Shown: positions 1 to 64,000, counted from the first letter of the stretch. The stretch is 64,000 nucleotides of DNA from Solirubrobacteraceae bacterium (GCA_049591655.1 JBAWFG010000042.1:6849-70848), one strand, 5' to 3'. Made by a program: numbers and translations. The notes: generated from the sequence alone by a model not told the origin.

Positions 1-233
1 ACGACGTATTGGCAGAAGGAGTGCGACAGCGGGGTCTCGCGCAGGTCGGTGCCGACGGTGCTCTTGAAATATTGGCGCGCGGAATCCACCAGCGAGATCT
101 GGACAGTGGCTGCGCCGAGCAGCTTGGCCGCCAGCCGGGTGAGACGGTCGAACTCCTCCTCCGGGGGGGAATCCATCAGCTGCGTGCGGGCGAGCGCGCG
201 CAGGCGTGCTGGGTCTCGCAAGAGGTCGCTCAC
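1..233 (-). CDS. GAF-domain signalling protein, N-terminal part only (gene runs off the left edge)
   Basis: Not in the ORF track. My own minus-strand translation from GTG at 233 gives VSDLLRDPARLRALARTQLMDSPPEEEFDRLTRLAAKLLGAATVQISLVDSARQYFKSTVGTDLRETPLSHSFCQYV. The L-DSPPEE-FDRLTRLAA...SLVD...FKS...ETP...SFC pattern is a common N-terminus of bacterial GAF sensors (from memory). No clear RBS. Confidence 0.5.
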   Translation of the reverse strand, partial: MSDLLRDPARLRALARTQLMDSPPEEEFDRLTRLAAKLLGAATVQISLVDSARQYFKSTVGTDLRETPLSHSFCQYV

Positions 234-431
234 AGACGGGTGATCGGCAGCTGGGGGCCAGGATTCGGTGTCTGGACGGATATACGAGCGCACCAGCCGA
301 CGCGCCGCAGTCCGATCCTGGGCGATTGGCATCGGTGGAAAGTACGGACTGGCACCGGCGCCGACTGCCGATGGCGCCGGCGAGAGGGCGGATTACGGTC
401 GGCTGACGCGCTCGAAATCGAGGAGAGACAC

Positions 432-770
432 ATGAACCGCAACGGCGGCGCCACCCCGACCCCGGAGGAGCGCGTCCGCGCGCTCTATGAGGATGCCGAG
501 TCTCAGACCGCTCGCGCGATGGAGCGGATGATGGCCTCCGGGGGCGTCGGGCAGCTGATGGCGCTCAGCGCCGAGAACGTGGCGGCGCTGACCCGAGTCG
601 GGTCCGATCTCGCCGATCTGGTCCTGCGCAATCTCCGGCTCGCCGGCCGGGCCGACATCATCAGGCTGGCGGGTCGCCTGAACCGCACCGAGGACAAGCT
701 CGAGCGCGTCCTGCAGGAGCTCGAAGAGCTCCGCGACGAGCTCGCGCGCGAGCGCACCGCGGCCCGATGA
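432..770 (+). CDS. small (112 aa) coiled-coil PHA synthase partner subunit, PhaE-like
   Basis: ATG at 432 is preceded by GAGGAGAGA. The C-terminal half (DIIRLAGRLNRTEDKLERVLQELEELRDELAR) resembles the conserved C-terminal helix of class III PhaE. The stop overlaps the phaC start (ATGA at 767-770). The upstream part of track ORF 9..770 has no supporting signal. Confidence 0.65.
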   Translation: MNRNGGATPTPEERVRALYEDAESQTARAMERMMASGGVGQLMALSAENVAALTRVGSDLADLVLRNLRLAGRADIIRLAGRLNRTEDKLERVLQELEELRDELARERTAAR

Positions 771-1819
771 ACCTCGTCGAGTCCGCGGTGGCCCTGCCCG
801 GGGCTGCGATTCGCTTCACCAATGTTCTGCTCACCACCGACGATGCCGTGCTCGGCGTTACCGGGCGGGAGATCGTATGGACCCACCGCGGCACGACCCT
901 GTACCGCTACCGGTCCGACCACCGCGTGCATGCGGTGCCGATCCTGCTCGTGTTCGCGCTCATCAACCGGCCGGAGATCTTCGACCTGCGGCCCGGGAGC
1001 TCGCTGGTGGAGTACCTGCTGCAGGAGGGCTTCGACGTGTTCCTCGTCGACTGGGGAACCCCGGATGAAGAGGACGCGGAGATGGGGATCGATGACTACG
1101 TCTGCGACGAGTTGCACTGGGCGGTGCGTGAGGTCCTGCGTGCGTCCGGTGCTGATGAGCTGACGCTCATGGGCTGGTGCATCGGCGCCACCATGTGCGC
1201 CATGTACTGCGCCGCCGAGGGCCTCGGGGCGCCGGTGCGCAACCTCGCGCTGCTGACGATGCCCGTCGACGGGCGCTGCGCGACATATGCGGCCTGGGTC
1301 GGCAACGCGGATTTCGACGCCGCGGGGACGGCCGAGCGCTGGCGGGTGATCCCCGGGTCCGCGATCGACATCGCCAACAAGCTGCTCAAGCCGGTGACGA
1401 ATTACGTCACCACCTACCGGCGGTTGGCCCAGGGAATCCTCGATGGCACCGCCCGGCCCGAGGCCTATCAGTCGATGGCCAAATGGGTCGGTGACAACCC
1501 GCCGTTCCCCGGGCGGGCCTGGGCGCAGTGGATCACCTGGATCTACCAGGAGAACGCGCTCGTCCGCGGCCGGATCCGCCTGCACGGACGGCGGGTCGAT
1601 CTGCGGCGCATCGAGCAGAACCTGCTCGTCGTCACCGCCGACGCCGACCACATCGCTCCCCGCGAGGGGACGATGCCGATCTTCGGCCTCGTCTCCAGCC
1701 GGGACATCACCCATTTCGACCGCAGCGGCGGCCACATCGGGCTGATCGCCGGGTCGCCCGCCCGCAAGGAGCTGTGGCCGGATCTGGCGGCCTGGCTGGC
1801 CGATCGCTCAGACCGCTGA
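767..1819 (+). CDS. phaC: class III-type poly(3-hydroxyalkanoate) synthase PhaC
   Basis: 350 aa alpha/beta-hydrolase. It has the PHA-synthase Cys box (LMGWCIGA), a late DADHIAP motif and a GGHIGL His motif. The size fits class III/IV PhaC. Confidence 0.9.
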   Translation: MNLVESAVALPGAAIRFTNVLLTTDDAVLGVTGREIVWTHRGTTLYRYRSDHRVHAVPILLVFALINRPEIFDLRPGSSLVEYLLQEGFDVFLVDWGTPDEEDAEMGIDDYVCDELHWAVREVLRASGADELTLMGWCIGATMCAMYCAAEGLGAPVRNLALLTMPVDGRCATYAAWVGNADFDAAGTAERWRVIPGSAIDIANKLLKPVTNYVTTYRRLAQGILDGTARPEAYQSMAKWVGDNPPFPGRAWAQWITWIYQENALVRGRIRLHGRRVDLRRIEQNLLVVTADADHIAPREGTMPIFGLVSSRDITHFDRSGGHIGLIAGSPARKELWPDLAAWLADRSDR

Positions 1820-1841
1820 CCCACCCCCAAAGGAGCAGAGC

Positions 1842-2708
1842 ATGACCACCGAATCCAAGCTCGCCGCCCAGGTCCCGCCGACCGTCATGGGAGCCGAGAC
1901 CGCTGCCTTCCCCTCAGATCACCACCGTCCCCGGATGACCGGCCGCGTCGTGTTCGTGACCGGGGGCACGCGGGGCATCGGCGCCGCGATCAGCCGCAGC
2001 TTCGCCGGGCAGGGCGCGATCGTCGCCGCCGGCTACGGTCGGGATACCGAGCACGCACAGGAACTGCTCGCCCAGCTGCAGGGGGCCGGGTATCCGGCCA
2101 GCATCCACCAGGGCAACGTCGGCTCTGCCGAGGACTGCCGGCGCACGGTCAACGAGGTGATCGAGGCCCACGGCCGGCTTGACGTCGTCGTCAACAACGC
2201 CGGGATCACGATCGACAAGACGGTCCTGCGGATGACCGACGAGGACTGGTATCGGGTCCTGGCCGTCAACCTGTCCGGGGCGTTCTTCATCTCCCAGGCG
2301 GTGCTGCCGCATATGGTGGAACGCGGCACCGGACGGATCATCAACATCGCGTCGATCATCGGCGAGACCGGCAACATCGGGCAGGCCAACTACGCCGCAT
2401 CGAAGTCTGGCTTGTTCGGGCTGACCAAGACGCTCGCGCGCGAGGCCTGTCACCAGCTGGCCAAGGCCGGGAAGCTCAACGAGGACTCGATCGGCGTGAC
2501 GATCAACGCTGTCGCTCCGGGGTTCATCGCCACCGAGATGCTGGAGCACGTCCCGGAGAAGGTGCTGGACCGGATCAAGGCCCAGATCCCGGTCGGCCGT
2601 CTCGGCCGTCCGGACGAAATCGCCCGCGTCGTGCATTTCCTCGCCTCCGACCACTCGTCCTTCATCACCGGCGCGGTGTGGGACGTCAACGGGGGGCAGG
2701 ACATGTAG
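1842..2708 (+). CDS. phaB: acetoacetyl-CoA reductase / 3-oxoacyl reductase (SDR)
   Basis: TGGTRGIG Rossmann motif, NNAGI, and a Y-x3-K catalytic motif (NYAASK). RBS AAAGGAG lies upstream. Sits directly after phaC. Confidence 0.85.
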   Translation: MTTESKLAAQVPPTVMGAETAAFPSDHHRPRMTGRVVFVTGGTRGIGAAISRSFAGQGAIVAAGYGRDTEHAQELLAQLQGAGYPASIHQGNVGSAEDCRRTVNEVIEAHGRLDVVVNNAGITIDKTVLRMTDEDWYRVLAVNLSGAFFISQAVLPHMVERGTGRIINIASIIGETGNIGQANYAASKSGLFGLTKTLAREACHQLAKAGKLNEDSIGVTINAVAPGFIATEMLEHVPEKVLDRIKAQIPVGRLGRPDEIARVVHFLASDHSSFITGAVWDVNGGQDM

Positions 2709-2718
2709 GTGGGGATAT

Positions 2719-3117
2719 ATGCTCGGCGTGATGCCGAAACAGTCCGCATCGGCGCTCGGCGACATCATCCGTCAGCAGCGGGAGCTGGCGGAGCTCTCGA
2801 TGCGCCAGTTCGCTGAGCTGGCGGGGATCTCCAACCCCTACCTGTCGCAGATCGAGCGTGGTCTGCGGGCGCCGTCAGAGCAGGTGCTCGACGCCATCGC
2901 CCGGACGCTGAAGGTGTCCTCCGACACGCTGTATGAGCAGGCGGGCGTGGACCCGCGGGCCGGCGAGGGCGCCGACGCCGCGGTACTTCAGGCGATCGCC
3001 GCCGACGAGCGGCTCACCGCCCGCCAGCGCTCCGCGCTGCGCGAGGTCTATGAGGCGTTCGTCGCGACGTCGCCGCGGCGCGGCCGCGCCTCAGCCGCCG
3101 GCAGACGTGACGGCTGA
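2719..3117 (+). CDS. XRE-family helix-turn-helix transcriptional regulator
   Basis: HTH_3-type motif LSMRQFAELAGISNPYLSQIERGLRAPS. The 3' end overlaps the convergent hydrolase gene by 27 bp. Confidence 0.85.
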   Translation: MLGVMPKQSASALGDIIRQQRELAELSMRQFAELAGISNPYLSQIERGLRAPSEQVLDAIARTLKVSSDTLYEQAGVDPRAGEGADAAVLQAIAADERLTARQRSALREVYEAFVATSPRRGRASAAGRRDG

Positions 3118-4239
3118 GTGGTCCCGGACGCGCGCAAGCAGGGCGGGCCAGTGCTCGCGCAGCGCCTGATGGCCCATGAACAGGCCAAGGTGCCCGCCGG
3201 GGGTGGTGTCACGCAGGACGAGATCGTCCGGCGTTGACGCGGCCGCGGCGATCGCGAACACCTGCGCCGGCGGGGTGATGTGGTCGGTGGTCCCGGCCAG
3301 CAGCTGCAGCGGCATATCGAGCCGGCTCAGGTCGACCTGCTCGTCGCCGATCTCCAGCTCGCCGCGCACGAGTTCGTTGTCACGGAACAGGTGGCGCACG
3401 ATCCACAGGTAGAACGCCCCCGGGATGTCCTGGGTGTGCTTGAACCAGTCCTCGAACTCGCTGTAGCGCGCCACGTGCGCGGCATCGTGGAGGTTCATGA
3501 GCAGCTCGAACTGGCGGGCGATCTCGTCGGCGGGTTGAATCATGATGAACCCGTTGAGCATCAGCTCCCCCTTGAGCACCCCGCCGCCGGCGGCGACGAG
3601 CGACTCGTAGAGCCACATGTTGCCGCCCGGTGAGAGATGTCCGAGCAGCTCGTGGATGACGGGCTCGCCGGCATGGAAGTCGATCGGTGCTCCCGCCAGG
3701 GTGAGCGTGTTGACCCGCTCGGGGCGCAGCGCCGCATAGATGGTGGCCAGCCATCCACCCTGGCAGTCTCCGATGAGGTTGACCCGGCCGCCGCAGTGCG
3801 TCACGGCCTGGTCGACGACATCGAGGTAGTCGTCGATTGTCACGTCGGCGGTCGCCGGCGTGGCACCCTTCCAGTCGAGCGTCAGCGCTCGATCAAGGCC
3901 GGCGGCCAGCAGCGCCCCCATCTGGCTCTGCTCCGCCGAGTAGTCGACAATGCACGAATCGTGTCCGGCCTGCGGCGGCAGCACGAGCGTGGGGACAGTG
4001 CCGGTGTCCGACGTCGTCGAGAAGTCGCGCAGGCGTGCCACCGGCGCGTCGAACACGATCTCGTGAGGGGTGGTCCACGATGGGCGTCCTCGTCGGGCGA
4101 CGTCGGCGAGCTGCGGGACGTCAAAGCCGACGGGACCGCGCGTCAGCAGCGCGGCCATGTAATCGGCCGCGCCGTCTGACGCCGCGCGCCAGCCGTCGAC
4201 CCAGCCGTCGATCAGGCCGGCGGGATAGCTGGCGGGCAT
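3091..4239 (-). CDS. PHA synthase/intracellular depolymerase-type alpha/beta hydrolase with Cys nucleophile
   Basis: 382 aa. G-x-C-x-G-G box (LIGDCQGGW), late TTDHITPP Asp motif and GGHLGLF His motif parallel those of the phaC at 767..1819. The start lies 9 nt after the phasin-like gene stop. Confidence 0.75.
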   Translation of the reverse strand: MPASYPAGLIDGWVDGWRAASDGAADYMAALLTRGPVGFDVPQLADVARRGRPSWTTPHEIVFDAPVARLRDFSTTSDTGTVPTLVLPPQAGHDSCIVDYSAEQSQMGALLAAGLDRALTLDWKGATPATADVTIDDYLDVVDQAVTHCGGRVNLIGDCQGGWLATIYAALRPERVNTLTLAGAPIDFHAGEPVIHELLGHLSPGGNMWLYESLVAAGGGVLKGELMLNGFIMIQPADEIARQFELLMNLHDAAHVARYSEFEDWFKHTQDIPGAFYLWIVRHLFRDNELVRGELEIGDEQVDLSRLDMPLQLLAGTTDHITPPAQVFAIAAAASTPDDLVLRDTTPGGHLGLFMGHQALREHWPALLARVRDHSAVTSAGG

Positions 4240-4248
4240 GGGGATGAG

Positions 4249-4527
4249 CTACTTGAGCAGCGTGCGCGCGGTTGACGCGTAGGACGCTGCCCATTCGCGG
4301 GTCATGTCGGCCTGGGCCTCGATGATGTTCTTGAGCCACTCCTGCTGGGTGGCACCGGCGAGCTTGACCTCGGCATCGATCGTGCGATCGACAACCTTCT
4401 CGTAGGAATCGAGGTACAGGTTGCCGGCCTTGCGCGCGGCGACGAGGAACTGCTCGTTGAGCTCCTTGACATGCTCGAAAGCGGCTTCGGCGGGCGGCGG
4501 GGTGGACTTGGTGTGGGTGGTGGCCAT
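4249..4527 (-). CDS. phasin-like small helical protein
   Basis: ATG at 4527 with a strong RBS (GAAGGAGG, 5-nt spacer). The 92-aa all-helical protein begins MATTHTKSTPP...NLYLDSYEKVVDRTIDAEVKLAG. The function call comes from size, helical character and PHA context, not from a recognised motif. The track ORF N-terminal extension is unsupported. Confidence 0.55.
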   Translation of the reverse strand: MATTHTKSTPPPAEAAFEHVKELNEQFLVAARKAGNLYLDSYEKVVDRTIDAEVKLAGATQQEWLKNIIEAQADMTREWAASYASTARTLLK

Positions 4528-4564
4528 GAAGGCCTCCTTCTGTGGCGGGGATGGTGGGGTTACT

Positions 4565-4599
4565 GCTTGCAGATTAGCAGAAGATCTGCAAGCAAGCAA
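4565..4599 (-). promoter_or_regulatory. putative phasin promoter overlapped by a perfect 10-bp inverted repeat (operator candidate)
   Basis: On the minus strand: TTGCTT, 17 nt, TAATCT, ending about 40 nt upstream of ATG 4527. The inverted repeat GCTTGCAGAT-N9-ATCTGCAAGC (4565-4593) covers the spacer and the -10 element. This is the only AT-rich patch in the intergenic region. Confidence 0.4.
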
Positions 4600-4721
4600 G
4601 CGATTTGACGCTCTCGCCCTCGCCCACGCTGGTTCGTCTCCCTCGCCGTGCATGGACGGCCGGGCTGCGCTGGGCAACCCGGCCGTCTTCAGACCCGTCG
4701 ACCTACAAGGGCGCCGAAGCG

Positions 4722-5339
4722 CTAGCCCAGCTTGACGAAGCCATCCTTCTCGAGCGTCGCGGCGGCCGTGGTGGCCTTGAGCGTGCCCGGGAACGACCGG
4801 AGCACGCCGTGCCCGCCGGCGGCGGCGTCGAAGAACGAGAAGTGCGACGCCTCGTTGGCAGCGACCTCAGCGGCGGCGAGCTTGAGCTCGGTGGAGCTGA
4901 AGGACTTCACAGCACCGAGATAGGTCTCGACGAACGCCTGCTCCAGCGCCGTCCCGGTCTTCAGCAGCGCCTTGGTGCTGGCAACGGCTGACTTGGGGAT
5001 CTGCACCGAGAACTTCGTCGGGGTCTTTGACCCGAGAGCTGCCTTCCATGCGGCCCGGTGGGCCTTCTCGTTCACCAGGGCGGCCTGGAAGTAGTCCTTG
5101 TTCTGCAGGCCCTTGAACGACGAGAAGTTCTCGATGATCGCGGTGTACACCTTGACCGCGAGGCTCTCGGCGATGTAGCCGACCTGGAGCGTCGCGATGT
5201 CGCTCTTGGTCACGCCCTTGGCGAACGCAACGCCCTCCATCGAGGCCAGCACTCCGCCGGCGCCGACGAGCACGACGCTGCCCTTGGCGGTGTTCTTCAG
5301 GAACTGCCCGCGGCTGACGGGTGCGTGTACTTCAGTCAT
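4722..5339 (-). CDS. ferritin-like domain protein with Tat-like signal peptide
   Basis: ATG at 5339 with RBS GAGGAG. The N-terminus is VSRGQFLKNTAKGSVVLVGAGGVLA...AFA. The mature part has ferritin-like helices (NEKAHRAAW, EASHFSFF). Confidence 0.8.
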   Translation of the reverse strand: MTEVHAPVSRGQFLKNTAKGSVVLVGAGGVLASMEGVAFAKGVTKSDIATLQVGYIAESLAVKVYTAIIENFSSFKGLQNKDYFQAALVNEKAHRAAWKAALGSKTPTKFSVQIPKSAVASTKALLKTGTALEQAFVETYLGAVKSFSSTELKLAAAEVAANEASHFSFFDAAAGGHGVLRSFPGTLKATTAAATLEKDGFVKLG

Positions 5340-5474
5340 ACGTACTCCTCTGGTTGCTTTCCGACTTCGCCCCCTCCAACGCAGCGCGTGCGAGATTGGA
5401 TCACCGCGGCCGGCGAGATTAATCGCGCGCCAATCTGAGTGATCCGAGCTCGGATGGGGCTCGTATGACTCTGC

Positions 5475-6536
5475 ATGGGGAGTGCCACACGGCACTGCAC
5501 CTCTGTCATGAATCTCATTCCCAACGCCATCTCACCCGTCCGCTGGCGCCCGATCGCCAACAGTGACCAGCTCAGCGCCGTCGACCACCTCGATGAACTG
5601 CGCACCAGGCTGATCGTCTCCCTGTTGACCGTCGCCGTCGCGTTCGGCCTGTGCTTCTGGCAGAACCATCGCCTGCTGTCGGTCATCAACACGCCGCTGG
5701 CTCACCAGACCCAGCAGCAGGTGCGCGCCGGCCACGGGCCGCTCGGAGCGACCTATCAGGTCCAGGTGACCACTCGTGACGTGGCGCGTCAGCTCGACAC
5801 CGTCGCCGGTGTGCTGGCCCAGAGCAACGCCCGGCCCGCCGCCCGAGCCGCGCTGGCCGGCGTCCAGAGCAGCCTCAAGCGCGACGTGAGCCGGCTGTCG
5901 GCTCCCCCGAGCGGCGATAAACCGGTGACGTTGGGGATCGGTGAGCCGTTCACGACGACCGCCACGGTGACGCTCATCTTCGCGCTGATTCTCTCGCTGC
6001 CCGTGCTCCTGCTCCAGGCCTACGGCTTCCTGATGCCCGCGTTTGACCCATCGATGCGGCGCCGGATGCTCCCGATCACATTCGCCATCCCGGTCCTGTT
6101 CGCTGCCGGCGTCGCGTTCGGCTACGCGGTCGTACTGCCGGCGGCGCTGCATTTCTTCCAGAACTTCAACAGCGGCGAGTTCAACGTCCTCGTGCAGGCC
6201 AGCCAGTACTACAAGTTCGCTGCCACCACATTGTTGGCCATGGGGCTGCTGTTCCAGGTCCCGGTCGGGATCATCGCCGTCACCCGCGCGGGGATCGTCA
6301 CCCCGGCCCAGCTGCGCCGCAACCGCCGCTACGCGGTCCTCGCCTGCTGCGGGGTCGCCGCGGTACTCCCCGGTGACGCCGTCACCATGCTCCTGGAGAC
6401 CCTCCCGCTCTACCTGCTGTTCGAGTCGAGCTTGCTGGTCGCCTCGTGGGCGCAGCGCCGTGAGTCCGCCCGCGCGGCCCGCGTCGCTGCCGACGACGAC
6501 GACGCCGACGTTGGCGCCCCCGACCCGCTCGACTAG
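5475..6536 (+). CDS. tatC: twin-arginine translocase subunit TatC (with enlarged first extracytoplasmic loop)
   Basis: DHLDELRTRL N-terminal motif, six predicted TM segments, and LPGDAVTMLLETLPLYLLFE near the C-terminus. The start may instead be the ATG at 5508. Confidence 0.9.
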   Translation: MGSATRHCTSVMNLIPNAISPVRWRPIANSDQLSAVDHLDELRTRLIVSLLTVAVAFGLCFWQNHRLLSVINTPLAHQTQQQVRAGHGPLGATYQVQVTTRDVARQLDTVAGVLAQSNARPAARAALAGVQSSLKRDVSRLSAPPSGDKPVTLGIGEPFTTTATVTLIFALILSLPVLLLQAYGFLMPAFDPSMRRRMLPITFAIPVLFAAGVAFGYAVVLPAALHFFQNFNSGEFNVLVQASQYYKFAATTLLAMGLLFQVPVGIIAVTRAGIVTPAQLRRNRRYAVLACCGVAAVLPGDAVTMLLETLPLYLLFESSLLVASWAQRRESARAARVAADDDDADVGAPDPLD

Positions 6537-6555
6537 ACCGCCGGCCCGTTCCCCC

Positions 6556-6592
6556 GGCCCGGACGTCGCCGCCTGTGGCGTGCGTCCGGGCC
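6556..6592. terminator. GC-rich hairpin between convergent genes
   Basis: GGCCCGGACG ... CGTCCGGGCC forms a 10-bp perfect stem, with extra inner pairs CGCC/GGCG. No U-tract. Confidence 0.35.
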
Positions 6593-6613
6593 ATCAGGGG
6601 GCGAGGCCGCTGA

Positions 6614-6814
6614 TCAGGCCGTGATGTTGACCGCGCCGCGGCGGGCCGACTGTGAGGCCGAGTCGCCGTCGTTGAGCGCAGCGGTGCCGGTCCTCCCGTC
6701 GCCGTCGTTGTTGGCGGTCTTCAAAGCGGTGGCCGTCACGTTTGACGCGGTCAGCTGACGGGCGGCCACGGCCGCCTGGGATGTGGCGGCGTGCGACACA
6801 GATGAGATCTGCAC
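6614..6814 (-). CDS. small (66 aa) protein, possibly YjfB-like
   Basis: GTG at 6814 is preceded by GAAGGAGAG with a 4-nt spacer. The sequence VQISSVSHAATSQAAVAARQ...ALKTA...RGAVNITA loosely resembles the YjfB putative-motility-protein family (from memory). Confidence 0.4.
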   Translation of the reverse strand: MQISSVSHAATSQAAVAARQLTASNVTATALKTANNDGDGRTGTAALNDGDSASQSARRGAVNITA

Positions 6815-6963
6815 GGTTCTCTCCTTCGTCGAGGGTGTGTCTGAGCCCATCGACCCAACCGGAGACTCGCAGGACGGTGATGGACGAAAGTTGCCGCTAA
6901 CTAAAACCATTCTCACGTTCCGCAAGCCCCGGGGCTTAGCTGCCGCTGACAGAAACCGGGCTC

Positions 6964-7464
6964 ATGTCACGCATGCAGAACAGCCTCGCCAACCGCGTCC
7001 GGAGACGGTTCAGACCGGCGGCCGGAGTCGCCGCGATGGGGCTGGCGCTGGCGCTGGCTGCCTGCGGTAGCACGAGCAAGGCTCCGGCGAGCAATGCCAA
7101 CGCGCTGAAGCCGAGCGCCAAGTACGTCGTCAGGTTGAGCGGGACCGCGGAGCCCCGCGGGGGTGCCAGCACCGGCGTCGGCGATGCCGTGATCGCACTG
7201 CACGACGGCGTCAGCCAGCTCTGTTGGCGCTTCAGCCATCTACACGGCTTCACCGGCGCGACGACGGCGATCATTGCCCGCGGCGCGCCGCACAGAGACG
7301 GACGGCTGACGGTGGCGCTGTCGGCCACATCAGCGCTGCATCACCGTGGGTGTGTCAAGACGACGGCGGCGACCCTGTCTGCAATCGCCGCCCAGCCGGG
7401 GGCCTACTACGTCAATGTGCACAGCACCACCTCGCCGAAGGGCGCGGTGCGCGGCCAGCTGTAA
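6964..7464 (+). CDS. CHRD-domain lipoprotein
   Basis: Lipobox LALAACGS. C-terminal YYVNVHSTTSPKGAVRGQL is the CHRD signature. Confidence 0.8.
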   Translation: MSRMQNSLANRVRRRFRPAAGVAAMGLALALAACGSTSKAPASNANALKPSAKYVVRLSGTAEPRGGASTGVGDAVIALHDGVSQLCWRFSHLHGFTGATTAIIARGAPHRDGRLTVALSATSALHHRGCVKTTAATLSAIAAQPGAYYVNVHSTTSPKGAVRGQL

Positions 7465-7522
7465 CGCTGCGCCACGGCCGGCCCTGGATCGGCGGGCAGG
7501 CCACCGGTACGGTTGGCGCTTG

Positions 7523-9049
7523 ATGACGGAGTCCGAGACGCACGCGCCCCTCAGTGCCCCGCCGGCCGCCGGCTACGGGAACCAGCTGCACTACATCGAC
7601 GGGGTGTTCGGTCCCAGCGTCTCCGGGCAGACGTTCGACTCACTCAACCCCGCCACCAACGCGGTGCTCGCCACCGCCGCGGCCGGGGACGCCGCCGAGA
7701 TCGACGCCGCCGTCGGCGCGGCGCGCCGCGCGTTTGACGACGGTCCGTGGCCGCGGATGAAGGCCACCGAACGCGCCCAGGTGCTGCGACGCATCGCCGA
7801 TGGGATCCGCGCACATGCCGGCGAATTCATCGATCGCGAGGTCGCCGACATCGGCATGCCGATCGCCCAGATGAAGGGACTGGCGGCGCGCGCAGCCCAG
7901 AACTTCGACTACTACGCCGGCGTCGTGCCCGAGCTCTACGGCCGCTCGTTCCAGGTCGGCGACGAGTTCATCAACTACACGATCCGCAAGCCGGTCGGCG
8001 TCGCCGGGCTGATCATGCCGTGGAACGCCCCGCTGATGCTCTCGACGTGGCGAATCGCCCCGGCGCTGGCCGCCGGCAACACGATCGTGCTCAAGCCGGC
8101 CGAGTGGTCACCGCTGACCGCCACCCACCTCGCGGTGGTGCTGGAGGAGGCCGGTGTCCCCGCGGGCGTGTTCAACGTCGTGCACGGGTTCGGCGAGACC
8201 GCCGGCGCTGCCCTGTCACGCCATCCCGGCGTCGACCTCATCTGCTTCACCGGCGAGACCTCGACCGGACAGACGATCATCGCCGCCGGTGCCGCAACGC
8301 TCAAGCGCTCCTCGGTCGAGCTCGGCGGCAAGTCGCCGGTCGTCGTGTTCGAGGACGCCGACCCGGAGCTGTGCGTCGACGCGGCGCTGGCGCAGATCTT
8401 CACCATGAACGGGCAGCGCTGCACGGCCGGATCGCGGCTGCTGGTGCAGGAGCGGCTCTATGAGCGAATCGTCGAGGACGTGGCGGTGCGGGCGCGGCGC
8501 ATCCGGGTCGGCAACCCGGCCGACGAGCGCACCGAGCTCGGCCCGCTCATCCGCCCCGAGCATCACCAGCGGGTGCTGGACTACATCGCCTCGGCGCGAG
8601 CGCAGGGGGCGAGGATCGTCGCCGGCGGCGCGCGTCCCGCTGAGCACCCGGAGGGCAACTTCCTGCAGGCGACGGTGATCGCCGACGTCACCGAGCAGAT
8701 GCAGGTCTTCCAGGAGGAGATCTTCGGCCCGGTGCTCGTGGCGATGCCGTTCACCGACGAGGCCGAGGCGATCCGCCTGGCCAACGCGACCCGCTACGGG
8801 CTCGCCGCCTATGTGTGGACAAACGACATTCGCCGCGCGCACCGCGTCGCCCACGCCATCGACACCGGGATGTGCTGGATCAACTCCCAGAACGTCCGGG
8901 ACCTGCGCACCCCGTTCGGCGGCGTCAAGGACTCGGGCATCGGGCGGGAGGGCGGCGACTATCCGTTCGACTTCTACTGCGAGACCGAGATCGTCCACGT
9001 CGCGCTCGGGTCCCATCACATCCCGCGGCTGGGGATCGAGGACGCGTGA
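7523..9049 (+). CDS. NAD-dependent aldehyde dehydrogenase, 5-carboxymethyl-2-hydroxymuconate semialdehyde dehydrogenase (HpaE/HpcC)-like
   Basis: ALDH motifs ELGGKSP and catalytic Cys in NGQRCTAGSR. The C-terminal QNVRDLRTPFGGVKDSGIGREGG...HHIPRLG closely parallels E. coli HpaE as I remember it. The first 59 codons of the track ORF are an unsupported extension. Confidence 0.85.
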   Translation: MTESETHAPLSAPPAAGYGNQLHYIDGVFGPSVSGQTFDSLNPATNAVLATAAAGDAAEIDAAVGAARRAFDDGPWPRMKATERAQVLRRIADGIRAHAGEFIDREVADIGMPIAQMKGLAARAAQNFDYYAGVVPELYGRSFQVGDEFINYTIRKPVGVAGLIMPWNAPLMLSTWRIAPALAAGNTIVLKPAEWSPLTATHLAVVLEEAGVPAGVFNVVHGFGETAGAALSRHPGVDLICFTGETSTGQTIIAAGAATLKRSSVELGGKSPVVVFEDADPELCVDAALAQIFTMNGQRCTAGSRLLVQERLYERIVEDVAVRARRIRVGNPADERTELGPLIRPEHHQRVLDYIASARAQGARIVAGGARPAEHPEGNFLQATVIADVTEQMQVFQEEIFGPVLVAMPFTDEAEAIRLANATRYGLAAYVWTNDIRRAHRVAHAIDTGMCWINSQNVRDLRTPFGGVKDSGIGREGGDYPFDFYCETEIVHVALGSHHIPRLGIEDA

Positions 9050-10488
9050 GCGGCGCTTCGCAGCACGCCGCTGGGGTGCCGGTGGCCTCCAAGGTGATCG
9101 CCGTCCACCTCAACTACCACAGCCGCGCGGCCCAGCGCGGCCGGCTCCCATCCGAGCCGTCCTACTTCCTCAAGCCTCCCAGCTCGATCTCATCCGGGGG
9201 CGACGTCGTGCGCCCACAGGGCACCGAGCTGCTCGCCTACGAGGGCGAGATCGCGGTGATCATCGGCGCCCGCGCCCGCGACGTCACTCCGGAGCAGGCG
9301 ATGGCCCACGTCGGCTTCTATGCGCCCGCCAACGACTTCGGCGTCCACGACTTCCGCTGGGCCGACCGCGGTTCCAACCTGCTCGCCAAGGGCCAGGACG
9401 GCTACACCCCGATCGGGCCCGCGATCGCCGCCGGCGAACTCGATCCGGCGACCCTGCATCTGACGACGACGGTCAACGGTGAGCTGCGCCAGGACACGAC
9501 CGCCGCCGACCTCATCTTCTCCTTCGCCGAGCTGATCGCCGATCTCAGCCGGTTCATGACGCTCGAGCCCGGGGACGTGATCCTCACCGGGACACCCGCC
9601 GGAACCGGGGTCGTGGCGCCCGGCGATGTGGTCGAGGTCTCGCTCGACGGCGCCGGGAGCGTCGTCAGCACCGTCGCGCAGGCCACCTCCGAGCTGCGGC
9701 CCTACGGGGCGATGCCCCGCGTCACCCCGGAGTCCCGCGCGTTCGCCACCGGCGTCAACGCGCCGCGGCCGGCAGCGCTGTCGGCCGATGGCGTCGCGGC
9801 GCTGCGCCGGGTTTCGACGGCGACCCTCACCGTCCAGCTCACCCGCCGGGGCATCCAGACGACCTTCCTCACCGGCCTGCGCCCGCTGCGCCCCGACCTG
9901 CGGATGGTTGGATACGCCCACACCCTGCGTTACGTCGCGATCCGCGCGGACGTCCGCGAGTCGATGGCGGCCTCCGAGGATGCCCAGAAGCGGGCCATCG
10001 AGGCCACGTCGCCCGAGGACGTGCTGGTGATGGAGGCCCGTGGCCATGAGGGGGCCGGGACGATCGGCGACATCCTCGCCGCCCGGGTGCTCGCGCGCGG
10101 GGGCGCCGGGATCGTCACCGACGGCGGCGTGCGCGACACGCCCGGCGTCGCCGAGCTGGAGATCCCGACCTATTGCGCGGTGGCCAACGCCTCATCCCTG
10201 TGGAATGCGCACATCCCGCTCGATGTCGATGTGCCGGTCACCTGCGCGGGTGTGCTCGTCATGCCCGGCGACGTCGTCGTCGGCGACGCCGAGGGCGTTG
10301 TGATCCTCCCCGCTGCGATCGCCGAGGAGATCGCGCACGCCGCCCTGGAGGTTGAGGATCGAGAGGCGTTCGCCCTGGAACGGGTACGAGCGGGGGAGAG
10401 CATCCGCGGGATCTACCCGCTGTCCGAGCAGCGCCGCCCCGAGTACGAGGCCTGGCGGGAGAGCGGGCGGGCTCCGGGCACGTCGTGA
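9046..10488 (+). CDS. fusion protein: FAH-family hydrolase/decarboxylase domain + RraA-like (HMG/CHA aldolase family) domain
   Basis: GTG at 9046 overlaps the ALDH stop (GTGA). Residues 1-212 are FAH-type (YEGEIAVIIG, LEPGDVILTGTPAGTG). Residues from about 250 to 480 are RraA/dimethylmenaquinone-methyltransferase-like (GTIGDILAARVLARGGAGIVTDGGVRD). Confidence 0.85.
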   Translation: MSGASQHAAGVPVASKVIAVHLNYHSRAAQRGRLPSEPSYFLKPPSSISSGGDVVRPQGTELLAYEGEIAVIIGARARDVTPEQAMAHVGFYAPANDFGVHDFRWADRGSNLLAKGQDGYTPIGPAIAAGELDPATLHLTTTVNGELRQDTTAADLIFSFAELIADLSRFMTLEPGDVILTGTPAGTGVVAPGDVVEVSLDGAGSVVSTVAQATSELRPYGAMPRVTPESRAFATGVNAPRPAALSADGVAALRRVSTATLTVQLTRRGIQTTFLTGLRPLRPDLRMVGYAHTLRYVAIRADVRESMAASEDAQKRAIEATSPEDVLVMEARGHEGAGTIGDILAARVLARGGAGIVTDGGVRDTPGVAELEIPTYCAVANASSLWNAHIPLDVDVPVTCAGVLVMPGDVVVGDAEGVVILPAAIAEEIAHAALEVEDREAFALERVRAGESIRGIYPLSEQRRPEYEAWRESGRAPGTS

Positions 10489-10595
10489 CCAGCTGAAACG
10501 CCGCGCGGGTGCCCCGCGGATCATCCGACGCCGGGGTCGGGGGAAGCACGGATGGCGCCGCGGGTGAGGGAGCGGATGATGAGGGTGTGGCTGCG

Positions 10596-10907
10596 ATGAC
10601 TCGGACGCCCACAACCGGGATCCCGCGTGATCCCGAGGGGTTCCTGCTCGACCCCGAGCAGTGGACACCCGAGATGGGGGTGGAGATCGCCGCCGAGAAC
10701 GGGATCGCCGAGCTCACCGATCGCCACTGGCTCGTCATCGACTTCATGCGCCGGACCTACCTGGAGCGTGGCTCGGCACCGTCGACCCGCACGATGGGGA
10801 AGGCCTCCGGCGCCGCGATCCAGGAGCTCTACGCACTGTTCCCCCGCGGCCCGGCGAAGATGGCGGCCAAGATCGCGGGCATCCCCAAGCCCCGCGGCCC
10901 GATCTAG
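10596..10907 (+). CDS. DsrC/TusE-family protein lacking the C-terminal cysteines
   Basis: Colinear with TusE (DPEGFLLDPEQW, HWLVIDFMRRTYLE, LFPRGPAKMAAKIAGIPKP) but ends PRGPI instead of the conserved ...P-x-x-C-x motif. Confidence 0.85.
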   Translation: MTRTPTTGIPRDPEGFLLDPEQWTPEMGVEIAAENGIAELTDRHWLVIDFMRRTYLERGSAPSTRTMGKASGAAIQELYALFPRGPAKMAAKIAGIPKPRGPI

Positions 10908-10919
10908 AGGGAGGCCATC

Positions 10920-11429
10920 ATGCGCGACCCATTCCAACACGGCATGCTGATCGACGACCCGGCTCCCCAGGCGATCGAGAAGGTCTCGGTGATCATCTCC
11001 AAGGGCTCGCTGGAGGGGATCTATCCCGGGTTGATCCTCGCCAACGGTGCTCGCATGGAGGGCATCGAGGCCAACGTGTTCTTCACCTTCTTCGGTCTCG
11101 ATGCGATCAACCGCGCCAAGCACGAGCACGTCAAGGTGGCGACGGTCGGCAACCCCGGGCTCCATCTGGCCACCTGGGCGGGCGGCTTCCCCGGCGTCGC
11201 GTCGCTGGTGACCCGTCGCCTGGCGGGGGACATGGAGAAGCTGGACATCCCCCCGATCCCGGAGTTCATCGAGATGCTCTGCGACTCCGGAGCGGGGCTG
11301 TACGCCTGCCAGGCGTCCGTCGACCTGTTCGGCGTGCACCGCGATGACCTGATCCCGCAGGTCCGCGAGATCATCAGCGTCGGCGAGTTCTACGGCCTGG
11401 CCGGCGGCGGCCAGATCATCTTCACCTGA
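10920..11429 (+). CDS. DsrE/DsrF-like family protein
   Basis: 169 aa. KVSVIISKGSLEGIYPGLILANGA...VFFTFFGLD and a YACQASVDLFG Cys motif are typical of DsrE2-like proteins. Starts 12 nt after the DsrC-like gene. Confidence 0.8.
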   Translation: MRDPFQHGMLIDDPAPQAIEKVSVIISKGSLEGIYPGLILANGARMEGIEANVFFTFFGLDAINRAKHEHVKVATVGNPGLHLATWAGGFPGVASLVTRRLAGDMEKLDIPPIPEFIEMLCDSGAGLYACQASVDLFGVHRDDLIPQVREIISVGEFYGLAGGGQIIFT

Positions 11430-11506
11430 GCGCGGCTCCGGCTCCGGCCGCGGCCCTGGCCCGTCGCCGCAGTGGGCGGCGCTGAAGTGACACTCTTGGG
11501 GCGAGC

Positions 11507-12469
11507 ATGAGCGATCCGCCGCCCCGCTACCAACCGCCCGATGCCAGCCTGGCCCCGCGCTACACCGGCCCCCGCACGTTTGCCCGCCTGCCGCATGTTG
11601 CCGTGCCCGGGGATGGGATCGACGCTGCCGTGATCGGCGTCCCGTTCGACACCGCAACGAGCTTTCGTCCCGGCGCGCGGTTCGGGCCCGAGGGGATCCG
11701 CTCGGCCTCGGCACTGCTGCGCCCGTACCACCCGCCGCTCGACATCGACGTGTTCGGGACGTTGTCGGTCGTCGACGGCGGCGACCTGGAGATCACGCCG
11801 GGCAACGCCGAGCGTTCGGCCGCGCAGATCGACGCCGGCCTGCAGCCGGTGCTGCGGGCCGGGATCGTGCCGGTTGTGCTCGGCGGCGACCACTCGATCG
11901 TGCTCGGTGAGCTGCGGGCCCATGCGGCCGTCCACGGGCCCGTCGGCCTCGTGCTGCTCGATGCCCACGCTGACACGTGGGACCAGTACTACGGCGAGCG
12001 CTTCTTCCACGGCACGCCGTTTCGTCGTGCCGTTGAGGAGGGGTTGCTCGATCCTGGACGGTCGATCCTGGCCGGGATGCGCGGACCGCTCTACGCTGCG
12101 CAGGACGTCACCCAGCCTCGCGAGATGGGTTTTGAGGTCATCGTCGGCGACGAGTTGCGCACGTTGACCCCGGCTGCCTACGCCGCCCGGGTCCGCTCCC
12201 GGATCGGTGACGGCCCGGTGTACATGTCGTTCGACATCGATGTGCTCGACCCGGCGTTCGCCCCCGCCACCGGAACCCCAGAGATCGATGGGCTCTACCC
12301 GCGGGAGGCGCTGGCGCTGCTGCGGTCGCTCGCCGGGATCCGGTTCTGCGGCTTCGATCTCGTCGAGGTCTCACCGCCCTATGACTCTGCCGGTCAGGTC
12401 ACGGCCCTGCACGCGGCATCGATCGCCTACGAGATGCTCGCGCTCCTCGCGGTCGCCGCCAGGCGCTGA
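11507..12469 (+). CDS. agmatinase/ureohydrolase-family enzyme
   Basis: GVPFDTATSFRPGARFGPEGIR, GGDHSI, LDAHADT and SFDIDVLDPAFAP are arginase-family Mn-binding motifs. Confidence 0.85.
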   Translation: MSDPPPRYQPPDASLAPRYTGPRTFARLPHVAVPGDGIDAAVIGVPFDTATSFRPGARFGPEGIRSASALLRPYHPPLDIDVFGTLSVVDGGDLEITPGNAERSAAQIDAGLQPVLRAGIVPVVLGGDHSIVLGELRAHAAVHGPVGLVLLDAHADTWDQYYGERFFHGTPFRRAVEEGLLDPGRSILAGMRGPLYAAQDVTQPREMGFEVIVGDELRTLTPAAYAARVRSRIGDGPVYMSFDIDVLDPAFAPATGTPEIDGLYPREALALLRSLAGIRFCGFDLVEVSPPYDSAGQVTALHAASIAYEMLALLAVAARR

Positions 12470-12498
12470 GCGGACGCCGGCCCGCGCGTCGCGCATCG

Positions 12499-13134
12499 AT
12501 GATCGACCCTCATTTCGCCATTCTCGGGGCGCTGATCACGCTGACCGGGAGCGTCGCCTACGCGCGGGACACCGTCCGGGGCAGGACCCAGCCCAACCGG
12601 GTCACCTGGTCGCTGTGGGCGCTGGCGCCGATGATCGCGTTCGCCGCCGAACTGGCGCAGCACGTCGGACTTGATGCCCTGCTGACGTTTGCGGTCGGCT
12701 TCGGGCCGCTGATCGTCGTGATCGCCTCGTTCATGGACCCCAGGGCGTATGCCCGCCTCACCGGATTCGACATCCTGTGTGGCGTTCTGTCGCTCGCCGC
12801 GCTCGTCGGCTGGGCGGTGACCCGGTCCGGGAACGTGGCGATCCTGCTCAGCCTTCTCGCCGACTCTCTCGGGGCGATCCCCACGTTTCGCAAGGCGCTG
12901 CGTGACCCGGCATCCGAGAGCGCCAACGCCTTCATCGGGAGCGCCGTGGGCGCCGCGATTACGTTGCTGACGATCCCGGCCGCGCGCTGGGGCTTTGCCA
13001 GCTGTGCGTTCCCGGCCTACATACTCGTGGCCGACTCGACGCTCACCGGCCTCATCCTGATCCCGCGCCGCCCGCGGGCTCGCCAGCCCATCGGAGAGGT
13101 GCCCACCCAGTCTGGCGACCTCACACCTCGATGA
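12499..13134 (+). CDS. integral membrane protein, unknown function
   Basis: About 6 hydrophobic segments. No recognised motif. Confidence 0.6.
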   Translation: MIDPHFAILGALITLTGSVAYARDTVRGRTQPNRVTWSLWALAPMIAFAAELAQHVGLDALLTFAVGFGPLIVVIASFMDPRAYARLTGFDILCGVLSLAALVGWAVTRSGNVAILLSLLADSLGAIPTFRKALRDPASESANAFIGSAVGAAITLLTIPAARWGFASCAFPAYILVADSTLTGLILIPRRPRARQPIGEVPTQSGDLTPR

Positions 13135-13798
13135 AACTCTCGCCGTTTCGCACCCGTCCGATCGGGCCATCGGTGGGGGAGCCCAGCAGCGTGGCCGCTG
13201 CGAACTCGGCCGCCAGCGAGTCGAACAGCCGGTGGCGGCGCAGCATCGAGTGGGTTCCGCCTCGGACGCTGATGTAGCCCACGTCTGCCGAGTCGCCGAG
13301 CCGGCGGGCCAGTGCCTCGGAGCGTTCGGGGCTGGCGATCCGGTCCGCGTCGCCGTGGACAACCAGGATGGGCTTGCCGTCCACGCCGCTGACGGCGTCG
13401 GTTGGATAGACCCACGGGGCGAGCGCGACAACGCTGTGCACCTCGGGGTGCCCCGCGGTCAGCAGCGCCGCCCGGCCACCAAGCGAGTGACCCACCAGAC
13501 ATGCCGGGAGCCGGCGCTCGAGTCGTTCACAGGCGCGGCGCAGCGCCCACCGGGCGTCGTCGGCCGGAGTGTGTCCGGTGCCCCAGCCCCGCGTCGTGTT
13601 GAGCACCCGGAAAACCGCCAGTTCCGTCCTGGAGAGCGCGCTGATCCGCTGCGCGATCGGAATCATGCGCAGCACCGAGAGTTGGGTGGGGCTGACTCTC
13701 ATCGACCCTCGCCGGCTCGCACCGCCGTGCAGGACGAGGACGATCCCGGCCGGCCGCTCGGGGAGCGAGACCTCGATGAGCCGTGGCTGAAGTTCCAT
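13121..13798 (-). CDS. alpha/beta hydrolase
   Basis: Nucleophile elbow GHSLGG, oxyanion LVLHGG and late VVHGDADRI. The ATG at 13798 is chosen over the longer track ORF. Confidence 0.75.
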   Translation of the reverse strand: MELQPRLIEVSLPERPAGIVLVLHGGASRRGSMRVSPTQLSVLRMIPIAQRISALSRTELAVFRVLNTTRGWGTGHTPADDARWALRRACERLERRLPACLVGHSLGGRAALLTAGHPEVHSVVALAPWVYPTDAVSGVDGKPILVVHGDADRIASPERSEALARRLGDSADVGYISVRGGTHSMLRRHRLFDSLAAEFAAATLLGSPTDGPIGRVRNGESFIEV

Positions 13799-14010
13799 CA
13801 ACCGCGGTTCAAGGTCGGCACCCAGCCGATGGTCGCAGGTCCTCGTCGAGGCTGAACCGCACCCCGGCCCCTGCCACGTCGCGGCTGCCCGTGTGTCGTC
13901 TGAGTTGCCTATACGGGAACCAGATTGCACAACGCCCTCCACAAACGGCTGAGCACGAGCGGGTCCGGTGCCGTGATAGAGACCGGCGCCTCCGGGGAAT
14001 CACTTTCTCA

Positions 14011-14259
14011 ATGCCGAAGACGATCACGATCGGCTCGCTCTGGCGGGCCGCCTGGATTCCCGTCCGCCTGCTCCGCCGTCAGGTCCGCCGGGAGGAGCAC
14101 GTCCGCCTGCTCGCCGGACTGGCTGCCCTTGACTGGCCCGGACACCATCTCCCGCACCGGGTCTGCGGAAGCTGGGTGCCGGTGCGCACCGCCTCTCCGG
14201 CCCATGATCCGCTCGAGCGGCTGTGGCGGCTGCCGGCGTATCGCGGCAGCCTGGGCTGA
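14011..14259 (+). CDS. hypothetical 82-aa protein (weak call)
   Basis: By my hand count this frame has the highest third-position GC (about 88%) in an otherwise unassigned 560-bp gap. No homology recognised and only a weak RBS (GGGGAA). Confidence 0.3.
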   Translation: MPKTITIGSLWRAAWIPVRLLRRQVRREEHVRLLAGLAALDWPGHHLPHRVCGSWVPVRTASPAHDPLERLWRLPAYRGSLG

Positions 14260-14360
14260 GCCCGCCGGCCGGCGCAGTGCGCCCTGAAGTTCCCTGCACA
14301 GACAGGTCTTAGTGAGAACTTCATCGCAGGGGCACTCGGATCCGGCACGATGCAAGGCAC

Positions 14361-15401
14361 ATGGACGACGATGACGAGCCCGGCGAACGACCGCTACCCC
14401 GGCCTGCGACGGGCCCGCACGCCTGGCTGCGCCGCCTGGCGACCGGAGTCGCGGGGGTCGTCTCGATCGGTCTGCTGCTGTGGGTCGCCCCGCCCGGTCA
14501 GGTCTTTGAAGAGCTCGGCGACCTCAATGCGCTCTGGGTCGCCGGCGCCGTCGGGCTCGAGGTCGTCTCCTGCCTGTGTTACGTCGTGCTGTTTCGCCGC
14601 TTCTTCCCGGAGCCGCCGCGAGCCGACAGCCGGCGGGTCGCGTGGATGGCGATGGGCGCCGGGGCCGTGTTGCCCGGAGGCAACATCTCCTCCGCAGCGG
14701 CGACCGGCTGGTTGCTGCGGCGCTACGGGATCGGAACACGCCGGCTGGTCGGGCGCTGCGCGGCGCTGCTGTGTCTGCTGACGGGCTTCGGCTTCTTGGT
14801 CAATGGGGTCGCCGGTGTGCTGCTCCTCGCTGGGGTCCCCGGCGGGCCCCACGACCTGCCGCACGCCGGTATCCCGATCCTGGTCTCGGTCGGCGTGCTG
14901 GGCGGCGCGGCCCTGGCGCTGATCGTCGCCCGCCGGCTGGGCGACCGCGCCCCGTGGGCGCTGCGGGGGCTGGCGGCTGGCCTTGACGGCGCGTGGGGCG
15001 CCGCGGAACGCCCCCATTGGCGGCTGCTCGGCGGCGCTGGGTTCCTGCTGTTCGACATGGGTGCACTGGCCGCCGCCTGCGCCGCCACCGGGCACCCGCT
15101 CGGACTGCCGGCGCTGATCATCGCCTACTGCATTGGCTATCTCGCCACCGCGGTGCCGATGCCCGCCGGTCTCGGCGTGCTCGACTCGGGACTGGCCGCC
15201 TCGCTCGTCCTCTACGGGCTTCCGGCGACTGCCTCGGTGAGCGCCGTGCTCGTGTACCACGCCATAGCGATCTGGGTTCCGGGGATGGGTGGCCTGCTCG
15301 CCTGGCTACGGGTGCGCGGCATAGCCCGCCGGCCGTCGGTTCCGCTGCCGGCGATCACCCTCGCGCCGCGACTCCCCGAGGTCGCCGACGGCGAGGCCTG
15401 A
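14361..15401 (+). CDS. flippase-like (lysyl-phosphatidylglycerol synthase TM region / UPF0104) membrane protein
   Basis: Polytopic membrane protein with the N-terminal pattern LLLWVAPPGQVFEELGDLN...W typical of this family (from memory). Confidence 0.7.
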   Translation: MDDDDEPGERPLPRPATGPHAWLRRLATGVAGVVSIGLLLWVAPPGQVFEELGDLNALWVAGAVGLEVVSCLCYVVLFRRFFPEPPRADSRRVAWMAMGAGAVLPGGNISSAAATGWLLRRYGIGTRRLVGRCAALLCLLTGFGFLVNGVAGVLLLAGVPGGPHDLPHAGIPILVSVGVLGGAALALIVARRLGDRAPWALRGLAAGLDGAWGAAERPHWRLLGGAGFLLFDMGALAAACAATGHPLGLPALIIAYCIGYLATAVPMPAGLGVLDSGLAASLVLYGLPATASVSAVLVYHAIAIWVPGMGGLLAWLRVRGIARRPSVPLPAITLAPRLPEVADGEA

Positions 15402-15467
15402 GCGGGCACAGCTTTCTCGGTTTTTGGCGTTGCCAGGCAATCGCATGAGCTCTGACGGCTCTGCTAC

Positions 15468-15634
15468 GGTGCTCCGCTTCGTAAATAACGCCGAGTTTCC
15501 GGCCGCTTTGTTCTTCGCGGCGGAAAACGGGGGACCCACGCGCGCGGCATCGAGCCGCTCGGGGGCGAGTCGCCGCATTGCGGCGTAGCGCACTTTCTCG
15601 CGCAAGCCCGTCAGCTAACCCCGTAGGCATGAGA
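15468..15634 (+). promoter_or_regulatory. ydaO/yuaA-type cyclic-di-AMP riboswitch
   Basis: Contains the conserved blocks ACGGGGGACCCA (15527-15538), GGGGCGAGUC (15561-15570) and CCCGUCAGCUAACCCCGUAGGC (15607-15628). It is followed by RBS GAAGGAG and ATG 15649. The downstream gene class (cell-wall hydrolase) is the classical target. Confidence 0.75.
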
Positions 15635-15648
15635 AAGAAGGAGTACGC

Positions 15649-16242
15649 ATGCCCAGACCGAGCAAGCGGGCGGCCGCACGGCCGCGCGCCTCACGAAGTA
15701 CGCGGATCGGCGCTGTCGTGGCAACGGTTGCCGCCAGCGCCGGGTTGGCGGCCGCTGCCGCGCCTGCCGCCGCCCAGGACACCGCTACCCCGCTGCTCAA
15801 GCCGGGGAGCCACGGGCGGACGGTCACGGAACTGCAGAATCTTTTGCATGCCGGGCGCGGCGGCCGCTTCGGCCGTGGCACCGAGCGCGCCGTGCGCCGC
15901 TACCAGAGTCGCAAGGGATTGACCGTCGACGGGATCGTCGGGACCCAGACCTGGGACGCGCTGCTGGGGATCGCCGCACCGGCGGCGACCACGTCGACGG
16001 CCACATCGAGCACCGGCGCCGGCGGCTACACGATTCCGTCTGGCATCGTCCAGTGCGAGTCCGGCGGCAACTACTCGGCCGTCAACCCCTCGACGGGGGC
16101 GGGTGGCGCCTACCAGATCCTGCCGTCGACCTGGGCCGCGTACGGGGGTCAGGGCCTGCCCCAGGACGCATCGCCGGCTGAGCAGGGCCAGATCGCATCC
16201 AGGATCATGGCCACCCAGGGCCCGTCGGCCTGGACCTGCTGA
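15649..16242 (+). CDS. secreted peptidoglycan-binding, Rpf-like transglycosylase-domain protein
   Basis: Signal peptide ending AAPAAAQD. PG_binding_1 repeat (VRRYQSRKGLTVDGIVGTQTWDAL). C-terminal CESGGNYSAVNPSTGAGGAYQILPSTW...PSAWTC transglycosylase-like domain. Confidence 0.85.
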   Translation: MPRPSKRAAARPRASRSTRIGAVVATVAASAGLAAAAAPAAAQDTATPLLKPGSHGRTVTELQNLLHAGRGGRFGRGTERAVRRYQSRKGLTVDGIVGTQTWDALLGIAAPAATTSTATSSTGAGGYTIPSGIVQCESGGNYSAVNPSTGAGGAYQILPSTWAAYGGQGLPQDASPAEQGQIASRIMATQGPSAWTC

Positions 16243-16258
16243 ACCAGCGAGCACCCGT

Positions 16259-16293
16259 GCAGCCACCCGTCGTTTCCCACAGCGGGTGGCTGC
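16259..16293. terminator. bidirectional terminator-like hairpin between convergent genes
   Basis: GCAGCCACCCG-N13-CGGGTGGCTGC, an 11-bp perfect stem. Confidence 0.45.
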
Positions 16294-16297
16294 GCGC

Positions 16298-19051
16298 TCA
16301 CGCCGCCGCCGCCGGCGCCACCTGCTGGCGGACTGGACGGTGGCGGACGATCCAGCGACGCAACTCGTCGGCGCCCCACACGATCGGCGGATAGGCGGCG
16401 AGCACCCACAGGCTGTCCAGCGGTGGCGGAGCGGTGCCGAGCACCGCCTGCATCGGCGGCGCCAGCACGAGTACTGCGGCAACCGCGATCTCCGCGGCGA
16501 TCGCCAGCAGCAGGTAGCGGTTGCTGAAGAACCCCACAGACCGCAGAGAGGCGCGCTGGGTGCGCACGGCGAATGCGGTCCCGACCTGGCCGGCGATCAT
16601 CCCGAGAAACGTCATCGTCGTGGCCTGCAGGTAGGCGTGGTGCAACCGGCTGTGGGGGCCGACCGGATCGCCGGGATGCCACCCCGCTCGGTACAGCACG
16701 AGGAAGAAGCCGCCAAGCGACAACGCCGCGACCAGCACTCCGAGGAACAGCCACGCCCGGACGATCATCGGTCCGCGGATGACGTTCTCGCCGCGCCGGC
16801 GCGGGGGCCGCTGCATGATCCCGGGCTCGGCCGGTTCACGCCCGAGGGCCAGCGACGGGAGGGTCTCGGTCCCCACGTCGAACGCGAGCAGTTGGAGCAC
16901 CGTGAGCGGCAGTGGGATCAGCCCGCCGGCCAGTGCGAACACGAGAAACGGCGCCACCTCTGGTGTTGCGTGGGCGAAGATGTAGACGATGAACTTGCGA
17001 ACGTTGTCGTAGACGACGCGTCCCGCCCGTACCGCGGCGACGATCGTCGCGAAGTTGTCGTCGGTGAGCGCCATGGTGGCCGCCTCCCGTGCGACGTCGG
17101 TGCCGGAGCGGCCCATCGCCACACCGATGTCAGCGCGGCGCAGCGCCGGCGCGTCGTTGACTCCATCCCCGGTCATCGCGACGACGTGCCCCTGCTTCTG
17201 CAGCGCCGCTGCGATCTCGAGCTTGGCCTCGGGGGAGGCCCGCGCGAAGATGACCTCCGAGCCTGCGGCGAGCACGCGCTCGATCTCCGGACGGGTGCGG
17301 TGGTCGAGTCGCTCGGCGTTGACGATCACCGGATGGTCGCCACCGATGCCGACGTCCCGTGCGATCGCCGCCGCCGTCAGGGGATGGTCACCGGTGATGA
17401 CGATGATCCTCACGCCGGCGGTGTGGCACTGGGTGATCGCCTCGGTCACGCCCTCGCGCGGTGGATCGAACATCGTGATCAGGCCGAGAAAGCACAGGTC
17501 ACGCTCGGCCGCCGCGCGGTCGGGCACCGGTGGCCCGGCCCCCAGCGGTCGCTGCGCCACCGCCAGGACCCGCAGGCCCTGCTCCGCGTAGGCGCGGACC
17601 TGCGCATCGACGCGGTCACGGTCCGCCGCGGTCAGCGGCTGCTCGGCCCCGTCGTGGGTGAGGGCCTGGGTGCAGGCCGGGAGCACCGCCTCCGGCGCGC
17701 CCTTGGTCGACAGCCACGCCTCGTCGCTGACTGTGTCGAGCGTGCTCATCAGCTTCAGTTGCGGATCGAAGCCGTAGACCGCCCGCCGGTGCGCTTCACG
17801 CCGATCGGCGTCGGTGTCGGCGCCCAGGATCCCCGCCGCCCGGAGCACCGCGATCTCGGTCGGGTCCCCGCTGCCTCCGTCGTCCAACCGGGCGTTGGTG
17901 CACGCCGCGGCGGCCCGGCCCAGTGCCCGCCACGCCGGCTCATCTGAAGTGGGGCCGGTGGCCGTGCCGTCGACGGCGACCGTACCGTCGAGCGTGAACG
18001 CCCGTACCGGCGTCATCCGGTTCTCGGTCAGCGTGCCGGTCTTGTCGGTGCAGATGACGTCGGTGCTCCCGAGCGTCTCGACGGCGCTCAGCCGCTTGAC
18101 GAGCGCGCCCCGCCGGGCGAGCGCACGGACGGCCACCGCCAACGCGAGCGTGATCACCGGGAGCAGGCCCTCGGGCACGTTGCCGGCGAGCAGGCCGACG
18201 GCGAAGACGACGCTGTTGCGCACCGACAGTCCCGCCACGAAGATCGCCAGCGGCACGAACGCAATCGCCAGCCCGACCGCGACCGCCGCGATCAGCCAGG
18301 CAACCCGGCGCACCTGGCGCTCGAGCGGGCTGGGCGCCTCGACGACCCGTTCTGAGAGCGCGGCGATCCGTCCCAGTTCGGTGTGCATCCCGGTGGCGAT
18401 CACAACGCCATGCGCCTCCCCGCCGGTGCACGTCGTACCGCTGAACACCAGGTCGCGTGCGGCCAGCCGCGGAACCGAGACGTCCTCCATGTCGGCGGCG
18501 CGCAGGACCGGCTCTGACTCCCCGGTGAGCGTCGAGAGGTCGATCTGGACCGAGCCGGTCAGCAGTCGCAGGTCGGCGGCGACACGCTGCCCCTCCTGGA
18601 CCACGGTGATGTCGCCGGGAACGAGCGCGACCGCCTCGATTGTCTGCCGGCGTCCGTCGCGCAGCACCTCGACGTGCTGGGGCATGTAGGCGGCGAGCGC
18701 CTCGACGGCCCGCTCGGCCTGGAGTTCCTGAAGGAACGCGAAGGCGGCGTTGAGCACGATCACGAGCACGACTGCCACAGCGATCGTCTGACTGCCCACG
18801 GCCCACGACAACGCCGCCGCGAGCCACAGCAGAAGCGCGAGCGGATGGGTGACCTGGCGCCACAGCTCACCCGGCCAGCGGGCCCCTCCGCGCCGACGCA
18901 GCTCGTTGGGCCCGTGCTGGAGCTGCCGCCGCCCCGCCTCGTCGTTCGTCAGACCATCAGGGGATGTACGCAGGTCACGCAGCAGCCGAGCAGCCGGCTC
19001 CAGGGCGGTCGCCTCGTCCATGTCGAGCCACGTATCGGTCAAGGGCTCCAT
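16298..19051 (-). CDS. cation-transporting P-type ATPase (type II, Ca2+/Mg2+-like)
   Basis: 917 aa with DKTGTLT phosphorylation motif, [16 protein letters not shown] and 10 TM segments. Confidence 0.95.
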
Positions 19052-19195
19052 CCACAGGCCACGCTAGGTCCGGACGACCCGCCGGTCATCCCCCGATGCT
19101 GCCGACGTCCGTGCGGCTGACTACCGACCGGCAGCGGCCACGGCGGCAGCGGGCGGCCGGGTCCGATACCTGGCAGGTATAGGGTTGGATGCCGA

Positions 19196-20191
19196 ATGCC
19201 GGCGCCCGACCTCCCGCCACGCCCGGACGGCGCGCCCCGGCGAGTGCTCGTCACCGGCGCGACCGGATTCATCGGCGGGCGTCTGGCCACCGCGCTGGCG
19301 GCGGACGGTCACTCGGTGCGCTGCCTCGTGCGCGATCCCGCCGCTCCGGCCGCCCAGGCGCTGGCTCGCCGGGGATTTGAGATCCACGCCGGCGACGTGA
19401 CCCGACCCCAGACGTTGACCGGGGCGGGCGCGGGGATCGACGTCGCCTACTACCTGATCCACTCGATGGGGCGTGGCGGCCCGAAGGCGTTCGCCGACGT
19501 CGAGGTCGCTGCCGCGACCGCGTTTGGCGCCATGGCCCGCGGCGAGGGGGTGGGCCGGGTGATCTACCTCGGCGGCCTGGGCGACCGGCCTCAGTCCAAG
19601 CACCTGCGCAGCCGGCATGAAACGGCCGTCGCGTTGCGTGAGCACGGACCACCGCTGACCTATTTCCGCGCCGGGATGGTCGTTGGCTCCCAGAGCGAGT
19701 CCTACCGGACCCTGCGTTACCTCGTGCAGCGCCTCCCGGCGATGATCGGACCGGCGTGGCTGCAGAACGAGACCCAGCCGATCGCGATCGACGACACGAT
19801 CGCCTATCTCGCGGCAGCGCTGGCGATCGAGCAGACCGCGGGGCGCGAGATCCAGATCGGCGGCCGGGACGTCCTCAGCTACGCGGAGATGCTCGACCGG
19901 ATGGCGGACGTGCTCGGTGTGCGCCGCCGGGTGCGCATTCCCGTCCCCTTCATAACCCCGTGGCTCTCATCACTGTGGATCGGCCTGGTCACGCCGGTCG
20001 ACGCCGGGGTCGCCCGCCCGCTGGTGGAGGGGCTCGCGGTTCCCACGACGGTCACCGACCCCTCCGGCATGGCCCTGTTTGAGATCGAGCCGATGGGCTT
20101 TGACGCGGCGCTGCGGCGCGCGTTGGCCGATGACGCGTCGCTGGGCGACGCGTTGGCGGTCAGCCGGCCGGCGGATGGGCCGGCCGGCTGA
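19196..20191 (+). CDS. NAD(P)-binding NmrA/atypical-SDR family protein
   Basis: VLVTGATGFIGGRL Rossmann motif. No classical SDR catalytic YxxxK motif noticed. Confidence 0.75.
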   Translation: MPAPDLPPRPDGAPRRVLVTGATGFIGGRLATALAADGHSVRCLVRDPAAPAAQALARRGFEIHAGDVTRPQTLTGAGAGIDVAYYLIHSMGRGGPKAFADVEVAAATAFGAMARGEGVGRVIYLGGLGDRPQSKHLRSRHETAVALREHGPPLTYFRAGMVVGSQSESYRTLRYLVQRLPAMIGPAWLQNETQPIAIDDTIAYLAAALAIEQTAGREIQIGGRDVLSYAEMLDRMADVLGVRRRVRIPVPFITPWLSSLWIGLVTPVDAGVARPLVEGLAVPTTVTDPSGMALFEIEPMGFDAALRRALADDASLGDALAVSRPADGPAG

Positions 20192-20200
20192 CCGCGCAGC

Positions 20201-21571
20201 TCAGCCGCCGACCCGGATCATCTTCTTGTTGACGAACTCGTCGGCGCCGAAGCGGCCGAGCTCCCGGCCGAAGCCGGAACGCTTGACGCCGCCGAAGGGC
20301 AGCTCGGCGCCCTCGAGGCCGACGGCGTTGACGAACACCATCCCGGCCTCGATCTTGTCGGCCACCCGCATCGCCTGGTCGGGGTCGCTGGTCATCACAT
20401 AGGACCCCAGCCCGAACGGGGTGTCGTTGGCCAGCGTGACCGCCTCGTCCTCGGAGCCGACGCGATAGACCGACGCGACCGGGCCGAAGAACTCCTCGCG
20501 GTAAGCGTCCATGCCGGGCTTGATGTCGGTCAGCACGGTCGTCTGGAAGAAGTTGCCCTCGTGGCTGCCACCGGCGACGAGCGTCGCGCCCTGATCGACC
20601 GCGCGCTTGACCTGGTCGGCGAGCCGTTCAGTCGCCGTGGTCGAGGACAGCGGCCCGATCGTCGTCTCCGACGAACTGGGGTCGCCCGGCGTGACCGCGG
20701 TGAGCGCCGCGGTGAACTTCTCCAGGAACGGCTCGTAGAGCTCATCGACGACGATGAAGCGCTTGGCGGCGTTGCAGGCCTGGCCGGTGTTCTCCAGTCG
20801 CGCCCCCACCGCCGACTCGACGGCGCTGTCGAGGTCGTTGGTGCTGAGCAGGATGAACGGGTCCGAGCCGCCGAGTTCCAGGACGACCTTCTTGAGGTTG
20901 CGCCCGGCGATCTCGGCCACGGCGGCACCGGCTCGCTCCGATCCGGTCAGCGACACCCCGCGGATCCGCGGATCGGCGATCACGGTCTCGATCTGCTCGT
21001 TGGTGGCGTAGATGTTGATGTAGACGTCCTCGGGGACGCCAGCCTCGTGATACAGACGCTCGATCGCCTCCGCCGACTCGGGGCACTGAGGCGCGTGCTT
21101 GAGCAGGATCGGGTTGCCGATCACCAGGTTGGGGCCGGCGAACCGGGCCACCTGGTAGTAGGGATAGTTCCACGGCATGATCCCCAGCAGCGGGCCAAAC
21201 GAGCTGCGGCGGATCAGCGCTGAGCCGTCGCCCTCCAGCAGCGTGATCGGCTCATCGGCCATCAGCGACTCGGCGTTATCGGCGTAGTACTCGTAGATCG
21301 CCACACAGAAGTCGACCTCGCCGAGCGCCTGCTCGATCGGCTTGCCCATCTCACGCACGATGATCTCGGCCAACTGCTGGCGCTGCTCGCCGTGCAGCTC
21401 GCCGATCCGGCGCACGAGCGCCGCCCGTTGCGCCACGGTGGTGGTGGCGCTCCATTCCCGGTGGGCCTTGTCGACCCGCGCGATCGCGTCCTGGAGATCC
21501 TGGTCGCTGATCGTCGGATAGCTCTTGACCGTCTCACCCGTCGCCGGGTTGATGACTGCGTAATCGCTCAT
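20201..21571 (-). CDS. gabD: succinate-semialdehyde dehydrogenase-like NAD(P)+ aldehyde dehydrogenase
   Basis: 456 aa ALDH (LELGGSDP, catalytic QACNAAKR). Overall resemblance to GabD/Sad-type SSADH. RBS GAGGGAGG. Confidence 0.8.
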
Positions 21572-21800
21572 ATGAGCCTCCCTCGTTCTCTACGTTCCAA
21601 AGTCGCTTCCTCAGACACGCTACGCAAGCGCCTCGGTCCCGGCAATGAGCCATCCATAGCACGTTGCGCCCCGCCTATGCCGGAATGTCCAATCAGGCGG
21701 CTCTCCCGCCTCCGAGACGGCCTCCCACCGGCGCCTTCCTATCCTGCACCATCGTGCTGTCACCTCTGCGCATGCTGATGAACGACCGACCCGGGATCGG

Positions 21801-22580
21801 ATGACCGGGTCGACGCCGCCGGCGCTGCAGATCGACAGCCTCACGAAGCGCTACCCGACCGGGACCGAGGCGCTCAAGCAGGTCTCACTGCAGATTCAAC
21901 CGGGCGAGTTCTTCGGGCTGCTCGGCCCCAACGGGGCCGGGAAGTCCACGCTCATCCACTGCTGCACCGGTCTGGCTCGCCCGAGCTCGGGATCGATCCA
22001 GATCTTCGGCCACGACGCGGTCAACCACTATCGCGACGCACGGCAGGCGGTCGGGCTGGCCTCCCAGGAGCTCAATCTCGACTTCTTCCTCACCGTCGAG
22101 GAGACGCTCGACTACCACGGCGGCTACTTCGGGATGTCGCGGCGTGACCGGCGCGCGCGGGCCGCGGAGCTGCTGGAGGCGTTCGCGCTCACCGACAAGC
22201 GCCACGAGCGCACGCGGTTTCTCTCCGGCGGCATGAAGCGGCGGATCACCCTGGCCCGAGCGCTCATGCACCGTCCGCGCCTGGTCATCCTCGACGAGCC
22301 GACCGCCGGGGTCGACATCGAGCTGCGCCTCGAGCTGTGGCGCTACATCGAGCGCGTCAACCTCGAGGGCACGACGATCCTGCTGACGACGCACTATCTC
22401 GAGGAGGCCGAGCGGATGTGCAACCGCATCGCCTTCATCAACGACGGCCAGATCGCCGCAGTCGGCACGACCGACACGCTCGCGGAGCGCTACGGGGTCA
22501 ACAACCTGGAGGACGCCTACCTGGAGCTCGTCGGCCGCCAGGAGCTGTCCCGTGGCTACCAGGGGGCCGACGCCCTGTGA
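21801..22580 (+). CDS. ABC transporter ATP-binding protein (ABC-2/DrrA-like)
   Basis: Walker A GPNGAGKST, signature LSGGMKRR, Walker B LVILDEPT. Confidence 0.9.
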   Translation: MTGSTPPALQIDSLTKRYPTGTEALKQVSLQIQPGEFFGLLGPNGAGKSTLIHCCTGLARPSSGSIQIFGHDAVNHYRDARQAVGLASQELNLDFFLTVEETLDYHGGYFGMSRRDRRARAAELLEAFALTDKRHERTRFLSGGMKRRITLARALMHRPRLVILDEPTAGVDIELRLELWRYIERVNLEGTTILLTTHYLEEAERMCNRIAFINDGQIAAVGTTDTLAERYGVNNLEDAYLELVGRQELSRGYQGADAL

Positions 22581-23344
22581 CCGCCACCCAGATCCGCGTC
22601 CTGGCGCTCATCCGGCGTGAGGTCAACCGCTTCATGAAGATCAAGCGCCAGACGATCGGGGCGCCGCTGCTGGAGACGTTCCTGTACGTGTCGGTGTTCG
22701 GCGCCGCGCTCGGCGCCCGGATCCACACGCTGCACGGCTTTCGCTACATCGTCTTCGTGCTGCCCGGGCTGATCATGATGGCCTGGGCGATCAACGCGTT
22801 CTCCAACAACGCCTCCTCGATCCTGCAGCAGAAGTTCCAGCGGGCGATCGAGGATCAGCTCTCCTCACCGGCCTCTCCCGGCGAGCTCCTGCTCGGTTTC
22901 TCGCTGGGCGGGTTTCTGCGCGGCCTGCTCGTCTCGACGATCACCTGCGTGGTCGCCGCCATCCTGGTGGACCTTCCGGTGGCTGAGCCGTTGGTGCTCA
23001 TCCCCTCGCTGGCGCTCGTCGGCATGTTCTTCGCCCAGGCCGGGGTGTTCGTCGGCACCCGCGCCGAGCAGTTCGACGACGTCGCCCTCTACCAGCAGTT
23101 CGTGCTGCAGCCGCTCATCTTCCTCGGCGGGGTCTTCTACTCGGCCTCGCTGCTGCCCGAGCCGTTCGCCACCCTGACCCACCTGGACCCCGTCTACTAC
23201 ATGATCGCGCTCGTCCGCTACGGCTTCCTCGGCTACCAGGAGACGAGCATCGCGATCTCATTCATCGCGCTGGCGGCGATCACCGCGGTGCTGACCGCGG
23301 CCAACTTCTGGATGTTCGACCGCGGGACCCGGCTGCGCGCGTAG
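22577..23344 (+). CDS. ABC-2 type transporter permease
   Basis: GTG at 22577 overlaps the ATPase stop (GTGA). Six TM segments. N-terminal LIRREVNRFMKIKRQT is typical of ABC-2 permeases. Confidence 0.85.
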   Translation: MTATQIRVLALIRREVNRFMKIKRQTIGAPLLETFLYVSVFGAALGARIHTLHGFRYIVFVLPGLIMMAWAINAFSNNASSILQQKFQRAIEDQLSSPASPGELLLGFSLGGFLRGLLVSTITCVVAAILVDLPVAEPLVLIPSLALVGMFFAQAGVFVGTRAEQFDDVALYQQFVLQPLIFLGGVFYSASLLPEPFATLTHLDPVYYMIALVRYGFLGYQETSIAISFIALAAITAVLTAANFWMFDRGTRLRA

Positions 23345-23377
23345 ACCATCTAGCCGCCGGGCCCCACGCTACCTCGA

Positions 23378-24211
23378 TCAACCCCCGGGCTCGGAGACGA
23401 ACCGGTTCTCGATCCGCCCGACGCCGTCGATCTCGACGGCCACCACATCGCCGGGCCCGAGCAGCAGCGGCGGCTCACGGCGAAAGCCGACGCCGCTGGG
23501 GGTTCCGGTCAGGATCAGGTCGCCGGGCTCAAGCGTCGTGAACTGGGAGATGACGCTGACCAGGGTCGGGACGTCGAACAGCATCAGCTCGGTGCCGGCG
23601 TCCTGCACGGTCTCCCCGTTGACGGTGGTGCGCAGCCGCAGCGCACCCAGGTCGCCGACCTCGTCGAGGGTCACGAGCTCCGGCCCCACCGGGGTGGAGT
23701 CGTCCCACGCCTTGCCCTGCAGCCACTGATGCGTGCGGTTCTGGAAGTCACGCATCGTGACGTCGTTGGCGACCGTGGCGCCGGCCACGTAGCCCAGCGC
23801 GTGCTGTGGTGACACGCGCCGGGCGGACTCGCCGATCACGACGGTCAGCTCGCCCTCGTAGTCGATCGCCGTTGACTCGGCGGGGCAGGCAACCTCGGCA
23901 AACGGTCCGAGCAGCGACCGCGCGAACTTGGTGAACAGGACGGGATAGTCGGGCACGTCACGCTGCGCCTCCGCCGCGTGCGCCGCGTAGTTGAGGCCGA
24001 CGCAGATGACCTTCCCGGGCGCGGGCACCACCGGCCGGTAGCTGATCTCCGACAGCGCCACCGCTGCGGCTCGGTCCAGCGGCGGCTCGCGCAGCAGCGA
24101 CGCCGGAGTCTCCGTGCCGAGCTCGGCGATCCCGCTCAGGGGGATGGCCTGCTCGCCGTCGATCGCCACTGCCATGGGCGTCCCGTCGTGGAGCACTGAT
24201 GCGAAATGCAC
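23378..24211 (-). CDS. fumarylacetoacetate hydrolase (FAH) family protein
   Basis: VICVGLNY, DYEGELTVVIG, LEPGDLILTGTPSGVG. GTG at 24211 follows AAAGGA plus 7 nt. Confidence 0.85.
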   Translation of the reverse strand: MHFASVLHDGTPMAVAIDGEQAIPLSGIAELGTETPASLLREPPLDRAAAVALSEISYRPVVPAPGKVICVGLNYAAHAAEAQRDVPDYPVLFTKFARSLLGPFAEVACPAESTAIDYEGELTVVIGESARRVSPQHALGYVAGATVANDVTMRDFQNRTHQWLQGKAWDDSTPVGPELVTLDEVGDLGALRLRTTVNGETVQDAGTELMLFDVPTLVSVISQFTTLEPGDLILTGTPSGVGFRREPPLLLGPGDVVAVEIDGVGRIENRFVSEPGG

Positions 24212-24242
24212 GCTCGAGTCCTTTAGTAGCCAAATCAATAAG

Positions 24243-24254
24243 TTGCATACAGTT
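24243..24254 (-). promoter_or_regulatory. operator-like box, copy a (AACTGTATGCAA on minus strand)
   Basis: Lies in the AT-rich divergent intergenic region between the two FAH genes, 32 nt from GTG 24211 and 78 nt from ATG 24332. Confidence 0.55.
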
Positions 24255-24331
24255 TATCTATCTGTCTATACTTCTTGCCGAGGGAGCCGTTGCGCGGACA
24301 GCGGCCTGACGAGAACGCAAGGGAGTTGGAT

Positions 24332-25210
24332 ATGAAGCTGGTGACGTATGACGACGGGCGGGTCGGCAAGGTCGTCGATGACATCGTCATCGAGCTCAAC
24401 GTGCCCGACATGCGGCGGTACTTCGAGCTGAAGGGGCGGGTGGAGCCGACCGGCCGCCAGACCCCGCTCGCCGAGGTCACGCTGCGGGCGCCGATCATTC
24501 CCAAGAAGTTCTTCCACACCGCGGGCAACTTCCGTGAGCACCACGAGGAGTCAACGCGCGTCAACTGGTCACATCCGGTGCTGCCGTGGATCGTGTTCTT
24601 TCAGAACATCGACGCGATCATCGGACCCGACGAGCCGATCGTCTATCCGGAGGGAATGACCAACGAGCTTGACTACGAGCTCGAACTGGCGGTGATCATC
24701 GGCAAGGCAGGCAAGTTCTTCTCTCCCGAGCAGGCCGAGGAGTACATCGCCGGCTACATCGTCTTCAACGACATCACCGCACGGGACATCCAGCGTGAGG
24801 AGATGAAGTCAGGCGTCTTCTGCCTGTCCAAGGGCATCGACACCTTCTGCCCGATCGGCCCGTGGATCGTCACGCCCGACGAGATCCCCGATCCCCAGGA
24901 CCTGGCGATGGAACTGCGCGTCAACGGCGAGGTCCGCCAGACCTCCCACACCAGCCGCATGTCGGTGACGGTGGCGGAGATCATCAGTCACTACTCGGCG
25001 ATGGGCTACAGCCCCGGGGACATCGTCTCCACCGGCACCGTCGCCGGAGTTGCCGGCTTCAGCGAGGATCCCGCCTCGCTGTATCTCAAACCCGGCGACG
25101 TCGTCGAGGCCGAGGTCAAGGGCGTCGGGGTGCTGCGCAACCCGGTGATCGGCTGGAGCGAGCGCCACCCTGACATCCCGTCGGCCGACACCCAGGCGTC
25201 CCCCGTCTGA
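24332..25210 (+). CDS. fumarylacetoacetate hydrolase (FAH) family protein
   Basis: RBS GGGAG, then MKLVTYDDGRVG. DYELELAVIIG and SPGDIVSTGTVAGVA motifs. Confidence 0.9.
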   Translation: MKLVTYDDGRVGKVVDDIVIELNVPDMRRYFELKGRVEPTGRQTPLAEVTLRAPIIPKKFFHTAGNFREHHEESTRVNWSHPVLPWIVFFQNIDAIIGPDEPIVYPEGMTNELDYELELAVIIGKAGKFFSPEQAEEYIAGYIVFNDITARDIQREEMKSGVFCLSKGIDTFCPIGPWIVTPDEIPDPQDLAMELRVNGEVRQTSHTSRMSVTVAEIISHYSAMGYSPGDIVSTGTVAGVAGFSEDPASLYLKPGDVVEAEVKGVGVLRNPVIGWSERHPDIPSADTQASPV

Positions 25211-25228
25211 CCCGTCGTCTGCACTGAC

Positions 25229-26722
25229 GTGTCAGAGCGGGTCACCGTCCAGACTCCCTCCGGGGGGGTCCGCGGGGTCCGGGAGCGCGAGACCATCGCC
25301 TTCCGCGGAATCCCGTATGCCGTCGCGGACCGGTTTTCGCCGCCGCGCCCCGCGGGGCCGTGGTCCGGTGACCGCGACGCGCTGAGCAGCGGACCGGCCG
25401 CGCCGCAGCCCGACCGGGAGGTGGCGCGGTTCACCCACGGCCCTGCGCCGGATGCCGACGAGTGGGGGTGCCTGAACCTCAACGTGTTCACGCCCCGCCT
25501 CGACGGCCGCCGGCCGGTGATGGTGTGGCTGCACGGCGGCGGGTTCACCGTCGGCTCTCCCGGCGCGACCCTGTATGACGCCACTCGGCTGGCGGCCGCC
25601 GCCGACGCGGTGATCGTCTGCGTCGGCTACCGGCTCGGCAGCCTCGGCTGGCTGTGCCACCCGCGGATGGCCGGCGCCGAGGGCCAGCCGGCCGGCAACT
25701 GGGGGCTCCTTGATCAGATCGAGGCGCTGCGGTGGGTGGGTCGGAGCATCGCCGCGTTCGGCGGCGACCCCGGCAACGTGACCGTCGCCGGTCAATCGGC
25801 GGGCGCGCTGGCCGCGCTTGACATGCTGGCCGCTCCGCAGTCGGCAGGGCTCTTTCACCAGCTGATCGCCCAATCGCCGCCGCTGACCGACGTCGGGGGA
25901 CCCCCGGAGGCCGGCGTGCGTTGGGCCGAGTCGCTGCACCGCGCGCTGTTCGGTGACGCCGGCTTTGACCCGCAGGCACTGCGGGCGGCGCCCGTCGGCG
26001 ACGTGCTGCGCGCCCACGAGGAGTTGCTGACGCTCCCTGAGTACCGGGGTAGCCGCGGCGCGGTCCCGACGATCGACCCGGGCAGCCTGCCCGTCTCGCC
26101 GGGCGCCGACCCACGGCTGCGGCCTGAGATCCCGGTGCTGATCGGGACCGCCGCCCAGGAGGGCACGTTCTTCTTCGGATCCCCATGGCGCCCGGCGCCT
26201 CCGCCACAGCGGATCGGTGATGTCGTCGCCCACCTCGTTCCGGACTCCGATCCCGGCGAGGTCCTCGCCGCCTACGCGCACGGCGCCGCCCAGCGGGGAC
26301 GCTCCACCGACCCCGCCGCGCTGCTCGCCGAGATCGCCACCGACGCGATGTTCGCCAACCCGGTCGCGGACTGGGTGCGTGAGCGCTCTGCGGGGCAGCC
26401 CGGCGCCGGTGCCGGCGACCGTACAGGGTCCGCGGGCGTCTACCACTACCGGGTCGATCACCCGGGTGCCGGTCCCGCGCTCGGCGCCACGCACACCGTC
26501 GAGGTCCCGCTCCTGTTCGGCACCTGGGCCGACGGGGGCGCGGGCGAGCGGCTGGCCGGTCAGGCCGACGGGGCCGAGGCGGTCGCCGCCCAGCTGGTCG
26601 CCGCCTGGGGGGCCTTCCTGCACGCCGGCGACCCCGGCTGGGCGCCAGCTGACCAGCGCGCGGAGCAGGGGCCGGTCGTGTTCGGCGCTGGGACCGCCTC
26701 ACTGGTGACCCCTTCGCGCTGA
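25229..26722 (+). CDS. type-B carboxylesterase/lipase family enzyme
   Basis: GVRGV..FRGIPYA, WLHGGGF, nucleophile GQSAGA. GTG start. Confidence 0.9.
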   Translation: MSERVTVQTPSGGVRGVRERETIAFRGIPYAVADRFSPPRPAGPWSGDRDALSSGPAAPQPDREVARFTHGPAPDADEWGCLNLNVFTPRLDGRRPVMVWLHGGGFTVGSPGATLYDATRLAAAADAVIVCVGYRLGSLGWLCHPRMAGAEGQPAGNWGLLDQIEALRWVGRSIAAFGGDPGNVTVAGQSAGALAALDMLAAPQSAGLFHQLIAQSPPLTDVGGPPEAGVRWAESLHRALFGDAGFDPQALRAAPVGDVLRAHEELLTLPEYRGSRGAVPTIDPGSLPVSPGADPRLRPEIPVLIGTAAQEGTFFFGSPWRPAPPPQRIGDVVAHLVPDSDPGEVLAAYAHGAAQRGRSTDPAALLAEIATDAMFANPVADWVRERSAGQPGAGAGDRTGSAGVYHYRVDHPGAGPALGATHTVEVPLLFGTWADGGAGERLAGQADGAEAVAAQLVAAWGAFLHAGDPGWAPADQRAEQGPVVFGAGTASLVTPSR

Positions 26723-26811
26723 CGACCTGACGCGCAGCCGTAGCGTCTGACCGGTCAGGCTAACTTCACGCCAACATGCGTCCCATAACTCTTACTGGAC
26801 ACACGGATAGG

Positions 26812-26825
26812 AACTGTGTACAGTT
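26812..26825 (+). promoter_or_regulatory. operator-like box, copy b (AACTGTGTACAGTT)
   Basis: Near-perfect palindrome in an AT-rich patch, 38 nt upstream of the livG-like start. Confidence 0.5.
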
Positions 26826-26862
26826 TCGCCACGGCAGTCAGAGAGGGCGCCGCCGAGGAGAG

Positions 26863-27666
26863 ATGAGGACCGTGCCGACCACCCAGACCTTGCTCGATGT
26901 CCGCGCACTGCGCGTCGCCTATGGCGGCGTCGTCGCGGTCTCAGACGTCGACCTGAACGTGCGTGAAGGCGAGGTCTTCGGACTGATCGGCCCCAACGGC
27001 GCCGGAAAGACCTCGATGATCGACGCTCTGACCGGCTACCAGCGCCCCGCCGGTGGAACCGTCGTGTTCGATGGCGTCGACATCACCCGAATGCGGGCTC
27101 ACCGCCGGGCCCGGATGGGGTTGGCGCGCACATTTCAATCCGTGGAGCTGTTCGACGATCTGACCGTCGATGAAAATCTCCTGGTCGCGAGCGAGCGCGC
27201 TGGAGTCGGTCAGACGTTGCGTGACCTCTTCCTCCCTGCCCGTGCGCCTGACCGGACCGTGGTGGACTGGGCAATCGATGTGTGTGACCTCGGTGCGGTC
27301 GTCGACCGGTTGCCGAGCGAGATCTCTCATGGCCAGCGCAAGCTTGTCGGAGTGGGCCGCGCCCTCGCCCAACAGCCTCGGCTCGTCCTGCTCGATGAGC
27401 CGGCGGCGGGACTCGACACCGAGGAGAGCCTTGAGCTGGGTCACCGGTTGCGCGCGCTGCCGGACGAGCACGGCGTCAGCGTGCTCCTCGTCGACCATGA
27501 CATGGGCCTTGTCCTCACGGTGTGTGACCGCGTCATGGTGGTCGACTTCGGAATGACGATCGCCGAGGGTGCACCGTCCGATATCCGGGAGGACCCGCGC
27601 GTCCTGGAGGCCTATCTGGGTAGCCACGGCCGGACACAGGCCAATCCGGTCGGGGGCACGGCATGA
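26863..27666 (+). CDS. branched-chain-amino-acid-type (HAAT family) ABC transporter ATP-binding protein, LivG-like
   Basis: Walker A GPNGAGKTS, signature ISHGQRKL, Walker B LVLLDEPAAG. The start could be GTG 26872 (better RBS spacing). Confidence 0.9.
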   Translation: MRTVPTTQTLLDVRALRVAYGGVVAVSDVDLNVREGEVFGLIGPNGAGKTSMIDALTGYQRPAGGTVVFDGVDITRMRAHRRARMGLARTFQSVELFDDLTVDENLLVASERAGVGQTLRDLFLPARAPDRTVVDWAIDVCDLGAVVDRLPSEISHGQRKLVGVGRALAQQPRLVLLDEPAAGLDTEESLELGHRLRALPDEHGVSVLLVDHDMGLVLTVCDRVMVVDFGMTIAEGAPSDIREDPRVLEAYLGSHGRTQANPVGGTA

Positions 27667-28445
27667 CCGCCACGATGCCGGCCGTCACATCCGCCGCGCT
27701 GGAGATCCAGGGTCTGGCCGCCGGTTATTTCGGCAGTCCCGTGATCCGTGACATCACGATCCGTGTGGCCCCGGGCGAGGTTGTGGCGCTGCTCGGACCT
27801 AATGGCGCTGGAAAGACAACGACGCTTGAGACGATCGCCGGCCTGAACAAGCCAATGGCGGGAACGATCTCGGTGCACGGCTCGGACGTCGGCTCTCGCC
27901 CGACTCATCTGCTGGCGCGGGAGGGGTTGGCGCTCGTGCCCGAGGGCCGCGCTCTGTTCCCTGGCCTGACCGTCCGTGAGCACCTCAGACTGGCCCGGTC
28001 CAAGGACGGCGTCGGTCAGCGTGAGCTGTTGGAGATGCTGCCCGAGCTGCAGAAATGCCTCGATCGCCGGGCGGGGCTGCTCTCCGGCGGTGAGCAGCAG
28101 ATGCTCGCCGTTGGCCGCGCGCTGGTCAGCCGTCCGCGGCTCCTGCTCGTCGACGAGATGAGCCTGGGCCTCGCGCCGGTGATCGTCGAGCGGCTGCTGC
28201 CGATCCTGCGGCGCGTGGCAAACGATTTCGGCACCGGCGTGCTGTTCGTCGAACAGCATGTTGCCCTCGCGCTCGAGGTCGCCGATCGAGCGTACGTACT
28301 CACCCACGGACGGATCGTTCTGGAGGGTCCGGCCGAGCAACTGCAGGCGGACCGAAAGCTGATCGCCGCGAGCTATCTCGGCGAGGCAGTCACCTACAGC
28401 CCCGAGCAGCACGCCATCACGTCAACCACCCAAAGGACCAACTGA
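27663..28445 (+). CDS. HAAT-family ABC transporter ATP-binding protein, LivF-like
   Basis: GPNGAGKTT, LSGGEQQML, LLLVDEMS. ATGA overlap with the preceding gene. Confidence 0.9.
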   Translation: MTATMPAVTSAALEIQGLAAGYFGSPVIRDITIRVAPGEVVALLGPNGAGKTTTLETIAGLNKPMAGTISVHGSDVGSRPTHLLAREGLALVPEGRALFPGLTVREHLRLARSKDGVGQRELLEMLPELQKCLDRRAGLLSGGEQQMLAVGRALVSRPRLLLVDEMSLGLAPVIVERLLPILRRVANDFGTGVLFVEQHVALALEVADRAYVLTHGRIVLEGPAEQLQADRKLIAASYLGEAVTYSPEQHAITSTTQRTN

Positions 28446-29719
28446 TGAGATCACTCCGTAAGCCGTTCGCCGCTGCGGCGGTGGTCGGCGCTGCCGCGCT
28501 GGCCGTCGCCGGATGCGGGAGCAGCAGCTCCTCGAGCTCGTCGACCGGCTCGTCGTCAGCTTCGACATCGACAGCCTCGAACGCGGCGAACACGAGTCTC
28601 GGAACGGTGCACAAGGCGACCGGGACGCCCTACGTCTTCGGACTGATCAACGATGAGACCGGACCGGTCACCTTCCCAGAGGCGCGGCAGGCCGAGATTG
28701 CAGCCGCCAGCTACGTCAACAACTACATGGGCGGCATCAACGGCCACCCGATCCAGCTGGCCGACTGCATCGGCGACACGACGGCGCCGACGAGCGCCCG
28801 CTGCGCCAACGAGCTCGTCGCAAAGCATCCGATGGCGATCCTCGGAGCAGCCGACACGGGCACGCCGGCTGCGGAGACGGTGTACGCGCGGGCAGGTCTC
28901 GCCTACCTCGGAGGCATCCCGTTCACCCCGGTCGAGCAGAACGCGCCGAACTCGGTCCAGTTCTGGTCGATCAGCCTCGGCGATAACGCCGCCGCCTCGG
29001 TGTACGCGGCCAAGTCGCTCGGCGCCAAGAGCGCCGATGTCCTCTACTTCGACAACTCGCAGGGCAAGGTCGCCGGGCTCGGCGTCATCCCGCCGGTGAT
29101 GAAGGCCGCGGGCATCACCAAGGTCAAGACGGTGGGTATTCCGCCGACGACGCCGGATCCGTCCTCCGTCGTCGCGACCGTCATCGCCGACCATCCCGAC
29201 GTCGTCTACGTCGATATCCCCAACAACTGCGGCGTCGTGCTCAAGGACCTCAAGAGCCTCGGCTACACCGGCAAGATCGTCGGGATCGACCCGTGCACCT
29301 CGCCGCCGGCCATCAGCTCCTCGGCCGGAGCTGCCCAGGGCATGTACGTCGCCACCCCGTTCCAGATCGGCCTGCCGCAGTTCAACACATTCGTTACCGC
29401 GCTCAAGAAGTATGGGGCGCCAGGAACTGCGATCGACGGGGTCTCCGAGGCGGGTTTCGCCACCGTCCTCAACGTCCGCAACGCGCTCAACACAATCAAG
29501 GGAACGCCGACGACCAAGACCATCCTGGCGGCCTTCAAAACGGGTTCAAATCACCCCAACTACATGTCACATCCCTACACCTGCGACGGACAGCAGGTCG
29601 CCAAGGCAGTGTCGGTCTGCGACGACCACTACCTGATCGCTCAGGTGAACGGGACGCAGCTCGTCGTCGCCCACCCGAACGCATGGGTCACCTCGAAGGG
29701 CTACTTCAAGGGCCTCTAG
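28445..29719 (+). CDS. Liv-type (type I periplasmic-binding fold) substrate-binding lipoprotein
   Basis: Lipobox LAVAGCGS followed by a Ser-rich linker. Size and pattern fit LivK/aromatic-acid binding proteins. Confidence 0.85.
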   Translation: MRSLRKPFAAAAVVGAAALAVAGCGSSSSSSSSTGSSSASTSTASNAANTSLGTVHKATGTPYVFGLINDETGPVTFPEARQAEIAAASYVNNYMGGINGHPIQLADCIGDTTAPTSARCANELVAKHPMAILGAADTGTPAAETVYARAGLAYLGGIPFTPVEQNAPNSVQFWSISLGDNAAASVYAAKSLGAKSADVLYFDNSQGKVAGLGVIPPVMKAAGITKVKTVGIPPTTPDPSSVVATVIADHPDVVYVDIPNNCGVVLKDLKSLGYTGKIVGIDPCTSPPAISSSAGAAQGMYVATPFQIGLPQFNTFVTALKKYGAPGTAIDGVSEAGFATVLNVRNALNTIKGTPTTKTILAAFKTGSNHPNYMSHPYTCDGQQVAKAVSVCDDHYLIAQVNGTQLVVAHPNAWVTSKGYFKGL

Positions 29720-29735
29720 CCGCGACCTGAAAGCA

Positions 29736-29766
29736 GCGGGCCCGCTCGGACGGCGAGCGGGCCCGC
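29736..29766 (+). other. intercistronic perfect stem-loop inside the ABC operon
   Basis: GCGGGCCCGCTC-GGACGGC-GAGCGGGCCCGC, a 12-bp perfect stem with a 7-nt loop, between the binding-protein and permease genes. No U-tract. Confidence 0.6.
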
Positions 29767-29785
29767 ATCACCTCTCCGAGCGCAC

Positions 29786-31828
29786 ATGTCCACCTACCTC
29801 CTCTTCCTGATCCTCGGCCTCGGGTCTGGTGCTACCTATGCGATCCTCGGCCTGGGACTCGTCCTCAAGTACCGCTCCAGCGGCGTCGTGGACTTCGCGC
29901 ACGGCGCGGTGGCGATGTGGATCGCCTACGTCTTCGTCAACCTGCGCACCCAGGGGACGCTGCCGCTCCCATGGATCGTGATTCCCCACCAGATCACGGT
30001 CGCCTCAACCGGGATGAGCGCGGGCCCGGCGATCGCCATTGCACTCGTGTACGCCGCGTTGCTTGGCGGCGTCCTGTACCTCCTCGTGTACCGGCCGCTG
30101 CGGTTCGCGGCGCCACTCACGCGGATCTGCGCGTCGGTCGGCGTGATGCTGTTCTTCGAGGCGATCGCGGTCCTGAACTTCGGCACCGAGTCAAAGACGA
30201 CGCCGACGATCCTGCCGAGCACCTCGATCACGCTCAGCGGCATCACCTTCCCGAGTGACCGGATCTTCTTTGCCGGGATCGTGCTCGCCAGCGCGATCGT
30301 GCTGTCGCTCGTCTACCGGTACACCCGGTTCGGCCTGGCCACCCGCGCGGGTGCGGAGAACGACCGGGGGGCGGCGCTGATCGGCATCTCGGCCAACCGG
30401 GTCGCGCTCGCCAACTACGTGATCGCCACGGTTCTGGCCGGCGTGGCAGGGATCTTGATTGCGCCGATCGCCAACCTCGATCCGACGTCATACACGCTGT
30501 TCATCGTGCCCGCGCTCGGCGTGGCGCTCGTCGGTCGCTTCGAGTCCTTCTGGATCGTCGCGGTGGCCGGCCTGCTGCTGGGGATGCTCCAGTCGGAGAT
30601 CATCAAGTTCCAGACCTTCAGCTGGTTCCCGCAGGGCAACGTCGGCGACGCGCTCCCGTTCATCCTCATCATCGTGACGATGGCGCTGCGCGCCCGTAGC
30701 CCCCTGGCGCGCGGCGAGACCGTGGCGCAGCGCAACCCCACCGTGGCTCGGCCCGGCAACCCGCTCATGAGCGCCGCGTTCTGTGTCGCCGCCGGTGCGG
30801 TGCTGTTGTTCCTCCTCCAGGGATCGCTGCGCAACGCGTTCATCTCGTCGATGACCTTCACCTGCGTGGCACTCTCGCTGGTGTTGCTCACCGGATACGT
30901 CGGGCAGGTGTCCCTGGCGCAGATGACGTTTGCCGGCGTCGGCGGCTTCATGCTCGGACACATCTCGCACGGGTGGGGGATCGGTTTCCCGTTCTCGTTG
31001 ATCATCGCCGGGCTCTGCGCGGTCCCCATCGGACTTCTCATCGGGCTGCCCGCGTTGCGACTGCGTGGCGTCAACCTGGCGGTGGTGACACTGGGAGCGG
31101 CGTTCACCGCCGATGCGCTGATCTTCAATAGTCAGGGCTTCGCCGGCGGGCTCGACGGACTGCCGATCAAGGCGCCCCACCTGCTGGGTCTCAACCTGTC
31201 GATCAGCCAGGGCCACGATTACCCAACGATCATCTTCGGAGTGCTCGTTCTCCTGGTGGTGACCCTGATGGGGCTGCTCGTGGCGCGGCTGCGCCGCGGC
31301 GCAGCCGGCCGGATGCTGCTTGCCGTGCGCTCCAATGAGCGGGCCGCCGCATCGGTCGGCATCAACGTCCCTCAGGCCAAGCTGCTCGCGTTTGCGATCG
31401 CCGCGTTCATCGCGGGCATCGGGGGAGCGCTCACCGGCTACCAGCAGGGCACCCTGACCGCGGACGGCTTTTCCACCTTCGTCTCGCTGGGACTGCTGGC
31501 GGTCGTCTATGTGGCCGGCATCGGGCGCATCTCCGGTGCCGTCTTTGCGGGGATCATGATGGCGTCGATCGGTCTCTTCGTCACCTTCCTCGACGAGCAG
31601 TTCGGGATCGGCAAGTACCAGACGATCGTCGCCGGCGTCGCTCTCGTCGTCACCGCGATCGCCAACCCCGACGGCGTCATGAGCACCAGTACCGGCAAGG
31701 GACCGGCGGTCGCCTTCTTCGCGCTACGAGATGCGCTGCTCGCTCGTCTGCGCCCGGGGGGTGCGACAGAAGCGGATGTTCCTGCGGGTGACGTCCCGCC
31801 CGCCATCGAGCATCCGCGCCACGTCTAA
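29786..31828 (+). CDS. fused LivH-LivM type ABC permease (both membrane domains in one 680-aa polypeptide)
   Basis: The N-terminal half is LivH-like (LGLGSGATYAILGLGLVL). The C-terminal half is LivM-like (LLTGYVGQVSLAQMTFAGVGGF). No stop or frame change between the halves. Confidence 0.85.
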   Translation: MSTYLLFLILGLGSGATYAILGLGLVLKYRSSGVVDFAHGAVAMWIAYVFVNLRTQGTLPLPWIVIPHQITVASTGMSAGPAIAIALVYAALLGGVLYLLVYRPLRFAAPLTRICASVGVMLFFEAIAVLNFGTESKTTPTILPSTSITLSGITFPSDRIFFAGIVLASAIVLSLVYRYTRFGLATRAGAENDRGAALIGISANRVALANYVIATVLAGVAGILIAPIANLDPTSYTLFIVPALGVALVGRFESFWIVAVAGLLLGMLQSEIIKFQTFSWFPQGNVGDALPFILIIVTMALRARSPLARGETVAQRNPTVARPGNPLMSAAFCVAAGAVLLFLLQGSLRNAFISSMTFTCVALSLVLLTGYVGQVSLAQMTFAGVGGFMLGHISHGWGIGFPFSLIIAGLCAVPIGLLIGLPALRLRGVNLAVVTLGAAFTADALIFNSQGFAGGLDGLPIKAPHLLGLNLSISQGHDYPTIIFGVLVLLVVTLMGLLVARLRRGAAGRMLLAVRSNERAAASVGINVPQAKLLAFAIAAFIAGIGGALTGYQQGTLTADGFSTFVSLGLLAVVYVAGIGRISGAVFAGIMMASIGLFVTFLDEQFGIGKYQTIVAGVALVVTAIANPDGVMSTSTGKGPAVAFFALRDALLARLRPGGATEADVPAGDVPPAIEHPRHV

Positions 31829-31844
31829 CCAGAGCAGGAGAGCC

Positions 31845-33026
31845 ATGAGCACCACGATCCCCGTCTCCGATATTGACCTCTTTGACGACGCGGTCCTCGC
31901 CGACCCATACGCGACCTATGAGGAGTTGAGAGACCTGGGCGCCGCCGTATGGCTCGAGCGCCATAAGGCGTGGGCGATTCCGCGCTACGCGGAGGTCCGC
32001 GCGATCCTGCGTGACCACGAGACGTTCTCGTCATCGCCCAACCCGGGCCTTGAGCCCGAGCAGCCGTACATGCCGCGCGGCGATGTCCTGGGCGCCGACC
32101 CCCCGGACCACGAGAGGCTGCGCCGAGTGCTCGCCGACCAGCTCCTGCCGCGCGCGCTCCGCGGGCTGGGCGAGCGGATCGCCGCTCAGGCCGACGAACT
32201 CGTCGCCGGCGCCGTCGCCCGCGGAAGCTTCGACGCGATCGAGGAGATCGCACGGCGGTTCCCGGTCGATGTCGTCGCCGATCTGGTAGGGCTGGGTCCC
32301 GACCGTCGCGAGGATCTCCTCACCTTCGCCGACGCGGCTTTCAACACGTTCGGACCCTTCAACGAGCGCACGCAGGCGTCGTTGGCCACCGTGTCCGGGC
32401 TGTTGGACTTCATGCAGTCGGCGATGAGCCGGGAGTCGCTGCGGCCCGGCAGCTGGGGCGCGGCGGCATATGCCGCCGCCGACCGTGGCGAGATCAGTCA
32501 CGAGGACGCGGGTCGGATGATGGGAGCCTTCGTCGTGGCTGGAATGGACACCACGGTCAACGCGATCGGTAGCGCAATCTGGCTTCTGGCGCAGCGCCCG
32601 GATCGGTTCGCCGCTCTGCGTGCGGATCCCGGCCTGGCCAAGCCGGCATTTGAGGAGACGCTGCGCTACGAATCGCCGGTGATCATGTTCGCTCGCGGAG
32701 CCACCCGTGACACCGAGATCGGCGGGACTCCAATCGCCGCGGGTGACCGTGTCGTCCTGCTGTTTGGCTCGGCCAACCGCGATGAGCGACGGTACCCCGA
32801 CGCCGAGCAATTCGAGATCACGCGCAACCCGCTTGACCACGTCGCGTTCGGCTACGGAATCCACGTCTGCGTCGGGGCCGGACTTGCGCGGATGGAGGGC
32901 CCGGCGATCCTGGCCGCGCTGGCGCGGCGTGTCGAGCGGCTCGAGCTGGACGGGGAGCCGCGGCGCCATCTCAATAACGTCATCCGCGGCCTCGCCGAGC
33001 TGCCGGTCACCGTGACGGCTGCCTAG
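31845..33026 (+). CDS. cytochrome P450
   Basis: Heme-binding loop FGYGIHVCVGAGLA, I-helix AGMDTT, ETLR (ExxR). RBS GGAGAG. Confidence 0.9.
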   Translation: MSTTIPVSDIDLFDDAVLADPYATYEELRDLGAAVWLERHKAWAIPRYAEVRAILRDHETFSSSPNPGLEPEQPYMPRGDVLGADPPDHERLRRVLADQLLPRALRGLGERIAAQADELVAGAVARGSFDAIEEIARRFPVDVVADLVGLGPDRREDLLTFADAAFNTFGPFNERTQASLATVSGLLDFMQSAMSRESLRPGSWGAAAYAAADRGEISHEDAGRMMGAFVVAGMDTTVNAIGSAIWLLAQRPDRFAALRADPGLAKPAFEETLRYESPVIMFARGATRDTEIGGTPIAAGDRVVLLFGSANRDERRYPDAEQFEITRNPLDHVAFGYGIHVCVGAGLARMEGPAILAALARRVERLELDGEPRRHLNNVIRGLAELPVTVTAA

Positions 33027-33034
33027 CTCAGCTC

Positions 33035-33060
33035 ACCCGCCGGGGTCAGCCCCCGGCGGG
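33035..33060. terminator. hairpin between convergent P450 and dienelactone hydrolase genes
   Basis: ACCCGCCGGGG-TCAG-CCCCGGCGGGT, an 11-bp stem. The right arm overlaps the last codons of the minus-strand gene. Confidence 0.4.
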
Positions 33061-33798
33061 TAGCCGTTCGCCGAGCACCGCCAGCGTGCCAGCCCACGCC
33101 CGCTCGGCGGCGCGCTCGTTGTAGGCCGGCATCCCGGGCATCGTGAAGCCGTGATCGGCGCCGTCAATGATCTCGATCCGATGAGGGACCCGCTGCGCGT
33201 CAAGCGCGTCACGCAGCGGCGGGATCACCGACAGCGGCGTGACGTGGTCGTTCTCGCCGAAGCCGAGGTACAGGTCGGCGGTGACCCCCGCCAGCTCGCG
33301 GTGTGGGGAGTCGGGCTCGTCGGTGACCAGCCGCGAGGGGTGCAGCAGCGCGGCGGCGGCCAGTTCGCCGCCGAACCGGGTCGCCGCGCGCAGCCCAAAG
33401 CGCCCGCCGGCGCAGAATCCGACGCACGCCCACCGGTCGCCCGGGTCCACGACGGCGAGCAACTCGGCGGTGTCCTGGATGATCTCCGCATCCTGCAGCG
33501 TGCGCACCGCGGCCGCCATCCGCTCAAACTCGGCCGGGTCGCCGCCGCTCAGCCGCTCGGGGCGGGGGAGGTCGTCCGCGGCGAGCGTGTAGTAGAGGTC
33601 GGGCAACGCGGTCCGGTACCCGGCGGCGGTGAGGCGACGGGCATGGTCGTGCAGCGCTGGGCGGATCCCCGGCGCGTCCATGAACAGCACGACGAGCGGC
33701 GCGTCGGGTGCGTCGATGGGGTGGGTGAGGTGAACCGGCATCTGGCCACGTTCGGTCTGCACGGTGATCTTCTGCTCGGTGATCGTCTGTTCGGTCAC
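33046..33798 (-). CDS. dienelactone hydrolase family protein
   Basis: Cys nucleophile context VGFCAGG and C-terminal DHGF motif. Confidence 0.85.
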   Translation of the reverse strand: MTEQTITEQKITVQTERGQMPVHLTHPIDAPDAPLVVLFMDAPGIRPALHDHARRLTAAGYRTALPDLYYTLAADDLPRPERLSGGDPAEFERMAAAVRTLQDAEIIQDTAELLAVVDPGDRWACVGFCAGGRFGLRAATRFGGELAAAALLHPSRLVTDEPDSPHRELAGVTADLYLGFGENDHVTPLSVIPPLRDALDAQRVPHRIEIIDGADHGFTMPGMPAYNERAAERAWAGTLAVLGERLPAGG

Positions 33799-33835
33799 GC
33801 TGTCTCCTGGTCGGCGGGGGAGTCCACCGCTGTTA

Positions 33836-34381
33836 TCACTCGGGCGGCCCGGTCATGACACGCAGCGGCTCGCTGCCGTCCCAGCCCTCGGCCGCGCCGC
33901 GAACCATGGCGTAGAAGCCGAGCAGCTCGTCTCGCTGTTGGAGCACCTCAACGGGATGGCCGAGCAATGGGCCGCCCTCAAACCACACCGCCGAGGCCGG
34001 CCCGGCGCGCCCCGTGTGAAACGGCTTAAGGCCAAGCCCGCGCAGACGCTCGGTCTCCGCCTCCAGCGACTCGGCCAGCCACGCGATGTGGCCGATCCCC
34101 GCGCCCGGTGCGGTTAGCGCGGCGCGCAGGCCGGCCGGCTGGGCGTCGTGGACCTCGCTGAGCTCGACCAGCACCGGCCCCCACTGGCCGAACGCGGACG
34201 AGTGGTCATAGCTCGCCGGCGCTCCCCGGTAGGTCACCTCGTCAAAGACGATGTGCTCCATGCCAAAGAACGGCCCGGCGCCGAAGGCAGCGGCGAATCG
34301 GGGGACGTCGCGGGCGAGGCTTTCGACCACATAACCGACGTGATGAGGTCGTGAGGGTAGGTCTGCAGGCGTTGGACTCAT
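33836..34381 (-). CDS. VOC (glyoxalase/bleomycin-resistance/extradiol dioxygenase) family protein
   Basis: PHHVGYVV and IGHIAW beta-alpha-beta-beta-beta module starts. Confidence 0.7.
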   Translation of the reverse strand: MSPTPADLPSRPHHVGYVVESLARDVPRFAAAFGAGPFFGMEHIVFDEVTYRGAPASYDHSSAFGQWGPVLVELSEVHDAQPAGLRAALTAPGAGIGHIAWLAESLEAETERLRGLGLKPFHTGRAGPASAVWFEGGPLLGHPVEVLQQRDELLGFYAMVRGAAEGWDGSEPLRVMTGPPE

Positions 34382-34387
34382 GGCCGC

Positions 34388-34423
34388 AAACTGTAGACGA
34401 ATACTGGAACTGTATGCAATACT
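34388..34423 (+). promoter_or_regulatory. operator-like boxes, copy c (two tandem copies) overlapping a probable near-leaderless promoter
   Basis: AAACTGTAGACGAATACTGG followed by AACTGTATGCAATACT fills almost the whole 52-nt divergent intergenic region. TGCAATACT resembles an extended -10 element ending 10 nt before ATG 34434. Confidence 0.55.
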
Positions 34424-34433
34424 CTCGACCGAG

Positions 34434-34844
34434 ATGGAGGGGACGGGGTTCGATCACGTGGGGCTCTCGGTGGCCGACCTGGACGCGAGCGAGGCGTTCC
34501 TGACCGCCGCCTTCGACTTCGCCGCCGAGTTTCGCTTCACGCTTGATCCCCACCCGGTCGCCGGGGTCATGCTGCGCCATCCATCCGGGTTCCGGTTGGA
34601 GCTGCTGCGCCACGCGGCGTCCCATCCGGGCATCCAGGCGACGACGCCGATCGAGGCCCTCGCCACCCGCGGCTACGGCCACTTTGCCCTCGCCGCGCCG
34701 GACATCGACCCGGTGTTCACGCGCGCGGTCGCCGCCGGCGCCCGGGCGCTGCGTGAGCCGGGTCCCTCTCCGGAGCCGGGCGTGCGGTTCGCGTTCCTCG
34801 CCGATCCGGAGGGCAATCTCATCGAGCTCGTGGAGCGGCGCTGA
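34434..34844 (+). CDS. VOC family protein (glyoxalase-like)
   Basis: MEGTGFDHVGLSVADLDASEAFL and GYGHFAL. No RBS, consistent with a leaderless or near-leaderless transcript. Confidence 0.8.
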   Translation: MEGTGFDHVGLSVADLDASEAFLTAAFDFAAEFRFTLDPHPVAGVMLRHPSGFRLELLRHAASHPGIQATTPIEALATRGYGHFALAAPDIDPVFTRAVAAGARALREPGPSPEPGVRFAFLADPEGNLIELVERR

Positions 34845-35611
34845 TGGGGCGTCTGGCCGGCAAGGTCGTCCTGATCACCGGAACCGCCGGAGGGCAGGGC
34901 GCCGCTGCCGCCCACCTGTTCGCCGCCGAGGGAGCGAGCGTCGCCGGCTGTGATCTCGACGCCGACCGGGCCGCGTCGGTGGCCGCCGAGGTGCACGCGG
35001 CCGGCGGTCTCATGTCCTCCACGGCGCCGGTCGATCTCGCCGACCCCGACGCCGCCGCCGCGTGGGTCGATGACGCCGCCGAGCGCTGGGGCGGGATCGA
35101 CGTGCTCTACAACAACGCATCCGCGCCGCGGGTGGGGCCGTTTGACGCGGTCACCTGGGATGACTGGCGGTTCACGCTGCACAACGAGCTGGATCTGATC
35201 TTCACCGTCACCCGTGCCGCCTGGCCGCACCTCGTCGCCCGCGGCGGTGGGGCGATCATCAATACCGCGTCGGTCGCGGCCCATCGCGGCGCGACGTTCA
35301 TCGAGCAGGCCTCCCACGGCGCCGCCAAGGGCGGGGTGCTGGCGCTCACCCGGCATCTGGCGGCGTCCGGCGCTCGCCACGGCATCCGCGTCAACTCGAT
35401 CAGCCCGGGATTGATCGTCACCCCGCAGATCGAGCCGTTCCTCGACGAGCCCGGGCACCCCGTGCACGAGATGCATCGCACCCATCCGCTCGGGCGGTTG
35501 GGCACTCCGGACGACGTTGCCCGCGTCGCGCTGTTCCTCGCCTCCGACGACGCCGCCTACCTCAACGCCGTGGACATCATCGTCGACGGCGGCCAATCGC
35601 TCATCTCATGA
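34844..35611 (+). CDS. SDR-family oxidoreductase
   Basis: TGTAGGQG, NNAS and Y/K region (HGAAKGG). The start overlaps the previous stop (ATGA-type junction). Confidence 0.9.
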   Translation: MGRLAGKVVLITGTAGGQGAAAAHLFAAEGASVAGCDLDADRAASVAAEVHAAGGLMSSTAPVDLADPDAAAAWVDDAAERWGGIDVLYNNASAPRVGPFDAVTWDDWRFTLHNELDLIFTVTRAAWPHLVARGGGAIINTASVAAHRGATFIEQASHGAAKGGVLALTRHLAASGARHGIRVNSISPGLIVTPQIEPFLDEPGHPVHEMHRTHPLGRLGTPDDVARVALFLASDDAAYLNAVDIIVDGGQSLIS

Positions 35612-36984
35612 ACGGCGAGCTCATCTGGCGCGGGGACGGCGCCTACGAGGAGGCCCGGGTCGGGCGCGTGTTCAACGCGCGGCGGCCGGACCGGTTCCCG
35701 GCCGCCGTGCTGTTCGCCGAAGCCGAGTCCGACGTGGTGGACGGAGTGCGGCTGGCGCGCGAGCGCGGCCTGCGGGTCTCGATCCGCTCCGGCGGCCATT
35801 CCTGGGCGGCGTGGAGCGTGCGTGAGGATGCGCTGCTCATCGATCTCGGGCGCATCCATGAGATGACGTATGACCCGGCGACCGGGATCGCCACCGCCAG
35901 TCCGGCGGTCAAGGGCGGCGCTGAGCTGACGCCGTTTCTCACCGGCCACGGACGCGCGTTTCCCGGCGGGCACTGCCCGAGCGTCGGCATCGGCGGCTTC
36001 CTGCTCCAGGGTGGCCAGGGCTGGAACAGCCGTAAGCACGGCTGGGCCTGCGAGAGTGTGATCGCGATCGACGTGGTCACCGCCGATGGCCGGCTCGTGC
36101 ATGCCGACGAGCACGAAAACGCCGATCTGCTGTGGGCGGCCCGCGGCGCCGGTCCGGGCTTCTTCGGCGTGGTCACCCGGTTTCACCTGCGCACGTATCC
36201 ATTGCCGCAGTCGATGACCCACGACACCTGGACGTTCGAGCTCGACGACCTCGAGCCGCTGCTGACCTGGATCGATGACCTGCTCCCGTCGCTTGACCGC
36301 GTCGTCGAGCCGGTGATCGCCGCCACCCGTCTGCCCCGCCCCGAGGGGCCGCCGGTGCTGCTCCTGCACACGACCGCGATGTGCGACGCCGCCGAACAGG
36401 CCGAGCGGGTGCTCGCCCCACTCGCCGCCTGTCCGCTCGCCGACCGCGCGCTCGCCCACGAGCGGGGCCCGACGTCCATCGAGGCCGAGAACGAGGCCCA
36501 GGCGCAGCAGAACCCCGAGGGTTACCGCTACGGAGTGGACTGCACATGGACCGACGCGCGCGCCGCCGAACTGGCCCCGCGCCTGCGCGCGCTGTGGTCG
36601 CAGTTGCCGACCGAGCACTCGTTCTCTATCTGGTATGGCTGGGCCCCGTCGGGCCCGCTGCCGGATATGGCGTTCTCGGTCCAGGGCCGCGCGTACATCG
36701 CCACGTATGCCATCTGGTCAGATCCCGCCGAGGACGAGCGCCACCGCTCGTGGGTGGTGGATCACACTCAGCGGCTCGCCGAGCTGGGCATCGGCGTCTA
36801 CCTCGGTGACACCGACTTCACCCGGCGTCCTGACCGGTTCCTCTCCGACGCCGGGTTCCGCCGGCTGGAGCAATTGCGGGATCGGTGGGACCCCGAGGGG
36901 CGGTTTCACTCCTACCTGATCGCCGACGGCGCGACGCTCAACGCAGAACCAGTCCGCCGTCCGGGCACGACGTCTGCCCGGTGA
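35608..36984 (+). CDS. FAD-binding (FAD_binding_4 / BBE-like) oxidoreductase
   Basis: RSGGHSW, GIGGFLLQGGQGW and C-terminal RDRWDPEGRFH (BBE-like tail). Confidence 0.9.
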   Translation: MNGELIWRGDGAYEEARVGRVFNARRPDRFPAAVLFAEAESDVVDGVRLARERGLRVSIRSGGHSWAAWSVREDALLIDLGRIHEMTYDPATGIATASPAVKGGAELTPFLTGHGRAFPGGHCPSVGIGGFLLQGGQGWNSRKHGWACESVIAIDVVTADGRLVHADEHENADLLWAARGAGPGFFGVVTRFHLRTYPLPQSMTHDTWTFELDDLEPLLTWIDDLLPSLDRVVEPVIAATRLPRPEGPPVLLLHTTAMCDAAEQAERVLAPLAACPLADRALAHERGPTSIEAENEAQAQQNPEGYRYGVDCTWTDARAAELAPRLRALWSQLPTEHSFSIWYGWAPSGPLPDMAFSVQGRAYIATYAIWSDPAEDERHRSWVVDHTQRLAELGIGVYLGDTDFTRRPDRFLSDAGFRRLEQLRDRWDPEGRFHSYLIADGATLNAEPVRRPGTTSAR

Positions 36985-37008
36985 GGGCACATCTGCACGC
37001 AAGTGAGC

Positions 37009-37024
37009 TTACTGTATACAATTG
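37009..37024 (+). promoter_or_regulatory. operator-like box, copy d (TTACTGTATACAATTG)
   Basis: AT-rich patch 27 nt upstream of ATG 37051, just before RBS GAGGAGAG. Confidence 0.55.
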
Positions 37025-37050
37025 TCGAAACGACGAGACTGAGGAGAGTC

Positions 37051-38073
37051 ATGTCCTTCCACGTGGAATCCCCGGCGCCGGTGCGTGAGCTTCCCGGCGA
37101 GACCGTGCCCTATTACCTCGCCGACGGCGACGGGCGAGCGCACCTGCTGCTCGGCCAGGTCGGCCGCGCGCTGGCGGGTACGGAGGAGACCGGCGGCGCG
37201 ATGTCGGTCATGACCGCGGTGGGGCCGGCCGGTGGACCGATCCCCCTGCACCGCCACGATGCCGAGCACGACTACTTCTTCTGCGTCCGGGGCGCGATCC
37301 AGGTGTGGGCCGACGGCGAGAGCCGCATCCTCTATCCCGGCGACGTGGCGAGCGTGCCCGCCGGCGTCCTGCACGCCTATCAGTTCCACGGCCACTTCAG
37401 CCAGTTCATGGGACCGATCGCTCCGGCGGGATGGGATCGGTTCTTCGACCTCACCGGGACGCCGTACGCCGGGCCGGCCTATCCCCAGGTCGATGACAGC
37501 CCGCCGCCGTTTGCCAAGTTCGGCGAGGCCGAGGCGCGATTTGCCATGAAGTACTTCCCCCAGGAGCCCTACGGCGAGCTGACCACCGGGCCCGACGCAT
37601 CGCTTCCCGGAACGGCGGTCCCGTATTTCCTGCGGGCCGGGGAGGGACCACGCCACGTGCTGTTCGGCCAGGTCGCCTATCAGCTGATGACCGGCGCCGA
37701 GAGTGGTGGCGCCCTCGGGATGACGGTCATCGAGGGACCGCGGGGCCCCGCCGCGCCGCTGCACGTCCACGAGCGCACCTACGAGGCGATCTACTGCCTG
37801 GAGGGGCGCCTGCGGGTCACGATCGACGGCGACGAGCACCTGCTGACGCGTGGTGACTTCGCCTCCATCCCAGCCGGCGCCGAGCACACCTATGCGATGG
37901 AGTCACACCTCACCCGCTTTGCCGTCATGTATGGGCCTGCGGGCCCCGAGCGCTTCTACGAGCTCGCCGGTCGGGTGGCCGAGCACCGGATCTTCCCGGA
38001 GCACGGCGAACCCGCCGACTCCGACCGCCTGGCGGCGGCCGCGGCCGAGCTCGACATCACGTTCGTCGGCTGA
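37051..38073 (+). CDS. bicupin dioxygenase, quercetin 2,3-dioxygenase-like
   Basis: Two cupin modules, each with the pattern VPY(Y/F)L..G(D/E)G....L.GQV.....G.E.GGA......GP.G...PLH.H (PLHRHDAEHD and PLHVHERTYE). Confidence 0.8.
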   Translation: MSFHVESPAPVRELPGETVPYYLADGDGRAHLLLGQVGRALAGTEETGGAMSVMTAVGPAGGPIPLHRHDAEHDYFFCVRGAIQVWADGESRILYPGDVASVPAGVLHAYQFHGHFSQFMGPIAPAGWDRFFDLTGTPYAGPAYPQVDDSPPPFAKFGEAEARFAMKYFPQEPYGELTTGPDASLPGTAVPYFLRAGEGPRHVLFGQVAYQLMTGAESGGALGMTVIEGPRGPAAPLHVHERTYEAIYCLEGRLRVTIDGDEHLLTRGDFASIPAGAEHTYAMESHLTRFAVMYGPAGPERFYELAGRVAEHRIFPEHGEPADSDRLAAAAAELDITFVG

Positions 38074-38082
38074 GGCGGCGTC

Positions 38083-39327
38083 ATGTCATCGCTCAAGGTT
38101 CTGATCGCCGGCGGCGGGATCGCCGGTCTCACTCTCGCCCAGGGACTGCGCCGAGAGGGCATCGCCTGTGAGGTGTTCGAGCGTGACCCGCTCGACACGT
38201 GGCGCACCGGGTACCTGCTCAACCTCGACGTCGAAGGCGACGGCGGGCTCGCGGCGTGCCTCCCGGCGGCGCTGTACGAGCTGTTCGTGCGCGCCTGCGG
38301 CGAGACGATGACGGGCCACGACCAGTCGGTCGTCGTCGATCCCCAGGGCAATCAGATCACCTCGATGCCGCACGTCGGCGCGCCCGCGACCGGTGAACGT
38401 CCCCCGACGAACATCGACCGGCGGACGTTTCGCCAGATCCTCCTGGCCGGGCTTGACGACGTCGTGCACCACGGCGTCGAGGTCGTCGACGTGACGCCGT
38501 CAGACAGCTCGGTCACGGTGCATCTGGCCGACGGTGAGACGGTGGAGGGTGACGTGCTGGTGGCCGCCGACGGCGTCGGTTCGGCGATCCGCCGCCGCCT
38601 CATGCCCGAGGTGGCGATCATCCCATCGCCGGTTGGCGCGCTCGGCCTGTTCGGCCGCTCCCCGCTCACCGACGAGGTCGCAGCGGAGCTGCCTCCGGCG
38701 ATCTGGAATGCCGGGTTTGCCATCGTCAGCGACGGGCGGGGGACGATGCTCGGTGTCGGGCACTGGCGCCCGCGGCAGCCCGCGTCGCAGGCCGCGGCGC
38801 AGCTCGGCATCAGCGCGAGCTTCGACGACGCCCATCCGTACGTGATGCTCAACGGCGCCATTCCTCCGGGCGTGGAGGTGCCCCCGCCGGCGGACTGGGA
38901 TGACGACACCCCGCGCCGCATGCACGAGACGATGCTCACCGCGGTTGCGCAGTGGCACCCGGCGATCCGCCGGCTCGTCGAGAACATCGAGCTCGCCACC
39001 CTGTTCTCCCATCCGTTCCGGCGCCTGGACCCGACGCCCCCCTGGCCGGCCTCGCGGGTCACCTACCTCGGCGACGCGATCAACGCGATGCTGCCGACCC
39101 TGGGCAAGGGCGCCAACATGTCGATGCGCAACGCCGGTGTCCTGCGTGACGCGCTCGTCGCGGCCGACCGGGGCGAGCGCACGCTGCTGGACACGATCGG
39201 CGGCTACGAGGACGACATGCGGGCGGCGACCTACCCGCTGATGGACATGGCCTCGGATCACAATCGGTTCGGCGGGGGTGGCCTGCGCGGTCCGTCTGAC
39301 CGCCCGTCTTCGGAGGTGCCGGCATGA
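38083..39327 (+). CDS. FAD-dependent aromatic-ring monooxygenase (group A flavoprotein hydroxylase)
   Basis: VLIAGGGIAGLTLA dinucleotide fold, LVAADGVGSAIR (DG motif), YLGDAINAMLPTLGKGAN (GD motif). Confidence 0.9.
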   Translation: MSSLKVLIAGGGIAGLTLAQGLRREGIACEVFERDPLDTWRTGYLLNLDVEGDGGLAACLPAALYELFVRACGETMTGHDQSVVVDPQGNQITSMPHVGAPATGERPPTNIDRRTFRQILLAGLDDVVHHGVEVVDVTPSDSSVTVHLADGETVEGDVLVAADGVGSAIRRRLMPEVAIIPSPVGALGLFGRSPLTDEVAAELPPAIWNAGFAIVSDGRGTMLGVGHWRPRQPASQAAAQLGISASFDDAHPYVMLNGAIPPGVEVPPPADWDDDTPRRMHETMLTAVAQWHPAIRRLVENIELATLFSHPFRRLDPTPPWPASRVTYLGDAINAMLPTLGKGANMSMRNAGVLRDALVAADRGERTLLDTIGGYEDDMRAATYPLMDMASDHNRFGGGGLRGPSDRPSSEVPA

Positions 39328-40262
39328 GAGTGCTCGGACTGAGCGCGGGCAATCCCGGCGGCAGCGCCGAGATCCTGTTGACGATCGCGCTGCGGGCCGC
39401 CGCCGGCCACGGCGCGCAGACGGCGCTCGTGCGCCTGGACGACCTGGTGCTGCCGACGCGGCCGATCGGCCCCGCCGACGACGCCGCCGCCGATGACGGC
39501 GCCTGGCTGTGGGATCAGGTCATGGACGCCGACGGGCTGATTGTCGCCTCACCGATCTACTCGCGCACGGTGCCGGGCAAGCTCAAGCTCGTCGCCGATC
39601 GCCTGTCGGGGCCGGCCGCCGACGTCGCGTTTGCCGAGGCCTACCGCCGGATGCTCGACGCGGGGCAGACTCCGCCGGTCGCGTTTCCCTATGACGAGCG
39701 GGTCTTCCGGCCGCGCGTTGCCGGGCTGATCGCCGTCGGCGGGGCGCTGACCAGCCAGTGGAAGACGCTGGCCCTGCCGCTCATGCACCAGATGATGTTC
39801 TCCTCGCACATCGCGGTGGCCGATCAACTGCTCGTCGGTGGCGCCGGGATGCCGCGCGCGGTCGTCCTCGACGAGCCGGCGCTGGCCGCCGCGGCGCGCG
39901 TGGGGGAGAGCGTCGGGTCCCAGCTGGGGCACGGGTTCGATGCCGTCCAATACCGGGGCGATCTCGGCCTGTGCCCGCTGTGTCACCTGTCGGTGGTCAG
40001 CGTCGACGGCGATCAGGTGGAGTGCGCGACGTGTGGCGCCGCCGGGCGCCTGGAGGTCACAGACGGCGCGGCCGCGATCCGGTTCGATGACCCGGCCGGC
40101 CTGGAACGCTCGATCATCTCGATGACCGAGAAGCGCGCCCACTTCCACGAGGTCCAGCAGACCGCCGGCGTGCAGGGCCCGCAGGCTGAGGAGATCGCAC
40201 AGCGGGCGGCGCGCTATGCGGCCGACGAGAGTCGCATCACGCCCGCGGTCGCCCACTCCTAA
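39324..40262 (+). CDS. NAD(P)H-dependent FMN reductase-like flavoprotein with internal CxxC...CxxC zinc-ribbon and C-terminal extension
   Basis: MRVLGLSAGNPGGSAE and SPIYSRTVPGKLK (FMN_red-like). CPLCH...CATCG at 39972-40034. ATGA overlap with the monooxygenase gene. Confidence 0.75.
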   Translation: MRVLGLSAGNPGGSAEILLTIALRAAAGHGAQTALVRLDDLVLPTRPIGPADDAAADDGAWLWDQVMDADGLIVASPIYSRTVPGKLKLVADRLSGPAADVAFAEAYRRMLDAGQTPPVAFPYDERVFRPRVAGLIAVGGALTSQWKTLALPLMHQMMFSSHIAVADQLLVGGAGMPRAVVLDEPALAAAARVGESVGSQLGHGFDAVQYRGDLGLCPLCHLSVVSVDGDQVECATCGAAGRLEVTDGAAAIRFDDPAGLERSIISMTEKRAHFHEVQQTAGVQGPQAEEIAQRAARYAADESRITPAVAHS

Positions 40263-40273
40263 GCGCCCGCCGG

Positions 40274-41056
40274 TCAGGGCCGATCAGGCCGCCGGGCGAC
40301 CGCGTAGCGGAACAGGTTGTGCATCGCCACCCGGCCGTCGGCTGCAGTGAACGGAATCACGGCCGTGGTCAGCGCCGCGCGCGCCGCCGGCTCGCCGGCC
40401 GCGTCGATCGCCATCGCCCCGCCGCCGGAGGCGAGCACCGCCCGGACGGCGCGGTCGACATCGTCGTGGGCCCACACGACCGGCACCTCACCGTCGGTGA
40501 CGGGCATCAGGCCACCGCTCTGCAGCAGCTGCCGCAGTCCGCTGGGCTCTGACAGGGCGTAGGGGAGATGCTGCGCGGCGGCCGGACCCGCCGCCCGCAA
40601 CGGCTCGAGCGCCAGGTGCAGGGCGGTTGACTCGTTGCGCTGTGGCTCGGCGAACGTCGTGGCCGCCACCAGCCCACCCCGTCGCACGACCCGGGCCGCC
40701 TCGGTCACCGCCGCGGGCGGATCATCGGCGAACGGGAAGGCGTTGAAGCCGACGACGACGTCAAAGCTCTCGTCGGCGAACGGCAGCGTGTCCATCCCGC
40801 CGACCAGGAGCGTGGCGGCGGGGACGCGCTCCTGGGCGATCTCCAGCAGTTCGGGGGTGATGTCAAGGCCGGTCACGGTCGCGCCGCGGCGCGCCGCCAT
40901 CGCCAGCGCGTAGCCCGAGCCGCAGCCGACGTCGAGCAGGGCGGTCCCCGGCCCGCAGCCCACGGCGTCGAGCACCCGCTCAAACAGCACGGCGTTTGAC
41001 GGCTCGGCCAGTTCGGCCCACTCCCGGGGCCGCCGGCCCCAATGCTCGGAGCTCAT
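40274..41056 (-). CDS. class I SAM-dependent methyltransferase
   Basis: Motif I LLDVGCGSG. The ATG at 41056 is chosen because the longer track ORF would run through the box-containing intergenic region. Confidence 0.85.
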   Translation of the reverse strand: MSSEHWGRRPREWAELAEPSNAVLFERVLDAVGCGPGTALLDVGCGSGYALAMAARRGATVTGLDITPELLEIAQERVPAATLLVGGMDTLPFADESFDVVVGFNAFPFADDPPAAVTEAARVVRRGGLVAATTFAEPQRNESTALHLALEPLRAAGPAAAQHLPYALSEPSGLRQLLQSGGLMPVTDGEVPVVWAHDDVDRAVRAVLASGGGAMAIDAAGEPAARAALTTAVIPFTAADGRVAMHNLFRYAVARRPDRP

Positions 41057-41066
41057 GATGAGAAGA

Positions 41067-41100
41067 TTACTGCATACAGTTAGAGAACCTGTGTAGAGTT
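41067..41100 (+). promoter_or_regulatory. operator-like boxes, copy e (TTACTGCATACAGTTA plus degenerate AACCTGTGTAGAGTT)
   Basis: Fills the 57-nt divergent intergenic region between the methyltransferase and GlcG-like genes. Confidence 0.55.
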
Positions 41101-41113
41101 TACCGGCACCGCC

Positions 41114-42067
41114 ATGAGTCACCCTCACGACATCTCCCTGAGCGACGCGCGCGCGCTGATCGCCCGCGCGGTCGATAAGGCGGCCCACATCGGGGCCCGC
41201 GGGGCGTTCGCCGTCGTCGGGGGCTCCGGAACGCTCGTGTCGGCTTCACGCATGGATCGCGGCGGCGCCGGCGGCATGGCCCGTGCCCGCTCCAAAGCGT
41301 GGATCTCGGGCACCCAGCAGATCCCGAGCACCGAGCATCACCTGCGCATGGCGACGCTGCCGCCCCCGATCGCCGCCGGGTTTGTCGCCTGCTCGCCGGA
41401 GGCCAACTTCCCCGGCGCCGGCGGCATGCCGATCCGTGACGAGTCCGATCCCGTCCGCCCGGTGATCGGCGGGTTCAGCGCGTCGGGCGCGACCGTCGGC
41501 CCATTCGTCGACATCCCGGGGATCGACCGGCGGATGCTGATCGCCGAGGGCAAGCCGGCCAACTCCGAGGATCTGATCGTCCTCTGGGCACTCGGGCTGC
41601 CCTACGAGGGCCAGCATGGTGACGACGAGAAGCGCTGGCTCGACGCGTTCGGGGCGCTCCCTGACGAGGAGGGTCTCGGCTACGGCGACCCGCCGCCGGC
41701 CGACCAGCCGGAACGTGAGTGGGCGCTCGGGCTGGCCGACGCGGCGATCGCCGAGGCCGAACGCCGTTCGCTTCCGATCGCGGTCGCGGTCGTCGATGTG
41801 CGCGGCGACCCGATCCAGCTGGACACGATGGACGGCGCGCCGTCCGCCGCCCCGTTCGTCGCCGAGGCGCTGGCCGCGGGAGCCGCCACCTTCCAGGCCC
41901 CGAGCGCAGAGATCGATCCGGTCCTCACCGCCGTGCTCCCCTACCGCGTCCTGACCGTCCCCGGTGGGCTGCCCGTCTGGGCCGGCGAACGGGTGGTGGC
42001 CGGCCTCGGCATCGCCGGCGCGGACACCGCGGTGTGTGATCAGATCGCCGCGTCCGTGCTCCAATGA
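41114..42067 (+). CDS. tandem GlcG/HbpS-like (DUF336) heme-binding-type protein
   Basis: Two DUF336-like halves: AFAVVGGSGTLVSASRMDRGG... and IAVAVVDVRGDPIQLDTMDGA...GGLPV...VVAGLGIAG. Confidence 0.75.
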   Translation: MSHPHDISLSDARALIARAVDKAAHIGARGAFAVVGGSGTLVSASRMDRGGAGGMARARSKAWISGTQQIPSTEHHLRMATLPPPIAAGFVACSPEANFPGAGGMPIRDESDPVRPVIGGFSASGATVGPFVDIPGIDRRMLIAEGKPANSEDLIVLWALGLPYEGQHGDDEKRWLDAFGALPDEEGLGYGDPPPADQPEREWALGLADAAIAEAERRSLPIAVAVVDVRGDPIQLDTMDGAPSAAPFVAEALAAGAATFQAPSAEIDPVLTAVLPYRVLTVPGGLPVWAGERVVAGLGIAGADTAVCDQIAASVLQ

Positions 42068-42981
42068 GGATCTGCATCGTCGGCTGTGGTGCCATCGGCG
42101 GCCTGTACGCCGCCCACCTCGCCACGCTGCCCGACATCGCGGTCTGGGGGTATGACGTCTCAGCCGAACATGTGGCGGCGATCGCCGAGCACGGGCTGCG
42201 GCTGACCGGCGCCATCGAGCTGACCGCGAGGGTGCAGGCGCGCACCGATCCGAGCGAGATCCCCCCCTGCGAGCTGGGGATCGTGGCCACCAAGGGGACC
42301 GCGACCGCGCCGGCGATCGCCGCGACCGCGGCCGTGTTCGCCGACGGCGCGGTCTGCAGCGTGCAGAACGGAATCGGCAACGAGGAGGTGATCGCCGACC
42401 ACGTGCCGCGCGTGATGCGGGGCGTGACCCTGCCGGCGGGGCGCATCGCCGCGCCGGGGGTCATCCACGTCGACGCGCCGGGCCCAACCTGGATCGGGCC
42501 GTTTGAGCCCCAGCCGGCGTCCGCCCCGGAGATTGAGCAGCTCGCCGAGCTGCTCAACCGCAGCGGGCTCGAGACCCGCGCGGTCGCCGACGCGCGCGGC
42601 GCCCAGTGGACCAAGCTGCTGTTCAACGCCTCCACCAACCCACTGTGCGCGCTCACCGGCCTGACCCACGGTCAGCTGTGCGACTACCCGCCGACCCGGC
42701 GCCTGGTCGGCGAGCTGCTGGCGGAGGGCGAGGCGGTGGTGTCGGCGCTCGGCATCGCGTTGGACAGCGATCCCGGCGCGCTCGTCGACGAGGCCGCGCG
42801 GGTCAATCCCCATCACCGCCCGAGCATGCTGCAGGATGTCGCTGCTCGGCGGGCCACCGAGATCGCGACACTCAATGGCGGCATCGTCGCGGCCGCGCGC
42901 CCGACCGGCATCCCGACCCCGCAGCACGAGGCGGTCGTCGATCTCATTCGCGGTATGGAGCGCAGCTGGAGCGAGCAATGA
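42064..42981 (+). CDS. 2-dehydropantoate 2-reductase (ketopantoate reductase/ApbA) family oxidoreductase
   Basis: [14 protein letters not shown]-terminus, SVQNG, and SMLQD near the C-terminus. ATGA overlap with the preceding gene. Confidence 0.85.
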
Positions 42982-43475
42982 CCGCGCTCACTGCAGGTCC
43001 GATCCCCGGCTTCAACGGCGAGGTCGTGCGTCCCGGCGACGTCGCCTATGACGGTGCTCGAACGGTGTGGAACGCAATGCACGACCGCCATCCCGCGCTG
43101 ATCGCGCGTTGCCGGTCGGCCGCCGACGTCGCTGCCGCCATCGCCTACGGGCGGGGGCACGGGTTGCCGATCGCCGTCCGGGGCGGCGGCCACAGCATGC
43201 CGGGCCACAGCGTCTGTGACGGCGGCATCGTGATCGACCTGCGGGCGCTCAACGCGGTGACCGTCGATCCGGTGGCGCGGCGGGCCACCGTCGGGGGCGG
43301 GGCGCTGCTCGGCGAGCTTGACCGGGCCACGCAGGCCCACGGCATGGTCGTCCCCGCCGGCGTGGTCTCGCACACCGGGACGAGCTGGCCCCAGCGGTCA
43401 GCTCGCTTGACGTCTTCCGGCTCAACCAGAACATTCGGCCGTAGTGTGGACGGAAAGCGAAACTGTATGCAATAA
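42978..43475 (+). pseudogene. truncated FAD_binding_4 oxidoreductase (N-terminal ~134 aa only)
   Basis: Family-like up to ...[13 protein letters not shown]...[13 protein letters not shown]. At nt ~43380 the expected GxxGxxLGGGxG continuation is replaced by unrelated residues and a stop. A full-length paralogue type (458 aa) is at 35608..36984. Confidence 0.65.
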
Positions 43476-43476
43476 T
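43461..43476 (+). promoter_or_regulatory. operator-like box, copy f (AACTGTATGCAATAAT) overlapping a probable near-leaderless promoter
   Basis: Ends 10 nt before ATG 43486. TGCAATAAT resembles an extended -10 element. No RBS before the cupin gene. Confidence 0.55.
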
Positions 43477-43485
43477 CCCTTCTCG

Positions 43486-43827
43486 ATGGATTCTCCGCAG
43501 ACGATCGACTGGGACCGACAGGAGTTCGCCGAGGTGCGTCCGGGCATCTTCGGCGCGACGGTTCACACGCCGCAGCTGACCGCCACCCTGTATCGCTACG
43601 GCGCCGGGTCCAGCTGGGAGGAGCATCAGCACCCCCAGGATCAGGTCACCCAGGTGCTCGAGGGTGTGATCGACTTCGTCGTCGACGGGACAACGGTGCG
43701 CCTGGCCGCCGGCCAGCTCGCCACGCTGCCGGGCGGGACGCCGCATTCGGCGACCGTTCCCGCGGCCGGTTCCGCGGTGACCCTCAACGTCTTCACCCAC
43801 CGCGAGGCGCCCCCGCGTGCCGGCTGA
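43486..43827 (+). CDS. monocupin-domain protein
   Basis: 113 aa. WEEHQHPQDQVTQVLEG...HSA is a cupin motif 1/2 pattern. Confidence 0.8.
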   Translation: MDSPQTIDWDRQEFAEVRPGIFGATVHTPQLTATLYRYGAGSSWEEHQHPQDQVTQVLEGVIDFVVDGTTVRLAAGQLATLPGGTPHSATVPAAGSAVTLNVFTHREAPPRAG

Positions 43828-44566
43828 CTGGCTCGGCCTCGCGGGCCGGCGGGTACTCATCGCGGGCGGGGCGGGCACGATCGGATCCGCGCTCGTCGGC
43901 GGCTTTCTCGACGTGGGCGCCCAGGTTGGGGTCACGGACCTCTCAGAGTCAGCGCTCGCCGGCGTTGACGGCCGGGTCTCCGCGCGGCATGCCGCCGACC
44001 TGTCGGACCCGTCCGCCGCCCGTGGCGCGGTGGAGGCGGTTCGTGACGCGCTGGGCGGACTCGACGTGTTCGTGCACTGCGTCGGCATCAACGACCGGCG
44101 GCCGATCGAGGACTATGCCGCCGCCGATTGGGACCGGATCGTGTCGGTCAACCTGACGAGTGCGTTTCACACCGCCGCTGAGGCGGTCGTGAGCATGCGG
44201 GACCAGGCGGCGGGGCGGATCATCTTCTTCTCCTCGGTCGCCGGGCGCAGCGGCCACAAGCTTCACGGCCCCTATGCCGCCACCAAGGGCGCGATCAACC
44301 AGCTGATGCGGGTCATCGCCCACGAGAACGCCGAGCACGGCATCACCGCCAACGCCGTCGCCCCCGGTTACATGGACACCGAGCTGACGGCGCGTTACCT
44401 GGCGGAGAATCCGGACAAGCGGGCTGGACTGGTGTCGCTCATTCCGGCCGGGCGATTCGGGGTCCTGCAGGAGGTGGTCGATCCCGTCCTATTTCTCAGC
44501 TCGCCGCGCGCGAGCTTCATCACCGGGCAGGTTCTGTACATCGACGGCGGTCGCACGATCGTCTGA
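43817..44566 (+). CDS. SDR-family oxidoreductase
   Basis: AGGAGTIGSA, GINDRR and YAATKGA (YxxxK). Start uncertain because of an 11-nt overlap with the cupin gene. Confidence 0.85.
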   Translation: MPADWLGLAGRRVLIAGGAGTIGSALVGGFLDVGAQVGVTDLSESALAGVDGRVSARHAADLSDPSAARGAVEAVRDALGGLDVFVHCVGINDRRPIEDYAAADWDRIVSVNLTSAFHTAAEAVVSMRDQAAGRIIFFSSVAGRSGHKLHGPYAATKGAINQLMRVIAHENAEHGITANAVAPGYMDTELTARYLAENPDKRAGLVSLIPAGRFGVLQEVVDPVLFLSSPRASFITGQVLYIDGGRTIV

Positions 44567-44574
44567 GGAGAGCA

Positions 44575-45348
44575 ATGGAGCGCAGATTTCAGGGGCGCAG
44601 CTTCCTGGTCACCGGAGCGGGGACCGGGTTCGGTGCCGAACTGGCCGTACGGGCCGCGCAGGAGGGGGCGGCGCGGGTGCTCATCCACTACCGCGCGTCG
44701 GCGCAGGGCGCGGAGCAGACCGCGCAGCGCGTTCGCGAGGTGGGCGCGGAGGCCGAGCTCATCCAGGGTGACATCACCTCCTGGGAGGACATCAAGCGGA
44801 TGGCCGCGGTGGCCTTCGATGACCATGGTGGTATCGACGTTCTCGTCAACAACGTCGGCGAGATGGCCTCCGGCCAGTCGTCCTGGACCGAGGTGACCGA
44901 GGAGGCGATCGACCATGTGCTCGCCGTCGACATCAAGGGAACGATGCTGATGGTGCACGAGTTCGGCCAGCGCATGATGGACGGCGCGGGCGGGGCGATC
45001 GTCAACGTTGGCTCGACCGTCATCGTGCGCGGCAGCCCCCGTGCTCCCCAGTACGCCGCGGGCAAGTACGGCCTGCTCGGGGTGACCAAGTCCTATGCCA
45101 AGGCCCTGGCCCCGAAGGTGCGCGTCAACACATTCGCGCCGGGTTTCATGGAGACCGAGGCGCTGCTCGCCCGCCCCGAGTGGAAGGCCGGCCGGCGCGA
45201 GGTCGTCCTGTCCGGTACGCCGGCTGCGAAGATTCCCAAGCCGGAGGAGATGACCGGCGCCGCGCTCTTCCTGGCCAGCGACGATGCCCACCACATCACC
45301 GGTTCCTACATGATCGCCGACGGCGGCTACAGCATGCTGGGTGCGTAA
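44575..45348 (+). CDS. SDR-family oxidoreductase
   Basis: TGAGTGFG, NNVG and YAAGKYG (YxxxK). Confidence 0.9.
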   Translation: MERRFQGRSFLVTGAGTGFGAELAVRAAQEGAARVLIHYRASAQGAEQTAQRVREVGAEAELIQGDITSWEDIKRMAAVAFDDHGGIDVLVNNVGEMASGQSSWTEVTEEAIDHVLAVDIKGTMLMVHEFGQRMMDGAGGAIVNVGSTVIVRGSPRAPQYAAGKYGLLGVTKSYAKALAPKVRVNTFAPGFMETEALLARPEWKAGRREVVLSGTPAAKIPKPEEMTGAALFLASDDAHHITGSYMIADGGYSMLGA

Positions 45349-45357
45349 CCTCCGAAC

Positions 45358-46086
45358 ATGTCGACCAACGGACAGGGCACTGAGGACGTATACGAGCGGG
45401 TCCGCGCCGCGATCCTCGACGGCGAGCTCGCCCCGGGCGCGGTGATGTCGCAGGTCGCTCTGGCCGAGGAGCTGGGGATCAGTCGCACGCCGCTGCGCGA
45501 GGCGCTGCGCATGCTCCAGAGCGAGGGCCTCGTCGAAGGCGAGCCGAACCGGCGTGTGCGCGTGGCCCCGATGACCGCACGCGACCTCGAGGAGGTGTGT
45601 GTCATGCGGGTGACGCTCGAGGCCGAGGCGCTGCGGCTGTCGGTCCCCGCGATGACCTCGGAGGACATCGCCCGCCTGGAGGGCCACATGGCCGAGATGG
45701 CGCACTACGCCAACGAGAAGGACTACCGGCGCTGGAACGTGCCCCATAAGCGCTTTCATCGGACGCTCACCGAGCATGCCGGCGAGCGGGTCAACTTCGT
45801 GCTCGGCCAGATGTTTGATCATGCTGAGCGCTACCGCCGTCTGCACATCGGCCAGGGGCCGAGCGCCTGGGCCACCCCGCAGCATCGTGACATCCTCGAT
45901 GCCTGCAAGGCCGGCGACCGGGAGCGTGCCGGAGCGCTGCTCGCCGGCCACCTCGCGCGGACCGGGCTGGAGGTCTCCGAGCTGCTCGATCCCGGCTATG
46001 AGCCACGGCTATTGCAGGCCGCCGTCGTCGACGCCGGGGCCGAGCTGCCGACCCGACGCGGCCGCAAGCGTTCCGCGGGCAGCTGA
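45358..46086 (+). CDS. GntR-family transcriptional regulator, FadR/FCD subfamily
   Basis: N-terminal winged HTH (GAVMSQVALAEELGISRTPLREALRMLQSEGLV) plus an all-helical C-terminal FCD-like domain with His residues. Confidence 0.9.
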   Translation: MSTNGQGTEDVYERVRAAILDGELAPGAVMSQVALAEELGISRTPLREALRMLQSEGLVEGEPNRRVRVAPMTARDLEEVCVMRVTLEAEALRLSVPAMTSEDIARLEGHMAEMAHYANEKDYRRWNVPHKRFHRTLTEHAGERVNFVLGQMFDHAERYRRLHIGQGPSAWATPQHRDILDACKAGDRERAGALLAGHLARTGLEVSELLDPGYEPRLLQAAVVDAGAELPTRRGRKRSAGS

Positions 46087-46126
46087 GCATCGTCCCCGCC
46101 GGGCGGCGGGCACGTCTCACTCAGCG

Positions 46127-46190
46127 CACTAGCTGGCGACGTCGGCGGCGAGGATCGGCACTAGCTGGCGACGTCGGCGGCGAGGATCGG
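46127..46190. repeat. perfect 32-bp tandem duplication (2 copies) spanning the stop codon of the HAD gene
   Basis: CACTAGCTGGCGACGTCGGCGGCGAGGATCGG occurs at 46127-46158 and again at 46159-46190. Confidence 0.95.
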
Positions 46191-46838
46191 GTCGACGACC
46201 TCAGCGACGTCGTCGCCGACAATGTCTGGCTGGGCGCCCAGCGGGCTGAGGACCATACCCGGCCGGGCGATGAACGCTGCGCGCGCCCCCGCCGCCAGCG
46301 CGCCGGCGATGTCCCAGCTGTGGGCAGCGACGAGCCTGACCTGCCCAATCTCCACGCCATGGCGTTCGGCGACGGCACGATACGGCGCGGGGGCGGGTTT
46401 GAGCGCCCCGACGGTGTCCGCCGACAGGATGCTGTCGAAATGGGTGTCAATCCCCGCGTTGCGCAGCTGATCCTCGGCAACGTCCTGCACGGAGTTGGTG
46501 AGCGCGACGAGCTGCAGGCCGCCGGCGGCCAGCCGGGCCAGGGCGGTCGCAACCTCGGGATGGGGCGGCAGGGAGCGCATCCGCTGCACGATCGCCGTGA
46601 CGGCGTCATCGCTCACCTGTCGGCCTGACCGGCGGGCGACCATGTGCAGCGCGGCTCGCTGGGCGGTGGTGAAATCGACGTACTGTCCGGTGAGGCCGCC
46701 GACGAACGACAGCTGCAGCATCTGGGCGAACCATTGCCCCCGGAGCTCGGCGGCGCCGAGCAGCTCCTCAAAGGGACCGTCGAGCGCCCGGAGATCAAGC
46801 AGCGTCTCGTTGACGTCAAAGGCGATGATGCGGCTCAT
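46161..46838 (-). CDS. HAD-superfamily hydrolase, type II haloacid dehalogenase-like
   Basis: Motif I FDVNETLLDL, motif II LTNS and late AAHSWDIAGA pattern. Confidence 0.85.
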   Translation of the reverse strand: MSRIIAFDVNETLLDLRALDGPFEELLGAAELRGQWFAQMLQLSFVGGLTGQYVDFTTAQRAALHMVARRSGRQVSDDAVTAIVQRMRSLPPHPEVATALARLAAGGLQLVALTNSVQDVAEDQLRNAGIDTHFDSILSADTVGALKPAPAPYRAVAERHGVEIGQVRLVAAHSWDIAGALAAGARAAFIARPGMVLSPLGAQPDIVGDDVAEVVDPILAADVAS

Positions 46839-46871
46839 GTCTGGCTCCTCGTGTGGGTCCGGGCTCGATGA

Positions 46872-48230
46872 TCAGTCGCGGGGGAGGTCTACAACGATCC
46901 GCGCGCCGGCAGGGCTGTCGGCGATCCGGACGTCCCCGCCGAGGCGCCGGGACAGCCGCCGGGCCAGCGGCAATCCGAGGCCCGCGCTTGTCAGCAGCGC
47001 TACGCCCGCGGGAGCGGACCTGAATCCCGGCTCGAACACGTTCTCGGCGTCCTCAGGGGGTATGCCGGGGCCGTCGTCCTGGATGGCGAATCCGATCTCG
47101 CGGTCGGCGGGGACGATCTCCACGGTCACGTGCCGGTCGGCGAAGCGGCATGCGTTCTCCAGCAGCGGAGCGAGGATCCGCTCGACAACGCCGGAATCGA
47201 ACGGGATCCGAAGTGGCATTGTCGGCGGGACAAGCTTCAGCTCAACTCCGGCGTCGGCGGCGACCTGCCGGAACGGCTCGATTGCGGCCCGGGCGGCGAT
47301 GGTGGCATCACAGCTGGCCTGCGATTCACCGGCCTCGGCGCGGGCGGCGGTCATCAGCGTGTCCAGGATCCGTGTCATCTGCCGGGCGCTGTTGAGGATC
47401 CGCTGGAAACTGGCCGCCTGGTCGTCGGTCAGCCGGCCGTGGCGTAGCGCGTACTGCGTCTCGGCGCTGATCTGGGTCAGCGGCGTTCGCAGCTCGTGGG
47501 AGAGTTCGGCGGTCAGGTTCTGTTCGTGACGAAGACTCGCCGCGACCCGGTCGAGCAGCCCATCGAGGGTTGTGGCCAGGGTGGTGAACTCGTCGTGAGG
47601 CTCGCCGAGGGCAAACCGGCGGTCGAGTTGCTGCTCACTCCATTCCGCCGCCTGCATGGTCATCTCCGACACCGGTCGCAGCGACCGGGCGATCATCCAT
47701 CGGCTGGTGGCCGCGACCGCCACGAGTGCCAGCAGCGCCAGCAGCGACGAGGCGAGCAGGGCGATCCGCCGGATTTCCTCATACGGCCCGAGCTCCACCG
47801 CTGCCACCACGGTGCCCAGTCGCCGGGACCGCGAGGTCACCGGCAGTCCGTACAGGCGTAGGTCCTGAGCGGGAAGGTCGGCGAAGCCTCGCCCGCGCCG
47901 CGTGAGCATGAGGGCCAGGGTGAGCGCCTCTCGTCCGAGGCGCGGCGCCTCGAGCGGTTTGGTGCCGCTGAACACCCAGGTCGGCGTGTCGAGCCCGCCG
48001 GCGTCGAGCGTTTCCACCAGATCGATGCCGGCGGGGGTGATCTTGAGCGCGTCGAGCTCAGCCGACGCACGGGCGGTCGCGACATTGTCGGCGTCGTGGG
48101 CAAGGCGGTTGGCGATCAGAAGGTTGAAGCCACCGGTGAGCGCGATCAGCGTGGCGGCCATGGCGGCGACCACGGTCAGCCAGATCCGCTCGCGGAGTCC
48201 GAAACGCGCGGACATGAGCCGGGCGATCAT
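46872..48230 (-). CDS. sensor histidine kinase (HAMP + HisKA + HATPase)
   Basis: H-box LSHELRTPLT. N/G boxes (NACRFA, DDGPGI, GLGLPLA). ATG 48230 overlaps the response-regulator stop (ATGA). Confidence 0.9.
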   Translation of the reverse strand: MIARLMSARFGLRERIWLTVVAAMAATLIALTGGFNLLIANRLAHDADNVATARASAELDALKITPAGIDLVETLDAGGLDTPTWVFSGTKPLEAPRLGREALTLALMLTRRGRGFADLPAQDLRLYGLPVTSRSRRLGTVVAAVELGPYEEIRRIALLASSLLALLALVAVAATSRWMIARSLRPVSEMTMQAAEWSEQQLDRRFALGEPHDEFTTLATTLDGLLDRVAASLRHEQNLTAELSHELRTPLTQISAETQYALRHGRLTDDQAASFQRILNSARQMTRILDTLMTAARAEAGESQASCDATIAARAAIEPFRQVAADAGVELKLVPPTMPLRIPFDSGVVERILAPLLENACRFADRHVTVEIVPADREIGFAIQDDGPGIPPEDAENVFEPGFRSAPAGVALLTSAGLGLPLARRLSRRLGGDVRIADSPAGARIVVDLPRD

Positions 48231-48892
48231 CCGAGTCGGTACCCGACGCCGTGGACCGTCGAGATCGCGGGCGCTCCGGCGAGTTGACGCAGCTTGCGCC
48301 GCAGCCGTGCAACGTAGACGTCGAGGGTGTTGTCGTGGACGATCGCTCCATGCGGCCATGCCGCATTGGTCAGCTCGGCGCGCGTGAGCGCATGATCACC
48401 ACGGGCGGCGAGCGCGGCGAGCAGCCGGAACTCGGTGGGGGAGAGGGTCTGGCTCTGTTCGCCGAGCGACACCGTCAGCTCGGTGGGGTCGAACAGCAGC
48501 CCCGCGGTGTGGTACTGGCGTGACGTGCCGGCGCGCCGCATGAGCGCGTTGAGGCGAGCGCACAACTCCTCGATGTCAAACGGCTTGGTCAGGTAGTCGT
48601 CCCCGCCGGCGTTGAACCCGGACAGGCGGTCCGGGAGAGCATCGCGCGCGGTGAGGAACAGGATCGGGCTGCTGATGCCCCGCGCTCGCAGCGCCTGGCA
48701 CACGTCGCGGCCGTCGGCGTCGGGCAGGCCCACGTCGATCACCAGCACGTCAGCACGGTCCTCGACGGCGCGCTCGATGAACCGATGTCCGGTGGCCACT
48801 GCCGTTACGTCGAAGCCCTCGGCGAGCAGGCTGCGCACGAGCACCTCGCGCAGGTCGTCGTCGTCCTCGACGAGCAGCAGCTTCGGTTCCAT
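48227..48892 (-). CDS. OmpR-family response regulator
   Basis: LLLVEDDDD, VLVIDVGLPDADG, LTARD, KPF, and C-terminal winged helix (VYVARLRRKL...VHGVGYRL). Confidence 0.9.
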   Translation of the reverse strand: MEPKLLLVEDDDDLREVLVRSLLAEGFDVTAVATGHRFIERAVEDRADVLVIDVGLPDADGRDVCQALRARGISSPILFLTARDALPDRLSGFNAGGDDYLTKPFDIEELCARLNALMRRAGTSRQYHTAGLLFDPTELTVSLGEQSQTLSPTEFRLLAALAARGDHALTRAELTNAAWPHGAIVHDNTLDVYVARLRRKLRQLAGAPAISTVHGVGYRLG

Positions 48893-48997
48893 CACGGCTT
48901 GCAGTATCGCCGGGACGTCGACCCGGACCTGACCGGGACCTGAATACCGCACCGGATTCGGGCCGATGTGCCAGATCCGGGGCTAGCGTCACTCACC

Positions 48998-49921
48998 ATG
49001 CTCACCACCGCGACTGCTCATCTCATCTCGACCTTTCAGGCGATCGTGCTTGGCGTCCTGCAGGGTGCGACCGAGCTCTTCCCCGTCTCCAGCCTCGGGC
49101 ACACCGTCCTGTTCCCGACGCTGTTTCGCTGGCACAACGTTGTCGCCTGGCAGTCGCAGTCGGAGTCCCCGTGGCTGGCCTTCGTGGTCATGCTGCACGT
49201 CGGCTCGGCAGTTGGCCTGCTCATCTACTTCTGGCGTGACTGGATCGCCCTGACGCAGGCGTTTTTTCAGACGTTGCGCAAGCGTCGCGCCGAGACCGCC
49301 ACCGAGCGGCTCGCCTGGCTGATCATCGTGGCGACGATTCCGGTCGGGATCCTCGGCCTGGCGCTCGAGCATCCGATCCGCGTCGCGCTGGCCAAGCCGA
49401 TGACGGCGGCGATCTTCCTCATGGTCAACGGCTGCATCCTGCTCGGCGCCGAGCGCTTCCGCCGGCGCGCCGACGTCCGTGCGCTGGCCCGGCGGGAGGG
49501 TGGCACCGCCGAGGGTGACCGGCGCCTTGACACGCTGCGCTACCGCGAGGCCGGGGTGATCGGCGTCGCGCAGTCGACTGCGCTGATCGCCGGGATCAGT
49601 CGCGACGGCGTCGTGATGACCGCCGGCCTGGCCCGCGGCCTCGACAACTCCGATGCCGCCCGGTATGGGTTCCTGCTCGCCACGCCACCGATCCTCGTCG
49701 CCGGGCTCTACAAGCTCTCGGACCTCACCGGCCCCCTCGGTAACGGTGGTGTGCGGGGTGCGGCGGTGATCGCCGCGGTGTTCGCCGCGATCACGGCCGT
49801 CGTGACGGTGCATTTCCTGACCCGCTACTTCCGCCAGCGCACCCTGGTGCCGTTCGGGATCTACTGCATCCTGTTCGGCGCCTTCATGGCCGTGTTCACC
49901 GCGGTGGCCGGTACGCCGTAG
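48998..49921 (+). CDS. uppP: undecaprenyl-diphosphate phosphatase
   Basis: GVLQGATELFPVSSLGH signature and 8 TM segments. Start taken at MLTTATA. Confidence 0.9.
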   Translation: MLTTATAHLISTFQAIVLGVLQGATELFPVSSLGHTVLFPTLFRWHNVVAWQSQSESPWLAFVVMLHVGSAVGLLIYFWRDWIALTQAFFQTLRKRRAETATERLAWLIIVATIPVGILGLALEHPIRVALAKPMTAAIFLMVNGCILLGAERFRRRADVRALARREGGTAEGDRRLDTLRYREAGVIGVAQSTALIAGISRDGVVMTAGLARGLDNSDAARYGFLLATPPILVAGLYKLSDLTGPLGNGGVRGAAVIAAVFAAITAVVTVHFLTRYFRQRTLVPFGIYCILFGAFMAVFTAVAGTP

Positions 49922-50041
49922 ACACCCGCGGCCGGCGGGCCACGGCTCGTCGGCCGGGCGGGCATTCAGGAGAAATTCATCTCCGAGCGCCAGGCTGCGA
50001 TCGTGACCCTCATCGCCAGACCCGCCGTCGGGTAGCCCGCG

Positions 50042-50716
50042 GTGTCCGGCGTCCTGCCCTCCCTCTGGCACTCCGCCGGAGCGGTTTCATCGACGGCCTC
50101 GATCACCGCGTCGCTGGCCGATTTCGCCACCAGCGTGGTCGGTAGCCTCGGGCTGGCCGGCATCTTCGTCCTCATGCTGCTGGACTGCGCCTGCATCCCG
50201 ATTCCCTCGGAGGTCACGATGTTGTTCGGGGGGTTCGCGGTGTCACGCGGGGACTACAGCCTGATCGCGGTGATCATCGCCGGCGTTCTCGGCAACCTCG
50301 TCGGCTCGTGGCTGGCCTACGGTGTTGGTCGCTACGGCTCAGATCGCCTGCTGAACCGGCGCGGCGGACGGCTGTTGCTCCACGGCAATGCGCTGGAGCG
50401 CAGCCAGAGGTGGTTCGAGCGTTACGGCGCCGCGTCGGTGTTCTTCTCGCGGATGCTGCCGCTCGTCCGGACGTTCATATCGCTCCCAGCCGGGTTCGCT
50501 CGCATGGAGTTCTGGCGCTTCACCGTGTTCACATTGCTCGGTTGCATCCCGTGGGTGGCCGGGCTGGCAATCCTCGGCGACGCCGTCGGCCGCAACTGGA
50601 CTCAGTGGAAGGACCACCTGCACTACGTTGACTACGCGGTGGTGGGGCTGGCCGCAGTCGCCATTGCGGTTCTGGTGGCCCGCCAGGCCCAGCGGCGTCT
50701 CAGGCAGGCGGGCTGA
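50042..50716 (+). CDS. DedA-family membrane protein
   Basis: CIPIPSEVTMLFGGF and SRMLPLVRTFISLPAG are DedA/SNARE-associated signatures. GTG start. Confidence 0.85.
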   Translation: MSGVLPSLWHSAGAVSSTASITASLADFATSVVGSLGLAGIFVLMLLDCACIPIPSEVTMLFGGFAVSRGDYSLIAVIIAGVLGNLVGSWLAYGVGRYGSDRLLNRRGGRLLLHGNALERSQRWFERYGAASVFFSRMLPLVRTFISLPAGFARMEFWRFTVFTLLGCIPWVAGLAILGDAVGRNWTQWKDHLHYVDYAVVGLAAVAIAVLVARQAQRRLRQAG

Positions 50717-50721
50717 GGCGC

Positions 50722-51462
50722 ATGAGAGCGACTTCGCACAACGTCCGGCGCCCCGGGCAGTCGGTCCTCGTGGCCGAGCCGGCCAGTCCGTCGCGGGCGG
50801 TGCTGATGGCCGACCTGCGACGCAGCGGATACGAGGTCACCGCGGCCGATGACCTGGCGGGGGCGATCTCCGAGCTGGTCGCCGGACGCTTCCATGTCGT
50901 CGTGCTCGACGCGGGGCTCGCTGGAGGGTCGGGCGGTGACGTGCCGGCCTGCCAGGAGATGATCGGAGCTGAGATCCCGGTCATCCTGCTCATGCGGGGG
51001 GCGAGTGTGGCCGACCGGGTCCACGCGCTCGAGGCGGGCGCTGTCGACGTCGTCGCCACGCCGTATTCGCCCCTGGAGCTCGCCGCTCGGGTGCGCACTC
51101 GGATCCGCTTCATGCGCGAGGCGAGCCCGATGCGCCTGCGCGGCGCGGGCATCGAGATCGATCTGATCACGCGGGAGGTCACGCTTGGCGACGAGCCCGT
51201 GCTCCTCTCCAACACCGAGTACCGCCTGCTCGTCTACTTCCTGCGCAACGCCGGGTTGGCGTGCCATCGCCGGGAGATCGTCACCGCGGTGTGGGGTGGC
51301 GAGGCCCGGGCCGACGGCAACCTCGTGGAGGTCTACGTCGGCTACCTGCGCCGCAAGCTGGACCGTGACGGCGCGCCGTTTCCGCTGTCGACGCTGCGCA
51401 ACATCGGCTACCGATTCGACTCTGCGCCCTCTGCGGCCTCGGCTCCCGCCCGGGCCGCCTGA
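50722..51462 (+). CDS. atypical OmpR-type response regulator (degenerate receiver)
   Basis: Intact winged-helix output (TEYRLLVYFLRN...VEVYVGYLRRKL...IGYRF). The receiver has AEP for the acidic DD pair, LLM for LTA and TPY for KPF. The Asp in VVVLDAG is retained. Confidence 0.8.
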   Translation: MRATSHNVRRPGQSVLVAEPASPSRAVLMADLRRSGYEVTAADDLAGAISELVAGRFHVVVLDAGLAGGSGGDVPACQEMIGAEIPVILLMRGASVADRVHALEAGAVDVVATPYSPLELAARVRTRIRFMREASPMRLRGAGIEIDLITREVTLGDEPVLLSNTEYRLLVYFLRNAGLACHRREIVTAVWGGEARADGNLVEVYVGYLRRKLDRDGAPFPLSTLRNIGYRFDSAPSAASAPARAA

Positions 51463-51596
51463 GCGTCTCGTACCCAGGGGTTCGTGCAATCTAAGCCCCC
51501 ATAAGCGGCACCAGTCGACACACGTGCAACCAAAGGCAGCGGGACCCGCGCGGACGTGAGAGATTGGTCCTCCCACGAGAGACCGAGGGAGGACCC

Positions 51597-51848
51597 ATGA
51601 GCCTGACGAGCACCCCCAATCCGGTGTTGCACCACGTGACGCTGAAAACCAACCGCGTCGAGGAGATGATGCGCTGGTATGAGACGGTCGTCGGCATGAC
51701 GATCAACCACCACAGCCGGTTCGGAGCCTGGATGACCAATGACGGGGCCAACCACCGGGTCGCACTGCTCGCGCATCCGTCGCTCACCGAGGACCCGGGC
51801 ACCCCGCTCGATCTGCGCCTGCCGCCGGAGCCCGCCCCGCTGGCCTGA
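51597..51848 (+). pseudogene. truncated VOC/one-domain extradiol dioxygenase-like fragment (83 aa)
   Basis: LHHVTLKTNRVEEMMRWYETVVGM...MTNDGANHRVAL matches the first half-module of BphC-III-related VOC proteins (from memory). It then ends where the second metal-ligand region should follow. RBS GAGGGAGG. Confidence 0.5.
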
Positions 51849-51849
51849 G

Positions 51850-52671
51850 ATGGCGGCGCTGGACGGGATCCACGTCACCGAATGGGGGGCCGGGGGGCCG
51901 GCCGTCGTGATGATCCACGGCGGCCCGCAGGGCAGCCCGGCCGGGGGGAGCCAGGAGTTCGCCGCCCAGCGTCCGCTCACGCAGTGCGGCTGGCGGCTCG
52001 TGCTGCCCGACCGCCCGGGCCACGGCCAGACCCCGTCCCGCGGTCCTGAGGACATGGAGGTCGACGCCGTCTGGGTGACCGAACTGCTCGGGGACGGTGC
52101 GCATCTCGTCGGGCACTCGTTCGGTGGCTGTGTGGCACTGGCTGCGGCTGCCCTGCGCCCGGAGGCGGTGATCTCGCTGACGCTTGTCGAGCCGCCGCTG
52201 TTTCCGGTGGCGGCTCCTGACCCCGATGTCGCGGCCCTCTCCGAGGAACTGCATCGGCTGCACGGCGCAACCGACATGGACCCGATTCCGCGGCTCGTCG
52301 CCTTCAGTCGTGCGGTGGCGATCCCCTCCCCGCCATCGGGTACGGCCCCGCCGGCCGACGTGCTGGCACGCATGGGGGAGGGGTTGTCGGCGATGCGCCC
52401 TCCAGATGCCTGGGATTGCCGGCCGGCGGTGCAGACGGTCGCCGACGCCGGGCTGCCGGTGCTCGTCATCACTGGCGGCTGGGGCCGTGCGTTCGGCGCG
52501 GTCGGCGATGCGGTGGCGCGGATCACCGGCGGCGAGCACCGCGTCGTTGCCTCCGGCCATCACTTCCCGCATCGGCGCGCTGAGGAGTTCAACGCGGTGC
52601 TCGACGCGTTCATGACCCGTGCCGGACGGACTGAGTCCGAGATCAGCGGGACGGACGGGTCGGGCGGATGA
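51850..52671 (+). CDS. alpha/beta hydrolase
   Basis: VVMIHGGP, nucleophile elbow GHSFGG and late SGHHFPH. Confidence 0.8.
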   Translation: MAALDGIHVTEWGAGGPAVVMIHGGPQGSPAGGSQEFAAQRPLTQCGWRLVLPDRPGHGQTPSRGPEDMEVDAVWVTELLGDGAHLVGHSFGGCVALAAAALRPEAVISLTLVEPPLFPVAAPDPDVAALSEELHRLHGATDMDPIPRLVAFSRAVAIPSPPSGTAPPADVLARMGEGLSAMRPPDAWDCRPAVQTVADAGLPVLVITGGWGRAFGAVGDAVARITGGEHRVVASGHHFPHRRAEEFNAVLDAFMTRAGRTESEISGTDGSGG

Positions 52672-53239
52672 TGTGCCCGTAGCGATGCAGGAAGTCGGTA
52701 TGGGCCCGGCCGGCTGAGGTTCTGAGGGTCGTAACCGAGCCTTTGACGCTCTTCAGCGCCGGATGCACCGCGTGGCCGGCCAGGGCGAGGAGGAGCAATC
52801 CGGCGAATGCCGAGGTCTCCCCGGGGGTTGCCCCGGTGATCGCGTACAGCGTCTCGCGCCCCAGGGACACGCCGATCAGCGAGTCGGCGATGTCCGGGGG
52901 CTTGGGGGGCTGGAGCGCCGGCGCCATTTTCGCCTTCAGCGCACCGGCGGCAACGCCCAGGGCGATCAGGGTGACGAGTCCCGAGTTCTCCCCGGAGATC
53001 CCGAACAGCCGCTTGATCACGCCGGCGCGTGCCGTGTTGAGCAGTAGGTAGACGACCCGGGCGTCGGCCACGACCAGTCGGGCGCCGCCGAAGTACTCCT
53101 CGCGCGTCGCCTGGCGCAACGCGGTGATCTGCTCACCGGGACGATGGCCGTTGGACCCGGGAGATGTCGTCACCGCCGGTGGGACCTCGCTTGCGCTCAT
53201 GGCCTTCAGTCTCAGTGCCCCGTGGCGATGGCGGCTCAT
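52643..53239 (-). CDS. hypothetical protein
   Basis: ORF only, with two or three hydrophobic stretches. Start uncertain (MSASEV alternative). The 3' end overlaps the convergent hydrolase gene by 29 bp. Confidence 0.4.
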   Translation of the reverse strand: MSRHRHGALRLKAMSASEVPPAVTTSPGSNGHRPGEQITALRQATREEYFGGARLVVADARVVYLLLNTARAGVIKRLFGISGENSGLVTLIALGVAAGALKAKMAPALQPPKPPDIADSLIGVSLGRETLYAITGATPGETSAFAGLLLLALAGHAVHPALKSVKGSVTTLRTSAGRAHTDFLHRYGHIIRPTRPSR

Positions 53240-53310
53240 CCCGATGGGGTGATGTGGCAGGGCGACCGGCGGCCGACGATCGGCCCCATCACCACCGATC
53301 GGAGCACATC

Positions 53311-53691
53311 ATGATGCTGGTCACGATGCTCACCTGGGCCCTGGTGGCCCTGATGTCGCTGCTGGCCGCCCACGGGGTGGTCTTGGGGCGGCTGTCGCTG
53401 GGCCTGGGAGCTCTCGCCGCATTCACCGGGACGGGACTGAGCATCCTCTACGTGATCCTGGCCGGGCCGGCTGGATTTCAGTGGGCCGCGGTGGGGTGCG
53501 CCGTCGTCGGCTTCGTCGTGGTGTCGATCGGCGCCTACGGGCTCGTCAACTCGGACGGTAGCGTGACGACGTCGGGCAGTCAGCGCGTGGAGGAGTCCTC
53601 AGCCCTGTGGGCGGGATTGCTGCTGCCGTTCTTCATGGTCGTGGCGCTGATGTCGCTCTACACCGCGGTGCATGGCGTGACGTCCTACTGA
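53311..53691 (+). CDS. small integral membrane protein (4 TM), unknown function
   Basis: ATG at 53311 follows GGAG. The product is almost entirely hydrophobic. Confidence 0.6.
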   Translation: MMLVTMLTWALVALMSLLAAHGVVLGRLSLGLGALAAFTGTGLSILYVILAGPAGFQWAAVGCAVVGFVVVSIGAYGLVNSDGSVTTSGSQRVEESSALWAGLLLPFFMVVALMSLYTAVHGVTSY

Positions 53692-54641
53692 GCGACCGAG
53701 GGGGCGGCGGCCGCAGCGGCGGTGGGATCAGGTTCCGGAGTGCGGCGTCGCCACAGCGTGGCGTTGAGAAACGCCGAGGCGACGACGATCCGCGCAATGA
53801 GATACAGCCACGCGAGCAGCGTCGCGGCGGTGCCCAGCGATCCATAGAGCGCCGGAGCCCGCGTCAGCCTGGGGGCGAAGTAGAACACCGTCGCCAGGTG
53901 CAGGGCCCCCACCCCGAGCGCGAACATCGCCGCTCCCGGTACCAGCGCCCGCCACCCCGCCGTTCCGTGGGGGAGCAGCAGCGCCACACCGACCGACAGC
54001 CCGCCGCCGATCAGCAGCGGCACCAGGCTCAGCAGGAGTGACGCGCCGACGCCGACGCGGTGTTTGAGGTAGGCGACCCCGCTCTCGATCAGGAACATCG
54101 ACATGAGCCCCACCGAGAGGATCGCGCCGTCACGCAGCAGGTGCGGACGCCGGCCGAAGGGCTCCTCCCAGGCGAGCACGAACGCGACCCGCAATGAGCG
54201 GATCAGGCTGATCGACATATAGAGCGTCAGTCCGATCCCAACGACCAGCAGGAACCCGCTCCCCTCGTGGGACTCTCGGGTCGCCTGGCGGACGATCGCG
54301 GCGACCGATGCCCCGAGCCCCAGTGTCCGGGCGACGTGGTCGGGCTGCGCCGAGCCGGATGGTCGCACGAGGCCAACCAAGCCGGCGAAGAACAGTCCCG
54401 CGGGGAGCAGCCAGAGGAACAGGCGGAATGCGATCCCGCCAGCCAGCAGCGAACCGGCACGGCGGCGGTCAAGGTCACCGGCCTCAAACGCCGCTTGGAC
54501 GAGCTCGTGCTCGGAGCGCAGGCGATCGAGCCGCTCGGTTGCATCGCCTCGGGTCTGGCTGGCCCGGCTGGCGACCGAGTGCAGTCGATCGGTTCCGATC
54601 ACGGGCCGGAGTGTCCCGCGGCGGCGTCGCCGGCTCGTCAC
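53685..54641 (-). CDS. YihY/BrkB (ribonuclease BN-like) family membrane protein
   Basis: GGIAFRLFLWLLP and the later polytopic layout are typical of YihY family proteins. Confidence 0.75.
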   Translation of the reverse strand: MTSRRRRRGTLRPVIGTDRLHSVASRASQTRGDATERLDRLRSEHELVQAAFEAGDLDRRRAGSLLAGGIAFRLFLWLLPAGLFFAGLVGLVRPSGSAQPDHVARTLGLGASVAAIVRQATRESHEGSGFLLVVGIGLTLYMSISLIRSLRVAFVLAWEEPFGRRPHLLRDGAILSVGLMSMFLIESGVAYLKHRVGVGASLLLSLVPLLIGGGLSVGVALLLPHGTAGWRALVPGAAMFALGVGALHLATVFYFAPRLTRAPALYGSLGTAATLLAWLYLIARIVVASAFLNATLWRRRTPEPDPTAAAAAAPSVAQ

Positions 54642-54787
54642 CCCCTTGGGATGAGAGGAGCGGGCACGCTCATGGTGAGGGGGTCAGCACCCTCGTCAGG
54701 AACGGCGGCGGCTGGAAGACTCGTCTGACGGTGGAGCACCCCCTCCCCAGCGCACCGCTCCGGCCCGGCACACCGCCGCGATCTGGA

Positions 54788-55162
54788 GTGAGAATCCTTG
54801 TCGTCGACGACCACGAGGCGTTCGGTGAAGCGCTTGAGCACCTGATCGCCGCCACGCCGAACTTCGTCATGGTGGGGCGCGTCAGCTCAGGCGAGGAGGC
54901 TGTCGAGGCAATGGAGCGGCTGTCGCCTCAGTTCATCCTGATGGATGTCGTGATGCCCGGGATGGGGGGGATCGCAGCCGCGCGGACGATCATGAGCCGG
55001 CACCCGGAGGTGGGCATCCTGCTCATCTCGCTTGAGGATCCGGCCGGCTACCTCGATCCCGAGGATCGCAGTGACCGGCTCGCGTGCCGGCGCAAGCAGG
55101 CGCTGTCGGCGCATGAGCTCGCGGTCGTCTGGGACGGGCTGAACACCTGCCGGGACGCCTGA
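54788..55162 (+). CDS. stand-alone response-regulator receiver domain (NarL-type receiver without HTH)
   Basis: VRILVVDDHEAF, ILMDVVMPGMGG, LLIS. Ends after the receiver with no LuxR-type output domain. Start uncertain (GTG 54788). Confidence 0.7.
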   Translation: MRILVVDDHEAFGEALEHLIAATPNFVMVGRVSSGEEAVEAMERLSPQFILMDVVMPGMGGIAAARTIMSRHPEVGILLISLEDPAGYLDPEDRSDRLACRRKQALSAHELAVVWDGLNTCRDA

Positions 55163-55228
55163 GGGTCTGGCGCGCGCCGGCGCCGGCCGCAGTGCCGCCA
55201 GCGGTCACTGCCGCCATCCACACTGGCG

Positions 55229-55645
55229 CTAGCTGCACTTCCCGGATTTGGCGGCCTTGGCGAGATTCTCGGCGGCGGTGGCGACTGCCTGAGCCTGCGC
55301 CGGGATAGCGACGATCGCCTGGGCGCGGGTGCCCGAATTCGCCAGTTGCTTGACCGAATGCTCGAGCGTGGTGAGCGAGGACTTGACCGCGGCGGTCTCG
55401 TTGGCAAAGCTTCCCTTCACCGCTGTCAGTGCCGCCTCGCCGGTGCTGACCACCTTCTGAACGTCGGTGACCACTGCAGTCGGGCTGCTGATGTTCGACA
55501 GTTGCGTCACCGAGTTCTTGAAATCGGTGACCTTCGTGCAGTACGCCGGCTTGCTGCTGGAGCCGCATGCGGACAGGGCCGCTGCTGCGACGAGGCCCAG
55601 CGCTCCGGTCCTGGCGAAACGGGTCGGGATGGCAGACATCGGCAA
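55229..55645 (-). CDS. lipoprotein, unknown function
   Basis: Lipobox AALSACGS. Helical Ala/Thr/Ser-rich mature part with Cys near both ends. Starts 5 nt after the decarboxylase stop. Confidence 0.7.
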   Translation of the reverse strand: MPMSAIPTRFARTGALGLVAAAALSACGSSSKPAYCTKVTDFKNSVTQLSNISSPTAVVTDVQKVVSTGEAALTAVKGSFANETAAVKSSLTTLEHSVKQLANSGTRAQAIVAIPAQAQAVATAAENLAKAAKSGKCS

Positions 55646-55650
55646 CGGTC

Positions 55651-57045
55651 CTAGTGCCGGAAGCTCGCGCGCTGGTCGGCGTGGCGCGCCGGCAGCGGGG
55701 CATCGAGTGAGTGCAGCAATGTGGTCTGTTTGCGCAGGTCGGCCAGGAACAGGTCGGCCATGTCGGAGGTCATCCCGGCCCGCACGACCACCCGCAGCAC
55801 CGATAGATCCTGGCGGTTCTCCGGGAACGTGTACGCGGGGACGAGCCAGCCGAACTCACGCAGCCGGGCGGAGACGTCGAACACGGTGTAGTTGCGCACG
55901 TCCGGCGCCAATGTGAACGCCACAACCGGCAGTTCGGTGCCGTCGGTGATCAGCTGGTAGGGGCCGATCGCGGCGATCGCGTCGGCGATGTGCTTCGCGA
56001 TCCGGTTTGACGAGCGCTGGATCTCGCCGTATCCGTCCTTGCCCAGGGCGAGGAACATGAAGTACTGGGCCAGCACCTCGCTTCCGGGGCGTGAGAAGTT
56101 CAGCGCAAATGTCGGCATCGATCCGCCGAGATAGTTGACGTCGAACACGAGGTCACGTGGGAGCGCCGCCTCGTCACGCCAGATCGCCCATCCCACCCCC
56201 GGGTAGACAAGGCCGTACTTGTGGCCTGAGGCGTTGATCGAATGCACGCGGGGGAGGGCGAAATCCCACACCAGATCGGGCTGGGAGAACGGCGCCACGA
56301 ACCCACCCGACGCGGCGTCCACGTGGACCGGGATGTCCGGTCCGCCGCTGGCGGCCAGCGCGTCGAGCGCGGCGCAGATCTCGCCAACCGGCTCATAGCT
56401 GCCGTCGAAGGTCGAGCCGAGCACGGCCACCACGCCGATCGTGTTCTCGTCGCAATGGGCCACCGCTCCCTCGGCGGTGAGGTGGAACCGGTTCCCGTCC
56501 ATCGGCACCAATCGAGGCTCGACGTCCCAGTAGCGACAGAACTTGTCCCAGCACACCTGGACGTTGACGCCCAGCACCAGGTTCGGCCGGTCGGTCGGCT
56601 TGCCCGCTGCCTTCATCCGCGCCCGCCAGAGCCACTTCAGCGCCAGTCCGCCGAGCATCGCCGCCTCGCTGGACCCGGTCGTCGAGCAGCCGGTGACATC
56701 GCCGTCGCCGGGAGCGTGCCAGAGACGGCCGATCATGTTGACGCAGCGCCGCTCGAACTCCGCCGTCTGCGGATACTCGTCCTTGTCGATCATGTTCTTG
56801 TCCGCCGTGTCGGCCATGAGCCTGGCGGCGTCAGGGGGCATCCACGTGGTGACAAAAGTGGCCAGGTTCAGCCGTGCGCTTCCGTCGAGGAGCAGTTCGT
56901 TGGTCATCAGGTCATAGGCGACCCTGGTTCCGGTGCCCTGCTGGGGCATCACGTCGCGCGGCAGGCCACCGAGCTCTTCCTCGCGCACCATCGCCGGTGC
57001 ATTTGCGTCGCCATCTGTGTGCTGGGTTTCGGTTGCCGGATTCAT
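55651..57045 (-). CDS. glutamate decarboxylase (PLP-dependent)
   Basis: DGSARLNLATFVTTWM, NASGHKYG (PLP-Lys) and overall GadA/B-like order. ATG at 57045. Confidence 0.9.
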   Translation of the reverse strand: MNPATETQHTDGDANAPAMVREEELGGLPRDVMPQQGTGTRVAYDLMTNELLLDGSARLNLATFVTTWMPPDAARLMADTADKNMIDKDEYPQTAEFERRCVNMIGRLWHAPGDGDVTGCSTTGSSEAAMLGGLALKWLWRARMKAAGKPTDRPNLVLGVNVQVCWDKFCRYWDVEPRLVPMDGNRFHLTAEGAVAHCDENTIGVVAVLGSTFDGSYEPVGEICAALDALAASGGPDIPVHVDAASGGFVAPFSQPDLVWDFALPRVHSINASGHKYGLVYPGVGWAIWRDEAALPRDLVFDVNYLGGSMPTFALNFSRPGSEVLAQYFMFLALGKDGYGEIQRSSNRIAKHIADAIAAIGPYQLITDGTELPVVAFTLAPDVRNYTVFDVSARLREFGWLVPAYTFPENRQDLSVLRVVVRAGMTSDMADLFLADLRKQTTLLHSLDAPLPARHADQRASFRH

Positions 57046-57050
57046 GGCGG

Positions 57051-57215
57051 TCACGCAGCTGCCCGCGCCGTCGGGCGCATGACCGCGCCGATCAGCCAGA
57101 GCAGCGGGAAGAAGATCCCGATCACGAACAGAGCCACGTGGCCCTTGCGCAGGGTGGTGACGCCGAGTGTGATGAGCAACACCACGTAGAGCACGGCGAG
57201 TAGAAACCACAGCAT
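57051..57215 (-). CDS. small (54 aa) two-TM membrane protein
   Basis: ATG 57215 with RBS AAAGAGG. MLWFLLAVLYVVLLITLG...IFFPLLWLIGAV. Ends 5 nt before the decarboxylase start. Confidence 0.6.
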   Translation of the reverse strand: MLWFLLAVLYVVLLITLGVTTLRKGHVALFVIGIFFPLLWLIGAVMRPTARAAA

Positions 57216-57368
57216 GACGATGCCTCTTTCAGATCTTTGGCTCACCGCGTCGGCGGCGAGGGAGTGAGTGCAAGTGTCGATCGGGCACCACCGTCCGGCA
57301 AGGTGGCGCGCACCCGGCTGCCGGTGTGTCGGCACGTGCCGGGGCCCCAGCCATCCCATCCGCCGCCG

Positions 57369-58805
57369 TCATGACGTCACCCATGGGTCGTGCCAACGTC
57401 CGACGCCGGTCAGCAGGTGGTCGGCCTCCGCTGGACCCCACGAGCCCGGCGCGTAGGTATGCACCGGCGGCGGCGCGTTCAGCAGCGGCGCCATGATCCG
57501 CCATGTCTCCTCGACGCTGTCCTGGCGAGTGAACGGCGTGCTGTCGCCGTCCATCGCCGCTTGGAGGAGGACCTCGTAGGGCGTCGGGCCCTCGCCTCCC
57601 TCGTCGGCGAACTCCATGTCCAGCGTGATCGGTTGCGGACCCCCCATGTCAGCGCGATGGGCGTCGATCTCAAAACGCACGCCGGTCGTCGGGTCGAGCT
57701 TGACCACCAGTTGCCCCTCGGTGGGCGCCCGGCCGCCCACTGACATGAATCTCAGGCTCGGGGGCCGGCGAAACACCAGCCGGATCTCGGTCTGGGTCAC
57801 CGGGAGGAGCTTTCCGGTGCGGATGAAGAAGGGCACGCCCGCCCAGCGCCAGTTGTCGATCTCCAGGCGCAGCGCCGCGTAGGTCTCGGTCGTGGATCCC
57901 GGCGCAACGCCGTCGATGTCGAGGTAGCCGTCGTGCTGACCGCGGACGTAGTGCTTGGGATCCGCGTCCGCCATCGAGCGGAACACGGCGAACTTGGCGT
58001 CTTTGAGCGTGGCGGCGTCCGCGCCCGCTGGCGCCTCCATGGCGGCCATCGCCACCACCTGCATGAGGTGGTTGACGACCACGTCCTGCAGCGCCCCCAC
58101 CCGATCGTAGAAGTGGCCGCGATCGGCCACCCCGAAGGCTTCGGCCATGGTGATCTGAACGCTCGATATGTGCTGCCGGTCCCAGACCGGTTCCAGCATC
58201 GTGTTGGCGAAGCGCAGGTAGAGCAGCTCCTCCAGGCCCATCTTTCCGAGGTAATGGTCGATCCGGTAGAGCTGTGACTCGTCGATGTACTGGTGGATGT
58301 CGGCGGCGAGCGCCCGGGCGGATGCGAGGTCGTGACCGAACGGCTTCTCCACGACGACGCGCGCGTGCTTGGTGAGCCCCGCGTCGGATAGGCCCTTGAT
58401 GACCGTCCCGAACAGGAACGGTGGGATCTCCAGGTAGAACACCGGCCGCTGTGCGGACCCGAGCGCCTGGGCCACACGCTTGTAGGTGCCGGCATCGCCG
58501 AAGTCGCCCTGGACATAGGAGAGCCGGGCCGCGAAGCGGTCAAAGACGGCGTCCTCGATGGTCTCCCCGGTGCCGATGATGCAGGCGCGGGCGTGCTCAC
58601 GAAGGTGATCGACCGACCAGTCATCCACCGCCACGCCCAGAATCGGGCAGTTGAGCAGACCACGGCGCTCGAGGCGATACAGCGAGCGGAAGGTCATCAC
58701 CTTTGCCAGATCGCCGGTGATGCCAAAGGCGACGAATACGTCGGCCGCCTGCGGTCGGGCTGCGGCCTGCGTGCCCTCTGCCTGTGCGTCTACGACGACT
58801 GCCAT
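57369..58805 (-). CDS. zwf: glucose-6-phosphate 1-dehydrogenase
   Basis: FGITGDLA NADP motif, RIDHYLGK active-site motif and EKPFG. RBS GAAGGAG before ATG 58805. Confidence 0.95.
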   Translation of the reverse strand: MAVVVDAQAEGTQAAARPQAADVFVAFGITGDLAKVMTFRSLYRLERRGLLNCPILGVAVDDWSVDHLREHARACIIGTGETIEDAVFDRFAARLSYVQGDFGDAGTYKRVAQALGSAQRPVFYLEIPPFLFGTVIKGLSDAGLTKHARVVVEKPFGHDLASARALAADIHQYIDESQLYRIDHYLGKMGLEELLYLRFANTMLEPVWDRQHISSVQITMAEAFGVADRGHFYDRVGALQDVVVNHLMQVVAMAAMEAPAGADAATLKDAKFAVFRSMADADPKHYVRGQHDGYLDIDGVAPGSTTETYAALRLEIDNWRWAGVPFFIRTGKLLPVTQTEIRLVFRRPPSLRFMSVGGRAPTEGQLVVKLDPTTGVRFEIDAHRADMGGPQPITLDMEFADEGGEGPTPYEVLLQAAMDGDSTPFTRQDSVEETWRIMAPLLNAPPPVHTYAPGSWGPAEADHLLTGVGRWHDPWVTS

Positions 58806-59005
58806 GGTGATCTCCTTCGCTGCCGCGTCTCCGCGGCGCCACACGGATTGATTGCCAAGCGCCGGAACCTAGGAGGCGCGCGCGTTGCCGCATCACCCCG
58901 AATGGGTGAACGGAGGGCCGGCGCCGACGCAGCGGCCACCCTGATCGGCGAATCATCCGTTCAGGGTGATGCCTCTGCGTCGGCGCGGAGCTTTGCTCGG
59001 GACGG

Positions 59006-60415
59006 ATGACCAACGACCTCGCACGGTGGCAGTTCGCCACGACGAGCATCTACCACTTTCTGTTCGTACCGGTGACGATCGGGCTGGCGTTTCTGGTCGC
59101 GCTCCTGCAGACGGCGTGGCACCGCAACGGACAGCCGGAATACCGGCGCGTGACCCGGTTCTTCGGAACACTGCTGCTGATCAATGTGGCGGTGGGCGTT
59201 GTCACCGGACTCGTGCAGGAGTTCGAGTTCGGGATGAACTGGTCGACGTACTCCCGGTTTGTGGGTGACGTGTTCGGAGCCCCGCTGGCGATGGAGGGGC
59301 TGGCCGCGTTCTTTTTGGAGTCGACGTTTCTCGGGCTCTGGCTATTCGGCTGGGACCGGCTGCCCAAGCGGGTCCACCTCGCGTGCATCTGGATGGTGGC
59401 GATCGGCTCGATGCTGTCGGCGCTGTTCATCCTGGCCGCCAACTCGTGGATGCAGCACCCGGTCGGCTATGCCCTGAATGCCAAGGGACAGCCGGTGCTC
59501 AACAACATCGGGGCGCTGTTCACCAATCCGACGTTCCTGTGGGGCTACGTGCACGTGATCCTGGCATCGCTGGTCACCGGGTCGCTGGTGATGCTGGCGG
59601 TGTCGGCGTGGTACCTGCGCACGGGGAGGGAAGTTGAGTCCTTTCACCGGACGGCGCGGGTGGCGCTGCTGGTGCTGCTGCCGGCGATCCTGATCCAGAT
59701 GTTCGTCGGTAACAAGCTCGGCGAGATCGAGAACACCTACCAGCCGGCGAAGATCGCGGCCGCCGAAGCCCAGTGGAATAACTGCCAGCCGTGCTCGTTC
59801 TCGCTGTTTCAGATCGGTGGCGGCAGCAACGATCAGACGCCGACGGAGCTCATCGCGATCCCTCACCTGCTGTCGGTGCTGGCCACCGGTAGCTGGAATG
59901 GGCCGGTCACCGGACTGAACGAGCTGCAGTCCCAGTATCAGAAAAAGTATGGACCCGGCAACTACATCCCGGACGTGTTCATCCAGTACTGGTCGATGCG
60001 TGTGATGGCCTACCTCGGCTCGCTGATCGCGCTGCTGGCCCTGTGGGGCGGGTGGCTGATCCATCGCGGAACGCTGGGTCGCTCCAAATGGTTTCTGCGC
60101 GGCGCATTGTGGGCGGTGGTGACGCCGTTTCTGATGAATACCGCGGGTTGGCTGCTGACCGAGAGCGGACGTCAGCCGTGGATCGTCCAGGGGCTGATGA
60201 AGACCGTCAACGCGAATTCGCCGTCGGTCACATCAACCGATATCTGGATCAGCCTGGTCGTGTTCGTGCTCATTTACATCGCGTTGGGCGCCGCCGACCT
60301 GCTCCTGATGCTGCGCTACGCGCGCCGGGGCCTGGACGACGAGGACGTTGCCGGATCGGATACGAGCTCAGGAGCGCGACCGGGGGCACCGGCGGTCCCG
60401 GTGCTCACCTACTAG
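59006..60415 (+). CDS. cydA: cytochrome bd ubiquinol oxidase subunit I
   Basis: LARWQFATTSIYHFLFVP, the GWxxxExGRQPW motif (GWLLTESGRQPW) and Q-loop. Confidence 0.95.
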   Translation: MTNDLARWQFATTSIYHFLFVPVTIGLAFLVALLQTAWHRNGQPEYRRVTRFFGTLLLINVAVGVVTGLVQEFEFGMNWSTYSRFVGDVFGAPLAMEGLAAFFLESTFLGLWLFGWDRLPKRVHLACIWMVAIGSMLSALFILAANSWMQHPVGYALNAKGQPVLNNIGALFTNPTFLWGYVHVILASLVTGSLVMLAVSAWYLRTGREVESFHRTARVALLVLLPAILIQMFVGNKLGEIENTYQPAKIAAAEAQWNNCQPCSFSLFQIGGGSNDQTPTELIAIPHLLSVLATGSWNGPVTGLNELQSQYQKKYGPGNYIPDVFIQYWSMRVMAYLGSLIALLALWGGWLIHRGTLGRSKWFLRGALWAVVTPFLMNTAGWLLTESGRQPWIVQGLMKTVNANSPSVTSTDIWISLVVFVLIYIALGAADLLLMLRYARRGLDDEDVAGSDTSSGARPGAPAVPVLTY

Positions 60416-60424
60416 GAGGGGACG

Positions 60425-61462
60425 ATGCACCTTCACACCGTCTGGTTCGTGATCATCGTGATCCTCTGGGTTGGGTTCTTCGTGCTGGAGGGCTTTGATT
60501 TCGGCGTCGGGATGTTGCATACGATCGTCGGCCGCAGCGACACCGAGCGGCGCGTCGCACTGAACACGATCGGCCCCTTCTGGGATGGCAACGAGGTGTG
60601 GCTGATCGTCGCCGGCGCCGGCACCTTCGCGGCGTTCCCGGGTTGGTACGCGACGATGTTCTCCGCCCTGTACCTGGCGCTGCTCCTCGTCCTGGCGGCC
60701 CTGATGGCTCGCGGCGTCGCGTTCGAGTACCGGCGCAAGAGCGACAACCCCCGCTGGCGGACCGCATGGAGATCGTGTACCACGATCGGCAGTCTGCTGA
60801 TCCCGCTGCTCATCGGCGTGGGACTGGGCGATCTGCTCAACGGCCTGCCGATCGACCAGAACCACAACTTCACCGGCAACTTCTTCGACCTCCTGACGCC
60901 CTACGGCCTGTGGACCGGGCTGACCCTCGTCGCTCTCTGTCTGCTGCACGGCGCCACGTTCCTGAAGCTCAAGACGACCGACGCTGTGCGGGAACGCGCA
61001 CGCGGGGTGGCGCGACCGGTCGGCTGGGCTGCCACAGCGCTCGTGATCGGCTTCGTGATCTGGACGCGGGCGGTCGCCAACGGCGCGGACGTACCGGGTC
61101 CGGTCGAGATCCTGGCGGTGCTCGCGGTCATCGCCGCCGCCCGGCTGGCCGTGTCCGAGCATTACGACGGATGGGCATTCACGGCGTCGGCGATCGCCAT
61201 CGCCGCCAGCGTCGCCTCCATCTTCATCGACCTCTATCCCAACGTCATGATCTCCAGCACCAACGCCGCCTACAACCTGAGCGTCAACAACTCCGCATCG
61301 GGCTCATACGCGCTCAAGGTCATGACGATCGTCGCGGTGATCTTCTTCCCGATCGTGCTGCTCTACCAGGGCTGGTCGTTCCACGTGTTCCGGGCCCGCG
61401 TCACTGCTCCGCCAGGACAGCCCGACGCCCCGGCCGTCCGACCGGGCTCTCCCCCGGCGTGA
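60425..61462 (+). CDS. cydB: cytochrome bd ubiquinol oxidase subunit II
   Basis: FFVLEGFDFGVGML, IGPFWDGNEVWL, and the position after cydA. Confidence 0.95.
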   Translation: MHLHTVWFVIIVILWVGFFVLEGFDFGVGMLHTIVGRSDTERRVALNTIGPFWDGNEVWLIVAGAGTFAAFPGWYATMFSALYLALLLVLAALMARGVAFEYRRKSDNPRWRTAWRSCTTIGSLLIPLLIGVGLGDLLNGLPIDQNHNFTGNFFDLLTPYGLWTGLTLVALCLLHGATFLKLKTTDAVRERARGVARPVGWAATALVIGFVIWTRAVANGADVPGPVEILAVLAVIAAARLAVSEHYDGWAFTASAIAIAASVASIFIDLYPNVMISSTNAAYNLSVNNSASGSYALKVMTIVAVIFFPIVLLYQGWSFHVFRARVTAPPGQPDAPAVRPGSPPA

Positions 61463-61872
61463 GCTCGGGGGAGACAGTCGACGGCGACCCACAGACCGGT
61501 ACTTGACCAGAAGGTCGACGACAGGCCTTCCTGGACCGGTGACTGGACCTGTGACTGGACGTGTGACTGGGCCGCGACGTGGTCAGCGAACTGGCGCTCG
61601 AACTCGGGCCACCATTCGGGGGCGTTGCCCGGCGAACCCTTCGGCGGGATGCGATCCTCGCCCCGACGCAGTCCACCGCCACCGCCGCCGTCATCGTCGC
61701 CCGGATCGCCGCCTCCGTGTTCGCGCCGTTGGAAGATACGCCTCACGTAGATCGCCTCGCAGGCGATCGCGAGCAGGATCAGACCGGCTGCGACGTAGCC
61801 CAGCCCGGACGCTCCCCTCGTCGCCGGTTCCGGGCCGAGGTTTGCGGTCAGCGCGAGGGCGACGTTTGTCAC
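61363..61872 (-). CDS. hypothetical membrane-anchored protein with Gly/Asp-rich linker
   Basis: GTG start, one TM segment (GYVAAGLILLAIACEAIYV), then GGGDPGDDDGGGGGG and PEWWPEFERQFADHV. Third-position GC is high. The C-terminal 100 nt overlaps the cydB 3' end, so the true end is uncertain. Confidence 0.45.
   Translation of the reverse strand: MTNVALALTANLGPEPATRGASGLGYVAAGLILLAIACEAIYVRRIFQRREHGGGDPGDDDGGGGGGLRRGEDRIPPKGSPGNAPEWWPEFERQFADHVAAQSHVQSQVQSPVQEGLSSTFWSSTGLWVAVDCLPRAHAGGEPGRTAGASGCPGGAVTRARNTWNDQPW
61531..61572. repeat. 12-nt tandem repeat, about 3.5 copies (CTGGACNNGTGA)
   Basis: CTGGACCGGTGA CTGGACCTGTGA CTGGACGTGTGA CTGGGC. On the minus strand it encodes the (S-x-V-Q) repeat SHVQSQVQSPVQ. 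Confidence 0.85.
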
Positions 61873-61890
61873 TGAGCGACTACCCCCACC

Positions 61891-62394
61891 TCACCGCAGC
61901 CCGCGGCGGACTTGGTCGTCGACCGTTGCCACAGCCCCGACGTACGCGGCGTGGGTGCCGAATGCGGTCGCGATCACGCTCGGCGGCCAGCGCCAGGGTG
62001 GCGGCGTGCGTCCAAGCAACGGGAACAGGGTCAGGGTCGCGGTCATCAGCGTCGCGCCGAAGGCGCCGCTGGCCCACGGCTCGCGCAAGCGTCGGCGGAG
62101 CAGCCCATGCCAGATCCCGAACACCGAGCCATAACTCCAGCGCAGGGCAAGTCCCAGCTCGTTCTCCTCGCGGTCGCTGACGGACGGCAGGTGCATGATC
62201 CCGGCGACGATCTGACCGGGCACCAGGCTGTCGTCGTAGTCGAGCGGCTTATGGTGATCTGGACGCAGCCGGCGCTCGGCCGCGTAGGCCAACGTCATCG
62301 TGGCTGTCCCGGCGGCTCCGGCGAGGACACTGCGGATCGGCCACGGCACCGGCATCTGTTCGCAGTTTGGTCGTCGCCGACGATGGGACATCAC
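61891..62394 (-). CDS. hypothetical membrane protein
   Basis: ORF with 3-4 hydrophobic segments. No recognised motif. Start uncertain. Confidence 0.5.
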   Translation of the reverse strand: MMSHRRRRPNCEQMPVPWPIRSVLAGAAGTATMTLAYAAERRLRPDHHKPLDYDDSLVPGQIVAGIMHLPSVSDREENELGLALRWSYGSVFGIWHGLLRRRLREPWASGAFGATLMTATLTLFPLLGRTPPPWRWPPSVIATAFGTHAAYVGAVATVDDQVRRGLR

Positions 62395-62429
62395 CTGAAT
62401 CGAGTGAGCCGGCTGCGCCGGCTGCTTTA

Positions 62430-63734
62430 TTAGGCGGCTGTATGGCCGCTCGGCCGCGTTCGCGGGCCGCCGATCCCCTGCGTGTCGGCGATGTTCGCCC
62501 GATCGAGGTCCACTGAGTCCCCAAAGGATTGGGCGACCGTGGCGTCGAGTCGTGCCAACTCGTCGCGGACTGCTGCGCGGTATTCCGGGCGCACCTCCGT
62601 GTGCAGCTCCTCGAGCAGCGCCCGCATTCGGCGCATGATCTGGATTCCGCCGTTCCCATACTCGCGGATCTCGTTGACCGTCAGTGCGAGGTAGTCCTCC
62701 CAGCTGCGAGCGGGAACCACCACGCCTCGGCGCGGGCGACCAGCGTTGCCCCAGGTGTTGATCGGCAACTCGGTCGTGCCGACGACCCGAAGGGTCTCGC
62801 CGAGATAGTCGAGCACCTGCACCGCAGTGGTGGGGTCATTGACCGCGGGGGAGAGGGCGCGATTGGCGACGTCGACCAGGATGCGGATGGCGAATGAGGG
62901 GTCCTGCTCGATCGTTCGTTCGTCGCCGAGCGCGACCATGTTCGCCAGGTGCCGCTCGGCCCGAGCGCTGTGATCGCCGCCGCCGTACACGTCGATCAGC
63001 GTGGCGCCGGACGGCACGAAGTCCCCGATCGCGTGGCGCAGCACGATCAGGCAATCCTCCTGACGCGCCCAGGCTACGAGCGCATCGGCGTGGGCACCCT
63101 GGATGGCCCCGGCACGCGGACTGCGAACGGTGAGCGAAGGCGTCTCCGGCTCCGCATCGAGCACACCGATGAAGACGTCGGGGTTGGCCGCGCGGTGCAC
63201 CTCGTAGGTGAAGTTGTCAAGGAAGTACTCGTGAACGAGCGCTGCCACCGCGACCGGTCGCAGCCGGTGCAGGTAGCGGTCGAGGAAGACCAGGAAGGCC
63301 AACAGGCCCGCGATCACGAGCACGCCGGCCACCGATACTCCGATGTTGGGGACGAAGTTGGTCTCCACGTGCCGCATCAGCGAGAACGCGAACGCGAGCG
63401 TTCCGACGAGCAGCGCGAGCAGGATCTTGAGCATGCGGTCCCGGTACCACAGCCGCATGTAGCGGGCCGAGAAGGTGCCCGTCGCCATCTGAACGACGAG
63501 CGTGGTCACGGTGACGACAAAGCCGGTCAGCGCCGCCATTGCGCCGACGATCGCCGCCAGGACGGCGGTCGCCGTCGATGCGGAATACTGCAGCTGGGAC
63601 GGCAGGTGGGCGCTTTCGTCGATCTGGACATCGGCCACGCCCAGCAGCGCGCCGAATACCGCGCCCGCCAGTGGCAGCACCCAGAGCGAGTCCCGCACAT
63701 ACAGCCGGGTTCGGAAGTTCCGGCGCCAGTTCAT
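62430..63734 (-). CDS. DUF2254-like membrane protein
   Basis: N-terminal four-TM region beginning RLYVRDSLWVLPL, followed by a large soluble domain (pattern remembered for DUF2254). ATG 63734 overlaps the stop of the upstream ABC gene (ATGA). Confidence 0.7.
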   Translation of the reverse strand: MNWRRNFRTRLYVRDSLWVLPLAGAVFGALLGVADVQIDESAHLPSQLQYSASTATAVLAAIVGAMAALTGFVVTVTTLVVQMATGTFSARYMRLWYRDRMLKILLALLVGTLAFAFSLMRHVETNFVPNIGVSVAGVLVIAGLLAFLVFLDRYLHRLRPVAVAALVHEYFLDNFTYEVHRAANPDVFIGVLDAEPETPSLTVRSPRAGAIQGAHADALVAWARQEDCLIVLRHAIGDFVPSGATLIDVYGGGDHSARAERHLANMVALGDERTIEQDPSFAIRILVDVANRALSPAVNDPTTAVQVLDYLGETLRVVGTTELPINTWGNAGRPRRGVVVPARSWEDYLALTVNEIREYGNGGIQIMRRMRALLEELHTEVRPEYRAAVRDELARLDATVAQSFGDSVDLDRANIADTQGIGGPRTRPSGHTAA

Positions 63735-64000
63735 GACCGCGCCGCGGGGCCGGCCTCGCGTGCCCACATGCGGGCGTATGCGCCACCCCGGATGACCAGT
63801 TCGGCGTGGGTGCCCCGCTCAAGCGCTCGGCCGCCATCGAGCACGATGACCTCGTCGACGGCCTGCAGCCCGGCGAGCCGGTGAGTGATCAGCAGCGTGG
63901 CCCGCGATGCTCGCGCGTCCAGCAGATCGGCCACGAGCGCGTCGGCGGTGTGGATGTCAAGGTGTTCTCCGGGCTCGTCGACGACGAGCAACGGGAAATC
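63731..64000 (-). CDS. ABC transporter ATP-binding domain, C-terminal end only (CydC/CydD-like); gene continues beyond the right edge
   Basis: Walker B LLVVDEP, H-loop LLITHRLAGL and C-terminal THAEL...GGAYARMW. The Cyd assignment rests only on this resemblance and on cydAB lying nearby. Confidence 0.7.
   Translation of the reverse strand, partial: DFPLLVVDEPGEHLDIHTADALVADLLDARASRATLLITHRLAGLQAVDEVIVLDGGRALERGTHAELVIRGGAYARMWAREAGPAARS

Follow-up and report, generated by a model that had tools for sequence, protein, structure and literature searches.

Gene content of the cluster

The window, i.e., the whole analysed stretch of 64,000 nucleotides, originates from an uncultured soil actinobacterium of the Solirubrobacterales and contains at positions 23378-46086 a cluster of approximately 23 kb that is centred on a quercetinase-type bicupin, an esterase and an importer. 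All gene families named in the original prediction were recovered in place by Pfam, which additionally detected a GntR/FCD regulator and the remnant of a second FAD_binding_4 oxidase. In several genes the longest-ORF starts overran an operator-like box, and the starts of LivG, VOC2, the bicupin, the methyltransferase and the cupin were shifted downstream. The cluster had also been described as an island, but base composition does not mark it, the G+C content being 0.66-0.73 inside and 0.65-0.72 outside. It is accessory and patchily distributed, as 11 of 36 congeneric genomes have the bicupin. When 400 genomes of the phylum were sampled, the two-domain cupin fusion was found in this one genus only.

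The six operons of the cluster have one operator-like box in common. The 13-nt box AACTGTATGCAAT was found, allowing up to three mismatches, at six intergenic sites that mark six promoter regions. The window contains 10 matches compared to 1.8 expected, at least 10 were reached in 0 of 100 shuffles, and 17 related loci have the box at orthologous sites. Box a (24242..24254, one mismatch) is located between the divergent genes FAH1 and FAH2 and in relatives is also found upstream of FAH2. Box b (26812..26825), a palindromic match with three mismatches on both strands, lies upstream of the transporter operon and is followed by an in-frame ATG at 26863, which is preceded by GGAGGAGAG. Box c (34408..34420) is an exact match between the divergent genes VOC1 and VOC2, at the same place as in relatives, box d (37010..37023) is a palindromic match with two to three mismatches 28 nt upstream of the bicupin start, and box e (41069..41081, one mismatch) lies between the methyltransferase and GlcG genes. 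Box f (43461..43473), again exact, lies upstream of the cupin-SDR-SDR-GntR operon; in relatives, too, it precedes the cupin gene. The last gene of this last operon encodes the GntR/FCD transcription factor (45358..46086, plus strand; PF00392 and PF07729) and is kept at the cluster end in relatives.

Two FAH-family hydrolases are encoded at the left end. FAH1 (286 aa; 23378..24238, minus strand; PF01557, E 1.4e-71) shows NCBIfam matches that are all under the equivalog cut-offs, and it is kept in some relatives only. FAH2 (311 aa; 24275..25210, plus strand; PF01557, E 2.7e-70) is among the best-conserved genes of the cluster with 73-85% identity across relatives; its nearest solved relative is the L-2,4-diketo-3-deoxyrhamnonate hydrolase 8gsr (E 3.3e-43) and its NCBIfam score is 174.6 bits compared to an equivalog cut-off of 500 bits. 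A dienelactone hydrolase family protein (33046..33798, minus strand; PF01738, E 1.8e-29), which is a second esterase/lactonase candidate, occurs in some relatives. The single-domain protein VOC1 (181 aa; 33836..34381, minus strand; PF13669) is kept in nearly all relatives and is divergent from VOC2 there as well. The single-domain VOC2 (34434-34844), SDR1 (34844-35611) and a FAD_binding_4 oxidase (35608-36984), all assigned by Pfam and on the plus strand, follow each other in an order kept in relatives. This oxidase had been predicted as BBE-like; it belongs to the FAD_binding_4 family, but a BBE-domain match is absent, and among solved proteins EncM is nearest (E 2.5e-39).

The group-A FAD monooxygenase (414 aa; 38083..39327, plus strand; PF01494), for which the searches returned no close characterised relative, is found in the related loci G007, G029, G015, G022, L039, L043-L045 and L048 and is absent or replaced in the others. 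The FMN_red-family protein encoded next to it (312 aa; 39324..40262, plus strand; PF03358) is kept without the monooxygenase in at least five loci (G016, G026, L042, L046, G028, G036), so that the dedicated hydroxylase-reductase coupling originally proposed is unlikely and finds no support. The cytochrome P450 (about 31845-33026, plus strand; PF00067) follows the permease gene only in L045 among the relatives (84% identity), while a GH78 gene takes that position in several others. Neither the hydroxylase nor the P450 belongs to the core genes; both are variable accessories.

The SAM-dependent methyltransferase (about 260 aa; 40274..41056, minus strand; PF08241) has an in-frame ATG at 41056, downstream of the box, and its relatives comprise 258-272 aa. 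It is followed on the plus strand by a tandem GlcG/HbpS-like protein (41114-42067; two stretches of PF03928), a ketopantoate-reductase-family (KPR) reductase (42064-42981; PF02558 and PF08546) and a second BBE-type FAD oxidase, which is a remnant with an internal deletion (42978..43475). Homology of this remnant to the 461-aa orthologue of G007 stops at VVSHTG (43379) and the last 11 codons resurface in a different frame at 43409-43441; full-length copies of the gene are present in G007, G016, L045, G028 and G036. The monocupin (43486-43827), SDR2 (43817-44566) and SDR3 (44575-45348), assigned by Pfam and encoded on the plus strand, form a module that is contiguous in all relatives, the two SDRs having only generic neighbours. 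For the FAH, VOC, SDR, KPR and GlcG proteins the families were confirmed, but the pathway roles predicted for them find no specific characterised relative.

The bicupin, the importer and the esterase

The bicupin (340 aa; 37051..38073, plus strand) is a putative flavonol 2,4-dioxygenase of YxaG/QdoI type, and its start was placed at 37051 because the homologues are 340 aa long. Its only significant PDB matches are quercetinases, i.e., 2h0v (E 2e-58), QueD (E 4.6e-19) and the fungal 2,3QD 1gqg (E 1.8e-13). Superposition of the predicted model (pLDDT 89.9) gave a TM of 0.92 with YxaG and of 0.82 with the quercetin complex 1h1i. Among 111 homologues, the three His ligands of each domain are invariant, as is the Glu of the C-domain, while the N-domain carries an Asp in place of the Glu ligand of YxaG. 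The identity to YxaG is 29% in Foldseek's collinear alignment, and the sequences pair best crosswise, the C-domain resembling the YxaG N-domain and the reverse. Judged by sequence and predicted fold, the protein belongs to the YxaG/QdoI quercetinase family with the metal ligands kept. The prediction of a quercetinase-like bicupin was thereby upheld, the protein grouping by sequence and fold only with characterised quercetinases. The gentisate-type or salicylate-type alternative was ruled out, as the PDB search gave no sequence match to gentisate-type dioxygenases and the TM was 0.50. As every characterised relative is distant, a non-flavonol substrate is possible.

The importer is a HAAT-type ABC system encoded on the plus strand. 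It consists of LivG-type and LivF-type ATPases (26863-27666 and 27663-28445; PF00005, PF12399), a lipoprotein substrate-binding protein of the Peripla_BP_6 family (28445..29719; PF13458, E 2.3e-31) with the lipobox LAVAGC, and a fused LivH-LivM permease (680 aa; 29786..31828; two stretches of PF02653), a fusion that is kept in relatives. The binding protein shows only weak profile matches to LivJ-type and aromatic-acid-binding solved proteins and is equally distant from both. To our knowledge, HAAT-type importers are not known to carry flavonoids. The type-B carboxylesterase (497 aa; 25229..26722, plus strand; PF00135, E 3.7e-73) is pnbA/Est50-like and a candidate depside esterase; inspection of its N-terminus revealed no signal-like sequence. 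As the enzymes whose N-termini were inspected have no obvious signal-like sequence, these enzymes are probably cytoplasmic. Of 11 genomes with the bicupin, 9 have an orthologue of the carboxylesterase, compared to 0 of the 49 others, and the same counts were obtained for the tandem GlcG protein; co-occurrence of physically linked genes in related genomes arises for trivial reasons as well. The depside esterases of the flavonol route are not well characterised (2026 preprint).

The cluster is retained in about 20 related loci with shuffled gene order, and all named loci are from uncultured Solirubrobacterales genomes of soil or peat assemblies. In five relatives (G001, G007, G016, G026 and L046) the gene of a cytoplasmic GH78 alpha-L-rhamnosidase comes immediately behind that of the permease; in L042 and L048 a GH78 gene is found at the margin of the retrieved locus. 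This gives seven GH78 loci overall, and a GH3 enzyme was found in G026 and G019. GH78 and GH3 enzymes free quercetin from quercitrin or rutin. The copy in the window is a reduced variant: it has neither GH78 nor the KstD-like flavoprotein, the second FAD oxidase is broken and the P450 occupies the GH78 position. With the queries used, no GH78 was detected in the window's own genome, which is 92.7% complete. The same genome encodes protocatechuate 3,4-dioxygenase (pcaHG) outside the cluster on contig C292, pcaH scoring 349.8 bits (cut-off 296.4) and pcaG 223.4 bits (cut-off 126.25). In G007 the cluster is flanked by a LigM equivalog (864 bits compared to a 580-bit cut-off) and in G016 by a GCV_T/MTHFR pair of the same kind; in G036 an Amidohydro_2 gene, a decarboxylase candidate, adjoins the esterase.

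A putative flavonol route and its alternatives

We consider it rather likely that the cluster is an uptake and catabolic regulon for plant flavonols or flavonol glycosides under GntR/FCD control. The predicted polyphenol/flavonol pathway with dedicated uptake is partly supported: the quercetinase-type bicupin, the GH78/GH3 genes of relatives, the co-occurrence of the esterase and the genomic pcaHG speak for it, whereas its hydroxylase-reductase coupling is not supported. The flavonol would be imported, in relatives probably as rhamnoside or rutinoside that GH78 and GH3 would trim inside the cell, while the trimmed copy of the window probably handles aglycones. The bicupin would open the C ring with O2, resulting in CO and a depside, which the type-B carboxylesterase or the dienelactone-hydrolase-family protein may split into the B-ring acid and phloroglucinol carboxylate. 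The B-ring acid, protocatechuate, would enter the pcaHG beta-ketoadipate route encoded on the other contig. The A-ring product would be passed to the conserved core, i.e., the SDR pair, the monocupin, the KPR-like reductase, the tandem GlcG protein, the EncM-like oxidase, the VOC proteins and the FAH-type C-C hydrolases. Against this speaks that a specific characterised relative is lacking for every putative A-ring gene. The genes known from phloroglucinol degradation (cyclase-family DPGC, BKACE-family TAL) are absent from the cluster and their families are only scattered elsewhere in the genome. The cluster supplies gene candidates for steps of the flavonol pathway that are still unassigned in bacteria.

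It is also conceivable, with a distinctly smaller probability, that the YxaG-like bicupin acts on a non-flavonol substrate and the cluster degrades another plant or soil aromatic, for example a different compound of 3-hydroxy-4-pyrone type, a depside from lichens or tannins, or a phenol of resorcinol or phloroglucinol type. The low identity to YxaG would allow this, and the EncM-like oxidase, tandem GlcG, KPR-like reductase and methyltransferase of the core have no known role in flavonol catabolism. The FAH genes, nearest to beta-diketone hydrolases, would suit triketo-acid products of resorcinol or phloroglucinol type, and the esterase with the Amidohydro_2 decarboxylase would fit orsellinate-type depsides as well. 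However, the characterised members of the bicupin's cupin family are all flavonol dioxygenases, GH78 and GH3 beside the importer of relatives point to rhamnosylated plant glycosides, and gentisate- and salicylate-type bicupins are excluded.

Flavonol destruction without assimilation, as a detoxification or stress response, appears improbable. The closest characterised homologue of the bicupin is the Bacillus subtilis enzyme QdoI, which is part of a flavonoid-inducible resistance response, and FMN_red-family proteins include quinone reductases; the neighbouring oxidoreductases would then handle quinones and other reactive products of toxic flavonols, and the VOC/glyoxalase proteins and the methyltransferase fit. 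The same regulon nevertheless holds an ABC importer of high-affinity type whose binding protein is a lipoprotein, in relatives cytoplasmic glycosidases follow the importer, and import of a toxin merely for its destruction is unlikely; furthermore, FAH hydrolases and esterase are strictly linked to the bicupin and the genome has the pcaHG route. Least probable, with only a slight chance, is that FAH2, the cupin, SDR2 and SDR3 constitute a non-phosphorylative L-rhamnose module of LRA1/LRA5/LRA6 type, which would consume the sugar freed by GH78 and take no part in aromatic catabolism. This would agree with the best relatives of FAH2 being L-2,4-diketo-3-deoxyrhamnonate hydrolases (8gsr; NCBIfam NF053535), with two SDRs adjoining FAH2 in several relatives and with GH78 in the same cluster of seven relatives. 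FAH2 stays far under the equivalog cut-off, though, L-rhamnonate dehydratase and lactonase were not found in the cluster by Pfam, the nearest solved relatives of the SDRs are a generic gluconate 5-dehydrogenase and FabG, and the module is kept in genomes and loci without GH78, including the window's genome.

Comparison with known systems

For the flavonol reading, the closest known enzyme is B. subtilis YxaG/QdoI quercetin 2,4-dioxygenase (PDB 1y3t, 2h0v), which shares the bicupin fold and the His-x-His-x4-Glu ... His ligand set; it differs in the low identity, the crosswise domain pairing and the Glu found as Asp in the N-domain here. The qdoI gene is under the control of TetR-type regulators and is not known to lie within a large catabolic cluster with an importer. 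Each bicupin domain also resembles the monocupin Ni/Co quercetinase QueD of Streptomyces sp. FLA (PDB 5fli; TM 0.78 on the target's length), and both hosts are actinobacteria, but QueD, with its 186 aa, has a single domain, and the bicupin is a two-domain fusion.

The classical rutin pathway, known biochemically from Aspergillus and some bacteria, comprises glycosidases, quercetinase and depside esterase. The order of activities matches, with rhamnosidase and glucosidase in relatives, a quercetinase homologue, esterase candidates and protocatechuate cleavage encoded elsewhere in the genome. In contrast to the classical scheme, the route here appears to run in the cytoplasm and to be supplied by a HAAT-type ABC importer, it is organised in one GntR-controlled multi-operon cluster, the window's copy has no glycosidase, and about ten conserved enzymes have no role in the classical scheme. 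The anaerobic phloroglucinol pathway of Clostridium scatologenes (PGR-DPGC-TfD-TAL) would serve the same need, i.e., disposal of the flavonoid A ring; it relies on reductases or dehydrogenases of SDR type and cleaves C-C bonds in two steps (PMC10470551). Here, FAH-family hydrolases, a cupin, a KPR-like reductase and GlcG stand in the place of the cyclase-family and BKACE-family genes, which the cluster does not contain; therefore, the A-ring route, if the A ring is degraded here, would differ from that of C. scatologenes.

Family placement and fold of the bicupin

The bicupin encoded at 37051-38073 was placed by a sequence search against all PDB chains (phmmer) and by a fold search. Its top PDB matches are quercetinases throughout, with YxaG/QdoI from B. 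subtilis at E 2e-58, Streptomyces QueD at E 4.6e-19 and Aspergillus 2,3QD at E 1.8e-13, and the next matches are unrelated small cupins with E > 1e-4. The AlphaFold model of the bicupin, built from 26 homologues (pLDDT 89.9, pTM 0.90), has a two-domain cupin fold that superposes on solved quercetinases, with a TM-score of 0.92 to YxaG (2h0v) and of 0.82 to the quercetin-bound fungal enzyme (1h1i). Oxalate decarboxylase and salicylate dioxygenase, as representatives of other cupin classes, reach TM-scores of about 0.5. The C-domain motif HVHERTYE...H aligns to HVHKDTHE of YxaG, and the 3-His-1-Glu ligand set, i.e., three histidines in each cupin domain together with the glutamate of the C-domain, is invariant in 111 homologues. 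In the variant motif H-x-H-x4-Asp...H of the N-domain, 101 of these homologues have Asp and the other 10 have Glu.

Sequence and modelled structure group the bicupin with the flavonol dioxygenases as a YxaG/QdoI-type enzyme, which is predicted to form the depside from a flavonol, releasing CO. This provides the placement against characterised dioxygenases that the original prediction had asked for, and it removes the gentisate-type substrate offered there as an alternative. No chain of a gentisate, salicylate or hydroxynaphthoate dioxygenase was matched at E <= 0.01 among all PDB chains, and salicylate 1,2-dioxygenase (3nst) superposes with a TM-score of 0.50 at an rmsd of 12 Å, by which a gentisate-, salicylate- or 1-hydroxy-2-naphthoate-type dioxygenase was excluded.

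The best sequence pairing of the bicupin with YxaG runs crosswise, residues 199-355 matching YxaG 8-165 and residues 25-161 matching YxaG 177-313, while the collinear structural alignment yields just 29% identity. Both observations together suggest that the two domains stand in swapped order compared with YxaG.

Gene content, operator boxes and conservation of the cluster

Because the G+C content of the window is high (about 70%), genes were called by third-position G+C; they were annotated with Pfam and NCBIfam, and every gene family listed in the original prediction was recovered at 23378-46086. The cluster encodes as oxygenases and oxidases, besides the bicupin, a P450, a FAD_binding_4 oxidase (35608-36984) and a group-A FAD monooxygenase, and as hydrolases two FAH-family proteins, a type-B carboxylesterase (25229-26722) and a dienelactone hydrolase (33046-33798). 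The Liv-type ABC importer comprises two ATPases, a Peripla_BP_6 binding protein (28445-29719) and a fused LivH-LivM permease. Further genes encode an FMN_red protein, three SDRs, a ketopantoate-reductase-family protein (KPR), two single-domain VOC proteins, a SAM methyltransferase, a GlcG/HbpS-like protein of two stretches and a monocupin, and the cluster ends with a GntR/FCD regulator (45358-46086). The flanking genes, i.e., an ABC-2 exporter, an aldehyde dehydrogenase, a P-type ATPase, a HAD hydrolase and a two-component system, are unrelated and the G+C content is unchanged across the borders, which characterizes the region as an accessory gene cluster and rules out a compositional island. 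A biosynthetic cluster was likewise ruled out, as PKS, NRPS and terpene core genes are absent among the Pfam results for the cluster.

Several further features were observed in and around the cluster. Between the convergent genes for the P450 and the dienelactone hydrolase, a G+C-rich inverted repeat at 33027-33060 (CCCGCCGGGG...CCCCGGCGGG) probably acts as a two-way terminator. At 46120-46170, at the 3' end of the HAD hydrolase gene and facing the GntR end, GCACTAGCTGGCG occurs twice about 32 nt apart; this short direct repeat matches the tandem duplication reported in the original prediction. At 7346-10488, an aldehyde dehydrogenase gene precedes a long ORF that combines an FAH domain with an RraA/aldolase-like domain and may represent two genes; this stretch has no box and could form a small catabolic unit of its own.

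The 13-nt operator-like box AACTGTATGCAAT is found at 24242, 26812, 34408, 37010, 41069 and 43461, in all six cases between genes and preceding either an operon or two divergent genes. With up to three mismatches the window contains 10 matches, compared to 1.8 expected, and none of 100 shuffles reached 10. In 17 related loci, the box core ACTGTATGCA is found again in the orthologous intergenic regions. The regulator combines a PF00392 winged helix with a PF07729 effector domain, so that the cluster is predicted from these domains and from the repeated box to form a GntR/FCD-controlled regulon. The box positions furthermore indicate that several longest-ORF starts lie too far upstream.

Bicupin homologues, where the sources name them, come from uncultured Solirubrobacterales/Solirubrobacteraceae genomes of soil and peat assemblies, and DNA of the window was found in soil metagenomes of several studies, with no RNA data set among the sequencing runs listed for it. 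Of 36 congeneric genomes, 11 carry the bicupin, and it is absent from all 24 genomes searched of the order's other families; a phylum-wide sample (400 genomes, 248 genera) contained it in this genus only. For comparison, up to 40 kb around ten bicupin matches and the loci from named records were used, and all proteins of the window were mapped onto them. The cluster is conserved in these related loci, and in four genomes with a bicupin of about 50% identity the same families stay together in shuffled order. Four parts of the cluster are stable: VOC1 divergent from VOC2-SDR1-FAD_binding_4 oxidase-bicupin-FMN_red; the methyltransferase; GlcG-KPR-(second FAD oxidase)-cupin-SDR2-SDR3-GntR; and FAH2-esterase-ABC importer (numbers follow the order in the window). 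Genes that vary between the loci are those for the P450, the group-A monooxygenase, the dienelactone hydrolase and FAH1. For the carboxylesterase, and likewise for the tandem GlcG protein, 9 of the 11 bicupin-positive genomes have an orthologue, compared to 0 of 49 further genomes searched; given the relatedness of these genomes and the linkage of the genes, this co-occurrence reflects a shared unit and not independent events.

The FMN_red gene is kept beside the bicupin or the FAD oxidase gene in loci devoid of the group-A hydroxylase (G016, G026, L042, L046, G028, G036; G, related genomes; L, fetched loci). The protein is therefore unlikely to be a dedicated partner of this hydroxylase, and the proposed coupling of the two is not supported. 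In G001 (L015:18427-19506), L040 and L041, a luciferase-like monooxygenase gene lies between the bicupin and GlcG genes, in the slot taken in the window by the FAD monooxygenase, FMN_red and methyltransferase genes, apparently as an alternative oxygenase cassette.

Uptake, glycosidases and the reduced copy in the window

The Liv-type (HAAT-type) importer has the parts expected of its class, namely a pair of ATPases, a permease with BPD_transp_2 domains and a Peripla_BP_6 binding protein, the last carrying a lipobox. A PDB search with the single sequence of the binding protein gave no match, and a seven-sequence profile gave weak matches to LivJ-type proteins and to aromatic-acid binders of Rhodopseudomonas alike; the protein is equally distant from amino-acid and aromatic-acid binders. 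Besides the lipobox cysteine, six cysteines are invariant in seven orthologues (alignment A1; C108, C120, C262, C284, C380, C392), suggesting three disulfides, which to our knowledge would be unusual among LivJ-type proteins. A perfect G+C-rich hairpin (GCGGGCCCGCTCG...CGAGCGGGCCCGC) is located at 29736-29766 between the binding-protein and permease genes.

Directly 3' of the permease gene, G001, G007, G016, G026 and L046 encode a GH78 α-L-rhamnosidase of about 880-900 aa; L042 and L048 have a GH78 gene where the fetched locus ends, and G026 and G019 additionally encode a GH3 enzyme. A glycosidase accompanying the quercetinase, as expected of a cluster for rutin or quercitrin, is thus found in G001, G007, G016, G026, L042, L046 and L048 and is absent from the window. 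The N-termini of the glycosidases from G007 and G026 were inspected and have no signal-like sequence, which together with the lipobox of the binding protein implies that a glycoside would enter the cell and be trimmed inside. The GH78 gene of G016 (L021:12253-14916) is broken into two ORFs (430 and 399 aa), which could reflect a frameshift, a genuine interruption or an error in the assembly.

The copy in the window is reduced relative to the related loci. Where relatives carry GH78, the window has the P450 gene 3' of the permease gene, an arrangement shared with L045 (84% identity). The KstD/flavocytochrome-like FAD_binding_2 protein that recurs in most relatives is missing between VOC1 and the dienelactone hydrolase, and no homologue of GH78 or FAD_binding_2 was found anywhere in the window's genome (92.7% complete). 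The second, BBE-type FAD oxidase, encoded by a 461-aa gene in relatives, is a remnant with an internal deletion (42978-43475): 139 codons remain at the N-terminus, homology to the 461-aa orthologue is lost beyond 43379, and the 11 final codons recur in another frame at 43409-43441. In G007 and G029, a GATase-like gene is found between the second FAD oxidase and KPR genes.

Candidate downstream steps and relation to known pathways

The type-B carboxylesterase belongs to the same box regulon as the quercetinase, a linkage expected of a rutin/quercitrin cluster, and this regulon together with the orthologue distribution makes it a candidate depside esterase. The depside esterases of the flavonol route were described in a 2026 preprint as still poorly characterised. 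For the B-ring acid a route is available elsewhere in the same genome, as contig C292 encodes PcaH and PcaG, both above the NCBIfam cut-offs, followed by a pcaB-like gene; contig C30 encodes a LigM-like protein (55% identity). At the FAH2 end of the cluster in G007 (L020:13799-17668), an IclR gene and an MTHFR-like gene are found with a GCV_T-family LigM equivalog (864 bits vs 580-bit cut-off), and the same three families, IclR, MTHFR-like and GCV_T, occur in G016 (L021:856-4717). LigM is a vanillate/3-O-methylgallate O-demethylase, and this flank is a predicted tetrahydrofolate-dependent aryl O-demethylation module adjoining the flavonol cluster. In G036, an Amidohydro_2 gene, of a family that includes non-oxidative hydroxybenzoate decarboxylases, adjoins the esterase gene.

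The nearest PDB relatives of the carboxylesterase, the FAD monooxygenase, SDR2 and SDR3 are generic or uncharacterised; the FAD_binding_4 oxidase has EncM as its nearest relative. On balance, a catabolic regulon for a flavonol or a flavonol glycoside is the best reading and is held with moderate confidence. The polyphenol/flavonol interpretation of the original prediction is thereby partly supported, with the YxaG-type placement of the bicupin on its side; its gentisate alternative was excluded, and its pairing of hydroxylase and flavin reductase found no support. Foremost among the rivals is another polyphenol as substrate, followed by a role of the cluster in detoxification only; the bicupin placement favours a flavonol. 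Ranked third is a rhamnose sub-module formed by FAH2, SDR2 and SDR3. The cluster FAH proteins are nearest to β-diketone hydrolases and do score with the L-2,4-diketo-3-deoxyrhamnonate hydrolase equivalog, at 174.6 and 196.2 bits and thus far under its 500-bit cut-off; with these scores and the absence of the dehydratase family from the cluster, the L-rhamnose diketo-hydrolase module (LRA1/5/6) was rejected.

Flavonols and their glycosides are a major input of plant carbon and signalling compounds to soil, where Solirubrobacterales are common with few cultured members, and the bacterial genes acting after the quercetinase are poorly known. The conserved regulon offers clonable, concrete candidates for the missing steps, its regulator-operator pair might be flavonoid-responsive, and a marker set from the cluster could serve to read flavonol turnover in soil metagenomes. 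Literature searches yielded nothing specific on a characterised bacterial cluster with quercetinase, esterase and rhamnosidase or on a link between Solirubrobacter and flavonoids. The type of pathway is already known biochemically; new is a conserved bacterial cluster of an uncultured soil lineage that joins importer, glycosidases, quercetinase and esterase with about ten unassigned enzymes. Only tentatively, and with the joint claim rather doubtful, may the cluster hold an undescribed aerobic route for phloroglucinol carboxylate, the first gene assignment of a bacterial depside esterase and HAAT-type import of flavonoids or their glycosides; the core of this A-ring route would, at the same low joint likelihood, comprise the carboxylesterase, the EncM-like oxidase, GlcG, KPR, FMN_red, the monocupin, the SDR pair and FAH. 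The known PGR-DPGC-TfD-TAL phloroglucinol pathway was rejected for the cluster, which lacks the cyclase-family DPGC and the BKACE-family TAL; copies of both families are scattered on four other contigs and do not lie together. The proposed A-ring route would thus differ from the PGR-DPGC-TAL pathway.

Follow-up and report, generated by a model that had tools for sequence, protein, structure and literature searches.

Six promoter regions of a 23-kb putative plant-phenolic catabolic island in a Solirubrobacterales soil bacterium carry the same box, ACTGTA-TACAGT, and we consider it likely that these boxes are operators of an FCD-type (VanR-like) GntR protein encoded within the island, which would act as an autoregulated repressor occluding the promoters. 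The link between the box and the GntR protein is correlative, being drawn from co-occurrence, position and motif. Systems of this type are well known, and the box would be a solid but ordinary sort of local gene switch. Coordinates refer to the window, the whole 64-kb stretch of DNA that was analysed; the six regulatory gaps are lettered a to f from left to right, and the island and two of its genes are as follows.

23378–46086, both strands: catabolic island with nine transcription units and six regulatory gaps (from Pfam and NCBIfam scans, PDB matches and synteny in loci L001–L122)
Island units from the left: FAH1 (minus strand); FAH2–carboxylesterase; LIV-type ABC transporter–P450; DLH–VOC_a (minus strand); VOC_b–SDR–FAD oxidase
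Island units, continued: quercetinase-like bicupin–FAD monooxygenase–FMN reductase; methyltransferase (minus strand); GlcG-like–KPR-like; cupin–SDR–SDR–GntR
37051–38073, plus strand: bicupin, a quercetin 2,3-dioxygenase homologue by PDB matches
45358–46086, plus strand: GntR-family regulator with FCD domain, closing the operon behind box f; candidate cognate repressor

Every box copy reported in an earlier note on this DNA was found with the quoted sequence at the quoted position, and the motif is specific to the island. Allowing at most one mismatch, ACTGTATRCA gives nine strand-hits at six sites in the 64-kb window (24244, 26813, 34409, 37011, 41069 and 43462), all within the six gaps and none outside them, compared to 0.91 expected window-wide; no shuffle reached nine. 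With shuffling confined to the AT-rich sequence of the six gaps (480 bp in all; GC 0.45–0.60), 0.045 strand-hits were expected compared to the nine observed. A position weight matrix (PWM) built from the orthologous sites scores the six regions at 17–34 bits, while the rest of the window scores at most 10.3 bits (position 4559). The statement that the box is seen nowhere else in the window thus held under both searches, as did the description of the gaps between operons: all are AT-rich in GC-rich DNA (GC dips of 0.59–0.66 compared to a background of 0.70–0.75), divergent genes flank gaps a, c and e, and the distances from box to start codon, given as 7–78 nt, were recomputed as approximately 6–77 nt with starts checked against orthologues.

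In all six regions a second, weaker box lies in register with the main box, exactly 19 bp from it. An extra copy had been claimed at c and e only; both of these stand, but the limit to two regions does not. The paired 12-mers overlap predicted −35 and −10 elements in every region, as listed here.

24243–24254, minus strand: main box of region a, AACTGTATGCAA; the plus-strand TTGCAT inside it is the predicted −35 of FAH2, and the minus reading faces FAH1
24261–24272, plus strand: second copy of box a, TCTGTCTATACT, 19 bp from the main box and holding the predicted FAH2 −10, TATACT
26794–26805, plus strand: upstream half-box of region b, ACTGGACACACG, holding the −35-like TGGACA
26812–26825, 14-bp palindrome: box b, AACTGTGTACAGTT, 5′ of the ABC transporter operon, with the predicted −10 TACAGT as its right half
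34389–34400, plus strand: box c1, AACTGTAGACGA, overlapping the predicted −35 of the VOC_b promoter
34408–34423, plus strand: box c2, AACTGTATGCAATACT, with the predicted extended −10 TGcAATACT, 10 nt 5′ of the VOC_b ATG at 34434
36992–37003, plus strand: upstream half-box of region d, TCTGCACGCAAG
37009–37024: box d, TTACTGTATACAATTG, 5′ of the quercetinase-like bicupin, with TACAAT as predicted −10
41067–41082: box e1, TTACTGCATACAGTTA, between the methyltransferase (minus strand) and GlcG-like (plus strand) genes, overlapping the predicted −35 of the rightward promoter
41086–41100, plus strand: box e2, AACCTGTGTAGAGTT, with the predicted −10 TAGAGT, 14 nt 5′ of the GlcG-like ATG at 41114
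43443–43454, plus strand: upstream half-box of region f, AGTGTGGACGGA, holding the −35-like TGGACG
43461–43476, plus strand: box f, AACTGTATGCAATAAT, 9 nt 5′ of the cupin ATG at 43486 and heading the cupin–SDR–SDR–GntR operon

In ungapped class consensuses of 33, 15, 24, 12, 29 and 5 distinct sequences, both sub-sites show at least 80% identity. The main box of region a is kept as TTGCATACAGtTT in 29 distinct FAH2 upstream regions, its second copy has the conserved form tTCTGTcTAtA.T, and the upstream half-boxes are kept as CTGGACACA at b (12 distinct sequences), CTGCACGCAttTga at d (24) and A.TGTaGACGgAT at f (33). The second copy in region a (24261–24272) and the upstream half-box of region f (43443–43454) had both been overlooked in the first reading of this DNA.

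A promoter scan of 20 kb made only two calls, at b (TGGACA-17-TACAGT, 26796–26824) and at f (TGGACG-18-AATAAT with an upstream TG), both with a box on the −10. At a, c, d and e, the boxes contain TAnnnT-type hexamers, and the overlap of the putative operators with core promoter elements is in each case a matter of prediction only. On its minus strand box c1 reads TACAGT, the predicted −10 of a leaderless VOC_a with its ATG (34381) 8 nt further on, and box c2 reads TTGCAT, the predicted −35 of the same gene; box e1 and the methyltransferase ATG (41056) are 10 nt apart, in the same geometry as at f. The box pairs in gaps a, c and e may each form a shared bidirectional promoter-operator cassette. 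The suggestion of an extended −10 and near-leaderless transcripts at c and f is strengthened by the scan call at f and by the related species, in which the −10 hexamer lies a constant 7–13 nt from the ATG, with variable intervening sequence and no conserved Shine-Dalgarno motif between the two. Four genes, VOC_a, VOC_b and those for the cupin and methyltransferase, appear to have leaderless or near-leaderless mRNAs; the bicupin leader has a Shine-Dalgarno sequence, GAGGAG, ahead of its ATG at 37051.

Conservation upstream of orthologous operons, which the earlier note had named as a check, is extensive. The box occurs at orthologous positions in approximately 41 Solirubrobacterales species and 45 metagenome contigs, and is conserved at the orthologous gaps a–f although the proteins are only 55–88% identical. 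Solirubrobacterales species genomes provided 42 GntR-anchored loci, and in 38 of these AAACTGTATGCAATAAT lies approximately 1.9 kb upstream of GntR, heading the cupin–SDR–SDR–GntR operon; L012 and L036 have boxes upstream of GntR at other positions. Of the 41 loci that could be assessed (L028 was too short), 40 have a box ahead of the operon containing GntR. Boxes are also present in the orthologues of gaps c, d and e, and FAH2-anchored metagenome contigs show conservation of gaps a and b. Most of the loci are phylogenetically related, L052/L054, L065/L066 and L073/L074 being near-duplicates, and the counts do not represent independent events. Across the 804 kb of the 42 loci the PWM finds 104 matches compared to approximately one in shuffles, and in the 35 full-length loci the 10-kb stretches upstream and downstream of GntR hold 90 and 2, respectively. 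Conservation at gaps a–f and this upstream bias both support the proposal that the box is the shared cis-element of a regulon.

The GntR gene starts after a 9-nt gap from SDR3 (stop at 45348) and encodes a protein of 242 amino acids with a winged helix-turn-helix (HTH) GntR domain (PF00392, residues 9–69, E = 1.8e-18) and an all-helical FCD effector/dimerisation domain (PF07729, residues 79–200, E = 2e-22). Pfam and NCBIfam scans find no other DNA-binding regulator in the island (23.4–46.1 kb), in agreement with the description of this gene as its sole regulator, last behind box f; OmpR-type response regulators detected by Pfam are located beyond the island. The protein matches PDB structures 3c7j and 7xp0 (the best two), 3fms, 4p9f and 6z74, of which TM0439 (3fms), McbR (4p9f) and Atu1419 (6z74) belong to the VanR group (PMC7797058). 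FCD domains of this group are short, with six helices, and frequently contain a metal site formed by three His residues. The box consensus AAACTGTA-TACAGTTT contains the core TGTATACA (GT-A-T-AC), which fits both the general GntR consensus NyGT-Nx-ACNy and the FadR-subfamily form GTM-N0-1-KAC (PMC4494728).

The closest parallel is the Agrobacterium fabrum protein Atu1419, an FCD GntR of the VanR group that represses hydroxycinnamic-acid catabolic genes, binding a crystallographically defined operator, ATGTATACAT, over −10 boxes via helix-3 residues Arg45, Thr46 and Arg49, with methylene-THF as proposed effector (PMC7797058). The two operators have an identical core, TGTATACA (ATGTATACAT compared to ACTGTATACAGT here), the sites in both overlap −10 boxes (predicted here) with more than one site possible per promoter region, and both systems would combine a plant-phenolic catabolic cluster with autoregulation. 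In the alignment to 6z74 the Arg/Thr/Arg DNA contacts, an Arg reading the G of TGT and a Thr and an Arg touching the backbone, are conserved as Arg43, Thr44 and Arg47, within a recognition helix of the form ISRTPxREAL (ISRTPLREAL here, ISRTPVREAL in Atu1419). Many GntR proteins whose operators differ share the SRTPxREAL helix, which is thus a weak discriminator. The systems differ in that the proteins are distant (E = 1.3e-7, with the N-terminal domain alone aligning), Glu34 of Atu1419 corresponds to Gln32 here, our box is longer with a conserved AAC...GTT flank, and the two sites are a fixed 19 bp apart compared to 109–190 bp in Atu1419.

The broader group of FadR-subfamily repressors (FadR, LldR, PdhR, DgoR, ExuR/UxuR and GlcC; PMC4494728) has the same winged-HTH and all-helical FCD architecture, AT-rich GT...AC palindromes at the promoters of neighbouring catabolic operons, frequent autoregulation, and sites between divergent genes. 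Most of these operators have three nucleotides between GT and AC (TGGTnnnACCA), whereas the box here has GT-AT-AC, and most of these proteins respond to sugar acids or acyl-CoA, in contrast to the 23-kb multi-operon phenolic island described here. In a full-text literature search none of the motif strings turned up as a reported operator, consistent with the earlier view that motif and regulon are undescribed, and we know of no characterised regulator in the Solirubrobacterales.

The LexA SOS box of Proteobacteria, CTGT-N8-ACAG, has the CTGT/ACAG arms in common with the box and was rejected as an explanation: the arrangement here is CTGT-N2-ACAG, Pfam and NCBIfam scans find no lexA or DNA-repair genes in the island, and the motif is confined to the catabolic island.

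It is unlikely that the boxes are instead operators of a different factor encoded elsewhere (a TetR, MarR or IclR protein or a GntR paralogue), with the island GntR controlling something else or a subset of the promoters. Our view takes in 64 kb of this genome and 10–20-kb flanks in relatives, and one locus (L001), in which SDR2–SDR3 lie behind an MFS transporter gene, encodes a GntR orthologue (89% identical) but has no box in 20 kb. There is also a precedent in Bacillus subtilis, where two TetR-family repressors, LmrA and QdoR (YxaF), act on the quercetinase operon yxaGH. These control a YxaG-type bicupin, to which that of the island is homologous (E approximately 1e-58), and are flavonoid-responsive repressors acting over the promoter, as we propose for the island; they differ in family (TetR compared to GntR/FCD), in operator sequence and in their far smaller regulon. 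However, besides preceding the GntR orthologue in nearly all assessable loci, the box tracks it into rearranged contexts, lying immediately 5′ of GntR in L012, L052/L054, L071 and L075. Among FAH2-anchored loci, the box is present in 8/8 with a GntR at least 57% identical and in 0/7 with a 30–37% identical paralogue, while FAH2 identity overlaps between the two sets (73–82% compared to 66–75%); a different palindrome, TTTGATCAAA or ATTTGCGCAAAT, is visible in six of the seven paralogue loci, the upstream region of L090 being unreadable. The motif suits the GntR consensus and not TetR- or IclR-type boxes, and no further regulator is syntenic with the island among the flanking genes compared (in the window a HAD hydrolase, histidine kinase, ALDH and ABC-2 transporter, none of them syntenic in related loci). 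These counts, together with the fit of the core to the GntR and FadR consensuses and to the Atu1419 operator, favour the earlier proposal of the island GntR as cognate factor, and the co-occurrence across genomes of GntR with a candidate operator 5′ of its own unit points to autoregulation.

We regard it as improbable that the conserved sequence is simply a promoter (−35, spacer and −10, for a housekeeping or dedicated alternative sigma factor), reused six times and containing no repressor site. Each box does overlap a predicted hexamer (TACAGT, TACAAT, TATACT, TAGAGT, AATAAT, TTGCAT or TGGACA), the sub-site spacing resembles that of −35 and −10 elements, and the conservation must be partly promoter-derived since parts of the box coincide with promoter hexamers. 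However promoters are asymmetric, whereas site b is the symmetric 14-bp AACTGT-GT-ACAGTT (12 distinct sequences) and d and e are palindromic. Furthermore the most conserved elements, CTGT and ACAG, fall in the spacer, where AAACTGTA is conserved at positions free of any sigma-70-type requirement; relative to the gene that follows, the boxes occur in either orientation (a and e compared to c and f); the Pfam and NCBIfam scans find no sigma-factor gene in the island; and by PWM the other gaps in the window have no box.

It is very improbable that the GntR, binding the same sites, activates some of the promoters or regulates them in both directions. E. coli FadR at fabA and other FadR-family proteins that both activate and repress provide precedents, the upstream sub-site near the −35 is compatible with class II activation, and several −35 hexamers are weak (e.g. 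TGCACG, TAGACG). However, the main site lies over the predicted −10 or extended −10 at every promoter, the classic repressor position, as in Atu1419, whose role as a repressor is established by experiment.

We propose that the island GntR represses all of these promoters as follows. Each gap would provide two sites based on the ACTGTA-TACAGT palindrome (core TGTATACA), in register 19 bp apart, one over the predicted −35 and the other over the −10 or extended −10; in the divergent gaps a, c and e the pair would serve both strands, the −10 box of one promoter being the −35 box of the other. We infer that without inducer GntR dimers, possibly as a dimer of dimers, would fill the two sites of each pair and keep RNA polymerase off all nine units, including the GntR operon itself, resulting in negative autoregulation; the 19-bp centre-to-centre spacing corresponds to a non-integral number of helical turns and fits a model of two dimers on one face less neatly. 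A pathway metabolite would then release the repressor, possibly a flavonol or a cleavage product (a depside, protocatechuate or phloroglucinol derivative), as pointed to by the quercetinase homologue. The bicupin is matched in two stretches by PDB structures 2h0v, 1y3t (B. subtilis YxaG) and 8hfb (E approximately 1e-58), resembles characterised YxaG-type quercetinases over its full length, and matched no NCBIfam gentisate dioxygenase model. As a quercetinase homologue it makes flavonols or their products candidate inducers.

More speculatively, the island may encode an uncharacterised flavonol or plant-phenolic pathway, widespread in uncultured soil and peat Solirubrobacterales and switched as a unit by one VanR-like GntR through a reusable 31-bp double-operator cassette, with sites 19 bp apart, each acting both as the −10 of a promoter and as the −35 of its divergent partner, and with cooperative dimer-of-dimers binding silencing back-to-back leaderless promoters together. 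If true, the cassette would be a compact design joining promoter and operator functions in both directions, and the GntR a new sensor responding to flavonoids or depsides.

The 23-kb catabolic island (23378–46086) comprises nine transcription units with six regulatory gaps (a–f), its genes being assigned by Pfam, NCBIfam and PDB comparisons.

Genes of the island relative to the gaps
Left of gap a, minus strand: FAH-family hydrolase
Between gaps a and b: FAH-family hydrolase (FAH2), carboxylesterase
Right of gap b: LIV-type ABC transporter (two ATPases, binding protein, fused permease), P450
Left of gap c, minus strand: dienelactone hydrolase, VOC protein (VOC_a)
Between gaps c and d: VOC protein (VOC_b), SDR, EncM/BBE-like FAD oxidase
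Right of gap d: bicupin, FAD monooxygenase, FMN reductase
Left of gap e, minus strand: methyltransferase
Between gaps e and f: GlcG/HbpS-like protein, KPR-like reductase, decayed second FAD oxidase
Right of gap f: cupin, SDR, SDR, GntR/FCD regulator

An earlier note, made from the sequence alone, placed a palindromic box (ACTGTA-TACAGT) in all six gaps, and each box sequence it quoted was found where it had been placed. A search of the 64-kb window for ACTGTATRCA with up to one mismatch gave 9 strand-hits at six sites (24244, 26813, 34409, 37011, 41069 and 43462), and no further match anywhere in the window, compared to 0.91 strand-hits expected; none of 100 shuffles reached 9. The gaps are AT-rich, as the note had said (GC 0.59–0.66 compared to a background of 0.70–0.75), which could raise such counts, and shuffling was therefore restricted to the six gaps (480 bp in total, GC 0.45–0.60). 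This gave 0.045 strand-hits expected against the 9 observed, which rules out chance or AT-richness as the origin of the box. Scored with a position weight matrix (PWM) built from orthologous box sites, the six regions reach 17–34 bits and the remaining intergenic gaps of the window have no box. The top score outside the island, 10.3 bits, belongs to a weak box-like sequence, TAATCTGCAAGCAGTAAC (4559–4576, minus strand), which lies far from the island between ORFs 3091–4248 and 4722–5531 and may have arisen by chance. The pattern ACTGTNNNNCA, with a spacing unlike that of the box, matched nothing relevant.

Two locus scans provided 122 contexts in total. The first, anchored on the FCD-type GntR gene (45358–46086, plus strand) with one genome per species, returned 42 loci, all from Solirubrobacterales, Conexibacteraceae or unclassified Actinomycetota MAGs, with GntR identities of 73–91%. 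In 38 of these AAACTGTATGCAATAAT lies approximately 1.9 kb 5' of GntR, heading a cupin-SDR-SDR-GntR operon. Among the others, L036 has a diverged box pair 5' of a rearranged operon ending in GntR, L012 has a lone GntR orthologue with box-like elements immediately 5' of its ATG, and L028 is too short for assessment. This leaves L001 as the only assessable locus lacking the box (no PWM match of at least 5 in 20 kb); here SDR2-SDR3-GntR (86–89% identity, 6772–10726) directly follow an MFS transporter gene and the cupin is absent. In relatives, the gaps orthologous to c, d and e have the box too. A metagenome scan anchored on FAH2 placed it before FAH2 in about 45 contigs and, in about 14, before the ABC operon. 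Conservation upstream of orthologous operons had been named in the earlier note as support for a regulon, and the box does occupy the same gaps in relatives.

The 42 loci (804 kb) contain 104 PWM matches compared to about 1 in shuffles, and in the 35 full-length loci there are 90 matches in the 10 kb upstream of GntR versus 2 in the 10 kb downstream. A comparison of coding and noncoding DNA using longest-ORF masks wrongly called 39 known gap sites coding, because stop-to-stop ORFs extend through the gaps; all that we retain from this test is the contrast between upstream and downstream DNA, the shuffle controls and a tenfold difference in density. Two loci (L015, ~13099–13135; L009, ~6444–6480) carry an additional box pair, AAAATGTCTACAGTTTG..ATTCTGCACGCAAT, downstream of GntR, with a PobA-like FAD monooxygenase gene on one side and CoA-transferase A/B and thiolase genes on the other. 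This pair suggests a regulon that reaches, in some species, beta-ketoadipate-like (pcaIJF-like) genes missing from the island studied here. One MAG (MFD00125.bin.2.11) appears to carry two island copies, both with boxes, on different contigs (L016 and L023).

The earlier note identified GntR as the sole regulator of the island, and it is indeed the only DNA-binding regulator there; beyond 48 kb lie the nearest others, which are OmpR-type response regulators. The GntR/FCD gene alone moves with the island; in a synteny comparison that covered the flanking HAD hydrolase, histidine kinase, ALDH and ABC-2 transporter, none of these was syntenic in relatives. Of the FAH2-anchored contigs in which a GntR-family gene is seen as well, the box is present in all eight whose GntR shares 57% identity or more with that of the window, and in none of the seven with a paralogue 30–37% identical, even at a PWM threshold of at least 9. 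FAH2 identities overlap between the two sets (73–82% in box contigs, 66–75% in paralogue contigs). Six of the seven paralogue contigs (L076, L078, L080, L084, L104 and L105) have another palindrome 5' of FAH2, TTTGATCAAA or ATTTGCGCAAAT, which resembles an exchange of both regulator and operator at one and the same gene. The box core, TGTATACA, satisfies both the GntR consensus NyGT-Nx-ACNy and its FadR-subfamily form GTM-N0-1-KAC (PMC4494728). Solved relatives of the island GntR include the VanR-group proteins TM0439 (3fms), McbR (4p9f) and Atu1419 (6z74), and the better-scoring 3c7j and 7xp0. Atu1419, a VanR-group FCD GntR, represses hydroxycinnamate catabolic genes from sites over -10 boxes, and its crystallographically defined operator, ATGTATACAT (PMC7797058), has the same core as the box. 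Its helix 3, ISRTPVREAL, corresponds to ISRTPLREAL in the island GntR with the Arg, Thr and Arg DNA contacts kept, although this helix is common in the family and discriminates weakly. Conservation, the contrast between orthologues and paralogues and the fit to consensus all favour the regulon with an autoregulated GntR that the note proposed; it is unlikely that the boxes are instead bound by an unlinked factor.

Each region carries not one box but two, a main copy and a second, weaker one, aligned below as one ungapped consensus per class.

Paired sites in the six regions
Region a: TTGCATACAGtTT....tTCTGTcTAtA.T
Region b: CTGGACACAa.gag.aAAAcTGTGTACAGTTt
Region c: AACTGTAGACGATT...CAaTCTGTATGCAATACT
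Region d: taCTGCACGCAttTga.a.Aa.TGTATACAAT
Region e: TTGCATACAGTTTgg..a.CTG.gTAta.TT
Region f: A.TGTaGACGgAT...cAAACTGTATGCAATAaT

The two 12-mers are in register and spaced exactly 19 bp in 6/6 regions, so that the paired copies seen earlier at c and e were correctly described but are not limited to those gaps. The downstream 12-mer contains -10-like hexamers (TACAGT, TACAAT, TATACT, TAGAGT, or the extended forms TGcAATAAT/TGcAATACT) and the upstream one -35-like hexamers (TGGACA, TTGCAT, TGGACG/TAGACG, TGCACG). Transcription is predicted to begin 6–8 nt past the hexamers. In divergent gaps a single pair reads as a promoter both ways; on the minus strand of gap c, for example, TTGCAT-18-TACAGT lies 8 nt before the VOC_a ATG. 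At gap e, 10 nt separate TGCAGTAAT from the methyltransferase ATG, an arrangement shared with f. In all species the -10 hexamers of c and f stay within 7–13 nt of the ATG, and the sequence between is variable and has no conserved Shine-Dalgarno motif. These features support leaderless or near-leaderless mRNAs for VOC_a, VOC_b, cupin and methyltransferase, as the note had suggested for c and f on the strength of an extended -10 element. The FAH2 side of a, together with b and d, has leaders with Shine-Dalgarno motifs.

These resemblances raise the alternative that the sequence is a promoter only, or the site of a special sigma factor. A consensus promoter scan of 24–44 kb made only two calls, one at b (TGGACA-17-TACAGT) and one at f (TGGACG-18-AATAAT, with TG upstream). 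In 12 distinct sequences, site b forms the symmetric 14-bp palindrome AACTGT-GT-ACAGTT, and d and e are likewise palindromic; conservation is highest at CTGT/ACAG and the AAA/TTT flanks, which would be promoter spacer, and both orientations relative to the downstream gene are found. Because of this palindromy, the conserved spacer positions, the two orientations and the lack of a box in other gaps, we interpret the boxes as probable operators and not solely promoters, and consider the promoter or sigma-factor explanation quite improbable. LexA-like and CRP-like boxes were ruled out by half-site spacing and gene context.

We favour, with good though not full confidence, a model of local repression, in which binding, the sign of regulation, stoichiometry and effector are predicted from sequence. 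GntR dimers, possibly as a dimer of dimers, would sit on each 12-mer of a pair and cover the -35 and -10 elements across all nine units; GntR's own operon would be among them, giving negative autoregulation, and a pathway metabolite would free the promoters. That GntR is an activator or dual regulator of these promoter-overlapping sites seems very improbable.

The bicupin (37051–38073, plus strand) was initially guessed from Pfam to be a gentisate 1,2-dioxygenase, an identity dropped when the NCBIfam gentisate dioxygenase model gave no match and the PDB search gave quercetinases; it is homologous to quercetin 2,3-dioxygenase (B. subtilis YxaG, E ~1e-58), which points to flavonols as possible substrates or inducers. 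Together with the carboxylesterase, the FAH-family hydrolases and the pcaIJF-like extension in some species, this quercetinase homologue points to a putative role in catabolism of flavonols or related phenolics. The FAD oxidase near the bicupin (35608–36984) is EncM/BBE-like. A second FAD-linked oxidase (42969–43441, plus strand; truncated FAD_binding_4 in Pfam) is a remnant between the KPR-like gene and box f, retaining the N-terminal ~150 and last 11 codons with ~310 deleted; intact copies of the gene occur in L002, L009, L029, L033, L034 and L038. The 312-aa FMN-reductase-like protein (39324–40262, plus strand) matches FMN_red only at residues 1–141, its C-terminal ~170 aa having no match in Pfam or NCBIfam. 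Outside the island, a stop-to-stop frame (8644–11429, plus strand) joins FAA_hydrolase to RraA-like aldolase domains, may represent either a single fusion or two neighbouring genes, and is followed by DsrC-like and DsrE-like genes.

A local FCD-GntR repressor that autoregulates and acts through GT..AC palindromes overlapping promoters is a textbook arrangement, and this type of system is thoroughly known. The earlier note knew of no description of the motif or regulon, and full-text literature searches likewise found the motif strings nowhere reported as an operator, and turned up no paper that connects a quercetinase with a GntR regulator and no study of a Solirubrobacterales regulator. It is possible, though we hold this only tentatively, that the paired site is a reusable 31-bp bidirectional double-operator cassette controlling an uncharacterised flavonol pathway. 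The candidate operator-repressor pair is a possible basis for a biosensor, and nine units of unassigned pathway role are joined into one candidate co-regulated unit, which aids pathway discovery. For the Solirubrobacterales, an abundant and mostly uncultured soil lineage in which no characterised transcription factor is known, this is a first model of a regulon and its operator that has good support.
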